NCBI GenBank assembly: GCA_965242525.1
Contig: OZ251459.1
Coordinates: 896,001-960,000, forward strand
From: an uncultured Candidatus Binatia bacterium
GTDB lineage: Bacteria; Desulfobacterota; Binatia; UBA9968; JAJDTQ01
Reading direction: 5' to 3'
DNA: 64,000 nt
Under the pieces are notes generated by a model. It was not told where the DNA came from. It saw only the letters and a program-made list of their open reading frames with translations, and ran no database searches. Positions 1 to 64,000 of the stretch are shown piece after piece. Made by a program: the position numbers and the translations under genes. How positions within the stretch are numbered: position 1 is the stretch's first letter; every line of letters starts with the position of its first letter.

Positions 1-592
1 TACCGCCTTCAAACGCTGGTCGTCCCGCGTCTTCCATTACCTCATGGCGCGCATCTCCGACATCGCCATTCCCGTCAACGCCTGCGACTTCCGGCTCATG
101 GACCGCAGGGTAGTGGACGTCTTGCTTGCCATGCCGGAGCACGACCGCTTCATGCGGGGTATGGTGGCCTGGGTCGGCTTCCGCCAGGAGCCGGTTCCCT
201 TCCGGAACCAGGCTCGTCTCGCGGGCAAGACCGGGTGGCCATTGAGGAAGATGCTGAGCCTGGCCGTGGACGGCATCGTGTCGTTTTCCTTCATGCCCCT
301 GCGCCTGGCGACCTGGGTCGGCTTCGTCATCTCCGGGCTGGCCCTGTCGGGTATCGTCTATGCCGTATTCGTCCGGCTCAGCACCAACGCCTGGGTCAGC
401 GGCGTGGCCTCGGTCTTCATCGCCGTCCTGTTCCTCGGCGGCGTGCAGCTCATGCTCATGGGCGTGCTCGGGGAGTACCTGGGGCGCATCTATGGCGAAG
501 TGAAGCGCCGCCCGCTCTATCTGGTGAAGGAAAAGCTGGGGTTCCCGGCCGCGGGCGAGCCGGGATCCAGGGAGGTGCGCGATGGCGCTTGA
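1..592 (+). CDS. Glycosyltransferase family 2 (GtrB/polyprenol-phosphate glycosyltransferase-like), 5' truncated by window
   Basis: DFRLMDRRVVD..RFMRGMVAWVGF motif, two C-terminal TM helices and GEYLGRIYGEVKRRPLY tail; frame is open to the window start. Confidence 0.9.
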   Translation, partial: TAFKRWSSRVFHYLMARISDIAIPVNACDFRLMDRRVVDVLLAMPEHDRFMRGMVAWVGFRQEPVPFRNQARLAGKTGWPLRKMLSLAVDGIVSFSFMPLRLATWVGFVISGLALSGIVYAVFVRLSTNAWVSGVASVFIAVLFLGGVQLMLMGVLGEYLGRIYGEVKRRPLYLVKEKLGFPAAGEPGSREVRDGA

Positions 593-1148
593 CCTGGCCG
601 CAGGAAGCGGCGCGTTCGACCGTTACATCGAGGAGATACGGTCGCTTTGGAGTGGCGGCCGCGATGCGGCGTTGCCCTTCCGGGTGAAGTCGGCCATGGA
701 GAGGATGCTCGCGTCCACGAGTCCCGGCGACCCCTGGATGGCGCGCCTCATCCGCGACGCGAGCCCGTCCAGGGAGCTCTACCGGGATCCGGACTACGGC
801 TTCATCCAGATGGGGCACGTGCATCCCCGGGGGCACGGCAACCCGCCCCATGACCACGGGCCCTGCTGGGTGGTGTACGGCGCCTACCGGGGACTGACCG
901 AGATCACCCTCTACGAGCGGACCGACGACGGCGGGAGCGCCGACCGGGCGGGGTTGCGCGCCGCCGAGGTCCATCGACTCGGACCCGGCGTCGTGTATCC
1001 CTACCTGGCGGGCCAGATCCATTCCACCCATGCCACGGAGACGCCCGCGGTGGTGTTCCGGTTCCTGAGCGCGGACCTCGACCGGATCCGGCGGCGCCGC
1101 TACGACGCGGAGACCGGCGCGGTAACGCTCGTCGAACCCCGGGCGTGA
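582..1148 (+). CDS. Cupin / cysteine-dioxygenase-like metal-binding protein
   Basis: PPHDHGPCWVVYG and GQIHST His motifs. Confidence 0.75.
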   Translation: MALDLAAGSGAFDRYIEEIRSLWSGGRDAALPFRVKSAMERMLASTSPGDPWMARLIRDASPSRELYRDPDYGFIQMGHVHPRGHGNPPHDHGPCWVVYGAYRGLTEITLYERTDDGGSADRAGLRAAEVHRLGPGVVYPYLAGQIHSTHATETPAVVFRFLSADLDRIRRRRYDAETGAVTLVEPRA

Positions 1149-1203
1149 AGGCGCTCGCATCCGCAAGGCGCGCGCCCGACCCCCGCCAGGCAAGGACCGT
1201 CCG

Positions 1204-2538
1204 GTGGCGGAGATGTACCCCAGCGCTCCGGAGAGCCTGAAGATCGAGACCGCGCCGCGGGAAGCCCTCCGGCGGATGCAGGGAGAGCGCTTGGCGGCGC
1301 TGGTCCGGCGCTGCTGGGATCGCGTCCCGTTCTACCGCGACCGCTGGAAGGCGGCCGGGCTGGAGCCCGGGGACATCCGCACGGCCGACGACGTGCGCAA
1401 GCTTCCGGTGGTCCGCAAGGGCGACTTCGAGGACAGCCTGCGGCGCCATCCTCCCTTTGGCGACTACCAGGGCGACTTCGCCGCGGTGCGAGTCCAGGCC
1501 AGCTCGGGCACGTCGGGCAACCCCAAGCCCTTCTTCTTCACGCGGAACGACTGGGAGGTCATCGCCCGGCTGTGGGGCCGGCGCTTCCACGCGCAGGGGG
1601 TCGGGGAAGGGGACATCCTCCAGGTGCTGTTCGCCTACACCCTCTTCATCGTCGGGTTCACCGCCTCCGAGGGGGCCATGCGGCTCGGGGCGCTGGTGGT
1701 GCCCACGGGCAGCGGCAGCGTCACCCCCAGCGAGAGGCAGGTGAAGATCGCCCGGGACTGGGGCGCCACCGTGCTCGCCGGGACCCCCTCCTACGTGCTC
1801 CACTTGGCGGACGTGGCCGAGGGGCAGGGGTTCGACCCGAGGAAGGACTTCCGCCTGCGGCGCACCATCCACACCTCCGAGACCATGACCGAGGCCGCCC
1901 GGCGCGCCATCGAGAGCCGCTGGGGCGTGACCGCGTACGACAACTTCGGCAGCGTGGAGACCGGCGCCCCCTCGTTCGAGTGCGAGGAGCGGAACGGATA
2001 CCACGTGAACGAGGACGCCTACATCTTCGAGGTGCTGGACCCGGCCACCCATGAGCCCGCGCCGCGGGGGAGCGATGGCGTGCTGGTGGTGACCTGCCTC
2101 TTCAAGGAGGCGGCGCCGGTGGTCCGGTACAACATCGAGGACGTGTGCGCGTTCCTGGACGACCCCTGCCCGTGCGGGCGGACGTTCCGGCGCATCTCCG
2201 GGCTCAGGGGCCGCCTGAGCGACATGGTGAAGGTCAGCGGCATCCCGTTCTACCCGACCTCGGTGGAGACCGCGCTGGAGCGCCTGCCGCAACTCACCCG
2301 GGAGTACAGGGTCACGGTGGACCGGGCGGGACGGCAGGACCGGTTGACGGTGGAGGTGGAGATGCGGCCCGGCTGCGGCCCGGCCGCGGAGGTCCGGCAA
2401 CGGTTGGAAAGGGAACTGAAAGTTGCTACCAATCTGACCATGGACGCGGTGCTCCTGGCGCCGGGCGAGTTGGCCGGGTCCCTGGGCGTCGAGAACCGCA
2501 TCAAGGTGAAACGCATCCGGGACAGGCGGGAGTCCTGA
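1204..2538 (+). CDS. Phenylacetate-CoA ligase (PaaK) family adenylate-forming enzyme
   Basis: SSGTSGNPK P-loop, GTPSY, DNFGSVE, RYNIED, CPCGRT, GRLSDMVKVSG. Confidence 0.9.
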   Translation: MAEMYPSAPESLKIETAPREALRRMQGERLAALVRRCWDRVPFYRDRWKAAGLEPGDIRTADDVRKLPVVRKGDFEDSLRRHPPFGDYQGDFAAVRVQASSGTSGNPKPFFFTRNDWEVIARLWGRRFHAQGVGEGDILQVLFAYTLFIVGFTASEGAMRLGALVVPTGSGSVTPSERQVKIARDWGATVLAGTPSYVLHLADVAEGQGFDPRKDFRLRRTIHTSETMTEAARRAIESRWGVTAYDNFGSVETGAPSFECEERNGYHVNEDAYIFEVLDPATHEPAPRGSDGVLVVTCLFKEAAPVVRYNIEDVCAFLDDPCPCGRTFRRISGLRGRLSDMVKVSGIPFYPTSVETALERLPQLTREYRVTVDRAGRQDRLTVEVEMRPGCGPAAEVRQRLERELKVATNLTMDAVLLAPGELAGSLGVENRIKVKRIRDRRES

Positions 2539-2623
2539 GCGCCCGGCGGGGCTCGTGGCCGGAAACCGGCGCCGCCGCGTGCTCCAGGCCCGTCGGCGCT
2601 CCCCGAACCGCTCTTTCGACACC

Positions 2624-4057
2624 ATGACTTTCGACGACAACCGCAGCTTCATGGACGCGCTCCGACGGTCCGGCGACTTGGTGGAGGTGGAACGGGAGGT
2701 GAGCTGGGACCTGGAGCTCGGCGCCGTCAGCCGGTTGGCCTGCGAGAAGGACGGCCCCGCGGTGTGGTTCAAGCGCGTCTCGGACTACGTGGGCGAGGTC
2801 TCGGTGTTCGTCAACCCGGTGGCCACTTGGCGGCGCATCGCCATCGCCCTGGGGCTCGCCCCCACCGCCTCGGTGCGGGAGATCTACGAAGCCTACGAGA
2901 AGGGGGAGACCACCCCGGTGGAGCCGGTGGAGGTCCAACGGGCGCCGTGCAAGGAGGTGGTGCGCAAGGGCTCCGAGGCCAACCTGTTCGACCTGCCCAC
3001 GCCCATGCTCCACGAGGGCGACGGCGGCCGTTACCTGGGCACCTGGGACCTGGTGGTCTCCCGGGACGCGGACAGCGGGTGGGTCAACTGGGGCATGTAC
3101 CGGTTCATGGTCTATGACGCCCGCCACCTGACCGGCTTCCCGAGGCCCACGAGCCACCTGGGCAAGGTCTTCCAGGAGCACTACGTGGCCAAGGGAAAGC
3201 CCATGCCCCTGGCCATCGCCATCGGCGCGGACCCCCTGTCCCATTTCGCGGCCGCGGCCACCTACTTCCTGGGGGGCGACGAGGCGAGCCTCGCCGGCGG
3301 CCTGCGCGGCAGGCCGGTGGAGCTGGTCCGCTGCGAGACCAGCGACCTGCTCGTGCCGGCCCACTCCGAGATCGTCATCGAAGGAGAGTTGCTGCCCGAC
3401 CGGGTAGGGCTGGAAGGCCCCTACGGCGAGTACCCGGGGTACCGGACCGGGGAGATGGGGAACGGCGTGCTGTTCCGCGCCGCGGCCATCACCCACCGGC
3501 GGGACCCCGTGCTCACCGTGGACGCCACCGGCTACAAGGACGACAGCTCCACGGTCACGGCGCTTTCCGGCGCCTTGGCCATCAAGCGGCGGCTGGAGCG
3601 CCACGGAGTGCCGGTGCGGGACGTGTACGTCCCGCCCGAGGGCGCCGTGCACCTGGCGGTCATCGGGGTGGACTACGGCGGCAAGGAGGTGGCGGACAAG
3701 GTGCTCTCGGTGCTCACCTCGCGCCGGGCGCTGCTCTCGAAGCTCTTCCTGGTGGACACGGACACGGACGTGTTCGACATGGGCAAGGTCCTGCACGCCT
3801 TCTCCACCAAGTGCCACCCGGCCAACGGCATCCACGTGGTCCGTTACGAAGGGCGCGCCAATACCTTGACGCCCTGCTACAGCCAGGCGGAGCGGGCGGC
3901 GCAGAAGGGGGCCACGGTGCTGTACGACTGCACCTGGCCAGGCGAATGGTCGCGGGAGTGGGAGGTGCCGGTGAAGGCGACCCTGGATTCCATCTTCTCG
4001 AAGGAAGTGCGGGAGAAGGTGCTCGGGAACTGGAGCGACTATGGCTTCGAGCGGTGA
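2624..4057 (+). CDS. UbiD-family (de)carboxylase, phenylphosphate carboxylase alpha/beta-like
   Basis: HEGDGGRYLGTW, VNWGMYR, EIVIEG, EGPYGEYPGY; N-terminus DNRSFMDAL..SGD..EVSWDLE resembles PpcA; start placed at ATG 2624. Confidence 0.9.
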   Translation: MTFDDNRSFMDALRRSGDLVEVEREVSWDLELGAVSRLACEKDGPAVWFKRVSDYVGEVSVFVNPVATWRRIAIALGLAPTASVREIYEAYEKGETTPVEPVEVQRAPCKEVVRKGSEANLFDLPTPMLHEGDGGRYLGTWDLVVSRDADSGWVNWGMYRFMVYDARHLTGFPRPTSHLGKVFQEHYVAKGKPMPLAIAIGADPLSHFAAAATYFLGGDEASLAGGLRGRPVELVRCETSDLLVPAHSEIVIEGELLPDRVGLEGPYGEYPGYRTGEMGNGVLFRAAAITHRRDPVLTVDATGYKDDSSTVTALSGALAIKRRLERHGVPVRDVYVPPEGAVHLAVIGVDYGGKEVADKVLSVLTSRRALLSKLFLVDTDTDVFDMGKVLHAFSTKCHPANGIHVVRYEGRANTLTPCYSQAERAAQKGATVLYDCTWPGEWSREWEVPVKATLDSIFSKEVREKVLGNWSDYGFER

Positions 4058-4352
4058 GCCCCGGGCATGGGACACTTTCGTGCGCCGGCCCGGGGACCTC
4101 AGGACCGGGGTCGAGGCGCCGCTGGTGCTGAGGGACCTGGGGCCGGGCCGCGGCAAGTACGGACTGAGGCACGTGGTGGGCGTGGTCCACCCGGGCCGCG
4201 GCCCGGGCGACCGCCTCTCGGTCCGCACCGTGGTGGGGGTGGCCCTGCCCGAGGCCTATACGGTGGAGATCGTCCGGGAACTGCCCCAGGAGATCGCCGG
4301 CGCGCCCTACCGGGACTTCTACGGCGCGCTGCAGCGGGCCGCGGGACCGTAG
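4041..4352 (+). CDS. Phenylphosphate carboxylase gamma-subunit-like small protein
   Basis: WDTFV...LVLRDLGPGRGKY...DRLSVR...YTVEIV pattern resembles PpcC from memory; overlaps the UbiD stop. Confidence 0.65.
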   Translation: MASSGEPRAWDTFVRRPGDLRTGVEAPLVLRDLGPGRGKYGLRHVVGVVHPGRGPGDRLSVRTVVGVALPEAYTVEIVRELPQEIAGAPYRDFYGALQRAAGP

Positions 4353-4368
4353 GCGGCCGGGAGGTTCC

Positions 4369-5070
4369 ATGGGCTTCGGCGAGGAGTTGATCGCGGTTCG
4401 GGACGCCAGGCACAGCCGGGACCACCCGTTCTTCGAGAAGTGGGCGCGGGGGGAGCTCACCCGGGAGCAGACGGCCATCTACTGCACCCAGCACTACCAC
4501 TACGTGAGCGACTACCTGGACTGGATGGCCTACGAGGCTTCCCAGGTGCCCCACCGGGACGCCAAGGCGTTCCTGTACGAGAACCTGGGCGACGAGGAGA
4601 ACCCCGACGACCGGCACCTGGACATGCTGAAGGACTACGTGGACGCCAGCGGCCTGCCCCGGGAGTGCGTGGACGACTACCCGGTGCTGCCGAGCACCGA
4701 GGGGCTCCAGAACTGGGGCTGGCGGGTGGTCTACCAGCGGCGTTGGCAGGCCGCGTTGGCGGCCATGTTCGTGGGGCTGGAGTCCCAGTTCCTGGGCATC
4801 TGCCAGAAGGTGGCGCCGGCCCTCCGGGAGCACTACGGCTACCCGGCCGGGGCCAGGGAGATCCGCTTCTTCGAGGAGCACATCGAGGCGGACGCGGTGC
4901 ACGGGTCCAGGGGACTCGCGCTGGTGGAGAAGTACTGCGACACCCCGGAGCTCCGGCAACAGGCCGTGGACTCGGTGCGCGAGGCCACGGTCCGGCGCTG
5001 GCGCTACATGAACGGCATCTACTGGTTCGCCCTCCACGGCCGGGACGACGACACCCCCGCGGACGCCTGA
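4369..5070 (+). CDS. TenA/PqqC/CADD-like heme-oxygenase-fold (putative diiron) protein
   Basis: HPFFEKW..GEL, ENLGDEE..H, GLESQ, FFEEHIEADAVHG ligand pattern. Confidence 0.85.
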   Translation: MGFGEELIAVRDARHSRDHPFFEKWARGELTREQTAIYCTQHYHYVSDYLDWMAYEASQVPHRDAKAFLYENLGDEENPDDRHLDMLKDYVDASGLPRECVDDYPVLPSTEGLQNWGWRVVYQRRWQAALAAMFVGLESQFLGICQKVAPALREHYGYPAGAREIRFFEEHIEADAVHGSRGLALVEKYCDTPELRQQAVDSVREATVRRWRYMNGIYWFALHGRDDDTPADA

Positions 5071-5100
5071 TCCCGCCTGGCGCCGCCCACGAGGTCCACA

Positions 5101-6180
5101 ATGGCCGACGATGACGTCCTGGTCCTGACCAACGAAGACATGGAGGGTCTCCTCCACATGGGGGAGATCGTCGAGGCGGTGGAGACGGCGTACCGGGAGC
5201 TGGGACGCAAGATCGCCGAGGGGATTCCCCGGCGGCGGCTGCACCTGCCGCTGGAGGGCCGGGAGCGCGCCTGGTACTGGCTGAACGTCATCCCGGGGGC
5301 GGTGCCGGCCTTCGACACCGCCGCGGTCCGGGTGGATTCCTCGCAGATCCGCTTCCGCAACCGGGACGGCGGGAGCCGCATGGAGTTCCCCGGGGACTTC
5401 GCCGGCTTCGTGCTGCTGTTCAGCATCCGGGACCGCGTCCTCAAGGGCATCGTCCACGACCATTACCTGTCGGCGTTGCGGGTGGGGGCCACCAGCGGGG
5501 CGGCGGCCAAGTACCTGGCCCGTGAGGACGCCTCGGTGCTGGGCGTCTTCGGCAGCGGAACCCAGGCCCACGGGCAGGTGGCCGCCCTGTGCGCGGTCCG
5601 CAAGATCCGGGAGGTCAAGGTCTTTTCCCTGCGCCCGGAGAACCGCCAGCGCTTCGCCGGGGAAGCGGCCCGGCGCTACGGCGTGAAGGCCAGGGCGGTG
5701 CGGCATCCGCGGGAGGTGGTGGAGGGATCGGACATCGTGGTCACCGCCACCAACTCCGGCGACCCGGTGTTCGACGGCGACTGGCTGGAGCCCGGCACCC
5801 ACCTCATCTCCATGATCGGCCCCGACCGATTCGACAAGCGCAGGGAGCTGGACGACACGGCCATCGAAAACTGCGACCTCATCGTGGTGAACTCGAAGGA
5901 GCAGGTGGAGATCGACGAGCAACCGGAACTCATCTCGCCGCTGCGCAAGGGCATCATCGGTTGGGAACACCTCCACGAGCTCGGCGACCTGGTCAACGGC
6001 GTCATTGCCGGACGCACCACCGGCTCGGAGATCACCCATCACAACAACAACTGCGGCATGGGGGTCCAGTTCGCCGCCATCGGCCACTTGGTGCTGGAGG
6101 AGGCCCGGAAGCGGAAGCTCGGGACCCGGCTGCCCGCGGACCTGTTCATGACCCGGCGCACCGACGTGTCGTCCCCCTGA
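5101..6180 (+). CDS. Ornithine cyclodeaminase / mu-crystallin family protein
   Basis: ALRVGATSGAAAKYLA, GVFGSGTQA Rossmann motif, DIVVTAT, G.GVQFAA. Confidence 0.9.
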   Translation: MADDDVLVLTNEDMEGLLHMGEIVEAVETAYRELGRKIAEGIPRRRLHLPLEGRERAWYWLNVIPGAVPAFDTAAVRVDSSQIRFRNRDGGSRMEFPGDFAGFVLLFSIRDRVLKGIVHDHYLSALRVGATSGAAAKYLAREDASVLGVFGSGTQAHGQVAALCAVRKIREVKVFSLRPENRQRFAGEAARRYGVKARAVRHPREVVEGSDIVVTATNSGDPVFDGDWLEPGTHLISMIGPDRFDKRRELDDTAIENCDLIVVNSKEQVEIDEQPELISPLRKGIIGWEHLHELGDLVNGVIAGRTTGSEITHHNNNCGMGVQFAAIGHLVLEEARKRKLGTRLPADLFMTRRTDVSSP

Positions 6181-6198
6181 AAGGAGTCAGGAGTTCCC

Positions 6199-6825
6199 AT
6201 GGCCATCACCCTGAGCGTGGACCCGCAACACCTGAAGGGGAGGCACGTGGACCGGGCGGTGGAGGTGCTGCAGCGGGCGGGCGTCATCGTCTATCCCACG
6301 GACACCATCTACGGCCTGGGCTGCGACGCGACCAGCAAGGCCGCGGTGGAGCGCATCCGCCGCATCAAGGGCCGCGACGCGGACAAGCCCATGTCGTTCG
6401 TGTGCTCGGACCTGGTCCAGGTCAGCCGCTACGGCCACGTGTCGAACTTCGTGCACCGCATCCTGAAACGCTTCCTGCCGGGACCCTACACCTTCGTGCT
6501 GACGGCCACCCGGGAAACCCCCCGGGTGCTCCAGTCGAAGCAGAAGACCGTGGGCGTGCGGATACCGGACCACCCGGTGCCCCTCGCCCTGGTGGAGCGG
6601 CTCGGCAACCCGGTGGTGAGCACCAGCGCCAACGAGAGCAACGAGGAGGTGGTCACCAACCCCGCGGACCTGGAACGCATCTTCGGGCATCGGGTGGACC
6701 TGATCATGGAATGCGGGACCCTTCCGGTGCAGGCCTCCAGCGTGGTCTCGCTGGTGGACGACACCGTCGAGATCCTGCGCGAAGGGCAGGGGGACCTGAG
6801 CTACTTCAAGAGCCGGACGGCGTGA
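6199..6825 (+). CDS. Sua5/YciO/YrdC family protein (threonylcarbamoyl-AMP synthase-like)
   Basis: YPTDTIYGLGC, IKGR..DKP, LPGPYTF, VGVRIP, STSAN. Confidence 0.92.
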   Translation: MAITLSVDPQHLKGRHVDRAVEVLQRAGVIVYPTDTIYGLGCDATSKAAVERIRRIKGRDADKPMSFVCSDLVQVSRYGHVSNFVHRILKRFLPGPYTFVLTATRETPRVLQSKQKTVGVRIPDHPVPLALVERLGNPVVSTSANESNEEVVTNPADLERIFGHRVDLIMECGTLPVQASSVVSLVDDTVEILREGQGDLSYFKSRTA

Positions 6826-6888
6826 AGCGCCCCGCGCGTGCATGCCGCGGCGGTCGAGTGAGCGGGTAATCCGGGGTGAAAGACGGGC

Positions 6889-8193
6889 ATGACCTCTTCC
6901 CCTCAGGGTGGCCGGCGCCGCCGTGCGTTGCGCCTCATCGGCCGGAACCCGCTTCTGTTGGTGGCGGGCGTCGCGCTGGCGGCGTTGGCCGGAGAGGCAT
7001 ACTTGCGGCTGACCGTGCCGTTCATGATATCGCGGGTCCCCAATGAATTCGTTCCGAACGTAGGCTATGTCAGGACCCCGAACACGGAGATACGCTTTAC
7101 CAACCGGCTCGACTTCTGGAACGTCTCCCGCACCAACAGCTTGGGCTTCCTCGACCGGGAACCCCCGAGCCCCGAACGCGCCGCAGCAACCTGTCACGTC
7201 TCGATCATCGGCGACTCCTTCGTGGAGGCGTTGCAAATCCCCATCGACGACAAGTCCCATGTCCGGCTCGAAGGGCTCGCCGCCGACCGGTTGCCCCACC
7301 TGGACATCACGACTTCGGCCTTTGGGTTGAGTGGTATCGGCCAAGTCCAGCAACTGCCGTTCTACGACGAATATGCCCGGCGGCTCCATCCCAAACTGCT
7401 CGTGCTGGTCTTCGTTGCCAATGACCTCCCTGACAACACGCCGGTCATCGGGGGGTTGGGAAGATCGGGCCGGAAAAAGAAGCTCACGGTGAGAAGGCGC
7501 TCGGACGGGGCATTGGAGTTGGCATGGGTCCTTCCCCGGGAAGGGAGTCCCCGGACCCCGGCGTCGTGGGCTGCCCGCGCCATGGAGAAGGCGGTGGAGC
7601 GTTCGTGGCTTGCCCTCTGGTTGCGCGCCAAGAAGAATGCCCTGTTTCCTCGACCGGACCACCGGGATCGCCGGTTCGTCGAGAACGTGGAGGCTCTGAG
7701 ACGGCAGCCCGGCCATGCCGCGCTGCTCGAAGGATGGCGGCCCACCACTCGGCGCGACATGGTTCGAGTCTTCGCTCGAAGGGACCTGCCTCCCTTTTTC
7801 GAGGACGCCCTGGGATACACCCGTTTCGCGCTGGAACAGTTCCGGCAGCGTGCCGACCGCGACGGCGCCAAGCTGGTCATCCTGGCGTCACACACGTTGA
7901 AGACCCGCGGAGCCCCCATGTTCGAGCGATTGAGCGAAATTGCCGCCGCCCTGGGCATTCCCGTCATCGACCAGGCCGACTACATCCTGCGCCAGGGCGC
8001 CGAGCTCGCGGACGCCCAATGGCCCCACGACGGCCACTGGAACCCGGCCGGCCACCAATGGGCCGCAGAGGCCCTGCTCGAATATATCGAGCAACGTCCT
8101 GAAGTCTGCAACGGGCCCACCGGCGCCGGCGCCCTGCACGTACTGCCGCGGTGGTCGAGTGAGCGGATAATCCGGGGTGAAAGACGGATATGA
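6889..8193 (+). CDS. Membrane-anchored SGNH/GDSL hydrolase (AlgX/AlgJ-like), copy 1
   Basis: N-terminal TM, NSLGF, IIGDSFVE, ND block, DGHWN catalytic motif. Confidence 0.8.
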   Translation: MTSSPQGGRRRRALRLIGRNPLLLVAGVALAALAGEAYLRLTVPFMISRVPNEFVPNVGYVRTPNTEIRFTNRLDFWNVSRTNSLGFLDREPPSPERAAATCHVSIIGDSFVEALQIPIDDKSHVRLEGLAADRLPHLDITTSAFGLSGIGQVQQLPFYDEYARRLHPKLLVLVFVANDLPDNTPVIGGLGRSGRKKKLTVRRRSDGALELAWVLPREGSPRTPASWAARAMEKAVERSWLALWLRAKKNALFPRPDHRDRRFVENVEALRRQPGHAALLEGWRPTTRRDMVRVFARRDLPPFFEDALGYTRFALEQFRQRADRDGAKLVILASHTLKTRGAPMFERLSEIAAALGIPVIDQADYILRQGAELADAQWPHDGHWNPAGHQWAAEALLEYIEQRPEVCNGPTGAGALHVLPRWSSERIIRGERRI

Positions 8194-9401
8194 TTGCTGC
8201 CCCCCACAGTAGTGCGGCCCGGCGGACCCCTCGTGTGCTGCGCCTGCTCGGCCGGAGCGCGTTTCTGCTGGTCGCGGGCGTCGCGCTGGCGGCGTTGGCC
8301 GGAGAAGCCTGGTTCCGCCTGACCGCGCCGTTCATGGTATCGACACTCCCCGATGAATTCGTCCCGAACGTAGGCTATCTCAGGCCCCCGGACACGGAGA
8401 TACGCTATACCAACCGGCTCGACTTCTGGAACGTCTCCCGCACCAACAGCCTGGGCTTCCTCGACCGGGAACCCCCGAGCCCCGAACGCGCCGCGGCAAC
8501 CTGCCACGTCTCCGTCATCGGCGACTCCTTCGTGGAGGCGCGAGAGGTCCCCATCGACCACAAGCTCCACGTTCGCCTCGAAGAACTCGCCGCCGACCGG
8601 TTGCCCCGCCTGGACGTCACGACTTCGGCCTTCGGGATAGGAAATACCGGCCAAGTCCGCCAACTGCCGTTCTACGACGAATATGCCCGGCGCCTCCGTC
8701 CCAAACTGCTCGTGCTGGTCTTCGTGAACAATGATTTCATCAACAACGCGCCGCTGATCGTGGGGACGAGAAGGTCGGGCCGGAAAAAAAACCTCACGGT
8801 GAGAAGGCGCTCGGACGGGACACTGGAGTTGGCATGGTTCCTTCCCCGGGAATGGAGTCCCTGGCCCCCGGCGTCGTGGGCTGCCCGCGCCATGGAGAAG
8901 GCGGTGGAGCTTTCGTGGCTTGCCCTCTGGTTGCGCGCCAAGAGGAATGCCCTGTCTCCTCCTGACGAGGAACAGTGGCTCATCAGGATGATGGAGTCCC
9001 TGGCGCGACAGCCCGACTCCTTGCGGTTCTGGTCCGCCCCCGTTTTCGAGGACGGCCTGCAATACACCGCCTTCGCGCTGGAGCAGTTCAAGGAGCGCGC
9101 CGACCGTGACGGCGCCAACCTGGTCATCCTGACGACGCATACGCTGAAGACCCGCGGAGCCCCCATGTTCGAGCGATTGAGCGAAATGGCCGCCGCCCTG
9201 GGCATTCCCGTCATCGACCAGGCCGACTACATCCTCCGCCGGGGCGCCAGGCTCACGGACGCCCAATGGCCCCACGACGGCCACTGGAACCCCGCCGGCC
9301 ACCAATGGGCCGCAGAGGCCCTGCTCGAATATATCGAGCAACGCCCGGAAGTCTGCGACAGGCCCACCGGCGCCGGCGCCCTGCTCGAACCGGCCACTTG
9401 A
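8190..9401 (+). CDS. Membrane-anchored SGNH/GDSL hydrolase, copy 2 (tandem paralog)
   Basis: Same motifs; long near-identical DNA stretches with copy 1; ATGA overlap. Confidence 0.8.
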   Translation: MIAAPHSSAARRTPRVLRLLGRSAFLLVAGVALAALAGEAWFRLTAPFMVSTLPDEFVPNVGYLRPPDTEIRYTNRLDFWNVSRTNSLGFLDREPPSPERAAATCHVSVIGDSFVEAREVPIDHKLHVRLEELAADRLPRLDVTTSAFGIGNTGQVRQLPFYDEYARRLRPKLLVLVFVNNDFINNAPLIVGTRRSGRKKNLTVRRRSDGTLELAWFLPREWSPWPPASWAARAMEKAVELSWLALWLRAKRNALSPPDEEQWLIRMMESLARQPDSLRFWSAPVFEDGLQYTAFALEQFKERADRDGANLVILTTHTLKTRGAPMFERLSEMAAALGIPVIDQADYILRRGARLTDAQWPHDGHWNPAGHQWAAEALLEYIEQRPEVCDRPTGAGALLEPAT

Positions 9402-9490
9402 CGCCGAGCGGCACGAGCGGACGACCAAGCGGGGCCTTCGTCTCTGTATTGCCTATGTGACGGCCAAAGAACAGGTGAATCCTTCAGCCT

Positions 9491-9519
9491 TTGACCAGGC
9501 TTCGGCAAGAGGATATGGT
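9491..9519 (+). promoter_or_regulatory. Putative sigma70 promoter of the methyltransferase
   Basis: TTGACC-17 nt-TATGGT. Confidence 0.4.
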
Positions 9520-9577
9520 GTCTGAAACTGCCGTAACCCCACTGACCCTACAGCAAATCGTGAAGAGATGACCCGCC

Positions 9578-11767
9578 ATGACCCTCCCTTTGCCACTCTA
9601 CGTCACCGAAGACAGCGCAACGTCGGTCCGAATCCGGAACAAGGGCGAGCGAGCCGCCATTGAAGAGGACGGGTTTCCGTTCGAGGAATTTTCGGACGTT
9701 GCCGAATTGGAGAGTTGGCGCAAGGAGATCAACCGCCCTCTCTACCACATGCACAAATGGTGGGCGCAACGCCTGGGATCGGTCTTCCGGGCCATTGTAA
9801 TCGGTACCCTGACGCCGGCCGGGACCGATGTGAAGGTCAGTTTCCATCGACCGGTGCGGTTTCCCGGTACGGTGGTCTTCGACCCTTTCATGGGTAGTGG
9901 CACGACGGTCGGCGAGGCTCTGAAACTGGGTTGTCGGGCCGTCGGACGCGACATCAACCCGGTAGCCCATTTCATCGTCAAGAACGCCTTGGCGCTCCAT
10001 CCCCGCACCCAGGCGATCCAGGAGTTCAAGGCCATCGAGCGCGACGTGGCGGCAAGGATACGACACTTCTACGAGGCGCGTTTGCCCGGGAGAGAGAAAG
10101 CGCAATGCCTGTACTACTTCTGGGTCAAGGTGCTGGACTGTCCGAACTGCAAAGAGGCAGTGGATCTGTTCCATTCCTACGTTTTTGCACGTCACGCCGA
10201 CCCGCGACGATACCCCATCGCGCAAGCCGTCTGTCCGTCCTGTGGCGCACTGAACCGGACGCGCCACGACGCGGAGGAGGTGACGTGCGGCGCCTGCCGC
10301 TACGTCCATGATCCCAACAGGGCGCCGGCCAACGGGGCGAAGGTTACGTGCCCGCACTGTCGGCATGTCTTTCCGGCGGCCAAGGTGGCCCGCGAAGCGG
10401 GACGGCCGCCTGAACATCGGCTGTACGCAAAGCTGGTTCTCACCGCTTCCGGCGAAAAGCGCTACCTGCCGGCCGATGACTTCGATTTGGCGCGATACCA
10501 GGAAGCCGTTGCCGCATTGAAGGGGAGGGAGAGCGCTCTTCCCGAAGGGGAATTGAAGCCCGGGTACAACACGAACCAAGCCATCAATTACGGTTATCGA
10601 CGCTGGCGTGAGATGTTCAACGAACGCCAGCTCCTGTGCCTGGACATATTGGCCGACCGGATTCGGTCGATAAACGGCAAGCCGTTGCGAGACCTGTTTG
10701 TCTGTCTGTTCTCGGGCGTGCTGGAATTCAACAACATGTTTGCGTCCTACAAGGGCGAGGGAACGGGCGCAGTCAGGCACATGTTCTCGCACCACGTCCT
10801 GAAACCCGAACGTACCCCCCTGGAGGCCAATCCCTGGGGCACACCCCGGAGCTCGGGCGCGTTCTCCACCTTGTTCGGGAGCCGGGTCCTGCGCGCCATC
10901 GACTATTGTGAAGATCCCTTCGAGATCGCTGTGGTCAGGAAGAACGGCAAGCCCTCCACGAGAAAGGTTTTCGGCCTGTCCGAGCCCATTGGATATCCGA
11001 TAACCGAGAGCTTCGACGCCTTTGACGCCGGAGGACGAGTCTATCTGTCGTGTGGCGATTCAGGCAACACGGATCTCTCGGAAGGCTCCGTCGATGCCGT
11101 GATCACAGACCCGCCTTTCTTCGACAACGTGCACTACTCCCAACTCGCGGACTTCTTCCACGTCTGGCAGCAGTACATCCTGGAGCCTCCGGAACGGCGT
11201 TCGACAACCACTCGGTCCGAGCGGGAAGTCCAACAGACCGAGGCCGGCGAGTTCACGACCCGACTGCGCGCAATCTGGAGGGAATGCCGCCGCGTCCTGA
11301 AGCCCGGCGGGCTCCTCGTGTTCACCTATCACCATTCCCGGCCCGAGGGCTGGAGCAGCGTCTTCGACGCGGTGACGGAAGCGGGCATGGCGATCGTGGC
11401 GGCCCATCCCATCAAGGCGGAAATGTCCGTCGCCATGCCGAAAAGCCAGGCCCGGGAACCCATCGACCTCGACATCATCTTGGTTTGCCGCAAGCGGGAG
11501 GACGTCCTGATTCGTTTGCAGGACCGTGAAGACGCTTGGGCGCAGGCGGTCAAGGTTGCCGACGGGCAGATCAGCCGGTTGCGTCGAGTTGGCCGCAAGT
11601 TGAGCCGTAACGACATCCGGGTCGTGGTCATGGCCCAGATCATTCGTTTCCTGTCCACCTGCGACGATCATCGAACAGCCCGCGCATTCCTGGAAGACCG
11701 GACCGCCAAGGTCGATGACATGATCGACTCTTTCGACGTCAGCGAGACGGGCGAACATGGACGATGA
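9578..11767 (+). CDS. Amino (N6-adenine-type) DNA methyltransferase, DUF1156-like N-terminus with Zn-ribbon insert
   Basis: HKWWAQR, FDPFMGSGTT (motif I), several CxxC pairs, TDPPFFDNVHY (motif IV). Confidence 0.88.
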   Translation: MTLPLPLYVTEDSATSVRIRNKGERAAIEEDGFPFEEFSDVAELESWRKEINRPLYHMHKWWAQRLGSVFRAIVIGTLTPAGTDVKVSFHRPVRFPGTVVFDPFMGSGTTVGEALKLGCRAVGRDINPVAHFIVKNALALHPRTQAIQEFKAIERDVAARIRHFYEARLPGREKAQCLYYFWVKVLDCPNCKEAVDLFHSYVFARHADPRRYPIAQAVCPSCGALNRTRHDAEEVTCGACRYVHDPNRAPANGAKVTCPHCRHVFPAAKVAREAGRPPEHRLYAKLVLTASGEKRYLPADDFDLARYQEAVAALKGRESALPEGELKPGYNTNQAINYGYRRWREMFNERQLLCLDILADRIRSINGKPLRDLFVCLFSGVLEFNNMFASYKGEGTGAVRHMFSHHVLKPERTPLEANPWGTPRSSGAFSTLFGSRVLRAIDYCEDPFEIAVVRKNGKPSTRKVFGLSEPIGYPITESFDAFDAGGRVYLSCGDSGNTDLSEGSVDAVITDPPFFDNVHYSQLADFFHVWQQYILEPPERRSTTTRSEREVQQTEAGEFTTRLRAIWRECRRVLKPGGLLVFTYHHSRPEGWSSVFDAVTEAGMAIVAAHPIKAEMSVAMPKSQAREPIDLDIILVCRKREDVLIRLQDREDAWAQAVKVADGQISRLRRVGRKLSRNDIRVVVMAQIIRFLSTCDDHRTARAFLEDRTAKVDDMIDSFDVSETGEHGR

Positions 11768-12653
11768 AGCGCCCGCGCGCGATGGTCCTGTCGGAGCGTC
11801 GCGGAATGGGAAAGGGATCGCACTTGTGGAAAGATCGGTCGTCGCCCGCGTCGCGACGGTCTCGGTAACAATGAAAGACCCTGTATCCGGGAGTGCTCTC
11901 GTTCGGCACGGTGCGCTCGATGGCCCCGACTCGACGCAAGGACGGATACTCGGTCTCAAGGTCGTCCCGGGCGTGGATCAACGTTGAGCGGCGATCGAGG
12001 AAGGCCGCGCCAAGAGGGTTGGCGAAAACCATCATGGGTCGAACCCGGTTGGCGCCGTCTCCATAAGTGCCAAGGCCGATCTCCTTGGAGCGCCGCCCGA
12101 CAATCGAGAGATAACGGTCGAAATCCGCGTCCAGCAGATCCCCGTCGCATAAGGCAAGGGCGGTCAAACGATAGGTCCGCCGCGCGCCCGGTACAGGCTC
12201 TTGGCAGACGAACAGGTAGTAACCCTTGACGTCGAGGACGACATCGTCAAGGGCGTAAACGCGAACGGTGCCGCACGGTGGCGTGGTGTTGTAGTCCAGC
12301 CCCGAATCGCGGGCGATGTCGCCGGAGCGCTGGCGTTCGAGTTTCTTGACCTCCAGGCCGAGGATGCGGCTCGGGTCCGCACGCAGGTCGGCCCGGGACG
12401 CACGGTTGCACATGGCCGGTCGATAGACGGCCAGATCGGGGGTGATGAGGGGTCCGTTGGCCTTGGCAACCTTGACTCCGTGGCGGAGACCGGTTTCGAG
12501 GACCTTGAAGACATGCTCGTCAAAGGGGTCGTCCTGTGTATTGAGCTTGTCCCGCAAGGAGTAGCGGCTCGGGTTTGTCGCGGCGTCGAAGAAACGGTTG
12601 CGCAGGACGAGGAAGGTCTCCACGCTCAAATCGGTCGGGGACTTGGCAATCAC
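11739..12653 (-). CDS. Putative Type II restriction endonuclease (PD-(D/E)xK)
   Basis: TPDL...LEVKK motif, NTTPP; directly downstream of a C-protein and convergent with the MTase. Confidence 0.65.
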   Translation of the reverse strand: MIAKSPTDLSVETFLVLRNRFFDAATNPSRYSLRDKLNTQDDPFDEHVFKVLETGLRHGVKVAKANGPLITPDLAVYRPAMCNRASRADLRADPSRILGLEVKKLERQRSGDIARDSGLDYNTTPPCGTVRVYALDDVVLDVKGYYLFVCQEPVPGARRTYRLTALALCDGDLLDADFDRYLSIVGRRSKEIGLGTYGDGANRVRPMMVFANPLGAAFLDRRSTLIHARDDLETEYPSLRRVGAIERTVPNESTPGYRVFHCYRDRRDAGDDRSFHKCDPFPIPRRSDRTIARGRFIVHVRPSR

Positions 12654-12889
12654 GGCGCGTCCGCTTCGTGGTCGAAGAGGTCCTTCGATGGAACGTCGAG
12701 CGCGCGAGCGATTTTCTCGACGTTGATGATGCTGATGTTGCGTTCGCCCCGTTCCACTCCGCCGACATAGGTACGATCAAGGCCGGACTTGAACGCAAGT
12801 TGCTCTTGGGAGAGGTTTCCGCGCTTTCGCAGGAGCCGCACCCTCTGTCCGAAAGCGACCCTGATGTCGTCAGCGACCTTTGCGTCCAT
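12650..12889 (-). CDS. XRE-family R-M controller (C) protein
   Basis: FGQRVR..R...LSQEQLA..SGLDRTYVGGVERGERNISI; overlaps the REase start. Confidence 0.85.
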   Translation of the reverse strand: MDAKVADDIRVAFGQRVRLLRKRGNLSQEQLAFKSGLDRTYVGGVERGERNISIINVEKIARALDVPSKDLFDHEADAP

Positions 12890-12912
12890 GACGCCAACCG
12901 ATCATATGTGAC

Positions 12913-12938
12913 GACGTTAAGTCCACGGTTTATGAGTA
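12913..12938 (-). promoter_or_regulatory. C-box operator
   Basis: Minus strand TACT-CAT-AAAC-CGTG-GACT-TAA-CGTC matches the GACT-N3-AGTC-(GT spacer)-GACT-N3-AGTC pattern, 23 nt upstream of the C-protein ATG. Confidence 0.7.
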
Positions 12939-13109
12939 TCATTCCGTCTGTTTTCCTGTACCGGCAGAGCCGGGGTCGGGACCCCGAACGGCCGGTTGGA
13001 CGAACCGCGCGGCAGCCGCCCGTGCAGCGGTCGTTGACAGACGCCACAGGCTCGTGTTTAATCCACGCGGTTCCGATCGAGGATACGGCAATCGGCAAGG
13101 AGGTGGCCT

Positions 13110-14093
13110 ATGAGTCGTCATGTTATCGGATGGGCGTTGGTCTGGATGGTCTGCTGGGCGTTCGCGCCGGCGCAGGCGGTCCTGGCGGAGGAGAAGTTCC
13201 CGAACCGGACCATCACGTGGTTGATCCCCTACGGCCCGGCAGGCGGGTTCGACCTGCACAGCCGCGCCATGATCATCGGCATGAAGAAAGCGCTGGGCGT
13301 CAACATCATCATCCGCAACCGCCCCGGAGCGGGCGGCAACATCGCCTGGAACCTCACCTGGGGCGCCAAGCCTGACGGCTACACCATCTCTACGGTCAAC
13401 ATTCCCGGGGCCATCATCTCCGAGTTGTTCAGTCCCACCAAGCCGGAGTACCGCCTGAAGGAGTTCTCCTGGATCGGGCAGATCTCCGCCGGCCCCTACG
13501 TCTTCGCGGTAGGCGCCAAGACGCCGTTCCAGAGCCTGGAAGACATGCAGAAGGCGACAGAGGTGCTGATTACCGGCACGGGAGTCGGCGGCACCGCGTG
13601 GGTCACCGAGGCCCTGACCGCATCGGTGCTGAAGTTCAACCACAAGTTCATCCTGGGCTACCGGAGCGCGCCGGAGTCGAACATGGCCATCGTCCGGGGC
13701 GAAGGCCACGCCCGGGCCCTGGGCCTGGACTCCCCGGGCCAGATGCGCTTCGTCCACGAAGGCGACATGCGGCCCCTGTGGGTCTATCTGGACAAACGCT
13801 CGCCGGACTTCCCGGACGTGCCCACCATCGGGGAGTTGGGCCATCCGAACCTGACGGTGCTTGCGGCGCACCGGGTGGTCACTGCTCCTCCGGGCATGCC
13901 CAAGGACCGGTTGGCTATCCTCCAGAAGGCCTTCGATGCGGCCACCAGGGACCCCGATGTGCTCTCCCGGTTCAACAAGATGAAGGCGAGGATCGACCCG
14001 GTGGTGGGCGAGGGCTGGGTCAATATGCTCAACGGCTTCTACGACCTGATCCGCGACAACGGGGACGTCTTCCGGAAGGCGTTGAAGAAGTAG
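13110..14093 (+). CDS. Tripartite tricarboxylate transporter substrate-binding protein (Bug/TctC)
   Basis: Signal peptide, FP.RTI..LIPYGPAGGFD, NRPGAGG, KPDGYTI, PDVPT. Confidence 0.92.
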   Translation: MSRHVIGWALVWMVCWAFAPAQAVLAEEKFPNRTITWLIPYGPAGGFDLHSRAMIIGMKKALGVNIIIRNRPGAGGNIAWNLTWGAKPDGYTISTVNIPGAIISELFSPTKPEYRLKEFSWIGQISAGPYVFAVGAKTPFQSLEDMQKATEVLITGTGVGGTAWVTEALTASVLKFNHKFILGYRSAPESNMAIVRGEGHARALGLDSPGQMRFVHEGDMRPLWVYLDKRSPDFPDVPTIGELGHPNLTVLAAHRVVTAPPGMPKDRLAILQKAFDAATRDPDVLSRFNKMKARIDPVVGEGWVNMLNGFYDLIRDNGDVFRKALKK

Positions 14094-14130
14094 CGGGCGC
14101 GGCCCGGGGGTGAGGAAGGAGGAGGACGCC

Positions 14131-14481
14131 ATGCAGGCAGTCCGACTATACAGCGGCGACGACGGCGAATCCCATTTCGAGGAGATCGACCTCGAGTTTG
14201 AACCGGATCGCCAGATGGAGGTCACGGCCATGGAAGCCGCCAAGGGCGTGGCCGTGCGCCGGGCGCCGCCCGGCGTGCTGCTGGACTGGCACCCGGCCCC
14301 CCGGCGGCAGTACCTGTTCACGCTGTCGGGGGCCTGGGACATCGAATGCGGCGGCGGGGAGGTGCGGAGGTTCCGGGCCGGGGACATCATGCTGGCCGAC
14401 GACCTGACCGGGCGCGGGCACCGGAGCCGCGTCATCGGCGACGAGCCCCACGTCTTCGCGGTGGTGCCGTTGGCGGACTGA
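14131..14481 (+). CDS. Cupin-fold hypothetical protein
   Basis: RLYSGDDGESHFE, DWHPAPRRQY, DDLTGRGH. Confidence 0.75.
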   Translation: MQAVRLYSGDDGESHFEEIDLEFEPDRQMEVTAMEAAKGVAVRRAPPGVLLDWHPAPRRQYLFTLSGAWDIECGGGEVRRFRAGDIMLADDLTGRGHRSRVIGDEPHVFAVVPLAD

Positions 14482-14615
14482 GGCCGCCCTTGCACTGGAC
14501 GAGTCCGTAGCTTGCGCAACCCGCACTCGTCTGTAACGCTGGAGGGAATGGTCGTGGCGCCGAAGTCCTCCACGACGGATGAGCGGAACGACGGTAGCAG
14601 GGAAGGAGGCTCCCC

Positions 14616-15602
14616 ATGCGGACGGACGACGATGTAGCAGGAACCGGCTTGCAGCCGCGGCCCTACTCCATGCGGCGCCCGCGGATGGCGCCCGCGCTGG
14701 GGCCGGCCACGACCCCGGACCTTCCCGGCTGTCGGCCGGTGCCTCTTCCGCGCAGCGACCTCGACGCCTACGAAGGGCGGTTCGAGTACTGGGACGGCGA
14801 CACCGAGACCGCCTGGGTGGTCAGCGAACCCACCGGCCTCGCCCACGAAGAGCCGTCCGAATCCCTGGTGGAGTTGTGCACCCTCATCGGGTTGGAGCGC
14901 GGCGCTTCCGCCAAGTTCTTCGGCTCGGTGGACCTGGAGTTGCGGGACGCGCGCGGAGAGCGGCGGAAGATACTGCAAGCCGACCAGTGCGTGTACCTGG
15001 ATCCGCAGCGGGCCCGGTTGCCGCAAGACGGAGGGTTGGTGGTGGGGGAGCATGACTATCCGGACGTGGTGCTGGAGGTCGATCACACGACGGACGTGCG
15101 GCGTTGGAAGCTGGGGATGTACGAGTCGTGGGGTTTCCCGGAGGTGTGGGTGGAGGTGCCGGATCTGTGGTCGGAGAGCCGGCCGCGAGGTTTGCGACCG
15201 GGGCTGACCATCCACGTGCTGGAGGAGGGAAAGTACCGGGAGACGGAGGAGAGCCGCGCGTTCGGCGGCTGGCGGGCGTCGGCGATCCATGAAGCGCTGA
15301 ACGAACGGAAGCTGACGGGTCGGACGCACCAGCGGCTGAAGCAGGTGGGTCGGAAGCTGGGGGAGCGAGACGGCACCACCCCGGACGATCATCCCGCGGC
15401 CCGCTCCCTGCGGGCGGAAGGTTTTGCTGAGGGCTGGGCGAAGGCGGTGCGTCGGCTGCTGCTGTCCCGCGGCATTGCGGTTTCGGACGGTTTTCCCGCG
15501 GACATGCCCGGATTCGCGGAGTCGCCGAAGGACCTCGTCATGGCGGCGGCGTTGGCCTGCGACAGCGACGAGGACTTCCGCGTGCGCCTCCGCCGCGGCT
15601 GA
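14616..15602 (+). CDS. Uma2 family (DUF820) putative endonuclease
   Basis: RFEYWDG, HE, QAD, PDVVLEVD, KL.MY..WGFPEVW. Confidence 0.8.
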   Translation: MRTDDDVAGTGLQPRPYSMRRPRMAPALGPATTPDLPGCRPVPLPRSDLDAYEGRFEYWDGDTETAWVVSEPTGLAHEEPSESLVELCTLIGLERGASAKFFGSVDLELRDARGERRKILQADQCVYLDPQRARLPQDGGLVVGEHDYPDVVLEVDHTTDVRRWKLGMYESWGFPEVWVEVPDLWSESRPRGLRPGLTIHVLEEGKYRETEESRAFGGWRASAIHEALNERKLTGRTHQRLKQVGRKLGERDGTTPDDHPAARSLRAEGFAEGWAKAVRRLLLSRGIAVSDGFPADMPGFAESPKDLVMAAALACDSDEDFRVRLRRG

Positions 15603-15688
15603 CGACTTCGGGCCGGAAGCGGGCGAGGGACGCTGCGCGCCAGACGGTCAAGGTCTTCGGGGTCGCTCCGTTCGAGGTTGCCGCAACT

Positions 15689-16471
15689 TCAGGAACCGGC
15701 CGCGGCCGAGACCCCGCCGTCCACCACCAGGGTCGCGCCGGTGACGTAGGACGACTCGTCTCCGGCCAGGAACAGGATGGCGCAGGCGATCTCCCGGGGC
15801 TCGGCCCAGCGCTTCATCAGGCTGTGCCCGGCACCGGTGCGGCGCAACTCCTCTTCGGTGACCCCCCGCGCCTCGGCCCGCCGGATGTGGAACGGCGTGA
15901 GTGTAGGGCCGGGGCAGACGGTGTTGACGCGGATTCCGTGGCCCACTTCCTCGATGGCCAGAGTGCGGCTCAGGCTCACCACCGCGGCCTTGGTCACGTC
16001 GTACTGTCCCATCCCCGCCCGCCCGGCGACCCCGAACACGGACGACACGTTGACGATGCTGCCGCCTCCCCGAGCGCGCAGCAGGGGGACCGCGGCCTTG
16101 CAGCAGTGCGCGGTGGCCATCAGGTTCACGGCGAGGATGGAACCCCAGCTCTCGGGGTCGGCGTCGGCCAGAGCGCCGTACACGCGGATGCCCGCGGCGT
16201 TGACCAGGACATCCAGGCCGCCGAAACGCGCGGCCGCGTCGGCCGCGGCACGGCTCGCTTCGTCCTCCCGGCTCAGGTCCGCGGCCGCGGCCAGCACGTC
16301 CGCGGCGGGGAACCGGCGGCGGACCTCTCCGGCTGCGGCCTCGGCCGCGGCGCGGTCGCGATCGACGATGGCCACGCGGGCGCCTTCCTCGGCGAAGAGC
16401 AGCGCGGTGGCCGCGCCGATGCCGCCTCCGCCGCCCGTGACCAGCGCGGCCTTGTCCCGGAGCCGCCCCAC
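15689..16471 (-). CDS. SDR family oxidoreductase
   Basis: TGGGGGIG, NAAG, NVSS, YDVTK, RVNTVCPG. Confidence 0.93.
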   Translation of the reverse strand: MGRLRDKAALVTGGGGGIGAATALLFAEEGARVAIVDRDRAAAEAAAGEVRRRFPAADVLAAAADLSREDEASRAAADAAARFGGLDVLVNAAGIRVYGALADADPESWGSILAVNLMATAHCCKAAVPLLRARGGGSIVNVSSVFGVAGRAGMGQYDVTKAAVVSLSRTLAIEEVGHGIRVNTVCPGPTLTPFHIRRAEARGVTEEELRRTGAGHSLMKRWAEPREIACAILFLAGDESSYVTGATLVVDGGVSAAAGS

Positions 16472-16480
16472 CGGCGTCGG

Positions 16481-16939
16481 CTACCGGGAGTGTCCCAGAG
16501 CGGCCCGAAGGGCCACGTCGGCCGCGGGGGACGAGAAGCCCTCGGCCCGGAGCGCGGCCGCGGCCACCTCCTCGTCTTCCTGGGGCGCTGCGCCGCTCAC
16601 TCCGATGCCGCCCACCACTCGGTCACCCATCCAGACGGGCAGGCCGCCTTGGCCGATGGCGATGCGGCCGCCGTGCACCACCTGGACGCCGGTGTAGAAC
16701 ACCGGCTTGGGGTTGGCCTTCTCTTCCAGCACCGCGGTGCTCTGGCGGAAGGCCGCGGCGGTGTAGGCCTTGGCCCGGGCGATGTCCGGGGCCACGAACT
16801 TGGTCCCGTCCATGCGCCCCGCCCACAGGAAGTTGCCGCTTGCGTCCACCACCGTGACCGCCACCAGGTAACCCTTTTCCTCCGCGGCGCGAACGCCCGC
16901 GTCCACCAGCGCCCGCGCCTGTTCCATTCCAAAGCTCAA
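16481..16939 (-). CDS. GlcG/HbpS family heme-binding protein
   Basis: VAVTVVDASG, RMDG, AKAYTA, GGLPV, GGIGVSG. Confidence 0.9.
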   Translation of the reverse strand: MSFGMEQARALVDAGVRAAEEKGYLVAVTVVDASGNFLWAGRMDGTKFVAPDIARAKAYTAAAFRQSTAVLEEKANPKPVFYTGVQVVHGGRIAIGQGGLPVWMGDRVVGGIGVSGAAPQEDEEVAAAALRAEGFSSPAADVALRAALGHSR

Positions 16940-17247
16940 AGTCGGTCTCCTCTCTCCGTTTCACCGGTCCCGGACCCGGGACCGTCCTCGAGTCCGCGGC
17001 CCGTCCTCATCCACCTTGCCAGCGGCGGGCGGGGAACGGGTATCTCCGCCCCCGCGGCGAAGAGCTCGCGCACCATCCGCCCGCGGTTCCGGTCCAGCTC
17101 GGCCAAGGCCTCTTCCAGCGAGAGTCCCTCGCCGAAACATCCGGGCAGTTCCGGGTGCGCCGCGCGCCGCCGCCAGCGGCCGTCCGCGCCCCGCACCGGG
17201 GCCACGCACAGCACGTAGGGGACGGCCAAGTGTTCTTCGAGCGTCAT
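16936..17247 (-). CDS. Orphan HicB-like (RNase H-like fold) small protein
   Basis: MTLEEHLAVPY...HPELPGCFGEG.SLEEAL.EL...IPVP; ATG overlaps the Rieske stop (ATGA). Confidence 0.7.
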   Translation of the reverse strand: MTLEEHLAVPYVLCVAPVRGADGRWRRRAAHPELPGCFGEGLSLEEALAELDRNRGRMVRELFAAGAEIPVPRPPLARWMRTGRGLEDGPGSGTGETERGDRL

Positions 17248-18545
17248 GCGATGCAGACGCGGTCCCGGACCGCCTCCACCCACGCCGTGTCCTGGGGCAA
17301 CCGGACCGAGGCGGCGCGGACGTGGTGGAGCTTCGGGTCCCGTCCGGGCGGGTCGCATTGCTCCGACCGCAGCGTCCTGGCCGAGTCGATGAGACAGCGG
17401 CGCACCCGCACGATGGCGGTGTCGCTGGTGCCCAGCCGTTCCCGGGTGCGGTCGTAGATGGGCCCCTGGCTCTCGGTCATGGCGCGGTCCTGCATGCCGA
17501 AGCCGGGTATGCCGCAGAACATGCGGTCGCGGTGCGCCTCCCAGTCCATGCCGTAGTCCCCGGCCGGTCCCTCCGCGGGCCGGATGTCTCCGTAAGGCCC
17601 GTTGGCGGGCGGCCCGTAGGCGGTGATGTGGGCGCTCATGCCCGCGTTCAACGCCGCCACTTCCTCCTCCTTCAACGGCCGCGTCGGGTGCCACGTGATG
17701 GTCCAGTTGACCAAGTGCTCGTCGTCCGCGGGAACCCAGGCGTGGGAATGCAGGATCGGGTCTTCGTCCTGGGGCGGCGGCATGGTGTAGAACGGCATGA
17801 TGAACTGGGTGATGCGCCAGTAGTAACGGTCGCCGCCGATGTTGCGCCGGGCCCCGATCATGACCCCGTAGTCCGTGTCCACCACCTCGAACCGGGGGCT
17901 GCGGTCCGACGTCTCCACCGCGCTCCCCACCCCGAACCCCGCCTTCTCGATGCTCTCCAGGGACGCCCGGTCCGCGCTGTCCAGGGGCGCGTGCAGGAAC
18001 GAGATATGGCTCGAATCGATGCCGCCTTCCATGGCCTGGAAGTAGTTGCTGTGCTGGTAGTACTTGGAGATGAACCGCTGGTTTTCGGGCAGCCCCAACC
18101 ACTCGAAGTCGGGCAGATCGGTGAGGTGGGCGGGGTCGCCCATGAACGCCCAGACCACCCCGCCGCGCTCGCGGCAGGGGTAGGCGCGGTGGCGCACGGT
18201 GTGCTTGAAGTCGGTTTCCGGGGCCTCGTTGGGCATCTCCAGGCACCGGCCGTCCAGTCCGTACTTCCAGCCGTGGTAGCAGCAGCGCAGGCCGTCGTCC
18301 TCCACCCGGCCGAAATAGAGGGACACGCGCCGATGCGAGCAGAACTCGTCCAGCAGGCCCGGTTCGCCCCGGACGGTCCGGAAGGCCACCATGCTCTCGC
18401 CCAGCAACCGCACCCGCTTGGTCCGGCCTCCCGCGGGGAGCTCGCCGGAAAGCACCACCGGCGCCCAGTACCGGCGCATCAGGTCGCCCATGAGTGTCCC
18501 GGGACCGACCCGGGTCAGGATGTCGTTGTCCTCTCTGCTCAACAT
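17244..18545 (-). CDS. Rieske non-heme iron oxygenase (phthalate dioxygenase/LigX-like)
   Basis: VGPGT.MG..MRRYW, CSHR and CCYHGW, EGGIDSSHISFLH, QD.AMTESQG. Confidence 0.93.
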   Translation of the reverse strand: MLSREDNDILTRVGPGTLMGDLMRRYWAPVVLSGELPAGGRTKRVRLLGESMVAFRTVRGEPGLLDEFCSHRRVSLYFGRVEDDGLRCCYHGWKYGLDGRCLEMPNEAPETDFKHTVRHRAYPCRERGGVVWAFMGDPAHLTDLPDFEWLGLPENQRFISKYYQHSNYFQAMEGGIDSSHISFLHAPLDSADRASLESIEKAGFGVGSAVETSDRSPRFEVVDTDYGVMIGARRNIGGDRYYWRITQFIMPFYTMPPPQDEDPILHSHAWVPADDEHLVNWTITWHPTRPLKEEEVAALNAGMSAHITAYGPPANGPYGDIRPAEGPAGDYGMDWEAHRDRMFCGIPGFGMQDRAMTESQGPIYDRTRERLGTSDTAIVRVRRCLIDSARTLRSEQCDPPGRDPKLHHVRAASVRLPQDTAWVEAVRDRVCIA

Positions 18546-18729
18546 GCTGCGTCCTCGGCTGGCGTCCTCGCGCCCCGCGGCAAGGCGTCCCGTATGACTA
18601 CAATCGCGTTCGGGTTTGTGTCAAGTTTCAGGGGTCGTCCCGTGGTGCTCCGAGGCATCGGTCCGACGGTTCCAGGCCGGTAACGCTAAGCACATCCACA
18701 TGAGATCGCGCAAGAAGGAGAGGCTCGGT

Positions 18730-19242
18730 ATGGACGCCGGTTTCTGGTTCATGTTCGCGGCCACCGTCGTTTGCGGTGTCTTCGTGCTCCATCACCACGG
18801 CGCGCAGAGGGCGCTGGACGGTCTTTCGAGCGGCGGCCACCTGCTGATGGCGACCCTGCCGAAGATGGTGTTCGCCTTCGCCGTGGCCGGGTTGATCCAG
18901 GTCCTGGTCCCCGCGGACCTCATATCCCAGTGGATCGGCGAAGGCTCCGGCGTGCGCGGGCTCCTCATCGGCACCGCCGCGGGCACGTTCACTCCGGGCG
19001 GTCCCTTCATGCACTTTCCCATCGTCGCCTCGTTGCTCAACTCCGGGGCCGGCGCCGGCCCCATCATCGCCTACCTGACGGCGTGGTCCCTGCTGGGGCT
19101 CCACCGGTTCATCATCTGGGAGGTCCCGCTGCTGGGTTTCGAGATCTCGGTGGTGCGTTTCACGGTGAGTCTCGTGCTGCCGCCGTTGGTGGGCCTCGTG
19201 GGAGGCTACGTCTTCCATCACCTGCCGGGCAAGATCGCCTGA
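18730..19242 (+). CDS. Predicted permease (DUF318-like)
   Basis: Hydrophobic; GTFTPGGPF..FP, GAG.GP..AYLTAWS; RBS AAGGAG. Confidence 0.75.
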   Translation: MDAGFWFMFAATVVCGVFVLHHHGAQRALDGLSSGGHLLMATLPKMVFAFAVAGLIQVLVPADLISQWIGEGSGVRGLLIGTAAGTFTPGGPFMHFPIVASLLNSGAGAGPIIAYLTAWSLLGLHRFIIWEVPLLGFEISVVRFTVSLVLPPLVGLVGGYVFHHLPGKIA

Positions 19243-19319
19243 GGCGCCGCGCTCCCGGCGTCCCCGCGTCCCGCGAGAGGGAAGGGCAGGGAAGGGGGTC
19301 GGCAGGCAGCGGCGGACCG

Positions 19320-20909
19320 TCAGCCCTTGACCAAGTCGATCTCCCAGGAGAGGTACTGTTCCATGTCCTCTCGGGTCTTCCCCAACGCGCCGCTCCACAC
19401 GCTGTGGCCGAAGTCGGCCTGGGCATACTCGGTGGAGACGCCGGTCCCCTCCAGGCCGTCCTCCAGCACAAGCCCCCTGCCTTCCCACGAGCCGGTCCCG
19501 CCTTCGAGCACCCGGACGCCGGTGTATCCCAGTTGCCGCAGGGTGTCCGCGGCGAGTGTAGAACGGACGCCGTCGTCGCACACCACCGCCAGCGGCGCGC
19601 TCCTTTCCGGCGCCATGCTCCGGACGTCCAGCTCCAGGTGGCCCCGGGGCAGCCAGCGGGCGCCCGGAACGTGGGCGAAGCCGTATTCGCCGACGCTGCG
19701 CACGTCCAGGGCCGGGGACCCGGACGCCAGGTGGGCCGCGAGCGCCGGGGCGTCCATGAAGGCCGCGTTCCTGCGCGCTTCCTCCAGCCCGAAGACGGAC
19801 GGCTCGGGGACCCCTTCCTCCACCGCGCCGCCGGCGTCGATCCATCCCCGGAGGCCGCGGTCGAGGACCGCCACGTCCCGGAAGCCCAGGCGCTGCAGCA
19901 GCGAGGCCGCCCACACCGGCCGGACGTCGTCGTCCGAGACCACGATGACCGGCGCAGAGCGGACCGCCAGGAAGTTCTCGTGGGCGAGGGCCATCTGCCC
20001 CAGGGGCAGGGAGACGGACCCCGGTATGCGGCCCGCGGCGTATTCCTCGGGCAGCCGCACGTCCAGCAGGTAGAACGCCCGGTGGGACTCGTACAGGGGG
20101 AGGAAGGCGTCCCGGGAGCAGCTACGGATGCGCTCGCTTGCCGCCAGCGCTTCGGTGGCGCGCCGGACCCGGGCGGAAGCGGCTTCCGACCGCGCCCCCG
20201 GGAGGTTCCTGCCCTCGCCCGACGCGATCTCGTGGCCGGCCAGGAACCAGCCCATGACGCCGTTCTCCAGCGCATACACGTTCTCGAAGCCGTTCTCGCG
20301 CAGCATCTGCGCCCCGAGTATGCCCCGGGTTCGGCCCGCGCAGCTCACCACCAGGGTCGTGTCCCCGGCCAGCGGCAGCCGGGGCGCGTCCAGCGGCAGG
20401 TTGCCTCCGGGGATGTGGTAGGTGTCGGGCACGTGGCCCCGCAGGTACTCCTCCCGGGAGCGCACGTCCACCACCACCACCTTCCCGTGGGCCTTGCGCC
20501 GTTGGGCCAGCTCCCGCGCGCTCATGTGCGCGACCGCGCCGGCGTGGGCCACGCGCTCGCCGTACTCCTTGCCGTGCACCCCCCAGCCCGAGCGCACCGG
20601 CAGCCCTTGCCTCCGCCATTCGTCGATGCCGCCGGCCAGGGTCCTCACGTCCGTGTAGCCCATGCGCTCCAGGGTCCGGGCGGCCAGCCCGCTGCGGCGT
20701 CCGTCGTCGCAGCAGACCACCACGGGGAGGCGCGGGTCGGGGACCATCACCGGCGCTCGGTATTCCAGCGCCCCCCGGTTCACCGGGCTGGCGCGATGGA
20801 TCTGCGCCGCGGCGAACTCGCCCCGCTCGCGCACGTCGAGGCAGGCGTGGGCTGTGTCCGAGGCCAACAGGGCCTGCGTGGCCTTGGTGTCCATGGAAGG
20901 GGTGCTCAA
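19320..20909 (-). CDS. Multi-domain rhodanese (sulfurtransferase) protein
   Basis: Four repeats of DVR..EY/F..HxPG; VSCAGRTRG active-site loop; start TTG 20909 or ATG 20894. Confidence 0.88.
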   Translation of the reverse strand: MSTPSMDTKATQALLASDTAHACLDVRERGEFAAAQIHRASPVNRGALEYRAPVMVPDPRLPVVVCCDDGRRSGLAARTLERMGYTDVRTLAGGIDEWRRQGLPVRSGWGVHGKEYGERVAHAGAVAHMSARELAQRRKAHGKVVVVDVRSREEYLRGHVPDTYHIPGGNLPLDAPRLPLAGDTTLVVSCAGRTRGILGAQMLRENGFENVYALENGVMGWFLAGHEIASGEGRNLPGARSEAASARVRRATEALAASERIRSCSRDAFLPLYESHRAFYLLDVRLPEEYAAGRIPGSVSLPLGQMALAHENFLAVRSAPVIVVSDDDVRPVWAASLLQRLGFRDVAVLDRGLRGWIDAGGAVEEGVPEPSVFGLEEARRNAAFMDAPALAAHLASGSPALDVRSVGEYGFAHVPGARWLPRGHLELDVRSMAPERSAPLAVVCDDGVRSTLAADTLRQLGYTGVRVLEGGTGSWEGRGLVLEDGLEGTGVSTEYAQADFGHSVWSGALGKTREDMEQYLSWEIDLVKG

Positions 20910-21196
20910 GTCCGTCTCCCTGCTCGGAGGATTGGCTCGGCGCGAGGCGAACGGCGCGTCCCAACGACGCCTAGCCACCGGGCGAGACAGTCCACCGTGT
21001 AACAGATCGGCCCCGGCGATGCGAGGAGCGGCCCCCGCCGGATCCGTGGCGGGAGGGGTTGACGGGGCCGTGGAACGGGCGCGTGGAAGGGGCGGCGCCG
21101 CGGGACCGGGTGTTCCGCGGCGGTTTGCGCCCGCTCCCCGGTTCCCATAGATTGTCGGGGGGTACGATCTCCGCAACGCGCAGGGAAGGGAAGACG

Positions 21197-22351
21197 ATGA
21201 TCAAGGCATGGGATGCGGACGGACACGTGTCGGAGTCCGAGGTCACTTTTTCCGACCGGTACTGGGACGCCGGCCCGGGGGTCCAAAGGCCCGAGGTCAT
21301 CGACATGGGCCCGGACCGGGCCCTGCGCTGGTTGATCGACACCCGTGCGTTCCCGGTGCGCACCGGTCCCTACCAGCAGGCGGGCTTCCCGTTGAGCAAG
21401 GACGGGCGGGCGGCCCGGGTGACCCCCGGCATCCACGCCGCGGACCCGGTGGAGAGCGCGGAGCTCCGCACGGTGGCCGCGCGCCTCGACCAGTTGGACC
21501 GGGAGAACACGCAGGTGCAGGTGATCTACCCCACCATGTTCCTCTCCTATCCCATCACCTTCGACCGGGCCCTGTCCGTGGCCATGATGCGCGCCTACAA
21601 CAACTGGGTCGCGGACATGACCGCCCAGGCCCCGGACCGGCTGAAGTGGGTGACCATCATCGACCCCATCGATCCCGGGGCGTCCGCCATGGAGGTCCGA
21701 CGGACCCGCGACATGGGCTCGGTGGGGGTCATGATGCTGGGCATGACCGGCCGCCACCGGGTGGACGACGAAGCCCTGGATCCCGTGTGGCGGGCGGCCG
21801 CGGACGCGGGACTCCCGGTGGCGGTGCACACGGGGCACAGCTTCCGGGCCCTGGGCGAGGTCTGCGACACGCACCACGACAAGACCAGCATGGCCTTCTG
21901 GCTCACGGTGCAGTTCGCGTTCCAGCGAGTGGTCTCCAAGGGCGTCGCCGACCGTTACCCGGACCTGCGCATCGCCTTCCTCGAAGCCGGCTGTTCCTGG
22001 GTGCCCGCGGTGGTGGAGCGGGTGTCGGAGTACAGCGGCCTCGACGGGGCGCGGGCGGGAGCGGACTTCAACCGGGGCTACCTGGCCAGGCACAGGCCGG
22101 AGGAATACATCCGCCGGGGCCAGATCTACTTCGGGTTCGAGGTGGACGAGCGGCTGTTGCCCTTCGCCATCGAGGAGTTCGGCGACGAGTGCTGGCTCTA
22201 CGGGTCGGACATCCCCCACGCGGACCGGCTGGTGGACTCGGTGGGCGTCTTCCTGGACCGCGGCGACATGGGCGAGGAGACCAAGCGGAAGCTCCTGGTG
22301 GATAACGCGGCGCGCTTCTACGGCCTGGACCCGGACACCGGGATGCGGTGA
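21197..22351 (+). CDS. Amidohydrolase_2 family protein
   Basis: DADGHV, YPT, RAYNNW, VHTG, FLEAGCSW, GSDIPH. Confidence 0.92.
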   Translation: MIKAWDADGHVSESEVTFSDRYWDAGPGVQRPEVIDMGPDRALRWLIDTRAFPVRTGPYQQAGFPLSKDGRAARVTPGIHAADPVESAELRTVAARLDQLDRENTQVQVIYPTMFLSYPITFDRALSVAMMRAYNNWVADMTAQAPDRLKWVTIIDPIDPGASAMEVRRTRDMGSVGVMMLGMTGRHRVDDEALDPVWRAAADAGLPVAVHTGHSFRALGEVCDTHHDKTSMAFWLTVQFAFQRVVSKGVADRYPDLRIAFLEAGCSWVPAVVERVSEYSGLDGARAGADFNRGYLARHRPEEYIRRGQIYFGFEVDERLLPFAIEEFGDECWLYGSDIPHADRLVDSVGVFLDRGDMGEETKRKLLVDNAARFYGLDPDTGMR

Positions 22352-22466
22352 GCGCAGGGGAAGGGGGCGTCGGGCGCCCGCGGGGTGGTTGCCGGGCGTG
22401 CTCCGTCCATGACGTCCGCGTTCCTGGCCCCGGGGCGGAACGGGGCCATGCGGGACGTGCTTCGCC

Positions 22467-23642
22467 TCACGCGGGCGCTGGCCCGTCCCGCACCACCGCG
22501 CCGGCCGTGGTGGCCACGCACGCAGCCTTCTCCGGGTCCCGGATGACCCCCTTTGGGTCCTTTCCCGCCCTCACGTCGTCGATGGCGGTCTTCAGTATCC
22601 TTCGGAACAGCAGCACGCCTTCGTCCGAGCTCACGTGGTGCTCCAGGGCGTGGGCCACGATCTCCCCCTGGCCCTCCTGGGCCTCCTTGTCGTCGGGATA
22701 GCGCTGGCTGTACTCGTAGTCCCGGGGTCCCCGGCCCGCGGGGGCAAGGCTTTCGCGGCCGGTGGGGACCGAGGGGTCGGCGCCCTCGGGCAGCCAGCGG
22801 ATGGTGGCCCCCAACTGGTGCGTGTCGTCCACCGGCACGCAGAACGACACCGACCGGACCTTTTCGGTCACGGGCTCGTCCGTATAGGTCAGGTGGACGT
22901 TCAAGGGCATGATGTTCTCCCAGATCACGTCCGCCCAGCGTCCGTCGTCGAGCTTGCGGGTCATGACGAAGCGGATGCCCATGTGGGTCTCCTCGTACAC
23001 CAGCCGTTCCGGCAGCGTCGCGTGCGCCTGGGTGGGGAACTGGGGTCCGCTGTGGACCGTGTGCAGCCACACCGCATGGAGCGCGTCCATGAGGTTCTCC
23101 TCGCTCTGGAGCCAGTTGCAGTCCATGGCCCCACCCACCCGGGGGCCGAAGCGCGCCGCCAACCGGCCGCCTTCGGCCAGGAGCACGTCGTAGCGGGGCA
23201 GCAGCGGCATCTTCTCCAACGGCCCCATGTAGGCGAACACCAGCCCGCCGAACTCCTGGACGGGATACGCGGGATGCAGCAGGTGGTCCTTGACCGTGCT
23301 GTCCCGCGGCTCCAGCGGCATGTCGAGGATGCGCCCCTCCACGTCGTAGAGCCAGCCGTGGTAGCAGCAGCGCAGTCCGCCGCGCTCCACCCGCCCGTAC
23401 TCCAGGGACGTGCCCCGATGGCTGCAACGAAAGAACAGGAGCCCCGGGCGGCTTCCCCCGTCCCGGAAGGCCACCAGGTCCTCGCCGAGTATGCGGATGC
23501 GCCTGGGCAGGTCGGCGAGGTCGGCCGACTTGCACACCGGCTGCCAGTACCGCCGCATGAGCTCGCCGCACGGGGTGCCCGGCCCCACCCGGGTGAGCTC
23601 GGAGTCGATCTCCGGAATCTTCAGACCGTAGGCGCTCCTCAT
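22467..23642 (-). CDS. Rieske non-heme iron oxygenase (second paralog)
   Basis: VGPGTPCGELMRRYW, CSHRG and CCYHGW, ENLMDALHAVWLH. Confidence 0.93.
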   Translation of the reverse strand: MRSAYGLKIPEIDSELTRVGPGTPCGELMRRYWQPVCKSADLADLPRRIRILGEDLVAFRDGGSRPGLLFFRCSHRGTSLEYGRVERGGLRCCYHGWLYDVEGRILDMPLEPRDSTVKDHLLHPAYPVQEFGGLVFAYMGPLEKMPLLPRYDVLLAEGGRLAARFGPRVGGAMDCNWLQSEENLMDALHAVWLHTVHSGPQFPTQAHATLPERLVYEETHMGIRFVMTRKLDDGRWADVIWENIMPLNVHLTYTDEPVTEKVRSVSFCVPVDDTHQLGATIRWLPEGADPSVPTGRESLAPAGRGPRDYEYSQRYPDDKEAQEGQGEIVAHALEHHVSSDEGVLLFRRILKTAIDDVRAGKDPKGVIRDPEKAACVATTAGAVVRDGPAPA

Positions 23643-23846
23643 GAGGGTCCTCCTGGCGTCGCGAGCCTCGAACGGGGTTGGACATGTCGCGAACCTCGAA
23701 CGGGATAGAGGATCGGCCGCCGCCTTTCAACACCGCGGCGACCCCATTACCGATACTTTCCGTAAACTATCTTGTCGGTTTGTACCCCCTCCCTGATCCT
23801 CCCTCTCGGGAGGGGAGCGAATCGGATCACGTAGCGTAGGGAAGAA

Positions 23847-23890
23847 CCCCGTTCGTCCTGAGCGTAGCGAAGCGAAGTCGAAGGACGTGC
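23847..23890 (+). repeat. REP-like repeat (CCCGTTCGTCCTGAGCGTAGC..GAAGTCGAAGGACG family)
   Basis: Same ~44-mer occurs inverted at 25023-25066, direct at 35118-35162, and as 3 partial copies at 34927-35030. Confidence 0.8.
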
Positions 23891-23892
23891 TT

Positions 23893-24941
23893 TCAGTCTG
23901 TGGTTGCAAGGATGGCGGCGATGCGGCGGGCGGCATCGGTGAAGCGCCGGACTTCCTCCGGGCGCAGCGGGCGGTCGAGGATGTCGCGTTCGCGGTAGGA
24001 GAGCCATTTCTTGAGGACCTGGTAGCCTCCGAGCTTGTAGTTCCAGACCGCGGCGGGGACGTTGCGCCAGAAGGCGTGGTCGTTCAAGTAGATGTCGAAG
24101 GTGGTCTTGCCGAGGGCGGGGAGCGCGGTGCTCGGGGCGGTGCGTTCGTCCGGGGCGAAGGCGCGTTCGACGATCCGGCCTTGGCCGGGCATGACCGCGC
24201 CGCCCGCTCCGACGTGGCCCCAGCCCGCGGTGAGGGCGAAGGCGTTGTCGGTCATCATGTTGCGTCCGTCCGCGGTGGCGGGAACGGCGATGGCGGCGAA
24301 CTCCGGGCGCAACGGGCCCGTGGTGACGCCGGAGACCGGCGTATCAGGGTCGAGCAGGGCCGCGAGTCCACGGCCCCGGGCGGCCGATCGGGCGAGGGCG
24401 TCAGCCGCTTCGGTGGTCTCCCTGTCCGGGGATGCGAAACCTCCTTCGGATGCGGGCGGGACGCCCGCGTTCCCGGGAAAGTCGCATTCCCCGGCTGGCT
24501 CACGGCCCTCATAAGCGGGGGACCCCCCTGGGAGCGCGGGCGTCCCGCCCGCAGGGGTGGGGCGGCAAGGCAGATCGAGTGGAAGCCGAGGAGACTCCTG
24601 CGGTCCCGGGAGCGGGCCAGCCGGGGAGCGGGATGCGCGGCCATTTCCGCGGCCTTCACTTCCACTACACCGCGCTCCGGCGTCTGGCCCTCGCGCGGTT
24701 GGCCCTTCTGGACCTGCTTTGCCGCGTAGAGGCCGAAGTCGGGATGGCCTGCGCCTTGGTCGGCAAGCTCCTGGACACAGAACACCCTGGGTTTGAGGGC
24801 CGCGCCCGCGGCATTCAGCAGGTTCGCCAGCGGCCTGTAGCTGGACCGCTCCCCGGTGGCCCCGCCCGAGGCATGCGCCCGCCCCAGGTCGGCAAAATAG
24901 GTCTCCACCGCTGCGGTCAGCTTTTGGTCCGTTGCCGCCAT
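23893..24941 (-). pseudogene. Internally deleted Type ISP-like restriction-modification enzyme
   Basis: N-terminal piece (ERSSY..L..LL...PDFGLY...VVEVK) and C-terminal piece (YLND..WRNVP..VWNY.LGGYQVLKKWLSYR) in different frames; central MTase region missing. Confidence 0.75.
24452..24553. repeat. Inverted pair of GCGGGCGGGACGCCCGCG(C/T)TCCC REP-like units
   Basis: tgcgggcgggacgcccgcgttcccgg and its reverse complement ctgggagcgcgggcgtcccgcccgca. Confidence 0.65.
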
Positions 24942-25022
24942 CTCCTACTTTGTTGCCGAGCGCGGCCTGACATGCAAGCACTGCACATGCCCGCGCCCTC
25001 TCCCGACCCTCTTCCGAGGGGA

Positions 25023-25066
25023 GCGCGTCCTTCGACTTCGCTACGCTACGCTCAGGACGAACGGGG
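25023..25066 (-). repeat. REP-like repeat, inverted copy of 23847-23890
   Basis: 42/44 match to the reverse complement. Confidence 0.8.
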
Positions 25067-25128
25067 TGGGATCCCATTGAACTCTCCCGCCCTTCACGGG
25101 AATCAACGGGGTGGTCACGTGTAAAATC

Positions 25129-25216
25129 TCTGGATTCCCGCTTTCGCGGGAATGACGGAGTAGGGCGTCTGCGGAATGGCGGGGTAGGGCGTCTGTGGGA
25201 ATGACGGGGGTAGGCA
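25129..25216. repeat. CTGGATTCCCGCTTTCGCGGGAATGAC palindromic repeat followed by ~25-bp degenerate tandem repeats
   Basis: ATTCCCGC-TTTC-GCGGGAAT hairpin; unit g(c/t)gggaatg(a/g)cgg(a/g)gtagg repeated about 3 times. Confidence 0.7.
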
Positions 25217-25345
25217 GCTATGGGAAAGACGGGTGGGCGTCGGAAGCACGAACTCCGGGAAGAAGTTCGGTTCCCTTGATGGAGAAGGAGACGCTACACC
25301 CATGAAACCCTGCCCACACGAAAGCCGGAAGACCCCGGAATCACG

Positions 25346-25415
25346 CTCTCCCTTCAGTGGCATCGTGCATTGCACGATTCTCTCCCTTCAGCGGCATCCT
25401 GCATTGGACGATTCT
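25346..25415. repeat. 34-bp tandem repeat, likely terminal remnant of a related IS
   Basis: ctctcccttcag(t/c)ggcatc(g/c)tgcattg(c/g)acgatt x2, ending cattggacgattct like the IS end at 26992-27005. Confidence 0.6.
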
Positions 25416-25420
25416 CGCGT

Positions 25421-27005
25421 AGTATTGTCCAATAAGAAAGTGAGCACGGAGGAGGGAGGAAGGAGGGAGCGGGTCCTGAGTGCAAGTTTTAGGAGTAGGA
25501 TGTCAGGGAGTGGGGGGATTTTCAAGTAGAGGGAGGGATTGGTGATCCCGCAGCAGACTGGAAGAGGGGGGTTGGGTTCCCTGTGACGATGGGGGGGTTG
25601 GGGGACTCCCTCCTGGGAGAGCAGGGTTGTGGGGAGGTGGAAGGGGGGAGAGCATGGGAGGTGCTCAGGCAGCGGCGAGGATACGGCGGAAGAGACGGTC
25701 CCGGGCACGGTTGAGTTCCTTGGCGGCTTGGAGGGCGGAGCGTTGGCGGGCGGTGTGGAGGAGGGAGTCGAAGGAGACGCCGCGCTTGAGGAAGCGGGCA
25801 GCGTCAGTCAGGGAGAGGAGCTTGTCGAGGGGAGTGCGCACATCCTGGGGTTGGCAGGTTCGCCGCAGCTTGCCCCTGGGGTCCATGTGCTCGGTGGCGT
25901 AGAGGCAGGGACGGTGGAAGTTGAGGAAGGGAGAGATCTGTTTCCGGGTGAAGTCATCCACGGCCTCGGCGAAGCGGGCCGGGATGTGTTGATGGCCGAG
26001 GTACTTGCGCACCACATGGGCGTTCTTGCCTTCCACCAGGGCGTTGTCGTTGGAGCGCCGGGCGCGGGACTTGGTGAACTCGCCCACGTGCAGCTTGTTG
26101 AGCAGCGCCGCCACCCGGTGGTTGATGTACTCCGAGCCGGTCGGCATGGAAGCCTCGGATGACGAAGGGGAACAGCCGTAGCAGCGCTTCCAGGGTGGGG
26201 ACCAGGAAGCGCTCGGAGATGCCCGCCACCGCACCCACGTACTCGTACTGCGTCACCTGGTCCATCAGGTTGATGAGGTAAACCCCCTTGCGACCGTCCT
26301 GGTCGCCCTGGTGGACGGTATCCACCCGAATATACCCCGGTCGGCTGTTGGGTTCCGGGGCCTTGCGCACGGCGATGGCCGCACCGTTCCCTCGCGTCTT
26401 GCTCCACACCCTGCGCTTGGTCTGGTAGGTCCGGGACCGGCGCAGGTTGTAGAGATGGGAACGCGAAAGGCTGGCCAGTCGGACAAAGCGGGAGTCGCCG
26501 TGTACTCGATACTCTCGCCGCAAGATCTCGCAGGTGGCCAGCCCGGACATCTGCCCGAAGGCCTCGTCCACTTCCGCCAGGAGCCGGATGTCCTCAAAGC
26601 CGTAGCGCCGCTGGAACTGACGCCCGCTGTTCCGCCCCCGCCGATCCTCCACCACCCCGGTCCGGACCTGCTGCCGGATGAGCCGGGTGATCTGCGAAGC
26701 GGAGAACCCGCATACCTTGCCGATGTAGCGCCGAAGCAGCCCCCGATCTGCCCGCCCCAGACGATGGTAGCCGAAACTCACCAGGGTCCGCTGCACGAAA
26801 CCATAGGCCGACTCCCGGTCCCTGGGCTGGTACTCCACAGGCCCTGACCCCTCCACAAAGGCCCGAACCTCCCACATGGCCCGCAAACGCTCCGTCTGTA
26901 GTGACACGATCATCCCCCCAGTCTGCACCATACCGGGCCTGCTCGTGCTCACTTACCCTTGGATTCACCCATCCCCTCCATGCTCACTTACCATTGGACA
27001 ATTCT
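25421..27005 (-). mobile_element. Insertion sequence (DDE/rve integrase-type, ISNCY/IS481-like) with TIRs and 5-bp TSD
   Basis: Left AGTATTGTCCAATAAGAAAGTGAGCACGGAGG vs right reverse complement AGAATTGTCCAATGGTAAGTGAGCATGGAGG; CGCGT at 25416-25420 and 27006-27010. Confidence 0.85.
25665..26913 (-). pseudogene. Frameshifted DDE transposase
   Basis: PGYIRVDTVHQGD...GFHAD then frame change to GSEYINH...NDNALVEGKN; apparent 2-nt loss in DNGSE near 26140. Confidence 0.85.
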
Positions 27006-27010
27006 CGCGT

Positions 27011-27039
27011 TTGACAGCCATCATGCGATGGACTAACAT
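27011..27039 (+). promoter_or_regulatory. Sigma70 promoter of the ABC operon
   Basis: TTGACA-17 nt-TAACAT. Confidence 0.6.
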
Positions 27040-27133
27040 CGGCGCGCTTGCACGGAGTTGCGCGCTCCGGGGAAAGGGAAGCGTCGGCTTCGGCGGCGCG
27101 GCGAAGCCCGGGCAGGACAGGGAGGTCCCGCAT

Positions 27134-28000
27134 ATGGCGAAACAGGAGGACCTGACGCTCGGAGGGGCGGTGGCGGCCGCGCCCGAGGCGGAAACCCCTC
27201 GGGGACCCCGGAAGAGCAACTCCATCCTGACGGAGACTGGCTGGGACGTGGCCCTCCGCGTGGGCTCCATCGTCGCGCTCCTTTTCCTGTGGTGGCTCCT
27301 GAGCCTCTTCTTTCCCCCCACGCTGGTGCCGAAACCCTGGGATACGCTGGCGGAGGTGTTCCTCATCATCAGGACCGGGGAGTTCTTCAGCGACATGGGC
27401 AGCACCCTGTGGCGCGTCTTCGTGGGCTTCGGCTTCGCCATGCTGGTGAGCACCCCGCTGGGCATCGTCATGGGCAGCTTCCGGAACCTGGAGAGCTTCT
27501 TCGAGCCGCCGGTGATCCTGGGCCTCACCATGCCGGGGCTCATCTGGGCGCTGCTGATGATCATGTTCTTCGGCCTCACCGAGTTCAGCGCCTACACCGC
27601 GGTGGCGGTGACCATCTTCCCCATGCTCACCATCAGCATCTGGCAGGGGACCAAGTCCCTGGACAAGGACCTCATCGACATGAGCACCGCGTTCCACGCC
27701 AGCGTCATTTCGAAGCTGGTGGACGTGATCCTGCCCCAGCTCGTGTCGCACCTCCTGGCCGCCATACGGTACGGCCTGGGCCTTGCGTGGAAGGTCGTGG
27801 TGCTGGTGGAGATGTTCGGCTTCAGCAACGGCGTCGGCTACCGCGTCATGCACGGTTTCGACATCTTCTCCATGAAGGCGGTGCTCGCCTGGGCCATCAC
27901 CTTCCTGATCGTGATGATCTTCATCGAGTTCGGCGTCATCGGCGTGGCCGAGCGCAGCGTCACCCGCTGGCGTCCCCGCGTGGAGGCATGGAGGAGATAG
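27134..28000 (+). CDS. NitT/TauT-type ABC transporter permease
   Basis: TM helices, TLWRVFVGF, EAA-like region, AWKVVVLVEMFG; RBS GGAGG. Confidence 0.92.
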   Translation: MAKQEDLTLGGAVAAAPEAETPRGPRKSNSILTETGWDVALRVGSIVALLFLWWLLSLFFPPTLVPKPWDTLAEVFLIIRTGEFFSDMGSTLWRVFVGFGFAMLVSTPLGIVMGSFRNLESFFEPPVILGLTMPGLIWALLMIMFFGLTEFSAYTAVAVTIFPMLTISIWQGTKSLDKDLIDMSTAFHASVISKLVDVILPQLVSHLLAAIRYGLGLAWKVVVLVEMFGFSNGVGYRVMHGFDIFSMKAVLAWAITFLIVMIFIEFGVIGVAERSVTRWRPRVEAWRR

Positions 28001-28774
28001 GTGGCGTACGTACGCATCGACGAGGCGGTGAAGTACTTCTCGCGCGAGGACGGCTCGCCGCTGCTGGTGCTGGACAGCGTGTCCTTCGACACCAAGGAGT
28101 ACGGCATTACCGCGCTGCTGGGGCCGTCGGGCTGCGGCAAGTCCACGCTCCTGAACATCATTACGGGCCTGGAGCGGCTCGACCACGGGACCGTGGAGGT
28201 GGTCTCCGGGAGCGAGGACGCCGAGGGGGCGCACCCCCAGTTGGGTTACGTGTTCCAGGACCCCAGGCTGCTCAACTGGAAACGGGTGGAGGACAACCTG
28301 AAGTTCGCCCTCAAGGGCATGGAGGTGCCCGCGGACCGTTGGGACGAGCGGCTGGACAAGTACCTGTCGCTGGTGGGTCTGGAGGACTTCCGCAAGCAGT
28401 ACCCGCTGTACCTGTCCGGCGGAATGAGGCAGCGGGTGGGCCTCGCCCGGGGGCTGGTGATCGAGCCCCAGGTCCTGTTGATGGACGAGCCCTACAGCAA
28501 GCTCGACCAGCTCACCGCCCGGCAGTTGCGGGAGGACACCCTGGAGATCTGCTCCCGGCTGAAGCAGACGGCGTTGCTGGTCACCCACGACGTGGAGGAA
28601 TCGGCCTACATGGGGGACCGGATCGTGATCTTCTCCGCCCGCCCGGCCCGCATCGCCGCGGTCTATGAGAACCCCCTGGAGTCGTCGGAGCGCGACACCG
28701 ACGACATGCGCTTCATCGAGTTCAAGAAGCAGGTGCTGGAAACGATACTCAACCTGGTAAAGGAGGAGACATGA
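28001..28774 (+). CDS. NitT/TauT-type ABC transporter ATP-binding protein
   Basis: GPSGCGKST, LSGGMRQR, LLMDEP, VTHD. Confidence 0.95.
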   Translation: MAYVRIDEAVKYFSREDGSPLLVLDSVSFDTKEYGITALLGPSGCGKSTLLNIITGLERLDHGTVEVVSGSEDAEGAHPQLGYVFQDPRLLNWKRVEDNLKFALKGMEVPADRWDERLDKYLSLVGLEDFRKQYPLYLSGGMRQRVGLARGLVIEPQVLLMDEPYSKLDQLTARQLREDTLEICSRLKQTALLVTHDVEESAYMGDRIVIFSARPARIAAVYENPLESSERDTDDMRFIEFKKQVLETILNLVKEET

Positions 28775-29775
28775 GCATTCCGAGAGTCAAGCGGTTCCAT
28801 GCGCTCGCCCTGGGCGCCGCGCTGTTCCTGTTCGCTTCCGGGCCGTCCGGGCAAGCTCTGGGCGCGGACCTTCCCGTGGTCGAGTTCGGCCTCCCGTCCG
28901 GCGGCGTGTTCGGCCTGGGCGGCCAGTACATGATCGACAAGAAGCTCGACCGCAAGCACGGCTTCGTGGCGAACCCGCGCTGGGGCGGCGTGGCCAACGT
29001 CGAGCGCCTCATCGCCATCGGCGCCATCCCGGTGGGCCTGGCCACCGCGGAATCGGCCCTGCGGGCCAACCTCAAGGGCATCCCCCTCAAGCTGGTGCAG
29101 CCCTACATGAGGACGTCCCACAACTACTTCCTCGTGCGCAAGGACTCCCCCTACAAGGACCTGATGGAGCTCCGGGGCAAGCCCATCGCCCTCACCCGCG
29201 AGGTGACGTCGCTCTACAACCTGTTCGATTTCGTCATGAGGAAGCAGGGGGTCTCCATCGAGAAGGACTTCCAGCTCAAGAAGCTCGGGGCCGCAGGCAT
29301 CCGGGCGGTCATGGAGAAGGGCGAGGTGGAAGGCGCGTGGCTGTGGGAGGCCCACGTCACCAAGCTCCTGGCCACGGGGAAATACCGCTCCATCTCCAAG
29401 CTGGGAGACGTGATCAACGAGGTCCAGAACAAGGACATCCACCTGTTCGGCTGGGTCGGCGCCGCGGACGAATGGGCCAGGAAGAACCCCGAGCTGATCG
29501 GCAAGATCCGGGCTGCCTGGCAGGAGATGATCGCGGGGGTGCAGAACGACCCCGAGCATTTCCGGAAATACGCCAAGAAGATCTTCGGGCTCGAAGGCGA
29601 GAAGGAAGTCGAACTGGGCTACGAGCGCACGAGGGTCTTCCTGCTTCCGGGCGACTTCCAGTGGCCCAACCCGAAGAACCTCGCCAACCAGAAGCAGTAC
29701 CTGAAGGACGGCATCGGCCTGGGCATATTCCCCAAGGAAGCCGAACCCTTCATCGACGGCATGTTCGTGAAATAG
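28771..29775 (+). CDS. NitT/TauT-type ABC substrate-binding protein
   Basis: Signal peptide, LVRKDSP..L.ELRGK.IA, GEVEGAWLWE; operon context. Confidence 0.88.
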   Translation: MSIPRVKRFHALALGAALFLFASGPSGQALGADLPVVEFGLPSGGVFGLGGQYMIDKKLDRKHGFVANPRWGGVANVERLIAIGAIPVGLATAESALRANLKGIPLKLVQPYMRTSHNYFLVRKDSPYKDLMELRGKPIALTREVTSLYNLFDFVMRKQGVSIEKDFQLKKLGAAGIRAVMEKGEVEGAWLWEAHVTKLLATGKYRSISKLGDVINEVQNKDIHLFGWVGAADEWARKNPELIGKIRAAWQEMIAGVQNDPEHFRKYAKKIFGLEGEKEVELGYERTRVFLLPGDFQWPNPKNLANQKQYLKDGIGLGIFPKEAEPFIDGMFVK

Positions 29776-29902
29776 CCTGCCCGGGCGGGAAGCCGCGCCG
29801 GAACGACCCCGGGGGCGCCCGGGGTTCGAGTCGGCGCAGCGCAGGACCGGGGAAACGCGCCTTCCCCCGGTCTTTCCCCACCGTCTTCCGGGAGCGCCGA
29901 AC

Positions 29903-30895
29903 ATGACCACGGGTACGACACTGGGCCGCCACCTGGCCGCGGAGGAGCAGTGGCGGAAGGACGCCGCTGGGGAGCTGTCCGCGCTCATCGAGCCGGTGGC
30001 GCTGGCGGGAAAGCGGCTCGCGCACGCCATCGACCGGGCCGCCCTGGCCGGCTCGCTGGGCCTGGCCGGGGACGAGAACGCCACCGGCGACGCCCAGAAG
30101 AAGCTCGACGTCATCGGCAACGAGATCGTCATGGACGCGTTCGCGGGCTCGGCGCTGGTGGCGGGCGTCGCGTCCGAGGAGCTGGACGAGGCGGTGGCCA
30201 TGAGCGCGGCGGACGACGCCCGCTACCTGCTGTGCACCGACCCCCTGGACGGCTCGTCCAACACCGACGTGAACGCCCCCCTGGGCACCATCTTCGGCAT
30301 ACTGCGCCGCCGCGGTTCCGGAGCGCTGTCCGCGGACGAGTTCCTGCAGCCGGGGTCGGAGCTCGTGGCCGCGGGCTACGTGCTCTACGGCGCCAGCACG
30401 GTGCTGGTCTATACGGTGGGGAGCGGCGTCCACGGGTTCACGCTGGACCGGGAGGCGGGCGAGTTCCTGCTGTCCCACGAGGACATCCGCTGCCCGGAGC
30501 AGGGGACCGTGTACAGCGCCAACGTGGGCCGCCACAAGGACTGGGAGCCGGGGGTGCGGAAGTTCCTGGACCACGTGACGGACCGGGACCGGGCCAGCGG
30601 CCGGCCCCACTCGCTGCGGTACTCGGGGGCCCTGGTGGCGGACCTGCACCGCTGCCTCCTGGACGGCGGCGTCTATTTCTATCCCGCGGACCCCGGCAAC
30701 CCGAACGGCAAGCTGCGCCTGCTCTACGAGTGCGCCCCGCTGGCCTGCGTGGCCGAGCAGGCGGGCGGCGCGGCCAGCACCGGCAGGGGACGGCTGCTGG
30801 ACGTGGCGCCCGAGTCCATCCACCAGCGCACCCCCGTGGCCATCGGCAGCGCCGGGAACGTGGCCCTGTACGAACGGTTCCTGGCGGAAGGATGA
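29903..30895 (+). CDS. fbp: Class 1 fructose-1,6-bisphosphatase
   Basis: QKKLDV, SEE, DPLDGSSN, RYSGALVAD, GKLRLLYECAP, HQRTP. Confidence 0.96.
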   Translation: MTTGTTLGRHLAAEEQWRKDAAGELSALIEPVALAGKRLAHAIDRAALAGSLGLAGDENATGDAQKKLDVIGNEIVMDAFAGSALVAGVASEELDEAVAMSAADDARYLLCTDPLDGSSNTDVNAPLGTIFGILRRRGSGALSADEFLQPGSELVAAGYVLYGASTVLVYTVGSGVHGFTLDREAGEFLLSHEDIRCPEQGTVYSANVGRHKDWEPGVRKFLDHVTDRDRASGRPHSLRYSGALVADLHRCLLDGGVYFYPADPGNPNGKLRLLYECAPLACVAEQAGGAASTGRGRLLDVAPESIHQRTPVAIGSAGNVALYERFLAEG

Positions 30896-30917
30896 TCCGC
30901 CCCGAGGAGGAGAACGG

Positions 30918-31841
30918 ATGACCGAGAGAGTACGAGAGGTGCTGAGCTGGTACGGGAGCGACAACCCCGGCACCCTGACCAACCTTGCCCGGATGCTCAA
31001 CCACGGCCGCCTCGCCGGCACCGGCAAGTTCGTCATACTGCCCGTGGACCAGGGTTTCGAGCACGGCCCCGCCCGGAGCTTCGCCCCCAACCCCGCGGGG
31101 TACGACCCGCGCTACCACTTCGAGCTCGCCCTGGACGCGGGCTGCAACGCGTACGCGGCGCCCCTGGGCTTCCTGGAGGCCGGGGCCCGGGAGTTCGCCG
31201 GCGAGGTCCCGCTCATACTCAAGCTCAACAACCACGACCTGCTGAACGACGAGACCGACCCGTTGCAGGCGGTCACCTCCAGCGTGTCCGACGCCTTGCG
31301 CCTCGGGTGCGTGGCCGTGGGCTTCACCGTCTATCCGGGGTCGGAGCACCGCTTCGAGATGTACCAGCAGGTCCGCGCTGTCGCCGAAGAGGCCAAGCGG
31401 AACGGCCTGGCGGTGGTGGTCTGGTCCTATCCCCGGGGCTCCGGACTCACCAAGGCGGGGGAGACGGCCATCGACGTGTGCGCCTACGCAGCCCAGATCG
31501 CGGCCCAGCTCGGGGCCCACGTCATCAAGGTGAAGTTCCCGGGCAAGAACGTCGAGCAGGACCCGGCGCGCAAGGTCTATGAGAAGGAAGGCGTGCCCAT
31601 CGAAGAGCCCGCGGACCGGATACGCCACGTGGTGCAGTCGGCCTTCGACGGCCGGCGCATCGTCATCTTCTCGGGCGGCCCCGCCACCACCGACGAGGCG
31701 CTGCTCGCCGAGATCCGGGCCATCCACCAGGGGGGCGGGTTCGGCTCCATCATCGGCCGGAACTCGTTCCAGCGGAGCAAGCCCGACGCCCTGGCGCTGC
31801 TCGACAGGGTGATGCGGATCTACGCCGGGGAAGCGGCCTGA
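30918..31841 (+). CDS. fbaB: Class I fructose-bisphosphate aldolase (DhnA family)
   Basis: GRLAGTG..ILPVDQGFEHGP, WSYPRG, LGAHVIKVK, GSIIGRN. Confidence 0.93.
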   Translation: MTERVREVLSWYGSDNPGTLTNLARMLNHGRLAGTGKFVILPVDQGFEHGPARSFAPNPAGYDPRYHFELALDAGCNAYAAPLGFLEAGAREFAGEVPLILKLNNHDLLNDETDPLQAVTSSVSDALRLGCVAVGFTVYPGSEHRFEMYQQVRAVAEEAKRNGLAVVVWSYPRGSGLTKAGETAIDVCAYAAQIAAQLGAHVIKVKFPGKNVEQDPARKVYEKEGVPIEEPADRIRHVVQSAFDGRRIVIFSGGPATTDEALLAEIRAIHQGGGFGSIIGRNSFQRSKPDALALLDRVMRIYAGEAA

Positions 31842-31909
31842 GCGGCGTCCGCGTTCGGGCTCGCGCGTTCGCTTGTGGTACGGACGAGCCTGTGCTAACC
31901 GTCCCGGTC

Positions 31910-32068
31910 ATGCCACTCCAGAGGAACATGGAAATCAGGCGGCGGCGCATGCGCCGGAAGCGGCTGGCCAAGCTACGCGTGAAGCTCCAGGGCGCCAGGA
32001 ACGAGCAGGCGCGCGCAAAAGTGCTGGCCAAGGCCTTCAGGATCTCTCCCACCGCCGTCCTGGAATAG
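31910..32068 (+). CDS. Small basic protein, DUF6800-like (52 aa, absent from ORF track)
   Basis: MPLQRNMEIRRRRMRRKRLAKLRVKL...KVLAKAFRISP; R/K-rich helix ending in RISP. Confidence 0.6.
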   Translation: MPLQRNMEIRRRRMRRKRLAKLRVKLQGARNEQARAKVLAKAFRISPTAVLE

Positions 32069-32104
32069 CCCCGGACCGCCTGCCGACGCCTCCCCTTCCG
32101 GTTT

Positions 32105-33550
32105 CTATATCTGCTCCACCACCCGATAGGCGCGGCTCTTGGGCTTGACCGGCGCCACCACGCCCAGCTTCACGAGGGCCCGGATCTCCCGGTAGGCGGT
32201 GTCCCGGTCCACCTCGGCGATGCGCTGGTAGTCCGCGGAAGAGAACAGCTTGTCGTGGGAGAGCGCGTACACCAGCAGCCGCTGCTGGCGCGGGTTCAGG
32301 CGGGTGCGGCCGAACTGGTTCAGCCATTGGAGGGTCTCGTCGTCGTAGATGGGGGTGTTGCGCAGGGTGACGGCGAAGAAGAACCCTTCGGTGGAGAACT
32401 CGGGCGGCCGCAGCGCGTTGTCCTCCATCTCCTGGAACATGCGCGGCACGCCTTCGCCCATCTCGCACACGTAGCCGAGGGCCGACAGCACCCGCACCAG
32501 CAGCGGGTTGCGCGAGAAGTGGACCCGCTGCCGCCGGTTTAGGTGCTCCAGGGTGACGGGCGAGGGCAGGGCGCCGGGGCTCCGTACCTCCAGGCGGTCG
32601 TCGAACATCCACACCTCGGTCTGCGCCCCGGTGATGCCGTAGTCCCGGTGGGCCACCGCGTTGATGATCGCCTCCTGCCAGGCGAACGACGGGTATTCGA
32701 GCCGCTCCCGGAAGAAGAGGTCGTGCCGCACCATGCGTTCGCGCAGGTGCTCCCGGATGCGTCCCACCGCCTCCTCGATGAGCATCCACAGGGGCTGCTC
32801 CACGCGCAGCCGTTTGAGCACGTTCAGGGACGCTCCGTACCGCCGTTCGGTGCCCTCGTACCTCACGAAGTCGATGCCGCAGCGCGGATGCCACCTCATG
32901 GGGTCCCGGGCGAACAGGAGCAGGGCGGCCATGGAAATCTCGGGCCGGTCGGCAGGGCCGCGCACTAGGTGGAACGTGTGCTCCAGCAGCGAGCGGCCGT
33001 CCGTGTCCGCGCGCACCCGTTCCGCGAAGGACTCCAGGGCGTCGGCGTCGAGGTCTTCCCATGTGGCGTTGTGGACCGGTTGCCGCTCGTAGGCGTACGA
33101 CAGCTTCGCGTCCTTCAGGAGACGGATCTGCGCGGGCGCCACCGCGGGGTTCTCCGTGGCGATGCGGTAGAAGGTCCTGCCCCGGGTCATGCGGCGGACC
33201 TCCAGGCCCGGGCCCACCTCGAACCGCAGCAGCAGCAGGTTGCCCAGGTCGATCCTTTCGAGCAGCGGATGGAGGGGCGGATGGAGCAGGTTCCGGGGCG
33301 CCTCGCTCAACTCCTGCACTTCGTGGTCGGAATAGGGCAGCCCGGTGATGCTCTTGTCGGGCTCCACCCCCACCAGGAGCGCGCCGCCGTCGGCGTTGGC
33401 CATGCCGTCGAGGATGCGCGCGACCTCCCGGGCGAGGTCCCGGGGCCGCTTGGTCTGGACCCCGCGCTTCCTGTGCTCGTAAGCGCTGACGAACTCGAAG
33501 AACTGGCCCCGGTCTTCCTTCAGGAGGGTCTCGAGCTCGCGTCCATGCAT
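32105..33550 (-). CDS. AlbA_2/Schlafen domain + RecG-C/HATPase_c_4 + HTH protein
   Basis: MANADGGALLVGV, EAIINAVAHRDY, DRLEVRSPG, RNP, EMGEG, C-terminal HTH. Confidence 0.88.
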   Translation of the reverse strand: MHGRELETLLKEDRGQFFEFVSAYEHRKRGVQTKRPRDLAREVARILDGMANADGGALLVGVEPDKSITGLPYSDHEVQELSEAPRNLLHPPLHPLLERIDLGNLLLLRFEVGPGLEVRRMTRGRTFYRIATENPAVAPAQIRLLKDAKLSYAYERQPVHNATWEDLDADALESFAERVRADTDGRSLLEHTFHLVRGPADRPEISMAALLLFARDPMRWHPRCGIDFVRYEGTERRYGASLNVLKRLRVEQPLWMLIEEAVGRIREHLRERMVRHDLFFRERLEYPSFAWQEAIINAVAHRDYGITGAQTEVWMFDDRLEVRSPGALPSPVTLEHLNRRQRVHFSRNPLLVRVLSALGYVCEMGEGVPRMFQEMEDNALRPPEFSTEGFFFAVTLRNTPIYDDETLQWLNQFGRTRLNPRQQRLLVYALSHDKLFSSADYQRIAEVDRDTAYREIRALVKLGVVAPVKPKSRAYRVVEQI

Positions 33551-33617
33551 GGTTGAACCCGGCGGCGGGGGGAAGGGTTGCGGCGTCCGGGCGGGACCGG
33601 ACCGAAAGCCGTTTCGT

Positions 33618-34769
33618 TCACGACGCGGCCTCCCCCTCCAGGCGAAGGACTTCATAGATGATCCGGGCCGCGGTCACAAGGTCGTTCACGTCCAGCCATT
33701 CGTGGACCGTGTGGATGTCGCGCATGCCGCTGGCCAGGTTGGCCACCTGGAGGCCCCTGCGGTTCAACACGTTGGCGTCGCAGCCGCCGCCCTTGGCGAC
33801 GGCGCCCAGGGAGAGTCCCAGGTTGCGGGCGGCCTCGTGGACGCGCCGGACGATGGGAGTGTCGGGGGAGACGTCCATGCGGTCGTACTCGCGTCGGACC
33901 GCGGATTCCACCCGCGCCCGGTGGGTGCGGCCGTCCAGCTCCAGCGCGGCGCCGGCCGCGGCCTCCTCCATGCACGCGACCATCTCCCGGGTCTGCCGTT
34001 CGAGCTTGGCCTCGTCGTGGCTGCGCACCTCGCCCGCGAGGGTCACGCGGTTGGGCACGATGTTCACGGCCGCGCCGCCGTCCACCAAGCCGAGGTTGGC
34101 GGTGGTCTCGTGGTCGATGCGCCCCAGCCGCATGGCGGCGATGCCCCGGGCCGCCGCCTGGATGGCGCTGATCCCCCGTTCGGGACAGATGCCGGCGTGG
34201 GCTTCCAGGCCGTGGACCTCGAACTCCAGGTGGTTGACCGCGGGCGCCCGGGTGACCAGCAGTCCCACCGCGTCGCTGTCGAGGACCAGTCCGGTGCGGG
34301 CGCGCAGGAGGCCCAGGTCCAGGTGCTTGGCGCCCAGGAGCCCCACCTCCTCGCAGATGGTGAAGACCACGTCCACGTCGCCGTGGGGCGTGCGGTCCTC
34401 GTCCAGGGACCGGACCGCCTCCAGGATGACGGCGATGCCGCTCTTGTCGTCGCCCCCGAGCACCGTGCGCCCGTCGCTGCGGATCACGTCTCCCTCCACC
34501 ACCGGAGTGATGCCTTCCCCGGGCGCCACCGTGTCCATGTGCGCGGACAGCAGGATCGGTTGGGCGCCGGCGGCGTTGCCGTGGAAATGGGCCACCAGGT
34601 TGCCCGTCTCGCCGCCCACCGCGGCCCCGGCGCCGTCCATGAAGACGCGGCCCCCCAAGGCCTCCAGCGCCCGCTTCAGGTGGGCCGCGATGGCGCCCTC
34701 CCGGCGGGACAGGCTGTCGATGCGCACCAGCTCCAGCACGCACTCCTTGAGACGCGCCTTCTGGATCAA
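33618..34769 (-). CDS. M20 metallopeptidase (peptidase T-like)
   Basis: SAHMDTV, LGGDDKSG, FTICEEVG, EAHAG, GGCDAN, IHTVHE. Confidence 0.92.
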   Translation of the reverse strand: MIQKARLKECVLELVRIDSLSRREGAIAAHLKRALEALGGRVFMDGAGAAVGGETGNLVAHFHGNAAGAQPILLSAHMDTVAPGEGITPVVEGDVIRSDGRTVLGGDDKSGIAVILEAVRSLDEDRTPHGDVDVVFTICEEVGLLGAKHLDLGLLRARTGLVLDSDAVGLLVTRAPAVNHLEFEVHGLEAHAGICPERGISAIQAAARGIAAMRLGRIDHETTANLGLVDGGAAVNIVPNRVTLAGEVRSHDEAKLERQTREMVACMEEAAAGAALELDGRTHRARVESAVRREYDRMDVSPDTPIVRRVHEAARNLGLSLGAVAKGGGCDANVLNRRGLQVANLASGMRDIHTVHEWLDVNDLVTAARIIYEVLRLEGEAAS

Positions 34770-34878
34770 GGAAAGCCCCCCTTCGTCCGGAACGCCGCGT
34801 GCGCCGCGGCCGCGGCCCGGTGGCGGTTCCATCCCACCGAGGTCTCCCTTCCTAGTCCAGTCGCCGGTTTTATGGAAG

Positions 34879-35049
34879 GGAAACCCCGGACGATTCCGGC
34901 TCGAACTCCCTCTCCCTGCGGGAAGGCGCGTCCTTCGACTCCGCTACGCTACGCTCAGGATGAATGGGGGGCTTCGCTACGCTACACTCGGGACGAACGG
35001 GAGGCTTCGCTACGCTCAGGACGAACAGGGATCATCGTTCAGGGTTTCC
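34879..35049. mobile_element. MITE 1 (16-bp TIRs, GAAG flanks, carries 3 REP units)
   Basis: ggaaaccccggacgat ... atcgttcagggtttcc; GAAG at 34875-34878 and 35050-35053. Confidence 0.65.
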
Positions 35050-35053
35050 GAAG

Positions 35054-35194
35054 GGAACCTCTGAACAATCGAGAGATCCGGGATGGATTCCCGATTCCCT
35101 CACCTTGACGCCCCTATTCCCGTTCGTCCTGAGCGTAGCGTAGCGAAGTCGAAGGACGCGCTCATGCCCCCTGTCCGGATCGTTCAGGGTTTCC
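35054..35194. mobile_element. MITE 2 (same TIRs, GAAG flanks, carries 1 REP unit)
   Basis: ggaacctctgaacaat ... atcgttcagggtttcc; GAAG at 35050-35053 and 35195-35198. Confidence 0.65.
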
Positions 35195-35203
35195 GAAGGG
35201 GAG

Positions 35204-35280
35204 TGGTGGCGGTGGCTGGACTTGAACCAGCGACGCCGCGGATATGAGCCGCGTGCTCTGACCAACTGAGCTACACCGCC
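35204..35280 (-). tRNA. tRNA-Met(CAT), elongator type
   Basis: GGCGGTG acceptor stem with G1-C72 pair, D-loop AGTTGGTCA, anticodon loop CTCATAT, GGTTCAAGTCC, encoded CCA; Ile2 not fully excluded. Confidence 0.95.
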
Positions 35281-35317
35281 GTCGTGGGTGGGGGAGCAGG
35301 GACGCCCGAAGACCTCC

Positions 35318-35346
35318 ATCATAGAACGCCGTCCGCGCACATGCAA
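35318..35346 (-). promoter_or_regulatory. Putative tRNA promoter
   Basis: Minus strand TTGCAT-17 nt-TATGAT. Confidence 0.55.
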
Positions 35347-35358
35347 GCCGGGGCTTCC

Positions 35359-35387
35359 TTGCAAAACCGGTCGGCTTTCACTATGGT
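35359..35387 (+). promoter_or_regulatory. Putative divergent promoter of the ADH operon
   Basis: TTGCAA-17 nt-TATGGT. Confidence 0.5.
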
Positions 35388-35500
35388 CAGCGGGAAACGG
35401 CCATTCCTCACGTACTCCTGGACCGGACGGGCCGGATCGGCAGGCCCTCCGCGCGCCCTTGGCGGCAGGCGCGGACGGGTCTCCGAAGGGAGGAGCCACC

Positions 35501-36538
35501 ATGCAGGGTTGGGTTACACACGCGTTCAACGACATGCGGCTGGAGGAGTTGCCGGACCCCGAACGCCGTCCCGGCTGGGCGGTGTTGAAGACCCGGGTGG
35601 TGCAGCCTTCGGTGACCGAAGTCCAGCTCTTCTACGGCGAGCGCTCCAACAGCTACGACAAGGTGAAGGCGAAGCTGGCCCGGGGTCCGGAGCCGCTGTT
35701 CGGCCACGAGTTCTGCGCCGAGATCGTGGAGGTCGAAGAGGACAACGGCTACGGCCTCGCCGCGGGCGACCGGGTGGGCGCGACCCACACCGAGCTGGGC
35801 ACCATCGGCCGGGACTTCCCCGGCCTGTTCTCCGAGTACGCCGCGGTGCCGCTGGACGCGCTGGCCAGGATCCCCGAAGGGATCAGCGACTGGGAGGTCT
35901 CGGCGCTCCAACCCCTGACGAGCTGCGTCCACAACGTCCAGGTGCTGGGGGTGACCCTGGGGGACACGGTGCTGGTGCTGGGCCAGGGGGTCATGGGCCT
36001 CAACTCGGCCCAGGCGGCCAAGGCCGCGGGCGCGGACACGGTCATCGGCACCGACCGCCGGGCGGACGTCCTGGAGCTGGCCCGGAACCTGGGCGTGGAC
36101 GTGACCATCGACGCCTCCCGGGAGAACGTGGTGGAGGCGGTCATGGACCTGAGCCGCGGCAAAGGCGTCCCCTTCGTCATCGAGGCCGCCAGCGGGAGCC
36201 CGCAGATGGGGCTGTCCGGGGGCGCCACCGTGTCGGAGGCGGTGGCGTGCGTGGCCCCCGGCGGCAAGGTGCTGAGCATCCCCCACTTCCACGAGCCCGT
36301 GACCCTGGACTTCAACTACCTCCGGGCCAAGCGGGTCACCTACATGTTCCCGCCGGAGCTGGCCCACCCCCGGGAGATGACCCTGGCCGCCCGGCTGGTG
36401 GCCCAGAAGCGCATCCGCATCGACCCCATGATTACCCACAAGCTGGAAGGCATCGAGAAGATGCCCGAGGCATTGGAGATCACCGCCAACAAGTCCCGGT
36501 ACGGCGCGTTGAACCCCGCGCAAGTGCGGTTCTCGTGA
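35501..36538 (+). CDS. MDR/zinc-binding-type dehydrogenase
   Basis: FGHEFCAEI, GLFSEY, VLGQGVMG, MITHK; RBS GGAGGAG. Confidence 0.88.
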   Translation: MQGWVTHAFNDMRLEELPDPERRPGWAVLKTRVVQPSVTEVQLFYGERSNSYDKVKAKLARGPEPLFGHEFCAEIVEVEEDNGYGLAAGDRVGATHTELGTIGRDFPGLFSEYAAVPLDALARIPEGISDWEVSALQPLTSCVHNVQVLGVTLGDTVLVLGQGVMGLNSAQAAKAAGADTVIGTDRRADVLELARNLGVDVTIDASRENVVEAVMDLSRGKGVPFVIEAASGSPQMGLSGGATVSEAVACVAPGGKVLSIPHFHEPVTLDFNYLRAKRVTYMFPPELAHPREMTLAARLVAQKRIRIDPMITHKLEGIEKMPEALEITANKSRYGALNPAQVRFS

Positions 36539-36587
36539 GGCGTGGACGGACCGGGAAGGACACTGGATCAACCTTGGAGGAGGCAAC

Positions 36588-37601
36588 ATGAACGTAAACG
36601 CCAGGATCATCGACGCGGACGGCCACGTCCGGGACCGGGACGCGGACATCCGCGCCCACATGGAAGAGCCCTGGAACAAGCGCCAGGGGTCGCTCCTGCC
36701 CACGGACGAGTGGGACTCGAGCATGTTCGGAACCCTGGGCATGGACATCACCGACGTGCCCACGCGCCTCCGGGACATGGACACGGAGGGGATCGAGGTC
36801 TCGGTGCTGTTCCCCACCGGCGCCTTCCACGTCAACCGGCTGCCCGAGAAGGCATACGCCGGGGCCTTTGCGCGCGCCTACAACAACTGGATCGCGGACC
36901 TGTGCAGCGAGGCGCCGGAACGCCTCAAGGCCATCGGCGTCGCGCCGTTCCAGGACGTGCCCGCGGCGGTGGCGGAAGTCAACCGCGCGGTGACGAAGCT
37001 CGGCGTGGCGGGCGTCACGGTGGGCACCTTCGGCATGAAGGAGCACCTGGGACAGGAGCTCTTCTGGCCCATCTACGAGGAGCTGGAGCGGCTCGACACG
37101 CCGCTGTTGATCCACAACTCGCGCTCGGGGCCCGCGGGGGAGAACCGCTTCGACACCTTCCTCTTCAAGCACACCATCGGCCGGCCCTTCGAGACCATGC
37201 TGGACTGCGCCGCGTTGATGTACGGGGGCGTGCCCGAGCGCTTCCCCAAGCTGCGCATCGCGTTCCTGGAGTGCGGCATCGGCTGGGTGCCCTACTGGAT
37301 GGACCGCATGGACGAGGAGTACGAGCACAGGCAGTCGGAGGCGCCGCTGCTCAAGGCCAGGCCCAGCGAGTACATGAAGGCGGGGAACTGGTTCTACGCG
37401 GCCGAGCCGGAGGAGGAGAGCCTGCCTTACGGCATCGAGCGGGTAGGGGAGAAGAACATCGTGTTCGCGTCGGACTACCCCCACTGGGACGGCATGTTCC
37501 CCAACGTGGTGAAGACCATCCGGGAGCGCACCGACATCTCCGAGGACATGAAGGCCAGATTCCTGGGAGAGAACGCGAAGCTGCTGTACGGCTGGAGCTA
37601 G
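36588..37601 (+). CDS. Amidohydrolase_2 family protein
   Basis: DADGHV, RAYNNW, FLECGIGW, ASDYPHWD. Confidence 0.92.
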   Translation: MNVNARIIDADGHVRDRDADIRAHMEEPWNKRQGSLLPTDEWDSSMFGTLGMDITDVPTRLRDMDTEGIEVSVLFPTGAFHVNRLPEKAYAGAFARAYNNWIADLCSEAPERLKAIGVAPFQDVPAAVAEVNRAVTKLGVAGVTVGTFGMKEHLGQELFWPIYEELERLDTPLLIHNSRSGPAGENRFDTFLFKHTIGRPFETMLDCAALMYGGVPERFPKLRIAFLECGIGWVPYWMDRMDEEYEHRQSEAPLLKARPSEYMKAGNWFYAAEPEEESLPYGIERVGEKNIVFASDYPHWDGMFPNVVKTIRERTDISEDMKARFLGENAKLLYGWS

Positions 37602-37615
37602 CGCCGGGGCCCCGA

Positions 37616-38098
37616 GTGAAACTGACACCCAGGACGGGCTTCAGCCTGCTGGTCCTCGTCTTCTTCGGCTACCTGGTGTGGGAGGCCCGGGAGTGGCGCC
37701 TCCAGGCGCGCCTCTACCCGTGGAGCATCGGCATCCCCATGATCGTCCTGGCCCTGTTCAACCTCTTCCAGGAGCTCAGGGGCAGGGAGGAGGGGTCGGA
37801 GGACGCCCCCGCGGACTTCCAACTGACCCGGACCGTGGACGGAGCCGCGGCGGTCAGGCGCACCACCAACATCCTCTGCTGGATCCTCGGGTTCCTCGCG
37901 GGCATCTGGCTCGCGGGGTTCTCCGTGACCGTGGCCGCCATGACCTTCGGCTACCTGAAGGTACAGTCGAAGGAAGGGTGGGGGATGTCGCTGGCGCTCA
38001 CGGCCGCCGCGTGGGTGATCTACTGGGGGCTGTTCGAGCGGACGCTGCTGCTGCCGTTCCCCGAAGGCATGGTCTTCCGCTGGCTGGGCGCGGAGTGA
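37616..38098 (+). CDS. Tripartite tricarboxylate transporter TctB
   Basis: Four TM helices, ARLYP, LFE..L.LPFPEG tail; context with TctC/TctA. Confidence 0.85.
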   Translation: MKLTPRTGFSLLVLVFFGYLVWEAREWRLQARLYPWSIGIPMIVLALFNLFQELRGREEGSEDAPADFQLTRTVDGAAAVRRTTNILCWILGFLAGIWLAGFSVTVAAMTFGYLKVQSKEGWGMSLALTAAAWVIYWGLFERTLLLPFPEGMVFRWLGAE

Positions 38099-38155
38099 AC
38101 CGTGGACGGGCGAGAGAATCGAGTCGTGTTCCAAACAACTGCACGGAGGTACGTC

Positions 38156-39211
38156 ATGTGGAGAGCGATCCATAGACCCTTTCTGGTATTGTTGCTGGCC
38201 TGCTTCCTCTACACGGGCCTGGCCGGCTCCGCGGCCGCACAAGACAACTTCTACGAGGGCAAGACCATACGGATCATCGTATGCTGCTCCCCGGGCGGGT
38301 TCTACGACCGCTGGGCGAGGCTGTTCGCCCGCTACCTGGGCAAGTACATACCGGGGGAACCCGACATCATCGTCCAGAACATGCCCGGGGCAGGCTCCCT
38401 GATCGCCGCCAACTACGTCTATAACGTCGCCAGGCAGGACGGCGCCGCCATCGTCATGCCGTTGGCCGGGCTGTACATGGACCAGGTGGTGGGCCGCAAG
38501 GAAGTCCGGTTCGACATGGCCAAGTTCCAGTGGCTGGGCACGCAGGAAGTGAGCCACTCGGTGCTCTTCTGCCGCAGCGACGCGCCGTTCAAGAGCGTCG
38601 ACGACCTGATCCAACGCAAGGAGGACCCGGCCAAGCTCGGCAACACCGGCACCGCGGGCAACAGCTACTTCCTGGGCAAGGTGCTGGAGAAGGCCGTGGG
38701 CGCCAATTTCAACTTCGTCATGGGCTATCCCGGAGGCAGCGAGATCGACTTGGCGGTGGAGCGGGGGGAGGTGGCGTGCCGGGGCATGTCCATCCCGCCC
38801 CACTTCGGACGGGAACCCTACCTGACGTGGCACAAGAAGAAGTTCGTGCGCCAACTGGTCCAGTCCGGGAAGGAGCGGGACCCTCGCCTCAAGGACACCC
38901 CCACCATGGACGAGTTGATGGAGAAGTACGACACCCCCGAGACCCTGCGGGCCATCGCCCGGGTGATCTTCGCCAGCGGCGATTTCGGCCGCCCGTTCGC
39001 GGTGGCGCCGGGGGTCCCCGCAGACCGCGTGAAGCTGCTGCGGACCGCTTACGCCAAGGCGCTGCAGGACCCCGAGTTGCTGGCCGAGGCCAGGAAGGGG
39101 CGCATGGACGTGATGCCGTCCAGCGGCGAGAAGGTGCAGAAGCTGGCCGAGAGCGTGGTGAGCCAACCCGCGGAGGTGGTCGAAGGCGTCAAGCAGTTGC
39201 TGGGGAGGTAG
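38156..39211 (+). CDS. Tripartite tricarboxylate transporter substrate-binding protein TctC
   Basis: FYEGKTIRIIV..SPGGFYD, VQNMPGAGS, GYPG..EI.LAVERGEV. Confidence 0.92.
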   Translation: MWRAIHRPFLVLLLACFLYTGLAGSAAAQDNFYEGKTIRIIVCCSPGGFYDRWARLFARYLGKYIPGEPDIIVQNMPGAGSLIAANYVYNVARQDGAAIVMPLAGLYMDQVVGRKEVRFDMAKFQWLGTQEVSHSVLFCRSDAPFKSVDDLIQRKEDPAKLGNTGTAGNSYFLGKVLEKAVGANFNFVMGYPGGSEIDLAVERGEVACRGMSIPPHFGREPYLTWHKKKFVRQLVQSGKERDPRLKDTPTMDELMEKYDTPETLRAIARVIFASGDFGRPFAVAPGVPADRVKLLRTAYAKALQDPELLAEARKGRMDVMPSSGEKVQKLAESVVSQPAEVVEGVKQLLGR

Positions 39212-39221
39212 CGTTCGAGGA

Positions 39222-40748
39222 ATGATGTTCGACGCCTTCATCGGCGGACTGCTCCACGTCCTCTCCTGGCCGCCCTTCGGCTTCCTGCTGCTGGGCTCCC
39301 TCGTAGGCTTCATCGTGGGCATCCTTCCGGGCCTGGGCGGCTTGGCCACCCTGGCCCTGATGCTCCCCTTCGCCTACAAGATCCAGGAGCCCATCTCGGC
39401 CTTCGCCTTCCTCCTGGGCATGCACGCCATCACCGGCACCACCGGGGACATCACCTCGATCCTCTTCGGCATCCCGGGAGAAGGCACGGCCGCGGCCACC
39501 ATCATGGACGGCTACCCCATGACCAAGAAGGGCGAGGCCGGGCGGGCCATGGGCGCGGCCCTCATGAGCTCGCTGGTGGCGGGGCTCGAAGGCGCGCTGA
39601 TACTGGCCCTGGCCATCCCCATCATGCGTCCGCTGGTGCTGTTCTTCGGCTCCCCCGAGCTGTTCATGCTGGCCATCCTGGGCATCACCTTCATCGCCGC
39701 GCTGAGCGGGTCGTCCCTCACCAAGGGACTCCTGTGCGGCGGCATCGGCCTCATGCTCGCCTCCATCGGGGTGGACCCCCAGACCGGGACCCTGCGTTAC
39801 ACCCTGGGCACGCTCTACCTCTGGGACGGCCTGAGCCTGGGTCCGGTGGTGGTGGGGCTCTTCGCCATCCCCGAGATCATCGACCTAGCGGTCCGGGGCA
39901 CCAGCATCGCGGAGTCCAAGGTCGAGAAGATCACCGGCGTCATGGAGGGGGTCAAGGACACCTTCCGCCACTTCGGGCTGACCATGCGCTGCGGCTTCAT
40001 CGGCGCGTTCATCGGCGCCTTGCCGGGACTGGGCGGCGGCGTCTCCCAGTGGCTGGCCTACGGCCACGCGGTGCAGTCGTCCAAGGACAAGAGCCGCTTC
40101 GGCAAGGGCGCGGTGGAGGGGGTGCTGGGACCCGGCGCGGCCAACAACTCCAGGGAAGGGGGCAACCTGATCCCCACCGTGGCCTTCGGCATCCCCGGCA
40201 GCAGCGCCATGGCCATCCTGCTGGGAGCGTTCCTGATCGTGGGCCTCAACCCCGGCCCGGAGATGCTCACCAAGCACCTGGACGTGACCTTCGCCATGGT
40301 GTGGATCCTGGTGGTGGCCAACGTCGTCACCGCGGGGGCGTGCTTCCTGTTCCTGAACCAGCTCGTGAAGCTCACGTTCGTGCGCGGCCACCTGCTGATA
40401 CCCTTCCTGCTGATGTTCGTCTTCCTGGGCGCGTTCGCCGCCCACAACAACTTCAGCGACATCGTGGTCACGGTCCTGTTCGGGCTGGTGGGATACGTCA
40501 TGGTCCTGTTCCAGTGGCCGCGGCCGCCCTTCGTCCTGGGCCTGGTCCTCGGCAAGATCGTCGAGAACTACCTCTGGATTTCCACCAGCGCGTACGGGGC
40601 GAGCTGGCTGCTGTCGCCCACCGTGGTCTGCATCTTCCTGCTGATCGTCGGCGCCCTGTGGTACTCCGCGTTCCAGGCCAGACGGGGCAGGTCCCTGGAA
40701 GACGACGCGAGGAGGGGCGCCGAAGCCCGGACTCCCGGACGTCCCTGA
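39222..40748 (+). CDS. Tripartite tricarboxylate transporter TctA
   Basis: GILPGLG, SILFGIPG, DGYPM, AANN, FGIPGS, PFVLGLVLG. Confidence 0.94.
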   Translation: MMFDAFIGGLLHVLSWPPFGFLLLGSLVGFIVGILPGLGGLATLALMLPFAYKIQEPISAFAFLLGMHAITGTTGDITSILFGIPGEGTAAATIMDGYPMTKKGEAGRAMGAALMSSLVAGLEGALILALAIPIMRPLVLFFGSPELFMLAILGITFIAALSGSSLTKGLLCGGIGLMLASIGVDPQTGTLRYTLGTLYLWDGLSLGPVVVGLFAIPEIIDLAVRGTSIAESKVEKITGVMEGVKDTFRHFGLTMRCGFIGAFIGALPGLGGGVSQWLAYGHAVQSSKDKSRFGKGAVEGVLGPGAANNSREGGNLIPTVAFGIPGSSAMAILLGAFLIVGLNPGPEMLTKHLDVTFAMVWILVVANVVTAGACFLFLNQLVKLTFVRGHLLIPFLLMFVFLGAFAAHNNFSDIVVTVLFGLVGYVMVLFQWPRPPFVLGLVLGKIVENYLWISTSAYGASWLLSPTVVCIFLLIVGALWYSAFQARRGRSLEDDARRGAEARTPGRP

Positions 40749-40840
40749 GCGCTTCCGGCTCTCCCGCCGGCCGCGGCCGCCGCGTGCGGGATCCCAGCGG
40801 CCCGCAGCGCGCCTCCCGAACGCAGCGCATCTCCCGGAAC

Positions 40841-41722
40841 ATGGTCGCCGTCGCCCTGGCCCTGCTCGCCTCCCTGGCTTTTGCCTGCACCGCGACCCTG
40901 GTCCATCGGGGCGTCCGGCTGCTGGACCCCTTCAGCGGCCTCGTGGTGGACCTCTTCGTCAACTGCGTGCTGTTGTGGCTCTTCGTGCTCGCCTTCCACG
41001 ACCTTTCGGAGCTGTGGGCGGGCGCCAACCTGATATTCGCGGGGTCGGGCCTGGTGGTCCCCGGACTCTTCCGCCTCATGGCCTTCAAGGGGATCGAGCG
41101 GCTGGGGGCCTCCGCGGCCACCGCGGTCCTCAACTCGGCGCCCCTCTTCGCCGTGCTCATGGCCGTGGCGGTCCTGGACGAGCAGCCCGGTCCGGCCAAC
41201 CTCCTGGGCGCGGCGGCGGTGGTCTGCGGACTGGTCTTCCTTTCGTGGAAAGGGGAATCGAGGTCCTGGCGCCCCCGGGACTTGGCGTTTCCGGTGTCGG
41301 GGGCGCTGTTGGCGGCCTTGCGCGACGTCATGGTGCGTCTCGGACTGCTGGCGGGCCCGGCTCCCATGGTGGGCGCCGCGGTCACGGTCGGCACGTCGTT
41401 CCTGACCATGTCCGCGGTCTATTTCCGGGGCCGCGGGACCGCACGGTTGCGTGCTTGCGGGCGGGGCGCGCTGGGCTGCTTCGCCCTGGTCGGGGTCGTG
41501 CACTTCCTGGCCTACTACCTGATGTTCACGGCCTTGGACATGGCCGACGTTGCGGTGGTCTCGCCCCTGGTCCACTGCTTCTCGCTCTTCACCCTGGGGC
41601 TGGCGCCGATGATCCTGGGGGAGTCCGACCCGGTGACCCCGCGCAAGCTCACCGCCGCCTCCATGGTGGTGCTGGGGGTGCTGCTGATCGCGTGGTCCCG
41701 GTGGTCGTCCGGGGGCGCGTGA
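40841..41722 (+). CDS. DMT/EamA family transporter
   Basis: About 10 TM helices in two EamA-like halves (PLFAV..A...L.E; VVSPL...LGE). Confidence 0.85.
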   Translation: MVAVALALLASLAFACTATLVHRGVRLLDPFSGLVVDLFVNCVLLWLFVLAFHDLSELWAGANLIFAGSGLVVPGLFRLMAFKGIERLGASAATAVLNSAPLFAVLMAVAVLDEQPGPANLLGAAAVVCGLVFLSWKGESRSWRPRDLAFPVSGALLAALRDVMVRLGLLAGPAPMVGAAVTVGTSFLTMSAVYFRGRGTARLRACGRGALGCFALVGVVHFLAYYLMFTALDMADVAVVSPLVHCFSLFTLGLAPMILGESDPVTPRKLTAASMVVLGVLLIAWSRWSSGGA

Positions 41723-41732
41723 AGGGCAGGGC

Positions 41733-42299
41733 ATGTGGACGCTGCCGAACCTGCTGAGCCTCTTCCGCATCCTGCTGGTGCCGTTCCTGGCCTACCTGCT
41801 CGCGTTCACCGACCCAGTGTCGTGCGCGCTGGCCGCCCTGGTGTTCGTCGCCGCGTCCGTCACGGACATGCTGGACGGCTACCTCGCCCGCCGGAACGAG
41901 AGCGTGTCCGACTTCGGGAAACTGCTGGATCCCCTGGCCGACAAGCTGCTGGTGGTCACCGCGCTCATCATGCTGGTGGCCGTGGACCGGCCCGGGGACC
42001 TGGACGTGCCCGCGTGGCTGGTGGTGGTCATCGTCGCCCGGGAGGTGGCCGTGACGGTGCTGCGCGGCATCGCCCTGGGCGAGGGCGTGGTCATCCCCGC
42101 GGACGAGCTCGGCAAGTACAAGCTGCTGGCGCAGACCTTCGCTCTGGTGGGGCTGATGCTCCACTACCCGTACCTGGGCATCGACTTCTTCGTCGTGGGC
42201 ATGTACTTCCTCGTGCTCTCCACCGTCCTGGCCGTCTGGTCCGGAGTCCAGTACCACGTCCGTTTCCTGCGCCGGCTGCGCGCGGGGTCCCGGACATAG
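41733..42299 (+). CDS. pgsA: CDP-diacylglycerol--glycerol-3-phosphate 3-phosphatidyltransferase
   Basis: LPNLLS.FRI, TDMLDGYLARR...FGKLLDPLADKLL, RE, GKYK. Confidence 0.95.
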   Translation: MWTLPNLLSLFRILLVPFLAYLLAFTDPVSCALAALVFVAASVTDMLDGYLARRNESVSDFGKLLDPLADKLLVVTALIMLVAVDRPGDLDVPAWLVVVIVAREVAVTVLRGIALGEGVVIPADELGKYKLLAQTFALVGLMLHYPYLGIDFFVVGMYFLVLSTVLAVWSGVQYHVRFLRRLRAGSRT

Positions 42300-42485
42300 C
42301 CGCCGGCCTCCGGCCGCATGTTCGAACCTTCCGCACAACGACGGCTTGTGGTATCTTTCGACGATGGGCGGACGCGCAAGGATTACGGTCCGTTGCTTCC
42401 ACCTGCGCTGCATGAGGGCGGTCCGAACCCGTCCGTCAACCGGGCCCGGCCAGGCGCACGGAGACGGAGCCACGGGGACAGGATA

Positions 42486-44561
42486 GTGGGCGTGTCGCAA
42501 ACGTCGGTCTTTTTCCGGTCCGGACGCTTCCCCCTGTTGTTGCTGCTGCTCGCGCTGTCCACGTTGTTCCTGTGCAACGTGGACAAGGGATACCTCTACC
42601 GTCCCGGCGTCCATGACTTCCACACCATAATGAATCTGGCGGTAGCCGAGAACCTGTCGCCCGACCACCATTTCCGGTTGTTCCGCTGGCTGCGCCCGGG
42701 ACCGGACGGCGCCCCTGCATACGAGATGTACAGCCGCTTTCCCGTGGGCGGTTACGCACTCATCAAGCTCGCCATCCTCCCCTTCGGAAACGACTTGTCC
42801 GCCAGGATACTGGCTGCCCGAATGCTCATGTTGCTCCTGTTCAGCGCCGCAGCAGTCCTGGCCTTCCACTCCCTCGTCCGCATCACCTCCCGGGGCTGGG
42901 TCGCCCTGGCCGCCACCCTCGCGGCGTTCTCCTCCTACTACATGCTGTTCCACGGCGACTCGGTTTCCGTGGAGGTCAGCGTGGACCTGTTCGCGGTCCT
43001 GCTGGCCTTCCACGGCATGGTGGTGTTCGTGCAGGAGGGACGGTTCCGGCAGTTGCTGGCCAAGACCTTGGTTGCGCTGCTGCTGGGATGGCACGTGTAC
43101 GCCTTCCTGCTGCCGTTCATCCTCCTGGGTCTGGGGAGCGAGGCAGTCCGTGCCTGGAAGGACGGGACCGCGTTGTGGCCTCGTGTGCGCTCGGTGGGGG
43201 CGGCGGTGCTGCGTAGCCGCTACACGGCCCTTGGCCTGGCCGCGCTGCTGTTCGGCTCGGCGGTCCTGGGCTTCAACTTCGCCAACGAGTACGCCGCGTT
43301 CGGGGGAGAAACCGCGGTGACCGAACTGCCGTCGTTCGAGTCCATGCTCAGGCGCACCGGACTGGGCCAGGACTCTGCCTCCGTCGGATGGTGGCTGCAC
43401 TTCCTGCGAGGGCAGTTCTATCCTGTCCGCGTGGCGTCGGTTCCCCTGGTGCTGGCCGACTGGGGCGCCGGTTTGCGGGGGTGGTTCCCCTCGGTTCCCT
43501 ATTCGGGGTCCGGCTTTTCGGGGCCGGAGTTGTCGCTTTACCTCCTGTTGTTGCTGCTGTCGGTGGCCGCAGCCGCGGTCGTGGTCCGGCTTGCGAGGCG
43601 GCTGTTGCCCCGGCGGCGCCGAATGCCGTTGGCCATCCTTGGCCTGTCGGGGTTCTTCTGGGCCCTGCCCATGCGCCATAACGTCGTATATTTCGGCCAC
43701 GACCACGAGGCGGTGTACTACGTGGGCGTGCCGCTGGTGTTGTACTCACTGCTCCTTTTGTACGTCCACAAGCGCTGGGGGCATGGTCCGGTGGTCGGCT
43801 TCGCAGTTGCGGCGCTGCTCGCCTTCGTGGTCTCCGCCTTCCAGGTGTACCAGCGCTGGATCCCTGACGCCCGGGCGGCGGAGGTCCAGCGCACCGCCAT
43901 GTCCGAACTCGGGGCCATCCGCGAAACCACCCGGGGAAAGGTGGTCCTGGTCCTCGAATCCGTCGAACCGGGATGGCTTACGCAGGTCTCACGGCTGCAC
44001 TACGCATGGAATTACTACCTCGCCGGAAGCATCCCGATATACGCTCGCGACGTGGAAGCGGGCGCCCGCGCCGCGGACTTCATCGTCACCCCTGACCGCG
44101 TGGAGAGCGGCGCCCTGCTCACCCCCGGGAACGAACGGGTGTTCCTGTATGGTCTCGCAGGTATCGACGATCTGGTGGAGTCGTACCGGGCCGCTTACCG
44201 GCAGGTGGTGTCCTCCGGAGACCCTGCTGCGCACTCGCACTTCGACGTCTATCTCGGTGACGGCGTGCTGACCTTCGTCAGGGGACCTTGCGTCGGGGAG
44301 GATGTGAGATACTGGATCTTCCTGAGGGCGGTCCCGGAAGACCTGAAGGACCTGCCCGGGTGGCGCCGCCTGCAAGCCGGCTCCGACCACCTCGCCTTCC
44401 ACTCCACCGCGTTGCCCATGCTGTTCGAGGAGAAGTGTATGGCTGTCCTTCCACTCCCCGATTACCCCGTCTCCCGCATCAGGGCGAGACAGAAGCTGCC
44501 CCCATCCCGTGACGGTTCCCATCGACAGGGCTGGAACGTGGAGATACCGGCGGGCGGGTAG
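42486..44561 (+). CDS. GT-C-like (ArnT/PMT-type) polytopic membrane protein with C-terminal soluble domain, copy 1
   Basis: TM1, AENLS loop, YSRFP, ARML, about 10-11 TMs, HDHE, C-terminal domain with 2 Cys; start uncertain (GTG 42486; frame open from 42318). Confidence 0.75.
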   Translation: MGVSQTSVFFRSGRFPLLLLLLALSTLFLCNVDKGYLYRPGVHDFHTIMNLAVAENLSPDHHFRLFRWLRPGPDGAPAYEMYSRFPVGGYALIKLAILPFGNDLSARILAARMLMLLLFSAAAVLAFHSLVRITSRGWVALAATLAAFSSYYMLFHGDSVSVEVSVDLFAVLLAFHGMVVFVQEGRFRQLLAKTLVALLLGWHVYAFLLPFILLGLGSEAVRAWKDGTALWPRVRSVGAAVLRSRYTALGLAALLFGSAVLGFNFANEYAAFGGETAVTELPSFESMLRRTGLGQDSASVGWWLHFLRGQFYPVRVASVPLVLADWGAGLRGWFPSVPYSGSGFSGPELSLYLLLLLLSVAAAAVVVRLARRLLPRRRRMPLAILGLSGFFWALPMRHNVVYFGHDHEAVYYVGVPLVLYSLLLLYVHKRWGHGPVVGFAVAALLAFVVSAFQVYQRWIPDARAAEVQRTAMSELGAIRETTRGKVVLVLESVEPGWLTQVSRLHYAWNYYLAGSIPIYARDVEAGARAADFIVTPDRVESGALLTPGNERVFLYGLAGIDDLVESYRAAYRQVVSSGDPAAHSHFDVYLGDGVLTFVRGPCVGEDVRYWIFLRAVPEDLKDLPGWRRLQAGSDHLAFHSTALPMLFEEKCMAVLPLPDYPVSRIRARQKLPPSRDGSHRQGWNVEIPAGG

Positions 44562-44584
44562 TCCCTGCCGGCTAGAACCATCTC

Positions 44585-46747
44585 ATGGAGGGTACAGGAA
44601 AGTTATCCATGAAACGTCCATCTTCGAAAGGGGGAGACGGACCACCCGAGCACCCTTCCCGGAATTTCCGATCCGGACGCTTCCCCCTGTTGCTGCTGCT
44701 GCTCGCGCTGTCCACGTTGTTCCTGTGCAACCTGGACAAGGGATACTTGTACCGTCCCGGCGAGCATAACTTGAATACCGTAATCAACCTGACGATCGCC
44801 GAGAGCCTGTCGCCCGACCACCATTTCCGGTTGTTCCAGGGGTGGTACATGGAACCGGACGGCGCCCCCACGTACCATATGTACAGCCGCTTTCCCATGG
44901 GCGTATACGTACTCATCAAGCTCGCCATCCTCCCCTTCGGAAACGACCTGTCCGCCAAGATCCTGGCCGCCCGGATGCTCATGTTGCTCCTGTTCAGCGC
45001 CGCTGCGCTCCTGGCCTTCCACTCCCTCGCCCGCATCACTTCCCGGGGCTGGGTCGCCCTGGCCGCCACCCTCGCGGCGTTCTCCTCCTACTACATGCTG
45101 TTCTACGGCGACGCGGTTTACAACGAGGTCAGCGTGGACCTGTTCGCGGTCCTGCTGGCCTTCCACGGCATGGTGGTGTTCGTGCAGGAGGGACGGTTCC
45201 GGCAGTTGCTGGCCAAGACCTTGGTTGCGCTGCTGCTGGGGTGGCACGTGTACGCCTTCCTGCTGCCGTTCATCCTCCTGGGTCTGGGGAGCGAGGGGGT
45301 CCGTGCCTGGAAGGACGGAACTACGTTGTGGCCGCGTGTGCGTTCTGCCGGGGCAGCGGTGCTGCGCAGCCGCTATACGGCCCTTGGCCTGGCCGCGCTG
45401 CTGTTTGGCGCTGCGGTCCTGAGCTTCAACTTCGCCAACGAGTACACCGCGTTCGAGGGGCAGAAGCCAGTGACCGAACTGCCGTCGTTCCGGTCCATGC
45501 TCAGGCGCACCGGACTGGACCGGGACTCCGCCTCCGTCGGATGGTGGCTGCACTTCCTGCGAGGGCAGTTCTATCGTGTCCGCGTGGCCTCGGTTCCCCT
45601 GGCGTTGACCGACTGGGGCGCCGGTTTGCGGGGGCGGTTCCCCTCGGTTCCCTTTTCGGAGTCTGGCTTTTCGGGGCCGGAATTGTCGCTTTACCTCCTG
45701 TTGTTGCTGCTGGCGGTGGCCGCAGCCGCGGTCGTGGTCCGGCTTGCGGGGCCGCTGTTGGCCCGACGACACCACATGCTGTTGGCCGCCCTTGGCCTGT
45801 CGGGGTTCTTCTGGGCCCTGCCCATGCGTCATAACGTCGCGCCTCTCATCCACGACCACGAGGCGGTGTACTACGTGGGCGTGCCGCTGGTGTTGTACTC
45901 ACTGCTGCTGTTGTACGTCCACAAGCGCTGGGGGCATGGTCCGGTGGTCGGCTTCGCAGTTGCGGCGCTGCTCGCCTTCGTGGTCTCCGCCTTCCAGATG
46001 TACCAGCGATGGATACCTGACGCCCGGGCGGCGGAGATCCAGCGAACCGCCATGTCCGAACTCGGGGCCATCCGCGAAACCACCCGGGGGAAGGTGGTCC
46101 TGGTGATCGAGTCCGTCGAGCCGGGATGGTCCGCGCAGGTCACACGGCCGCGCCACGCATGGAGATACTACCTCGCCGGAAGCATCCTGATATACGCCCG
46201 CGACGTGGAGGCGGGCGCCCGCGCCGCGGACTTCATCGTTACCCGCGACCGGGTGGAGAGCGGCGCCCTGCTCACCCCCGGGAACGAACGGGTGTTCCTG
46301 TACGGTCCCGCAGGTATCGACGACCTGGTGGAGTCGTACCGGGCGGCTTACCGGCAGGTGGTGTCCTCCGGGGATCCTGCGGCGCGTTCCCACTTCGACG
46401 TCTATCTCGGCGACGAAGCGCTGACCTTCGTCAGGGAGCCTTGCGTCCGGGAGGATGTGAGATACGGGATGGTCATGAGCGCGGTTCCGGAAGACCTGAA
46501 GGACCTGCCCGGATGGCACCGCCTGCGATACGCCTCCGACCACCTCATCTTCAAGTCCACCGCGTTGCCCATGCTGTTCGATGGGAAGTGCATCGCCGTC
46601 CTTCCACTCCCCGATTACCCCGTCTCCCGCATCAGGGTAAAACAGGCGCTACACCGATCCCGTGACAGTTCCTATCGACGCGGCTGGAACGGCTGGAACG
46701 TGGAGATACGGGCGAGCCGGTGGCCGGGGCCATCCCATGGAGGGTAA
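44585..46747 (+). CDS. GT-C-like membrane protein, copy 2
   Basis: Intact 720-aa paralog; true start may be the downstream MKR ATG. Confidence 0.75.
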   Translation: MEGTGKLSMKRPSSKGGDGPPEHPSRNFRSGRFPLLLLLLALSTLFLCNLDKGYLYRPGEHNLNTVINLTIAESLSPDHHFRLFQGWYMEPDGAPTYHMYSRFPMGVYVLIKLAILPFGNDLSAKILAARMLMLLLFSAAALLAFHSLARITSRGWVALAATLAAFSSYYMLFYGDAVYNEVSVDLFAVLLAFHGMVVFVQEGRFRQLLAKTLVALLLGWHVYAFLLPFILLGLGSEGVRAWKDGTTLWPRVRSAGAAVLRSRYTALGLAALLFGAAVLSFNFANEYTAFEGQKPVTELPSFRSMLRRTGLDRDSASVGWWLHFLRGQFYRVRVASVPLALTDWGAGLRGRFPSVPFSESGFSGPELSLYLLLLLLAVAAAAVVVRLAGPLLARRHHMLLAALGLSGFFWALPMRHNVAPLIHDHEAVYYVGVPLVLYSLLLLYVHKRWGHGPVVGFAVAALLAFVVSAFQMYQRWIPDARAAEIQRTAMSELGAIRETTRGKVVLVIESVEPGWSAQVTRPRHAWRYYLAGSILIYARDVEAGARAADFIVTRDRVESGALLTPGNERVFLYGPAGIDDLVESYRAAYRQVVSSGDPAARSHFDVYLGDEALTFVREPCVREDVRYGMVMSAVPEDLKDLPGWHRLRYASDHLIFKSTALPMLFDGKCIAVLPLPDYPVSRIRVKQALHRSRDSSYRRGWNGWNVEIRASRWPGPSHGG

Positions 46748-48890
46748 AGGAAAGCTGTCCATGAAACGTCCATCCTCGAAAGGGGAGGACGGACCACCCG
46801 TGTACCCCTCCCGGAATCTCCGGTCCGGACGCTTCCCCCTGCTGTTGCTGCTGCTTGCGCTGTCCACGTTGTTCCTGTGCAACGTGGACAAGGGATACCT
46901 CTACCGTCCCAACCTCCATGACTTCAACACCATAAGGAACCTGGCGATGGCCGAGAACCTGTCGCCAGACCACCATTTCCGGTTGTTTCTCCAGCGGTTC
47001 ACGAGACCGGGCGGCGCCCCCACATACGAGATGTACAGCCGCTTTCCCGTGGGCGGATACGCACTCATCAAGCTCGCCATCCTCCCCTTCGGAAACGACC
47101 TGTCCGCCAGGATCCTCGCCGCCCGAATGCTCATGTTGCTGTTGTTCAGCGCCGCTGCGCTCCTGGCCTTCCACTCCCTCGTCCGCATCACCTCCCGGGG
47201 CTGGGTCGCCCTGGCCGCCACCCTTGCGGCGTTCTCCTCCTACTACATGCTGTTCTACGGCGACGTGGTTTCCGTGGAGGGCAGCGTGGACCTGTTCGCG
47301 GTCCTGCTGGCCTTCCACGGCATGGTGGTGTTCGTGCAGGAGGGACGGTTCCGGCAGTTGCTGGCCAGGACCTTCGTTGCGCTGCTGCTGGGATGGCACG
47401 TGTACGCCTTCCTGCTGCCGTTCCTCCTCCTGGGCCTGGGGAGCGAGGCAGTCCGGGCGTGGAAGGACGGAACCGCGGCGTGGTCCCGTGTGCGCTTCAC
47501 CGGGGCGGCGGTGCTGCGCAGCCGCTACACGGCCCTTGGCTTGGCCGCACTGCTGTTCGGCGCTGCGGTCCTGGGCTTCAACTTCGCCAACGAGTACACC
47601 GCGTTCGAGGGGCAGAAGCCGGTGACCGAACTGCCGTTGTTCGACTCCATCCTCATGCACACCGGACTGGACCGGGACTCCGTCTCCGCCGGATGGTGGC
47701 TGCAGTTCCTGCGAAAGCAGTTCTCTCGTGTCCGCATGGCGTCGGTTCCCCTGGTGCTGGCCGACTGGGGCGCCGGTTTGCGGGGATGGTTCCCCTCGGT
47801 TCCCTATTCGGGGTCCGGGTTTTCGGGGCCGGAGTTGTCGCTTTACCTCCTGTTGTTGCTGCTGGCGGTGGCCGCAGCCGCGGTGGTGGTCCGGCTTGCG
47901 AGGCGGTTGTTGCCCCGACGGCGCCAAATGCCGTTGGCCGTCCTTGGCCTGTCAGGGTTCTTCTGGGCCCTGCCCATGCGCCATACCGTCGTACACCTAT
48001 CCCACGACCATGAGGCGGTGTACTACGTGGGTGTTCCGCTGGTGTTGTACTCACTGCTCCTGTTGTACGTCCACAAGCGCTGGGGGCATGGTCCGGTGGT
48101 CGGCTTCGCAGTTGCGGCGCTGCTCGCCTTCGTGGTCTCCGCCTTCCAGATGTACCAGCGATGGATCCCTGACGCCCGGGTGGCCGAGGTCCAGCGCACC
48201 GTCATGTCCGAACTCGGGGCCATCCGCGAAACCACCCGGGGGAAGGTGGTCCTGGTCCTCGATTCCGTCGAGCCGGGATGGCTCACGCAGGTCAGACCGC
48301 CGCCCGCATGGAATTACTACTTCGCGGGAAGCATCCTGACATACGCCCGCGACGTGGAAGCGGGCGCCCGCGCCGCGGACTTCATCGTCACCCCTGACCG
48401 GGTGGAGAGCGGCGCCCTGCTCACCCCCGGGAACGAATGGATGTTCCTGTATGGTCCCGCAAGTATCGACGACTTGGTGGAGTCGTACCGGGCCGTTTAC
48501 CGGCGGGTGGTGTCCTCCGGGGACCCTGTGGCGCGCTCCCACTTCGACGTCTATCTCGGTGACGACGCGCTGACCTTCGTCAGGGAGCCTTGCGTCCGGG
48601 AGGATGTGAACCGCGGGGTCACCCTGAGGGTGGTCCCGGAAGACCTGAAGGACATGCCCATATGGCGCCGCCTGCTGCAATACATCTCCGACCACGTCGT
48701 CTTCCAGTCCACCCAGTTGCCCATGCTGTTCGAGGAGAAGTGTATCGCTGTGTTTCTATTCCCCGATTTCCCCGTCTCCCGCATCATGGCGATACAGAAT
48801 CCGCGCCTATCCCGTGACAGTTCGCATCGACACGGCTGGAAAGTAGAGATACCGGCGAGCCGGTGGCCGGAGCCATCCCATGGGGGGTAA
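46737..48890 (+). CDS. GT-C-like membrane protein, copy 3
   Basis: Intact paralog; start set at the conserved MEG leader. Confidence 0.75.
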   Translation: MEGKGKLSMKRPSSKGEDGPPVYPSRNLRSGRFPLLLLLLALSTLFLCNVDKGYLYRPNLHDFNTIRNLAMAENLSPDHHFRLFLQRFTRPGGAPTYEMYSRFPVGGYALIKLAILPFGNDLSARILAARMLMLLLFSAAALLAFHSLVRITSRGWVALAATLAAFSSYYMLFYGDVVSVEGSVDLFAVLLAFHGMVVFVQEGRFRQLLARTFVALLLGWHVYAFLLPFLLLGLGSEAVRAWKDGTAAWSRVRFTGAAVLRSRYTALGLAALLFGAAVLGFNFANEYTAFEGQKPVTELPLFDSILMHTGLDRDSVSAGWWLQFLRKQFSRVRMASVPLVLADWGAGLRGWFPSVPYSGSGFSGPELSLYLLLLLLAVAAAAVVVRLARRLLPRRRQMPLAVLGLSGFFWALPMRHTVVHLSHDHEAVYYVGVPLVLYSLLLLYVHKRWGHGPVVGFAVAALLAFVVSAFQMYQRWIPDARVAEVQRTVMSELGAIRETTRGKVVLVLDSVEPGWLTQVRPPPAWNYYFAGSILTYARDVEAGARAADFIVTPDRVESGALLTPGNEWMFLYGPASIDDLVESYRAVYRRVVSSGDPVARSHFDVYLGDDALTFVREPCVREDVNRGVTLRVVPEDLKDMPIWRRLLQYISDHVVFQSTQLPMLFEEKCIAVFLFPDFPVSRIMAIQNPRLSRDSSHRHGWKVEIPASRWPEPSHGG

Positions 48891-51039
48891 AGGAGAGAAG
48901 CTGTCCGTGAAACGTCCATCTTCGAAAGGGGGAGACCGACCACCCGAGTACCCCTCCCGGAATTTCCGCTCCGGACGCTTCCCCCTGCTGTTGCTGCTGC
49001 TCGCGCTGTCCACGTTGTTCCTGTGCAACGTGGACAAGGGATACCTCTACCGTCGCGGCTTCCATGACTTCAACACCCTGATGAACTTGGCGATGGCCGA
49101 GAACCTGTCGGCCGACCACAATTTCCGGTTGTTCCGCTGGCTGCGCCCGGGACCGGACGGCGTCCCCACATACGAGATGTACAGCCGCTTTCCCGTGGGC
49201 GGATACGCACTCATCAAGCTCGCCATCCTCCCCTTCGGAAACGACCTGTCCGCCAGGATCCTCGCCGCCCGAATGCTCATGTTGCTGTTGTTCAGCGCCG
49301 CTGCGCTCCTGGCCTTCCACTCCCTCGCCCGCATCACCTCCCGCCACTGGGTCGCGCTGGCCGCCACCCTCATGGCGTTCTCCTCCTACTACATGCTGTT
49401 CCACGGCGACGCGGTTTGCGTGGAGTACAGTGTGGACCTGTTCGCGGTCCTGCTGGCCTTCCACGGCATGGTGGTGTTCGTGCAGGAGGGACGGTTCCGG
49501 CAGTTGCTGGCCAAGACCTTGGTTGCGCTGCTGCTGGGATGGCACGTGTACGCCTTCCTGCTGCCGTTCATCCTCCTGGGTCTGGGGAGCGAGGCAGTCC
49601 GTGCCTGGAAGGACGGAACCGCGGTGTGGCTGCGCTCCACCGGGGCGGCGGTGCTGCGCAGCCGCTACACGGCCCTTGGCTTGGCCGCGCTGCTGTTCGG
49701 CGCGACCGTCCTGGGCTTCAACTTCGCCAACGAGTACACCGCGTTCGAGGGACAGAAGCCGGTGACCGAACTGCCGTTGTTCGACTCCATCCTCAGGCGC
49801 ACCGGACTGAACCGGGACTCCGCCTCCACCGGATGGTGGCTGCACTTCCTGCGAGGACAGTTCACTCGTGTCCGCGTGGCGTCGGTTCCCCTGGCGCTGA
49901 CACACTGGGGCGCCGGTTTGCGGGGGTGGTTCCCCTCGGTTCCCCTTTCGGGGTCCGGCCTTTCGGGGCCGGAGTTGTCGCTTTACCTCCTGTCGTTGCT
50001 GCTGGCGGTGGCCGCAGCCGCGGTCGTGGTCCGGCTTGCGAGGCGGTTGTTACCCCGACGGCGCCGAATGCCGTTCGCCGTCCTTGGCCTGTCGGGGTTT
50101 TTCTGGGCCCTGCCCATGCGCCATAACGTCGTAGACCTCGGCCACGACCATGAGGCCCTGTACTACGTGGGCGTCCCGCTGGTGTTGTACTCACTGCTGC
50201 TGCTGTACGTCCACCAGCGCTGGGGGCAGGCTCCGGTGGTCGGCCTCGCAGTTGCGGCGCTGCTCGCCTTCGTGGTCTCTGCCTTCCAGATGTACCAACG
50301 CTGGATCCCTGACGCCCGGGCGGCGGAGGTCCAGCGCACCGCCATGTCCGAACTCGGGGCCATCCGCGAAACCACCCGGGGAAAGGTGGTCCTGGTCCTC
50401 GATTCCGTCGAGCCGGGATGGCTCACGCAGGTCACGCGGCCGCGCCACGCATGGAGTTACTACCTCGCTGGAAGCATCCCGATATATCCCCGCGACGTGG
50501 AAGCGGGCGCCCGCGCCGCGGACTTCATCGTCACCCCTGACCGTGTGGAGAGCGGCGCCCTGCTCACCCCCGGGAACGAACGGGTGTTCCTGTATGGTCC
50601 CGCAGGTATCGACGACCTGGTGGAGTCGTACCGGGCCGCTTACCGGCAGGTGGTGTCCTCCGGGGACCCTGTGGCGCGCTCCCACTTCGACGTCTATCTC
50701 GGTGACGAAGCGCTGACCTTCGTCAGGGAGCCTTGCGTCCGGGAGGATGTGAGAAACGAGATCCTCTTGAGGGCGGTCCCGGAAGACCTGAAAGACCTGC
50801 CCGGATGGCGCCGCCTGCAATTCGGCTCCGACCACCTCGTCTTCGAATCCATCAGGTTTCCCAAGCTGTTCGAGGAGAAGTGCATGGCTGTCCTTCCACT
50901 CCCCGATTACCCCGTCTCCCGCATCAGGGCGGCACAGAAGCGACACCCATCCCGCATCGAGGTGGGACAGGCGCTACACCGGTCCCGTGACAAGTTATAT
51001 CGACAGGGCTGGAACGTGGAGATACCGGCGGGCGGGTAG
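48880..51039 (+). CDS. GT-C-like membrane protein, copy 4
   Basis: Intact 719-aa paralog. Confidence 0.75.
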   Translation: MGGKGEKLSVKRPSSKGGDRPPEYPSRNFRSGRFPLLLLLLALSTLFLCNVDKGYLYRRGFHDFNTLMNLAMAENLSADHNFRLFRWLRPGPDGVPTYEMYSRFPVGGYALIKLAILPFGNDLSARILAARMLMLLLFSAAALLAFHSLARITSRHWVALAATLMAFSSYYMLFHGDAVCVEYSVDLFAVLLAFHGMVVFVQEGRFRQLLAKTLVALLLGWHVYAFLLPFILLGLGSEAVRAWKDGTAVWLRSTGAAVLRSRYTALGLAALLFGATVLGFNFANEYTAFEGQKPVTELPLFDSILRRTGLNRDSASTGWWLHFLRGQFTRVRVASVPLALTHWGAGLRGWFPSVPLSGSGLSGPELSLYLLSLLLAVAAAAVVVRLARRLLPRRRRMPFAVLGLSGFFWALPMRHNVVDLGHDHEALYYVGVPLVLYSLLLLYVHQRWGQAPVVGLAVAALLAFVVSAFQMYQRWIPDARAAEVQRTAMSELGAIRETTRGKVVLVLDSVEPGWLTQVTRPRHAWSYYLAGSIPIYPRDVEAGARAADFIVTPDRVESGALLTPGNERVFLYGPAGIDDLVESYRAAYRQVVSSGDPVARSHFDVYLGDEALTFVREPCVREDVRNEILLRAVPEDLKDLPGWRRLQFGSDHLVFESIRFPKLFEEKCMAVLPLPDYPVSRIRAAQKRHPSRIEVGQALHRSRDKLYRQGWNVEIPAGG

Positions 51040-51062
51040 TCCCTGCCGGCCGGGGCCATCCC

Positions 51063-53219
51063 ATGGAGGGTAAAGGAAAGCTGTCCATGAAACGTCCATC
51101 TTCGAAAGGGGGAGACGGACCACCCGAGTACCCCTCCCGGAATCTCCGGTCCGGACGCTTCCCTCTGCTGTTGCTGCTGCTCGCACTGTCCACGTTGTTC
51201 CTGTGCAACGTGGACAAGGGATACCTCTACCGTCCCGGCCTCCATGACCTCAACACCATAAGGAACCTGGCGATGGCCGAGAACCTGTCGCCCGACCACC
51301 GTTTCCGGTTGCTCCGGGGGTGGTACATGGGACCGGACAGCGCCCCTGCTTACGACATGTACAGCCGCTTTCCCATGGGCGGATACGTACTCATCAAGCT
51401 CGCCATCCTCCCCTTCGGAAACGACCTGTCCGCCAGTATCCTCGCCGCCCGAATCCTCATGTTGCTCCTGTTCAGCGCCGCAGCGGTCCTGGCCTTCCAC
51501 TCCCTCGTCCGCATCACCTCCCGCGGCTGGGTGGCGCTGGCCGCCACCCTCGCGGCGTTCTCCTCCTACTACATGCTGTTCTACGGCGACGCGGTTTGCG
51601 AGGAGGGCAGCGTGGACCTGTTCGCGGTCATGCTGGTCTTCCACGGCATGGTGGTGTTCGTGCAGGAGGGACGGTTCCGGCAGTTGCTGGCCAAGACCTT
51701 GGTTGCGCTGCTGCTGGGATGGCACGTGTACGCCTTCCTGCTGCCGTTCATCCTCCTGGGCCTGGGGAGCAAGGCTGTCCGTGCCTGGAAGGACGGAACC
51801 GCTGCGTGGCTGCGCTCTGCCGGGGCGGCGGTGCTGCGCAGCCGCTACACGGCCCTTGGCTTGGCCGCGCTGCTGTTCGGCGCTGCGGTCCTGGGCTTCA
51901 ACTTCGCCAACGAGTACACCGCGTTCGGAGGCGAGACCGCGGTGACCGAATTGCCGTCGTTCCGGTCCATGCTCAGGCAGACCGGACTGGACCGGGACTC
52001 CGCCTCCGTCGGATGGTGGCTGCACTTCCTGCGAGGGCAGTTCTATCGTGTCCGCGTGGCCTCGGTTCCCTTGGCGTTGACCGACTGGGGCGCCGGTTTG
52101 CGGGGGTGGTTCCCCTCGGTTCCCTATTCGGGGTCCGGCCTTTCGGGGCCGGAGTTGTCGCTTCACCTCCTGTTGTTGCTGCTGTCGGTGGCCGCCTCTG
52201 CGGTCGTGGTCCGGCTTGCGAGGCGGCTGTTGCCCCGGAGGCGCCGAATGCCGTTGGCCGTCCTTGGCCTGTCGGGGTTCTTCTGGGCCCTGCCCATGCG
52301 CTATAACGTCGCACCCCTCGGCCACGACCACGAGGCCCTGTACTACGTGGGCGTCCCGCTGGTGTTGTACTCACTGCTGCTGCTGTACGTCCACCAGCGC
52401 TGGGGGCATGGTCCGGTGGTCGGTCTCGCAGTTGCGGCGCTGCTCGCCTTCGTGGTCTCCGCGTTCCAGATGTACCAGCGGTGGATCCCTGACGCCCGGG
52501 CGGCCGAGGTCCAGCGCACCGCCATGTCCGAACTCGGGGCCATCCGCGAAACCACCCGGGGAAAGGTGGTCCTGGTCCTCGATTCCGTCGAGCCGGGACG
52601 GTCCACGCATGTCACACGGCCGCGCTACGCATGGAATTACTACCTCGCCGGAAGCATCCTGACATACGCCCGCGCCGTGGAAGCGGGCGCCCGCGCCGCG
52701 GACTTCATCGTCACCCCTGACCGGGTGGAGAGCGGCGCCCTGCTCACACCCGGGAACGAACGGGTGTTCCTGTATGGTTCCGCAGGTATCGACGACCTGG
52801 TGGAGTCGTACCGGGCCGTTTACCGGCAGGTGGTGTCCTCCGGGGCCCCCGTGGCGCGTTCCCACTTCGACGTCTATCTCGGTGACGACGCGCTGACCTT
52901 CGTCAGGGAGCCTTGCGTCCGGGAGGATGTGAGATACTGGATCGTCATGAGCGCGGTCCCGGAAGACCTGAAGGACCTGCCCGGATGGCGCCGCCTGCAA
53001 GTCGGCTCCGACCACCTCGTCTTCAAGTCCAGCAGGTTTCCCATGCTGTTCGAGGAGAAGTGCATGGCTGTCCTTCCACTCCCCGATTACCCCGTCTCCC
53101 GCATCAGGGCGGCACAGAAGCGACGCCCATCCCGCATCGAGGTGGGACAGGCCCTACACCGATCGCGTGACAAGTTATATCGACGGGGCTGGAACGTGGA
53201 GATACCGGCGGGCGGGTAG
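51063..53219 (+). CDS. GT-C-like membrane protein, copy 5
   Basis: Intact 718-aa paralog. Confidence 0.75.
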   Translation: MEGKGKLSMKRPSSKGGDGPPEYPSRNLRSGRFPLLLLLLALSTLFLCNVDKGYLYRPGLHDLNTIRNLAMAENLSPDHRFRLLRGWYMGPDSAPAYDMYSRFPMGGYVLIKLAILPFGNDLSASILAARILMLLLFSAAAVLAFHSLVRITSRGWVALAATLAAFSSYYMLFYGDAVCEEGSVDLFAVMLVFHGMVVFVQEGRFRQLLAKTLVALLLGWHVYAFLLPFILLGLGSKAVRAWKDGTAAWLRSAGAAVLRSRYTALGLAALLFGAAVLGFNFANEYTAFGGETAVTELPSFRSMLRQTGLDRDSASVGWWLHFLRGQFYRVRVASVPLALTDWGAGLRGWFPSVPYSGSGLSGPELSLHLLLLLLSVAASAVVVRLARRLLPRRRRMPLAVLGLSGFFWALPMRYNVAPLGHDHEALYYVGVPLVLYSLLLLYVHQRWGHGPVVGLAVAALLAFVVSAFQMYQRWIPDARAAEVQRTAMSELGAIRETTRGKVVLVLDSVEPGRSTHVTRPRYAWNYYLAGSILTYARAVEAGARAADFIVTPDRVESGALLTPGNERVFLYGSAGIDDLVESYRAVYRQVVSSGAPVARSHFDVYLGDDALTFVREPCVREDVRYWIVMSAVPEDLKDLPGWRRLQVGSDHLVFKSSRFPMLFEEKCMAVLPLPDYPVSRIRAAQKRRPSRIEVGQALHRSRDKLYRRGWNVEIPAGG

Positions 53220-53242
53220 TCCCTGCCGGCCGGGGCCATCCC

Positions 53243-55393
53243 ATGGAGGGTAAAGGAAAGCTGTCCATGAAACGTCCATCCTCGAAAGGGGAGGACGGAC
53301 CACCCGTGTACCCCTCCCGGAATTTCCGGTCCGGACGCTTCCCTCTGCTGTTGCTGCTGCTCGCGCTGTCCACGGTGTTCCTGTGCAACGTGGACAAGGG
53401 ATACCTCCACCGTCGCAACCTCCATGACTTCAACACCATAAGGAACCTGGCGATGGCCGAGAACCTGTCGCCCGACCACCATTTCCGGTTGTTCCTCCAG
53501 CGGGTCGCGAGACCGGGTGGCGCCCCCACATACGACATGTATGGCCGCTTTCCCGTGGGCGGATACGTACTCATCAAGCTCGCCATCCTCCCTTTCGGAA
53601 ACGACCTGTCCGCCAGGATCCTCTCTGCCCGAATGCTCATGTTACTCCTGTTCAGCGCCGCAGCGGTCCTGGCCTTCCACTCCCTCGCCCGCATCACCTC
53701 CCGGGGTTGGGTGGCGCTGGCCGCTACCCTCATGGCGTTCTCTTCCTACTACATGCTGTTCTACGGCGACGCGGTTTCCGTGGAGGGCAGCGTGGACCTG
53801 TTCGCGGTCCTGCTGGCCTTCCACGGCATGGTGGTGTTCGTGCAGGAGGGACGGTTCCGGCAGTTGCTGGCCAAGACCTTGGTTGCGCTGCTGCTGGGGT
53901 GGCACGTGTACGCCTTCCTGCTGCCGTTCCTCCTCCTGGGCCTGGGGAGCGAGGCGGTCCGTGCCTGGAAGGACGGAACCGCGGTGTGGCTGCGTGTGTG
54001 CTCTACCGGGGCGGCGGTGCTGCGCAGCCGCTACACGGCCCTTGGCTTGGCTGCGCTGCTGTTCGGCTCGGCGGTCCTGGGCTTCAACTTCGCCAACGAG
54101 TACACCGCGTTCGGAGGCGAGACCGCGGTGACCGAACTGCCGTCGTTCCGGTCCATGCTCAGGCGCACCGGACTGGACCGGGACTCCGCCTCCGCGGGAT
54201 GGTGGCTGCACTTCCTGCGAGGGCAGTTCTCTCGTGTCCGCATGGCGTCGGTTCCCCTGGCGCTGACCGACTGGGGCGCCGGTTTGCGGGGGTGGTTCCC
54301 CTCGGTTCCCTATTCGGGGTCCGGCCTTTCGGGGCCGGAGTTGTCGCTTTACCTCCTGTTGTTGCTGCTGTCGGTGGCCGCAGCCGCGGTCGTGGTCCGG
54401 CTTGCGAGGCGGCTGTTGCCCCGGAGGCGCCGAATGCCGTTGGCCGTCCTTGGTCTGTCAGGGTTCTTCTGGGCCCTGCCCATGCGCCATAACGTTGCGG
54501 ACTTCGCCCACGACCATGAGGCGGTGTACTACGTGGGGGTCCCGCTGGTGTTGTACTCACTGCTCCTGTTGTACGTCCACAAGCGCTGGGGGCATGGTCC
54601 GGTGGTCGGCTTCGCAGTTGCGGCGCTGCTCGCCTTCGTGGTCTCCGCCTTCCAGATGTACCAGCGATGGATCCCTGACGCCCGGGCGGCGGAGGTCCAG
54701 CGCACCGTCATGTCCGAACTCGGGGCCATCCGCGAAACCACCCGGGGGAAGGTGGTCCTGGTCCTCGAGTCCGTCGAACCGGGATGGTCCCGGCAACTCA
54801 CGCACCCGCGCCACGCATGGAGACATCTCGCCGGAAGCGTCCTGACATACTCCCGTGACGTGGAAGCGGGCGCCCGAGCCGCGGACTTCATCGTCACCCC
54901 TGACCGCGTGGAGAGCGGCGCCCTGCTCACCCCCGGGAACGAACGGGTGTTCCTGTATGGTCCCGCAGGTATCGACGACCTGGTGGAGTCGTACCGGGCC
55001 GCTTACCGGCAGGTGGTGTCCTCCGGGGACCCTGTGGCGCGCTCCCACTTCGACGTCTATCTCGGTGACGAAGCGCTGGCCTTCGTCAGGGAGCCTTGCG
55101 TCCGGGAAGATGTGAGATACTGGATCGTCATGAGCGCGGTTCCGGAAGACCTGAAGGACCTGCCCGGATGGCGCCGCCTGCAATACGGCTCCGACCACCT
55201 CGTCTTCCACTCCACCAGGGCGCCCATGCTGTTCGAAGAGAAGTGTATGGCTGTGTTTCCGCTCCCCGATTACCCCGTCTCCCGCATCGAGGCGAGACAG
55301 AAGCTGCCCCCATCCCGTGACAGTTCCCGTCGACGCGGCTGGAACGTGGAGATACGGGCGCCCCGGTGGCCGGGGCCATCCCATGGAGGGTAA
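53243..55393 (+). CDS. GT-C-like membrane protein, copy 6
   Basis: Intact 716-aa paralog. Confidence 0.75.
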   Translation: MEGKGKLSMKRPSSKGEDGPPVYPSRNFRSGRFPLLLLLLALSTVFLCNVDKGYLHRRNLHDFNTIRNLAMAENLSPDHHFRLFLQRVARPGGAPTYDMYGRFPVGGYVLIKLAILPFGNDLSARILSARMLMLLLFSAAAVLAFHSLARITSRGWVALAATLMAFSSYYMLFYGDAVSVEGSVDLFAVLLAFHGMVVFVQEGRFRQLLAKTLVALLLGWHVYAFLLPFLLLGLGSEAVRAWKDGTAVWLRVCSTGAAVLRSRYTALGLAALLFGSAVLGFNFANEYTAFGGETAVTELPSFRSMLRRTGLDRDSASAGWWLHFLRGQFSRVRMASVPLALTDWGAGLRGWFPSVPYSGSGLSGPELSLYLLLLLLSVAAAAVVVRLARRLLPRRRRMPLAVLGLSGFFWALPMRHNVADFAHDHEAVYYVGVPLVLYSLLLLYVHKRWGHGPVVGFAVAALLAFVVSAFQMYQRWIPDARAAEVQRTVMSELGAIRETTRGKVVLVLESVEPGWSRQLTHPRHAWRHLAGSVLTYSRDVEAGARAADFIVTPDRVESGALLTPGNERVFLYGPAGIDDLVESYRAAYRQVVSSGDPVARSHFDVYLGDEALAFVREPCVREDVRYWIVMSAVPEDLKDLPGWRRLQYGSDHLVFHSTRAPMLFEEKCMAVFPLPDYPVSRIEARQKLPPSRDSSRRRGWNVEIRAPRWPGPSHGG

Positions 55394-57533
55394 AGGAAAG
55401 TTGTCCATGAAACGTCAATCTTCGGAAGGGGGAGACGGACCACCCGAGTACCCCTCCCGGAATTTCCGGTCCGGACGCTTCCCCCTGTTGTTGCTGCTGC
55501 TCGCGCTGTCCACGTTGTTCCTGTGCAACGTGGACAAGGGATACCTCTACCGTCCCAACCTCACTGACTTCGACACCAACCTCCATGACTTCAACACCCT
55601 GGTGAACGTGGCGGTAGCCGAGAACCTGTCGGCCGACCACAATTTCCGGTTGTTCCGCTGGCTGCGCCCGGGACCGGGCGGCGCCCCCACATACTTTATG
55701 TACAGCCGCTTTCCCGTGGGCGGATACGTACTCATCAAGCTCGCCATCCTCCCTTTCGGAAACGACCTGTCCGCCAGGATCCTCGCCGCCCGAATGCTCA
55801 TGTTGCTGTTGTTCAGCGCCGCCGCGGTCCTGGCCTTCCACTCCCTCGCCCGCATCACTTCCCGGGGCTGGGTGGCGCTGGCCGCCACCCTCGCGGCGTT
55901 CTCCTCCTACTACATGCTGTTCTACGGCGACGCGGTTTGCGTGGAGTACAGCGTGGACCTGTTCGCGGTCCTGCTGGCCTTCCACGGCATGGTGGTGTTC
56001 GCGCAGGAGGGACGTTTCCGGCAGTTGCTGGCCAAGACCTTCGTTGCGCTGCTGCTGGGATGGCACGTGTACGCCTTCCTGCTGCCGTTCATCCTCCTGG
56101 GCCTGGGGAGCAAGGCTGTCCGTGCCTGGAAGGACGGAACCGCGGTGTGGCTGCGTGTGCGCTCGGCCGGGGCCGCGGTGCTGCGCAGCCGCTACACGGC
56201 CCTTGGCCTGGCTGCGCTGCTGTTCGGCGCGGCGGTCCTGGGCTTCAACTTCGCCAACGAGTACGCTGCGTTCGGGGGAGAGACCGCGGTGACGGAACTG
56301 CCGTCGTTCCAGACCATGCTCATGCGCACCGGACTGGGCCAGGACGCGGCCTCCGTCGGATGGTGGCTGCACTTCCTGCGAGGACAGTTCACTCGTGTCC
56401 GCGTGGCGTCGGTTCCCCTGGCGCTTGCCGACCGGGGCGCCGGTTTGCGGGGATGGTTCCCCTCGGTTCCCTATTCGGGGTCCGGCTTTTCGGGGCCGGA
56501 GTTGTCGCTCTACCTCCTGTTGTTGCTGCTGGCGGTGGCCGCCTCCGCGGTCGTGGTCCGGCTTGCGAGGTCGCTGTTGCCTCGGCGACACCAAATGCCG
56601 TTCGTCGCCCTTGGCCTGTCGGGGTTCTTCTGGGCCCTGCCCATGCGCCATAACGTTGGCCCCACCATCCACGACCATGAGGCGGTGTACTACGTGGGCG
56701 TGCCGCTGGTGTTGTACTCACTGCTCCTGCTGTACGTCCACAAGCGCTGGGGGCATGGTCCGGTGGTCGGCTTCGCAGTTGCGGCGCTGCTCGTCTTCGT
56801 GGTCTCCGCCTTCCAGATGTACCAGCGCTGGCGCCCTGACCCCCGGGTGGCGGAGGTCCAGCGAACCGTCATGTCCGAACTCGGAGCCATCCGCGAAACC
56901 ACCCGGGGAAAGGTGGTCATGGTCCTCGATTCCGTCGATCCCGGACGGTCCGCGCAGGTCTCACGGCCGCGCTACTCATGGAATTACTACCTCGCCGGAA
57001 GCATCCCGACATACGCCCGCGACGTGGAAGCGGGCGCCCGCGCCGCGGACTTCATCGTCACCCCTGACCGGGTGGAGAGCGGCGCCCTGCTCACTCCCGG
57101 GAACGAACGGATGTTCCTGTATGGTCCCGCAGGTATCGACGACCTGGTGGAGTGGTACCGGGCCGTTTACCGGCAGGTGGTGTCCTCCGGGGACCCTGTG
57201 GCGCGTTCCCACTTCGACGTCTATCTCGGTGACGAAGCGCTGACCTTCGTCAGGGAGCCTTGCGTCCGGGAGGATGTGAACCCCGAGATCCTCTTGAGGG
57301 CGGTCCCGGAAGACCTGGAGGACCTGCCCGGATGGCTCCGCATGCAATACGGCTCCGGCCACCTCGTCTTCCAGTCCCGCAGGTTTCCCATGCTGTTCGA
57401 GGAGAAGTGTATGGCTGTCCTTCCACTCCCCGATTACCCCGTCTCCCGCATCGAGGCGAGACAGAAGCTACCCCCATCCCGTGACAGTTCCCATCGACGC
57501 GGCTGGAACGTGGAGATACCGGCCAGCCGGTAG
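55383..57533 (+). CDS. GT-C-like membrane protein, copy 7
   Basis: Intact paralog with a 7-aa duplication in the first loop. Confidence 0.75.
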   Translation: MEGKGKLSMKRQSSEGGDGPPEYPSRNFRSGRFPLLLLLLALSTLFLCNVDKGYLYRPNLTDFDTNLHDFNTLVNVAVAENLSADHNFRLFRWLRPGPGGAPTYFMYSRFPVGGYVLIKLAILPFGNDLSARILAARMLMLLLFSAAAVLAFHSLARITSRGWVALAATLAAFSSYYMLFYGDAVCVEYSVDLFAVLLAFHGMVVFAQEGRFRQLLAKTFVALLLGWHVYAFLLPFILLGLGSKAVRAWKDGTAVWLRVRSAGAAVLRSRYTALGLAALLFGAAVLGFNFANEYAAFGGETAVTELPSFQTMLMRTGLGQDAASVGWWLHFLRGQFTRVRVASVPLALADRGAGLRGWFPSVPYSGSGFSGPELSLYLLLLLLAVAASAVVVRLARSLLPRRHQMPFVALGLSGFFWALPMRHNVGPTIHDHEAVYYVGVPLVLYSLLLLYVHKRWGHGPVVGFAVAALLVFVVSAFQMYQRWRPDPRVAEVQRTVMSELGAIRETTRGKVVMVLDSVDPGRSAQVSRPRYSWNYYLAGSIPTYARDVEAGARAADFIVTPDRVESGALLTPGNERMFLYGPAGIDDLVEWYRAVYRQVVSSGDPVARSHFDVYLGDEALTFVREPCVREDVNPEILLRAVPEDLEDLPGWLRMQYGSGHLVFQSRRFPMLFEEKCMAVLPLPDYPVSRIEARQKLPPSRDSSHRRGWNVEIPASR

Positions 57534-57556
57534 TCCCCGCCGGCCAGAGCCATCCC

Positions 57557-59668
57557 ATGGAGGGTAAAGGAAAGTTGTCCATGAAACGTCGATCTTCGGA
57601 AGGAGGGGACAGACCACCCGAGTACCCCTCGCGGAATTTCCGGTCCGGAGGCTTCCCCCTGCTGTTGCTGCTGCTCGCGCTGTCCACGTTGTTCCTGTGC
57701 AACCTGGACAAGGGATACCTCTACCGTCCCAACCTCCATGACTTCAACACCGTAAGGAACCTGACGCTGGCCGAGAACCTGTCGCCCGACCACAATTTCC
57801 GGTTGTTCCTCCACGGATTCAGAGGATCGGGCGACGCCTCTACGTACTATATGTACAGCCGCTTTCCCGTGGGTGGATACGTATTCATCAAGCTCGCCAT
57901 CCTCCCCTTCGGAAACGACTTGTCCGCCAGTATCCTCGCGGCCCGAATGCTCATGTTGCTCCTGTTCAGCGCCGCAGCAGTCCTGGCGTTCCACTCCCTC
58001 GCCCGCCTCACTTCCCGGGGCTGGGTCGCCCTGGCCGCCACCCTCGCGGCGTTCTCCTCCTACTACATGCTGTTCCACGGCGACTCGGTCTCCGTGGAGG
58101 TCAGCGTGGACCTGTTCGCGGTCCTGCTGGCCTTCCACGGCATGGTGGTGTTCGTGCAGGAGGGACGGTTCCGGCAGTTGCTGGTCAAGACCTTGGTTGC
58201 GCTGCTGCTGGGGTGGCACGTGTACGCCTTCCTGTCGCCGTTCATCCTCCTGGGCCTGGGGAGCGAGGCAGTCCGTGCCTGGAAGGACGGGACCGCGCTG
58301 TGGCCTCGTGTGCGCTCGGTGGGGGCGGCGGTGCTGCGCAGCCGCTACACGGCCCTTGGCCTGGCTGCGCTGCTGTTCGGCGCGGCGGTCCTGGGCTTCA
58401 ACTTCGCCAACGAGTACGCCGCGTTCGGAGGAGAGACCGCGGTGACGGAACTGCCGTTGTTCGACTCCATGCTCAGGCGCACCGGACTGGGCCAGGACTC
58501 CGCCTCCGCCGGATGGTGGCTGCACTTCCTGCGAGGGCAGTTCTCTCGTGTCCGCATGGCGTCGGTTCCCCTGGTGCTGGCCCACTGGGGCGCCGGTTTG
58601 CGGGAGTGGTTCCCTTCGGTTCCCTATTCGGAGTCCGGCTTTTCGGGGCCGGAGTTGTCGCTTTACCTCCTGCTGCTGCTGGCGGTGGCCGCAGCCGCGG
58701 TCGTGGTCCGTCTCGCGGGGCGGCTGTTACCCCGGCGGCGCCAAGTGCTGTTCACCGTTCTTGGCCTGTCGGGGTTCTTCTGGGCCCTGCCCATGCGCCA
58801 TAACGTCGTAGACTTCGCCCACGACCATGAGGCGGTGTACTACGTGGGCGTGCCACTGGTGTTGTATTCACTGTTCCTGTTGTACGTCCACAAGCGCTGG
58901 GGGCATGGTCCGGTGGTCGGCTTCGCAGTTGCGGCGCTGCTCGCCTTCGTGGTCTCCGCCTTCCAGATGTACCAGCGCTGGGTCCCTGACGCCCGGGCGG
59001 CCGAGGTCCAGCGCACCGCCATGTCCGAACTTGGGGCCATCCGCGAAACCACCCGGGGAAAGGTGGTCCTGGTGATCGAGTCCGTCGAGCCGGGACGGTC
59101 CGCGCAGGTCTCACAGCCGCGCTACGCATGGAGTTACTACCTCGCCGGAAGCATCCCGACATACGCCCGCGACGTGGAAGCGGACGCCCGCGCGGCGGAC
59201 TTCATCGTCGCCCATGACCGGGTGGAGAGCGGCGCCCTGCTCACCCCCGGGAACGAATGGGTGTTCCTGTATGGTTCCGCAGGTATCGACGACCTGGTGG
59301 AGTCGTACCGGGCGGCTTACCGGCGGGTGGTGTCCTCCGGGGACCCTGTGGCGCGCTCCCACTTCGACGTCTATCTCGGTGACGAAGCGCTGACCTTCGT
59401 CAGGGGGCCTTGCGTCCGGGAGGATGTGAACCGCAAGATCTTCCTGAGGGCGGTCCCGGAAGACCTGAAGGACCTGCCCGGATGGAGCCGCCTGCAATAC
59501 GGCTCCGACCACCACATCTTCCAGTCCATCAGGGTGCCCATGCTGTTCGAGGAGAAGTGTATGGCTGTCCTTCCACTCCCCGATTACCCCGTCTCCCGCA
59601 TCAGGGCGGCACAGAAGCGACACCCTTCCCATGACGGCTGGAACGTGGAGATACGGGCGAGCCGGTAG
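57557..59668 (+). CDS. GT-C-like membrane protein, copy 8
   Basis: Intact 703-aa paralog. Confidence 0.75.
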   Translation: MEGKGKLSMKRRSSEGGDRPPEYPSRNFRSGGFPLLLLLLALSTLFLCNLDKGYLYRPNLHDFNTVRNLTLAENLSPDHNFRLFLHGFRGSGDASTYYMYSRFPVGGYVFIKLAILPFGNDLSASILAARMLMLLLFSAAAVLAFHSLARLTSRGWVALAATLAAFSSYYMLFHGDSVSVEVSVDLFAVLLAFHGMVVFVQEGRFRQLLVKTLVALLLGWHVYAFLSPFILLGLGSEAVRAWKDGTALWPRVRSVGAAVLRSRYTALGLAALLFGAAVLGFNFANEYAAFGGETAVTELPLFDSMLRRTGLGQDSASAGWWLHFLRGQFSRVRMASVPLVLAHWGAGLREWFPSVPYSESGFSGPELSLYLLLLLAVAAAAVVVRLAGRLLPRRRQVLFTVLGLSGFFWALPMRHNVVDFAHDHEAVYYVGVPLVLYSLFLLYVHKRWGHGPVVGFAVAALLAFVVSAFQMYQRWVPDARAAEVQRTAMSELGAIRETTRGKVVLVIESVEPGRSAQVSQPRYAWSYYLAGSIPTYARDVEADARAADFIVAHDRVESGALLTPGNEWVFLYGSAGIDDLVESYRAAYRRVVSSGDPVARSHFDVYLGDEALTFVRGPCVREDVNRKIFLRAVPEDLKDLPGWSRLQYGSDHHIFQSIRVPMLFEEKCMAVLPLPDYPVSRIRAAQKRHPSHDGWNVEIRASR

Positions 59669-59691
59669 TCCCTGCCGGCCGGGGCCATCCC

Positions 59692-61824
59692 ATGGAGGGT
59701 AAAGGAGAGAATCTGTCCATGAAACGTCCATCCTCGAAAGGTGGAGACGGACCACCCGTGTACCCATCCGGGAATTTCCGGTCCGGACGCTTCCCCCTGT
59801 TGTTGCTGCTGCTCGCGCTGTCCACGTTGTTCCTGTGCAACGTGGACAAGGGATACCTCTACCGTCCCGGCCTGCATAACTGGAGTACCATAAAGAACTT
59901 GGCGCTGGCCGAGAACCTGTCGCCCGACCACCATTTCCGGTTGTTCCTCCAGCGGACCACGGGGCCGGACGGCGCCCCTGCATACGAGATGTACAGCCGC
60001 TTTCCCATGGGCGTATATGCACTCATCAAGCTCGCCATCCTTCCTTTCGGAAACGACCTCTCCGCCAGGATACTCTCTGCCCGAATGCTCATGTTGCTCC
60101 TGTTCAGCGGTGCTGCGCTCCTGGCCTTCCACTCCCTCGTCCGCATCACTTCCCGGGGCTGGGTCGCCCTGGCCGCCACCCTCATGGCGTTCTCCTCCTA
60201 CTACATGCTGCTCTACGGCGACGCGGTTTCCGTGGAGGTCAGCGTGGATCTGTTCGCGGTCCTGCTGGCCTTCCACGGCATGGTGGTGTTCGTGCAGGAG
60301 GGACGGTTCCGGCAGTTGCTGGCCAAGACCTTGGTTGCGCTGCTGCTGGGATGGCACGTGTACGCCTTCCTGTCGCCGTTCATCCTCCTGGGCCTGGGGA
60401 GCGAGGCAGTCCGTGCCTGGAAGGACGGGACCGCGCTGTGGCCTCGTGTGCGCTCGGTGGGGGTGGCGGTGCTGCGCAGCCGCTACACGGCCCTTGGCCT
60501 GGCTGCGCTGCTGTTCGGCGCGGCGGTCCTGGGCTTCAACTTCGCCAACGAGTACGCCGCGTTCGGAGGCGAGACCGCGGTGACCGAACTGCCGTCGTTC
60601 CAGTCCATGCTCAGGCGCACCGGACTGGACCGGGACTCCGCCTCCGCCGGATGGTGGATGGGTTTCCTGCGAGGGCAGTTCTATCGTGTCCGCATGGCGT
60701 CGGTTCCCCTGGCGCTGGCCGACTGGGGCGCCGGTTTGCGGGGGTGGTTCCCCTCGGTTCCCTATTCGGGGTCCGGCTTGTCGGGGCCGGAGTTGTCGCT
60801 TTACTTCCTGTTGTTGCTGGCGGCGGTGGCCGCAGCCGCGGTCGTGGTCCGGCTTGCGAGGCGGCTGTTGCCCCGGAGTCGCCGCATGCCGTTCGCCGCC
60901 CTTGGCCTGTCAGGTTTCTTCTGGGCCCTGCTCATGCGCAATAACGTCGTACACTTTAGCCACGACCATGAAGCGGTGTACTACGTGGGGGTCCCGCTGG
61001 TGTTGTACTCACTGCTCCTGCTGTACGTCCACCAGCGCTGGGGGCATCGTCCGGTGGTGGGGCTCGCATTTGCGGCGCTGCTCGCCTTCGTGGTCTCCGC
61101 CTTCCAGATGTACCAACGCTGGGTCCCTGACGCCCGGGCGGCCGAGGTCCAGCGAACCGCCATGGCAGAAATCGGGGCCATTCGCGAAACCACCCGGGGA
61201 AAGGTGATCCTGGTCATCGAGTCCGTCGAGCCGGGACGGTCCGCACAGGTCACGCAGCCGCGCCACGCATGGAATTACTACCTCGCCGGAAGCATCCTGA
61301 CATACTCCCGCGACGTGGAATCGGGCGCCCGCGCCGCGGACTTCATCGTCACCCGCGACCGGGTGGAGAGCGGCGCCCTGCTCACCCCGGGGAACGAACG
61401 GGTGTTCCTGTATGGTCCCGCAGGTATCGACGACCTGGTGGAGTCGTACCGAGCAGCTTACCGGCAGGCGGCGTCCTCCGGGGCCCCTGCGGCGCGTTCC
61501 CACTTCGACGTCTATCTCGGCGACGACGCGCTGACCTTCGTCAGGGAGCCCTGCATCCGGGAGGACGTGAGAAACGAGATCTTCCTGATGGCGGTTCCGG
61601 AAGACCTGAATGACCTGCCCGGATGGCGCCGCCTGCGATACGGCTCCGACCACCTCGTCTTCCATTCCACCAAGGCGCCCATGCTGTTCGATGAGAAGTG
61701 TATCGCTGTCCTTCCACTCCCCGACTACCCCGTCTCCCGCATCAGGGTGAGACAGAAGCGAGGCCCATCCCGTGACAGTTCGCATCGACACGGCTGGAAG
61801 GTAGAGATACCGGCGAGCCGGTAG
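59692..61824 (+). CDS. GT-C-like membrane protein, copy 9
   Basis: Intact 710-aa paralog. Confidence 0.75.
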   Translation: MEGKGENLSMKRPSSKGGDGPPVYPSGNFRSGRFPLLLLLLALSTLFLCNVDKGYLYRPGLHNWSTIKNLALAENLSPDHHFRLFLQRTTGPDGAPAYEMYSRFPMGVYALIKLAILPFGNDLSARILSARMLMLLLFSGAALLAFHSLVRITSRGWVALAATLMAFSSYYMLLYGDAVSVEVSVDLFAVLLAFHGMVVFVQEGRFRQLLAKTLVALLLGWHVYAFLSPFILLGLGSEAVRAWKDGTALWPRVRSVGVAVLRSRYTALGLAALLFGAAVLGFNFANEYAAFGGETAVTELPSFQSMLRRTGLDRDSASAGWWMGFLRGQFYRVRMASVPLALADWGAGLRGWFPSVPYSGSGLSGPELSLYFLLLLAAVAAAAVVVRLARRLLPRSRRMPFAALGLSGFFWALLMRNNVVHFSHDHEAVYYVGVPLVLYSLLLLYVHQRWGHRPVVGLAFAALLAFVVSAFQMYQRWVPDARAAEVQRTAMAEIGAIRETTRGKVILVIESVEPGRSAQVTQPRHAWNYYLAGSILTYSRDVESGARAADFIVTRDRVESGALLTPGNERVFLYGPAGIDDLVESYRAAYRQAASSGAPAARSHFDVYLGDDALTFVREPCIREDVRNEIFLMAVPEDLNDLPGWRRLRYGSDHLVFHSTKAPMLFDEKCIAVLPLPDYPVSRIRVRQKRGPSRDSSHRHGWKVEIPASR

Positions 61825-61847
61825 TCCTTGTCGGCCAGGGCCGTCCC

Positions 61848-64000
61848 ATGCAGGGTGAAGGAGGGAAGCTGTCCATGGAATATCAATCTTCGAAAGGGGA
61901 AGACGACCACCCGTGCACCCCCTCCTCGCGGAATTTCCGGTCCGGACGCTTCCCCCTGCTGTTGCTGCTGCTCGCGCTGTCCACGTTGTTCCTGTGCAAC
62001 GTGGACAAGGGATACCTCTACCGTCCCAACCTCCATGACTTCAACACCATAATGAATCTGGCGGCAGCCGAGAACCTGTCACCCGACCACAATTTCCGGT
62101 TGTTCGTCCCGCAAATCATGGAACCGGGCGGCGCCCACGCATATATGTACAGCCGCTTTCCCGTGGGTGGATACGTATTCATCAAGCTCGCCATCCTCCC
62201 CTTCGGAAACGACTTGTCCGCCAGTATCCTCGCGGCCCGAATGCTCATGTTGCTCCTGTTCAGCGGTGCTGCGCTCCTGGCCTTCCACTCCCTCGCCCGC
62301 ATCACTTCCCGGGGCTGGGTCGCCCTGGCCGCCACCCTCGCGGCGTTCTCCTCCTACTACATGCTGTTCCACGGCGACTCGGTCTCCGTGGAGGTCAGCG
62401 TGGACCTGTTCGCGGTCCTGCTGGCCTTCCACGGCATGGTGGTGTTCGTGCAGGAGGGACGGTTCCGGCAGTTGCTGGTCAAGACCTTGGTTGCGCTGCT
62501 GCTGGGGTGGCACGTGTACGCCTTCCTGTCGCCGTTCATCCTCCTGGGCCTGGGGAGCGAGGCAGTCCGTGCCTGGAAGGACGGGACCGCGCTGTGGCCT
62601 CGTGTGCGCTCGGTGGGGGCGGCGGTGCTGCGCAGCCGCTACACGGCCCTTGGCCTGGCTGCGCTGCTGTTCGGCGCGACGGTCCTGGGCTTCAACTTCG
62701 CCAACGAGTACGCCGCGTTCGGAGGCGAGACCGCGGTGACCGAACTGCCGTCGTTCCAGTCCATGCTCAGGCGCACCGGACTGGACCGGGACTCCGCCTC
62801 CGCCGGATGGTGGATGGGTTTCCTGCGAGGGCAGTTCTATCGTGTCCGCATGGCGTCGGTTCCCCTGGCGTTGACCGACTGGGGCGCCGGTTTGCGGGGG
62901 TGGTTCCCCTCGGTTCCCTATTCGGGGTCCGGCCTTTCGGGGCCGGAGTTGTCGCTTTACCTCCTGTTGTTGCTGCTGGCGGTGGCCGCAGCCGCGGTCG
63001 TGGTCCGGCTTGCGAGGCGGCTGTTGCCCCGGCGGCGTCGAATGCCGTTGGCCGTCCTTGGCCTGTCGGGGTTCTTCTGGGCCCTGCCCATGCGCCATAA
63101 CGTTGCGGACTTCGCCCACGACCATGAGGCGGTGTACTACGTGGGCGTGCCGCTGGTGTTGTACTCACTGCTCCTGTTGTACGTCCACAAGCGCTGGGGG
63201 CATGGTCCGGTGGTCGGCTTCGCAGTTGCGGCGCTGCTCGCCTTCGTGGTCTCCGCCTTCCAGATGTACCAACGCTGGATACCTGACGCCCGGGCGGCGG
63301 AGGTCCAGCGCACCGCCATGGCCGAACTCGGGGCCATCCGCGAAACCACCCGGGGAAAGGTGGTCCTGATCCTCAAGGCCGTCGAGCCGGGATGGCTCAT
63401 GCAGGTCTCACAGCCGCGCCACGAATGGAATTACTACTTCGCCGGAAGCATCCTGACATACGCCCGCGACGTGGAAGCGGGCGCCCGGGCCGCGGACTTC
63501 ATCGTCACCCGCGACCGTGTGGAGAGCGGCGCCCTGCTCACCCCCGGGAACGAACGGGTGTTCCTGTACGGTTCCGCAGGTATCGGCGACCTGGTGGAGT
63601 CGTACCGGGCCGCTTACCGGCAGGTGGTGTCCTCCGGGGCCCCTGTGGCGCGCTCCCACTTCGACGTCTATCTCGGCGACGAAGCGCTGACCTTCGTCAG
63701 GGAGCCTTGCGTCGGGGAGGATGTGAGATACTGGATCGTCATGAGCGCGGTCCCGGAAGACCTGAAGGACCTGCCCGGATGGCTCCGCCTGCGATACCAC
63801 CCCGGCCACCCCATCTTGAAGTCCGGCACGTTTCCCATACTGTTCGAGGAGAAGTGCATCGCTGTCCTTCCGCTCCCCGATTACCCCGTTTCCCGCATCA
63901 AGGTGAGACAGTCGCTACGCCGGTCCCGTGATAGCTCCCATCCACACGGCTGGAAGGTAGAGATACCGGCGAGCCGGTGGCCGGTGCCATCCCATGGAGG
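61848..64000 (+). CDS. GT-C-like membrane protein, copy 10 (stop just beyond window; absent from ORF track)
   Basis: MQGEGGKLSMEYQSSKGEDD...RNFRSGRFPLLLL ... GWKVEIPASRWPVPSHG. Confidence 0.75.
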   Translation, partial: MQGEGGKLSMEYQSSKGEDDHPCTPSSRNFRSGRFPLLLLLLALSTLFLCNVDKGYLYRPNLHDFNTIMNLAAAENLSPDHNFRLFVPQIMEPGGAHAYMYSRFPVGGYVFIKLAILPFGNDLSASILAARMLMLLLFSGAALLAFHSLARITSRGWVALAATLAAFSSYYMLFHGDSVSVEVSVDLFAVLLAFHGMVVFVQEGRFRQLLVKTLVALLLGWHVYAFLSPFILLGLGSEAVRAWKDGTALWPRVRSVGAAVLRSRYTALGLAALLFGATVLGFNFANEYAAFGGETAVTELPSFQSMLRRTGLDRDSASAGWWMGFLRGQFYRVRMASVPLALTDWGAGLRGWFPSVPYSGSGLSGPELSLYLLLLLLAVAAAAVVVRLARRLLPRRRRMPLAVLGLSGFFWALPMRHNVADFAHDHEAVYYVGVPLVLYSLLLLYVHKRWGHGPVVGFAVAALLAFVVSAFQMYQRWIPDARAAEVQRTAMAELGAIRETTRGKVVLILKAVEPGWLMQVSQPRHEWNYYFAGSILTYARDVEAGARAADFIVTRDRVESGALLTPGNERVFLYGSAGIGDLVESYRAAYRQVVSSGAPVARSHFDVYLGDEALTFVREPCVGEDVRYWIVMSAVPEDLKDLPGWLRLRYHPGHPILKSGTFPILFEEKCIAVLPLPDYPVSRIKVRQSLRRSRDSSHPHGWKVEIPASRWPVPSHG

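What the first reader, a model, noticed from the sequence alone, without database searches (positions are those of the whole stretch)
42600..63960. Variation is concentrated in about 8 short hypervariable segments on an invariant scaffold
Seen: TM blocks (IKLAILPFGNDLSA, FHGMVVF.QEGRFRQLL, YYVGVPLVLYSL) are nearly invariant, while short windows differ in almost every copy. After GYL: PGVHDFHTIM/PGEHNLNTVI/RGFHDFNTLM/PGLHNWSTIK. After FRL: RWLRP/QGWYM/LQRFT/LHGFR/VPQIM. Third window: DSVSVEV/DAVYNEV/DAVCVEY/DAVCEEG. Before the invariant HDHE: VYFG/APLI/VHLS/VDLG/ADFA/GPTI/VHFS. Further windows follow EPG, EDV, GSDH and SRI. Inference: these probably line an extracytoplasmic acceptor or ligand surface under diversifying selection, like CDR loops. 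The invariant HDHE and the two Cys of the C-terminal domain may be catalytic or structural.
Basis: partly seen in the sequence, partly recalled or inferred. Interest (0 to 1): 0.82.

Follow-up and report, generated by a model that had tools for sequence, protein, structure and literature searches.

The report
Tandem glycosyltransferase-like genes with hypervariable outer loops
Eleven head-to-tail copies of an unannotated membrane protein with a glycosyltransferase-like fold are nearly identical except in short stretches predicted to face outside the cell, which suggests a set of enzymes with different targets, although selection for diversity is not proven.

Summary
The window carries 10 copies, and an 11th lies just beyond it, of a ~720-aa protein at 84-88% identity. 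44% of the minimum amino-acid changes fall in 13% of codons (0 of 2000 permutations as clustered).

The protein matches no Pfam, NCBIfam or PADLOC model. Its AlphaFold model (pLDDT 85.6) has the GT-C glycosyltransferase fold, closest to ArnT (Z 21.8). It ends in an Ig/FN3-like beta-sandwich that two PMT_2 proteins of the same genome also carry.

All 32 sites with four or more residues among the copies lie in segments predicted to be extracytoplasmic. Several sit next to family-conserved Asp, Glu and His residues.

Diversifying selection is not established. In the array the windows evolve at about the neutral rate (omega ~1.07-1.09; scaffold ~0.3). Only the window after GSDH stands out (35 nonsynonymous vs 1 synonymous change, p=0.02 uncorrected). 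In 11 independent paralog pairs omega is 1.47 against gene-wide dS but 0.75 against local dS.

The array is a recombination mosaic. It sits between pgsA and tRNA-Gly, which are adjacent in relatives lacking the family.

The family has ~28 copies here and ~40 in one congener, and is full-length in no other of 27 congeners. An SGNH-like family is co-expanded.

Best reading: a repertoire of periplasmic-face glycosyltransferases that differ in acceptor specificity.

The parts
41733..42299 (+). CDP-alcohol phosphatidyltransferase (pgsA-like), the upstream boundary of the array
   Evidence: Pfam PF01066, E 4.6e-41. In 4 of 4 congeners that lack the family, tRNA-Gly(GCC) lies 51-145 nt downstream of this gene.
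42318..44561 (+). Copy 1 of the array (c08). Its N-terminus is atypical and its true start is uncertain.
   Evidence: ORF; alignment. It lacks the MEGKGKLSMKRPSS leader that the other copies share.
44585..46747 (+). Copy 2 (c09, 720 aa), the reference copy for residue numbering, the structure model and the searches
46737..48890 (+). Copy 3 (c10). Its start overlaps the read-through tail of copy 2.
48880..51039 (+). Copy 4 (c11)
51063..53219 (+). Copy 5 (c12)
53243..55393 (+). Copy 6 (c13)
55383..57533 (+). Copy 7 (c14). It carries a 7-residue tandem duplication inside the first variable window.
57557..59668 (+). Copy 8 (c15)
59692..61824 (+). Copy 9 (c16)
61848..64000 (+). Copy 10 (c17), which runs off the window end. 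Copy 11 (c18) follows at G000:C1:959994-962159, then tRNA-Gly(GCC) at C1:962272-962348.
44762..44797 (+). HV1 in copy 2 (residues 60-71), on a predicted juxtamembrane helix of the first outside loop
44831..44878 (+). HV2 in copy 2 (residues 83-98), a predicted beta-hairpin of the first outside loop
45101..45130 (+). HV3 in copy 2 (residues 173-182), a short outside loop. Its variable residues are interleaved with conserved D176 and E181.
45830..45856 (+). HV4 in copy 2 (residues 416-424), the outside loop just before conserved H423 and E426
46127..46162 (+). HV5 in copy 2 (residues 515-526), a loop of the periplasmic domain modelled with low confidence
46457..46483 (+). HV6 in copy 2 (residues 625-633), a strand of the C-terminal beta-sandwich
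46520..46573 (+). HV7 in copy 2 (residues 646-663), a loop and strand of the beta-sandwich. This is the only window with a clear nonsynonymous excess.
   Evidence: 35 nonsynonymous vs 1 synonymous minimum changes.
46631..46681 (+). HV8 in copy 2 (residues 683-699), the C-terminal tail, which also carries 11-residue repeat insertions in some copies
6889..9401 (+). Two adjacent copies of a co-expanded SGNH/GDSL-like family of ~418 aa
   Evidence: tblastn hits at C1:902994-905359. Family hits are below the Pfam cut-offs. The family occurs in the same two genus genomes as the GT-C-like family.

Best explanation
Each copy most likely encodes a polytopic inner-membrane glycosyltransferase of the GT-C fold class, resembling ArnT and PMT. 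Enzymes of this class take a sugar from a polyprenyl-phosphate donor and attach it to an acceptor on the periplasmic face.

The TM scaffold, a conserved Asp right after TM1 (D51), and conserved D121, D176, E181, E286, H423 and E426 would form the shared catalytic and donor-binding machinery. The short hypervariable windows lie on the first outside loop, on two small outside loops next to those conserved residues, and on the periplasmic domain with its Ig-like beta-sandwich. They would form the acceptor-facing surface, so the 11 tandem copies, and ~28 in the genome, would be a repertoire of acceptor specificities.

The array inserted and expanded between pgsA and tRNA-Gly. It diversified in place and is continually reshuffled by gene conversion or unequal exchange among its own members. 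The variable positions change at about the synonymous rate, three to four times faster than the scaffold.

Shown here: the fold class, the clustering of variation, its predicted outside location, the mosaic structure, the insertion site and the lineage-specific expansion. Inferred: enzymatic activity, the donor, that the windows contact the acceptor, and that copy retention reflects different specificities.
For: Fold:
- The AF2 model has pLDDT 85.6 and pTM 0.89.
- Foldseek gave 28 PDB matches at E<=0.001, all among the listed ones being GT-C enzymes: STT3/PglB/AglB, ALG12/ALG9, ArnT, AftD, DPY19 and Emb.
- VIA-align put ArnT 5f15 first: Z 21.8, rmsd 5.0, 429 residues aligned, model 29-576 onto chain 26-568.
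- The nearest ESM Atlas clusters are named RgtA/B/C/D-like and ArnT-family (score 0.97; a lead only).

Shared module: the C-terminal 121 columns align at hhalign probability 99.5% (E 2e-22) with a protein of the same genome that passes the PMT_2 cut-off.

Conserved acids and His in 51 family members: D51 37 D + 5 E; D121 41; D176 45; E181 41 E + 9 D; E286 48; H423 43; E426 39 E + 4 D. All are invariant in the 11 copies.

All 11 copies have open frames and the scaffold omega is 0.32, so the copies are under purifying selection.

Location: 32 of 32 sites with four or more residues lie in predicted outside segments, and the topology obeys the positive-inside rule.

The windows are recurrently variable in 11 of 11 independent paralog pairs. 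The 31 hot sites give omega 2.28 against gene-wide dS (p=8e-18).

Mosaic: PHI 0 of 1000 permutations, 60% of informative site pairs incompatible, and the nearest partner changes every 150 nt.

A DPMS/GtrA-type candidate lipid-sugar synthase exists in the genome. Three-component systems of a synthase, a flippase and a serotype-specific GT-C enzyme are an established pattern (passages of PMC11194591).
Against: - No curated glycosyltransferase model reaches its cut-off on any copy.
- hhalign finds no TM-domain alignment to the genome's own ArnT-like or PMT_2 proteins. Membership therefore rests on a predicted fold with TM-scores of only 0.3-0.4.
- I did not verify that D51 or the other residues are structurally equivalent to known catalytic residues.
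- Omega in the windows is about 1 in the array and 0.75 against local dS in independent pairs. Unconstrained loops would explain the pattern without any difference in specificity.
- No glycan-synthesis genes, flippase or lipid-sugar synthase lie next to the array.
- No acceptor is known.
- Topology comes from charge bias and secondary structure, not from coordinates.
Confidence: 0.55

Rival explanations
1. The copies are functionally equivalent glycosyltransferase-like proteins kept for dosage, or not yet decayed after a recent amplification. The hypervariable windows are simply unconstrained surface loops drifting at the neutral rate, while gene conversion and purifying selection keep the scaffold uniform.
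For: - Pooled window omega is 1.07-1.09 and not different from 1.
- Omega is 0.75 with local dS in 11 independent pairs, significantly below 1 (p=0.017).
- The EL1 windows give 0.62-1.66, all non-significant.
- The windows also carry indels and small tandem duplications.
- Several windows are modelled with low confidence, as flexible loops would be.
Against: - All 11 tandem copies, and nearly all of ~28 in this genome and ~40 in G036, keep open frames with scaffold omega ~0.3. That is hard to reconcile with redundancy.
- HV7 shows 35 nonsynonymous vs 1 synonymous change, with perfectly conserved third positions in the flanking invariant codons.
- The hot sites run at 2.3 times the gene-wide synonymous rate.
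- Variable residues are interleaved with, and next to, the most conserved polar residues.
- No hot site lies in the inside loops, although these are also loops.
Confidence: 0.27
2. The proteins use a GT-C-like scaffold but are not enzymes. They would be a family of surface-exposed binding or recognition proteins, for example for host, phage or kin recognition, whose Ig-like domain and outer loops bind variable ligands.
For: - No glycosyltransferase HMM reaches its cut-off.
- The strongest nonsynonymous excess is on the Ig/FN3-like beta-sandwich rather than next to the putative catalytic loop.
- The distribution is patchy and the expansion lineage-specific, as expected for an interaction family.
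Against: - The acidic and His residues typical of GT-C outer loops are conserved across 51 diverse members and invariant in the array.
- The protein is anchored in the inner membrane by ~11 TM helices. In a diderm cell its periplasmic domain would not reach the cell surface. The organism's envelope type was not examined here.
- PADLOC finds no defence-system match in 2 of 2 copies tested.
Confidence: 0.1
3. The apparent mosaic of alleles is an assembly artefact: repeats chimerically assembled from several strains in a metagenome.
For: The genome is a metagenome-type assembly of 7 contigs. The array is a 24-kb repeat. Short-read contigs of public runs break into 70-180-nt pieces on it.
Against: - The copies differ by ~12% in nucleotides, enough to be told apart, and every one keeps an open frame.
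- Copy-2-specific pieces covering HV2 and HV7 occur with 0 differences in contigs of run X7, and HV7 also in X8. X7 and X8 belong to two different studies.
- Head-to-tail junction contigs occur in 4 of 4 runs laid.
- G036, a closed single-contig genome, shows the same family with the same variable windows.
- Caveat: one of these runs may be the source of the assembly.
Confidence: 0.04
4. Variation is generated by a dedicated diversification machine: a diversity-generating retroelement, or cassette import from silent donor copies as in pilE/pilS.
For: The variation sits in short blocks on a conserved scaffold, as in both kinds of system.
Against: - No reverse transcriptase (RVT_1) was found in the 99%-complete genome.
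- Variable nucleotide positions show no adenine bias: 38 of 57 A, 51 of 100 C, 44 of 71 G and 24 of 48 T positions vary.
- For windows HV1 to HV7, every array allele was at least as close to another array copy as to any dispersed copy, with ties in HV5.
- The copy-2 alleles are identical in runs of two studies.
Confidence: 0.02

Closest known systems
ArnT (4-amino-4-deoxy-L-arabinose transferase, GT83; PDB 5f15 and 5ezm)
   Same: It is the best structural match: Z 21.8, 429 residues aligned, covering the whole TM domain and the first part of the periplasmic domain. Both have the N-terminus inside and the C-terminal domain outside, with conserved acidic residues in the outer loops.
   Different: - No PMT_2 hit reaches the cut-off on the window copies.
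- There is no hhalign match to the genome's own ArnT-like protein.
- This family has an extra Ig-like beta-sandwich at the C-terminus.
- ArnT is normally single-copy and has no hypervariable windows (recalled, not tested).
GtrC-type serotype-converting glucosyltransferases and other three-component periplasmic glycan-modification systems
   Same: The concept matches: a shared lipid-linked sugar donor and a GT-C enzyme whose sequence sets the acceptor specificity (passages of PMC11194591).
   Different: - Those enzymes sit in gtrABC-type operons with a synthase and a flippase. Here neither is adjacent, and the only GtrA/DPMS-type gene is far away.
- GtrC variants occur in different strains or phages, not as 11 tandem and ~28 total copies in one genome.
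PMT_2-family GT-C proteins of the same genome (C1:1171765-1173990 and C1:3995696-3997780)
   Same: They carry the same C-terminal beta-sandwich module, twice in tandem: hhalign probability 99.5%, E 2e-22, 121 columns.
   Different: Their TM domains pass the PMT_2 cut-off at 34 and 33.4 bits. The array family reaches at most 22.7 bits. The TM domains do not align by profile.
Mycobacterial GT-C paralog sets (Emb, Aft, PimE)
   Same: One genome holds several GT-C paralogs, each with a different acceptor, and some carry extra periplasmic carbohydrate-binding-like domains. All are fold matches at Z 11-16.
   Different: As I recall, those paralogs are anciently diverged, few in number and not arranged as near-identical tandem mosaics.
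Multigene families with hypervariable regions kept on a homogenised scaffold (MHC peptide-binding region, var and vsg-type families)
   Same: Both show gene conversion plus localised hypervariability, and synonymous divergence is raised inside the variable windows.
   Different: This is an analogy only. Here omega above 1 is not robustly shown, and the proteins are inner-membrane enzyme-like rather than surface antigens.

Membership tests
GT-C glycosyltransferase superfamily (fold level) | A polytopic TM domain with the GT-C helix arrangement | tested here: met
   AF2 pLDDT 85.6. Foldseek probability 1.00 to STT3, PglB, ArnT, ALG and Emb, but TM-scores of only 0.3-0.4. VIA Z 21.8 to ArnT, and 56 chains at Z>=8.
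GT-C glycosyltransferase superfamily (fold level) | A conserved acidic residue in the first extracytoplasmic loop, close to TM1 | tested here: inconclusive
   D51, three residues after predicted TM1, is D in 37 and E in 5 of 51 members and invariant in the array.
GT-C glycosyltransferase superfamily (fold level) | N-terminus in the cytoplasm and a soluble C-terminal domain outside | tested here: met
   The charge bias of the loops over 51 sequences fits an 11-TM N-in/C-out model. Two Cys residues at >=90% conservation in the C-terminal domain fit an oxidising compartment; that last point is inference.
GT-C glycosyltransferase superfamily (fold level) | Use of a polyprenyl-phosphate-linked sugar donor | not testable with these tools
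   Needs biochemistry. The genome has one DPMS/GtrA-type candidate synthase.
Pfam PMT_2 (PF13231) and PMT (PF02366), i.e. GT83/GT39 | An HMM score at or above the curated cut-off | tested here: not met
   - 0 of 3 window copies hit either model at E<=1.
- In the genome scan the best family copies score 22.7 and 17.8 bits against a cut-off of 26.1.
- 2 of 12 distant relatives score 21.0 and 18.4 bits on PMT against a cut-off of 22.7.
Diversity-generating retroelement target | A reverse transcriptase and adenine-specific variation | tested here: not met
   No RVT_1 hit in the genome. No adenine bias at variable positions.
Cassette-type antigenic variation (pilE/pilS-like) | Variable blocks copied from silent donor loci elsewhere | tested here: not met
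   In HV1-HV7, all 11 copies have their nearest allele inside the array, with ties in HV5. Dispersed copies are 2-21 mismatches away. The script stopped in HV8 after 7 of 11 copies.
Ig/FN3-like beta-sandwich (C-terminal 136 residues) | A fold match well above background | tested here: inconclusive
   The domain model has pLDDT 85.4. Its best matches are cytokine-receptor FN3 domains, GH2 Ig-like domains and CBM-like domains at Z 7.4-5.8, with 0 chains at Z>=8. Foldseek gave no match at E<=0.001.

The most novel reading that the evidence does not exclude
Dozens of GT-C enzymes, with CDR-like acceptor loops and a variable Ig-like domain, work together with a co-expanded family of SGNH-type acyl-modifying enzymes. 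Together they form a combinatorial system that diversifies the cell-envelope glycans or glycoproteins of an uncultured, probably host-associated bacterium. Gene conversion within tandem arrays would keep generating new specificities, giving a germline-encoded 'glycan repertoire' used to escape phages or host recognition.
Probability: 0.22. Interest if true: 0.85.

Novelty: new variant of a known kind. Interest (0 to 1): 0.62.

Why it matters
This would be a large protein family with no curated model: 1520 clusters at 50% identity match it at E<=0.001. It has the fold of lipid-donor glycosyltransferases and shows an unusual genomic behaviour. It has ~28 and ~40 intact copies in two 4-Mb genomes and no full-length copy in the other 26 of 27 congeners. 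Its variation is confined to outward-facing positions beside conserved catalytic-type residues.

If the copies differ in acceptor specificity, the array is a natural experiment. It would show which loops set specificity in GT-C enzymes, an open question for ArnT, PMT and OST-type enzymes. It would also point to a strategy of envelope diversification in an uncultured lineage. The co-distributed SGNH-like family suggests a second modifying activity in the same system.

If instead the windows are merely unconstrained loops, the finding is still a clean example of concerted evolution in a bacterial tandem array.

Tried and rejected
- Sequence families: Pfam, NCBIfam and PADLOC gave nothing on the copies. 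A PDB profile search gave one RND-transporter hit over 85 hydrophobic residues, which I treat as spurious.
- A search for standalone C-terminal-domain proteins returned 17 unnamed proteins, mostly fragments, with no Pfam domains.
- Ortholog-based dN/dS was not possible. Copies group largely by genome in the tree, only 2 of 27 G000 copies have a reciprocal best hit in G036, and the best cross-genome identity is 68-80%. I used 11 independent within-genome pairs instead.
- I did not run a site-class model (M1a/M2a or M8). No such program is available, and the measured recombination would make a single-tree test unreliable.
- Single-tree iqtree estimates carry the same caveat.
- Copy 23 was dropped from all family alignments because my anchor motif did not match it, so 27 of 28 copies were used.
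- I extracted 29 G036 copies from the 20 regions fetched, out of about 40 places listed.
- Reads: all four runs laid are short contigs broken by the repeat, and paralogs cross-map. Variation within a population at the windows therefore could not be assessed. The listed 'other letters' cannot be told from paralog cross-mapping.
- Habitat: the run labels ('sponge metagenome' for X1-X5) are only a weak hint.
- Promoter and terminator scans between copies found nothing beyond chance: 0 promoter-like sites against 1.8 expected, and 11 terminator-like sites against 14.1 expected. Whether the array is one operon stays open.
- Literature: searches for 'Binatia' + 'glycosyltransferase', 'GT-C' + 'paralogs' + 'hypervariable' + 'bacteria', 'Binatota' (listing only) and 'sponge symbiont' / 'glycosyltransferase' / 'multigene family' found no description of this family. 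These four searches are the only basis for saying it is not in print.
- The apparent period-3 sharing of HV2 alleles (c08/c11/c14, c09/c12, c10/c13/c16) hints at duplication of a three-gene unit. The junction types do not follow the same period, so I did not pursue it.

Full report
**What is there.** Window 42318-63998 is tiled on the + strand by ten ORFs of 703-747 aa, and the last runs off the window. The window is G000:C1:896001-960000. tblastn against the laid genome shows an 11th tandem copy at C1:959994-962159. It also shows 17 further full-length copies at 64-71% identity scattered over the chromosome, one broken copy, and two loci that carry only the C-terminal domain. The tandem copies are 84-88% identical to the first copy. 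Named relatives found by pattern scan are labelled uncultured Candidatus Binatia, and one at 42% identity is labelled Latescibacterota.

**The observation.**
- Counting the minimum changes per codon column without a tree gave 383 nonsynonymous and 236 synonymous changes in 692 codons.
- Nine segments totalling 92 codons (13%) hold 167 of the 383 nonsynonymous changes (44%).
- No column permutation out of 2000 was as clustered. Synonymous changes are only mildly clustered (27 of 2000).
- The same windows are the most variable among the dispersed copies (27 of 28 copies aligned). They are also more variable than the scaffold in 11 of 11 independent paralog pairs from this genome and from G036.

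**What the protein is.** No Pfam, NCBIfam or PADLOC model matches the copies. The family is nevertheless large:
- more than 1192 proteins at E<=0.001 among the 8000 candidates scored;
- 1520 clusters at 50% identity at E<=0.001, of which 440 are at E<=1e-30;
- none of the best 120 listed carries a name or a Pfam domain.

An AlphaFold model built on 51 diverse members has pLDDT 85.6 and pTM 0.89. Foldseek returns 28 PDB matches at E<=0.001. Those listed are GT-C enzymes: STT3, PglB, AglB, ALG12, ALG9, ArnT, AftD, DPY19 and Emb. TM-scores are low, at 0.3-0.4. VIA-align puts ArnT first (5f15: Z 21.8, rmsd 5.0, 429 residues aligned, model residues 29-576), followed by ALG12, Pmt4, AglB and STT3 at Z 18-19.

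At the sequence level the link is weak:
- two of 12 distant relatives give sub-threshold PMT hits;
- two dispersed copies give sub-threshold PMT_2 hits in the genome scan (22.7 and 17.8 bits, cut-off 26.1);
- hhalign finds no TM-domain match to the genome's own ArnT-like protein.

I therefore file the family as GT-C by predicted fold, not as a member of PMT_2.

**The C-terminal domain.** The last 136 residues, modelled alone (pLDDT 85.4), form a beta-sandwich. Its best matches are FN3 and Ig-like domains and sugar-binding-type modules at Z 7.4 and below. No chain reaches Z 8, and Foldseek gives nothing at E<=0.001. The module is homologous to the C-terminal repeats of a protein of the same genome that does pass the PMT_2 cut-off: hhalign probability 99.5%, E 2e-22, 121 columns.

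**Where the variable sites lie.** I derived the topology from the model's secondary structure, hydrophobic segments and the positive-inside rule.
- An 11-TM, N-in/C-out layout gives predicted inside loops a net charge of +0.7 to +3.4.
- Predicted outside loops have -6.4 to +0.4, averaged over 51 members.
- This layout agrees with the ArnT-type architecture.

On this layout, all 32 sites with four or more different residues among the 11 copies are outside: 32 of 421 outside residues against 0 of 271 TM or inside residues (p=8e-8). Against inside loops only the comparison is 32/421 vs 0/51 (p=0.023). 88 of the 92 window codons are outside.

Two windows lie on the first outside loop. HV1 is on a juxtamembrane helix and HV2 on a beta-hairpin. 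They follow D51, which is D or E in 42 of 51 members. HV3 interleaves with D176 (45 of 51) and E181 (50 of 51 D or E). HV4 precedes H423 (43 of 51) and E426 (43 of 51 E or D). Four windows lie on the periplasmic domain, three of them on the beta-sandwich.

**Is it diversifying selection?** Simple Nei-Gojobori counts suggest so. Several windows have pN above pS, and the count-based omega is 1.49 for the windows against 0.39 for the scaffold. However, the genome has strong GC3 bias, and the windows were chosen by their nonsynonymous counts.

With codon frequencies modelled, the array gives:
- pooled windows 1.07 and scaffold 0.32 (GY+F3X4);
- pooled windows 1.09 by a count test with model-based expectations (p=0.35);
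- the two EL1 windows together 0.75 (p=0.26);
- HV7 with 35 nonsynonymous and 1 synonymous change, omega ~6, p=0.022 before correction for eight windows; ML gives 4.1, p=0.10;
- HV6 and HV7 together 2.7-3.1, p=0.02-0.03.

In HV7 the invariant codons are identical even at third positions, while neighbouring codons differ at first and second positions.

For an unbiased test I kept the windows as defined on the array and measured them on 11 phylogenetically independent paralog pairs elsewhere, 4 in G000 and 7 in G036.
- With one synonymous rate per pair shared across the gene, omega is 1.47 in the windows (2dlnL 30.9, p=3e-8) and 0.33 in the scaffold.
- With the windows' own synonymous divergence, omega is 0.75, below 1 at p=0.017.
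- The 31 hot sites give 2.28 against gene-wide dS (p=8e-18) and 1.23 against local dS (p=0.14).

The two standards differ because synonymous divergence is about 1.5 times higher inside the windows. That can mean old alleles protected from homogenisation, as under balancing selection. It can also mean a local mutation or alignment effect. The data do not decide between these. My verdict is that the windows evolve at roughly the neutral rate, three to four times faster than the scaffold. Positive selection is plausible, most of all for HV6 and HV7, but it is not demonstrated.

**How the variation is organised.** The array is a mosaic.
- There are 268 informative sites, and 60% of site pairs are incompatible.
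- The PHI statistic lies below all 1000 permutations.
- The nearest partner of each copy changes from one 150-nt block to the next.
- Window alleles are shared by different subsets of copies in each window.
- The nearest allele of every array copy in HV1-HV7 is another array copy, with ties in HV5, not a dispersed copy. The diversity therefore arose and is reshuffled inside the array and was not imported from silent cassettes.
- There is no reverse transcriptase in the genome and no adenine bias, so a diversity-generating retroelement is excluded.
- Copy-2-specific pieces covering HV2 and HV7 occur unchanged in contigs of public runs from two studies, and head-to-tail junction contigs occur in 4 of 4 runs laid. 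This argues against an assembly artefact and against ongoing somatic-type mutation. One of these runs may be the source of the assembly.

**Genomic setting.**
- The copies are separated by 24 nt, or overlap by 11 nt where the TAG stop is TGG.
- No promoter-like or terminator-like sites occur beyond chance.
- The array lies between a CDP-alcohol phosphatidyltransferase gene and tRNA-Gly(GCC).
- In 4 of 4 congeners without the family these two genes are 51-145 nt apart. In G036 other DNA is inserted there. The array is therefore an insertion at a variable site.

**Distribution.**
- Within the genus, 2 of 27 other genomes match. G036 has about 40 places, and G002 has only the C-terminal domain.
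- None of 12 same-order genomes matches at E<=1e-20.
- 2 of 120 other genomes sampled from the phylum match at E<=1e-30.
- In a tree of 27 + 29 copies the two genomes' copies form largely separate clades. The expansions are lineage-specific, or the copies are homogenised within each genome.

**A second family.** Recurrent neighbours of the dispersed copies led to a ~418-aa SGNH/GDSL-like family. Its hits to Lipase_GDSL_2 and AlgX are below the curated cut-offs. It has about 17 copies in G000, and 9 of these lie within 10 kb of a GT-C-like copy, including two in this window and a five-copy array next to copy c27. Within the genus it occurs in exactly the same two genomes. Because G000 and G036 may be sister species, this could reflect a single evolutionary event.

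**Reading.** The most economical explanation is a repertoire of GT-C-type glycosyltransferases that act on the periplasmic face. They would share donor and catalytic machinery and differ at an acceptor-facing surface. This compares in principle to serotype-specific GtrC enzymes in three-component modification systems (passages of PMC11194591). What is unusual is that dozens of intact paralogs sit in one genome and are shuffled by gene conversion. Activity, donor, acceptor and the adaptive value of the differences are all inferred.

The main rival is that the windows are unconstrained loops in redundant copies. The omega values cannot exclude this. Three things argue against it: so many intact copies are retained under purifying selection, the hot sites sit next to conserved polar residues, and no hot site lies in the inside loops.

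Noticed in passing
window 6889-9401 (+); also G000:C1:3079526-3085926 and about 10 other loci: A second multigene family of ~418-aa SGNH/GDSL-like proteins, with AlgX-like hits below the cut-offs. It has about 17 copies, 9 of them within 10 kb of a GT-C-like copy, and a five-copy tandem array beside copy c27. Within the genus it is found only in G000 and G036, the same two genomes that hold the GT-C-like family.
   Followed up: partly
G000:C1:1171765-1173990 (L034:1195-3420) and C1:3995696-3997780: Two proteins that pass the PMT_2 cut-off carry two tandem copies of the same C-terminal beta-sandwich module as the array family. Many longer relatives of 800-1050 aa match the query in 2-4 stretches, which suggests the module is repeated in them.
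   Followed up: partly
window 44561-44585, 46737-46747 and the other copy junctions: The stop codon after '...ASR' alternates between TAG (followed by a 24-nt spacer) and TGG. With TGG the frame reads on through 'WPGPSHGG' and overlaps the next start by 11 nt.
   Followed up: partly
L028:1-729 (-), G036 downstream of pgsA: Where congeners have tRNA-Gly directly after pgsA, G036 has a different ORF. By eye it resembles a type I restriction-modification specificity subunit; I did not test this against any library. The pgsA/tRNA-Gly junction seems to be an insertion hot spot.
   Followed up: no
window 55383-57533 (copy 7) and the tails of copies 4, 5 and 11: Small in-frame tandem duplications occur inside the variable windows: 21 nt in HV1 of copy 7 (NLTDFDT/NLHDFNT), and an 11-residue SRI...H/R unit repeated in the tails of copies 4, 5 and 11.
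   Followed up: no
window 45101-45220 region (core codons 157-185) in all copies: A ~90-nt TM block has almost no synonymous differences among the 11 copies (pS 0.00-0.03), far below the gene average of 0.12. This suggests very recent homogenisation or a constraint at the nucleotide level.
   Followed up: no
G149 (same class, another family): A third genome gave 65 first-look candidates for the family profile. Only 9 were scored: at least two full-length matches and many matches to the C-terminal domain alone. This may be another independent expansion.
   Followed up: no
P0225 (1099 aa, metagenome protein): One distant relative has an N-terminal extension of ~400 aa with a sub-threshold GT87 hit (22.4 bits, cut-off 25). 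It may be a fusion of two GT-C-type modules.
   Followed up: no
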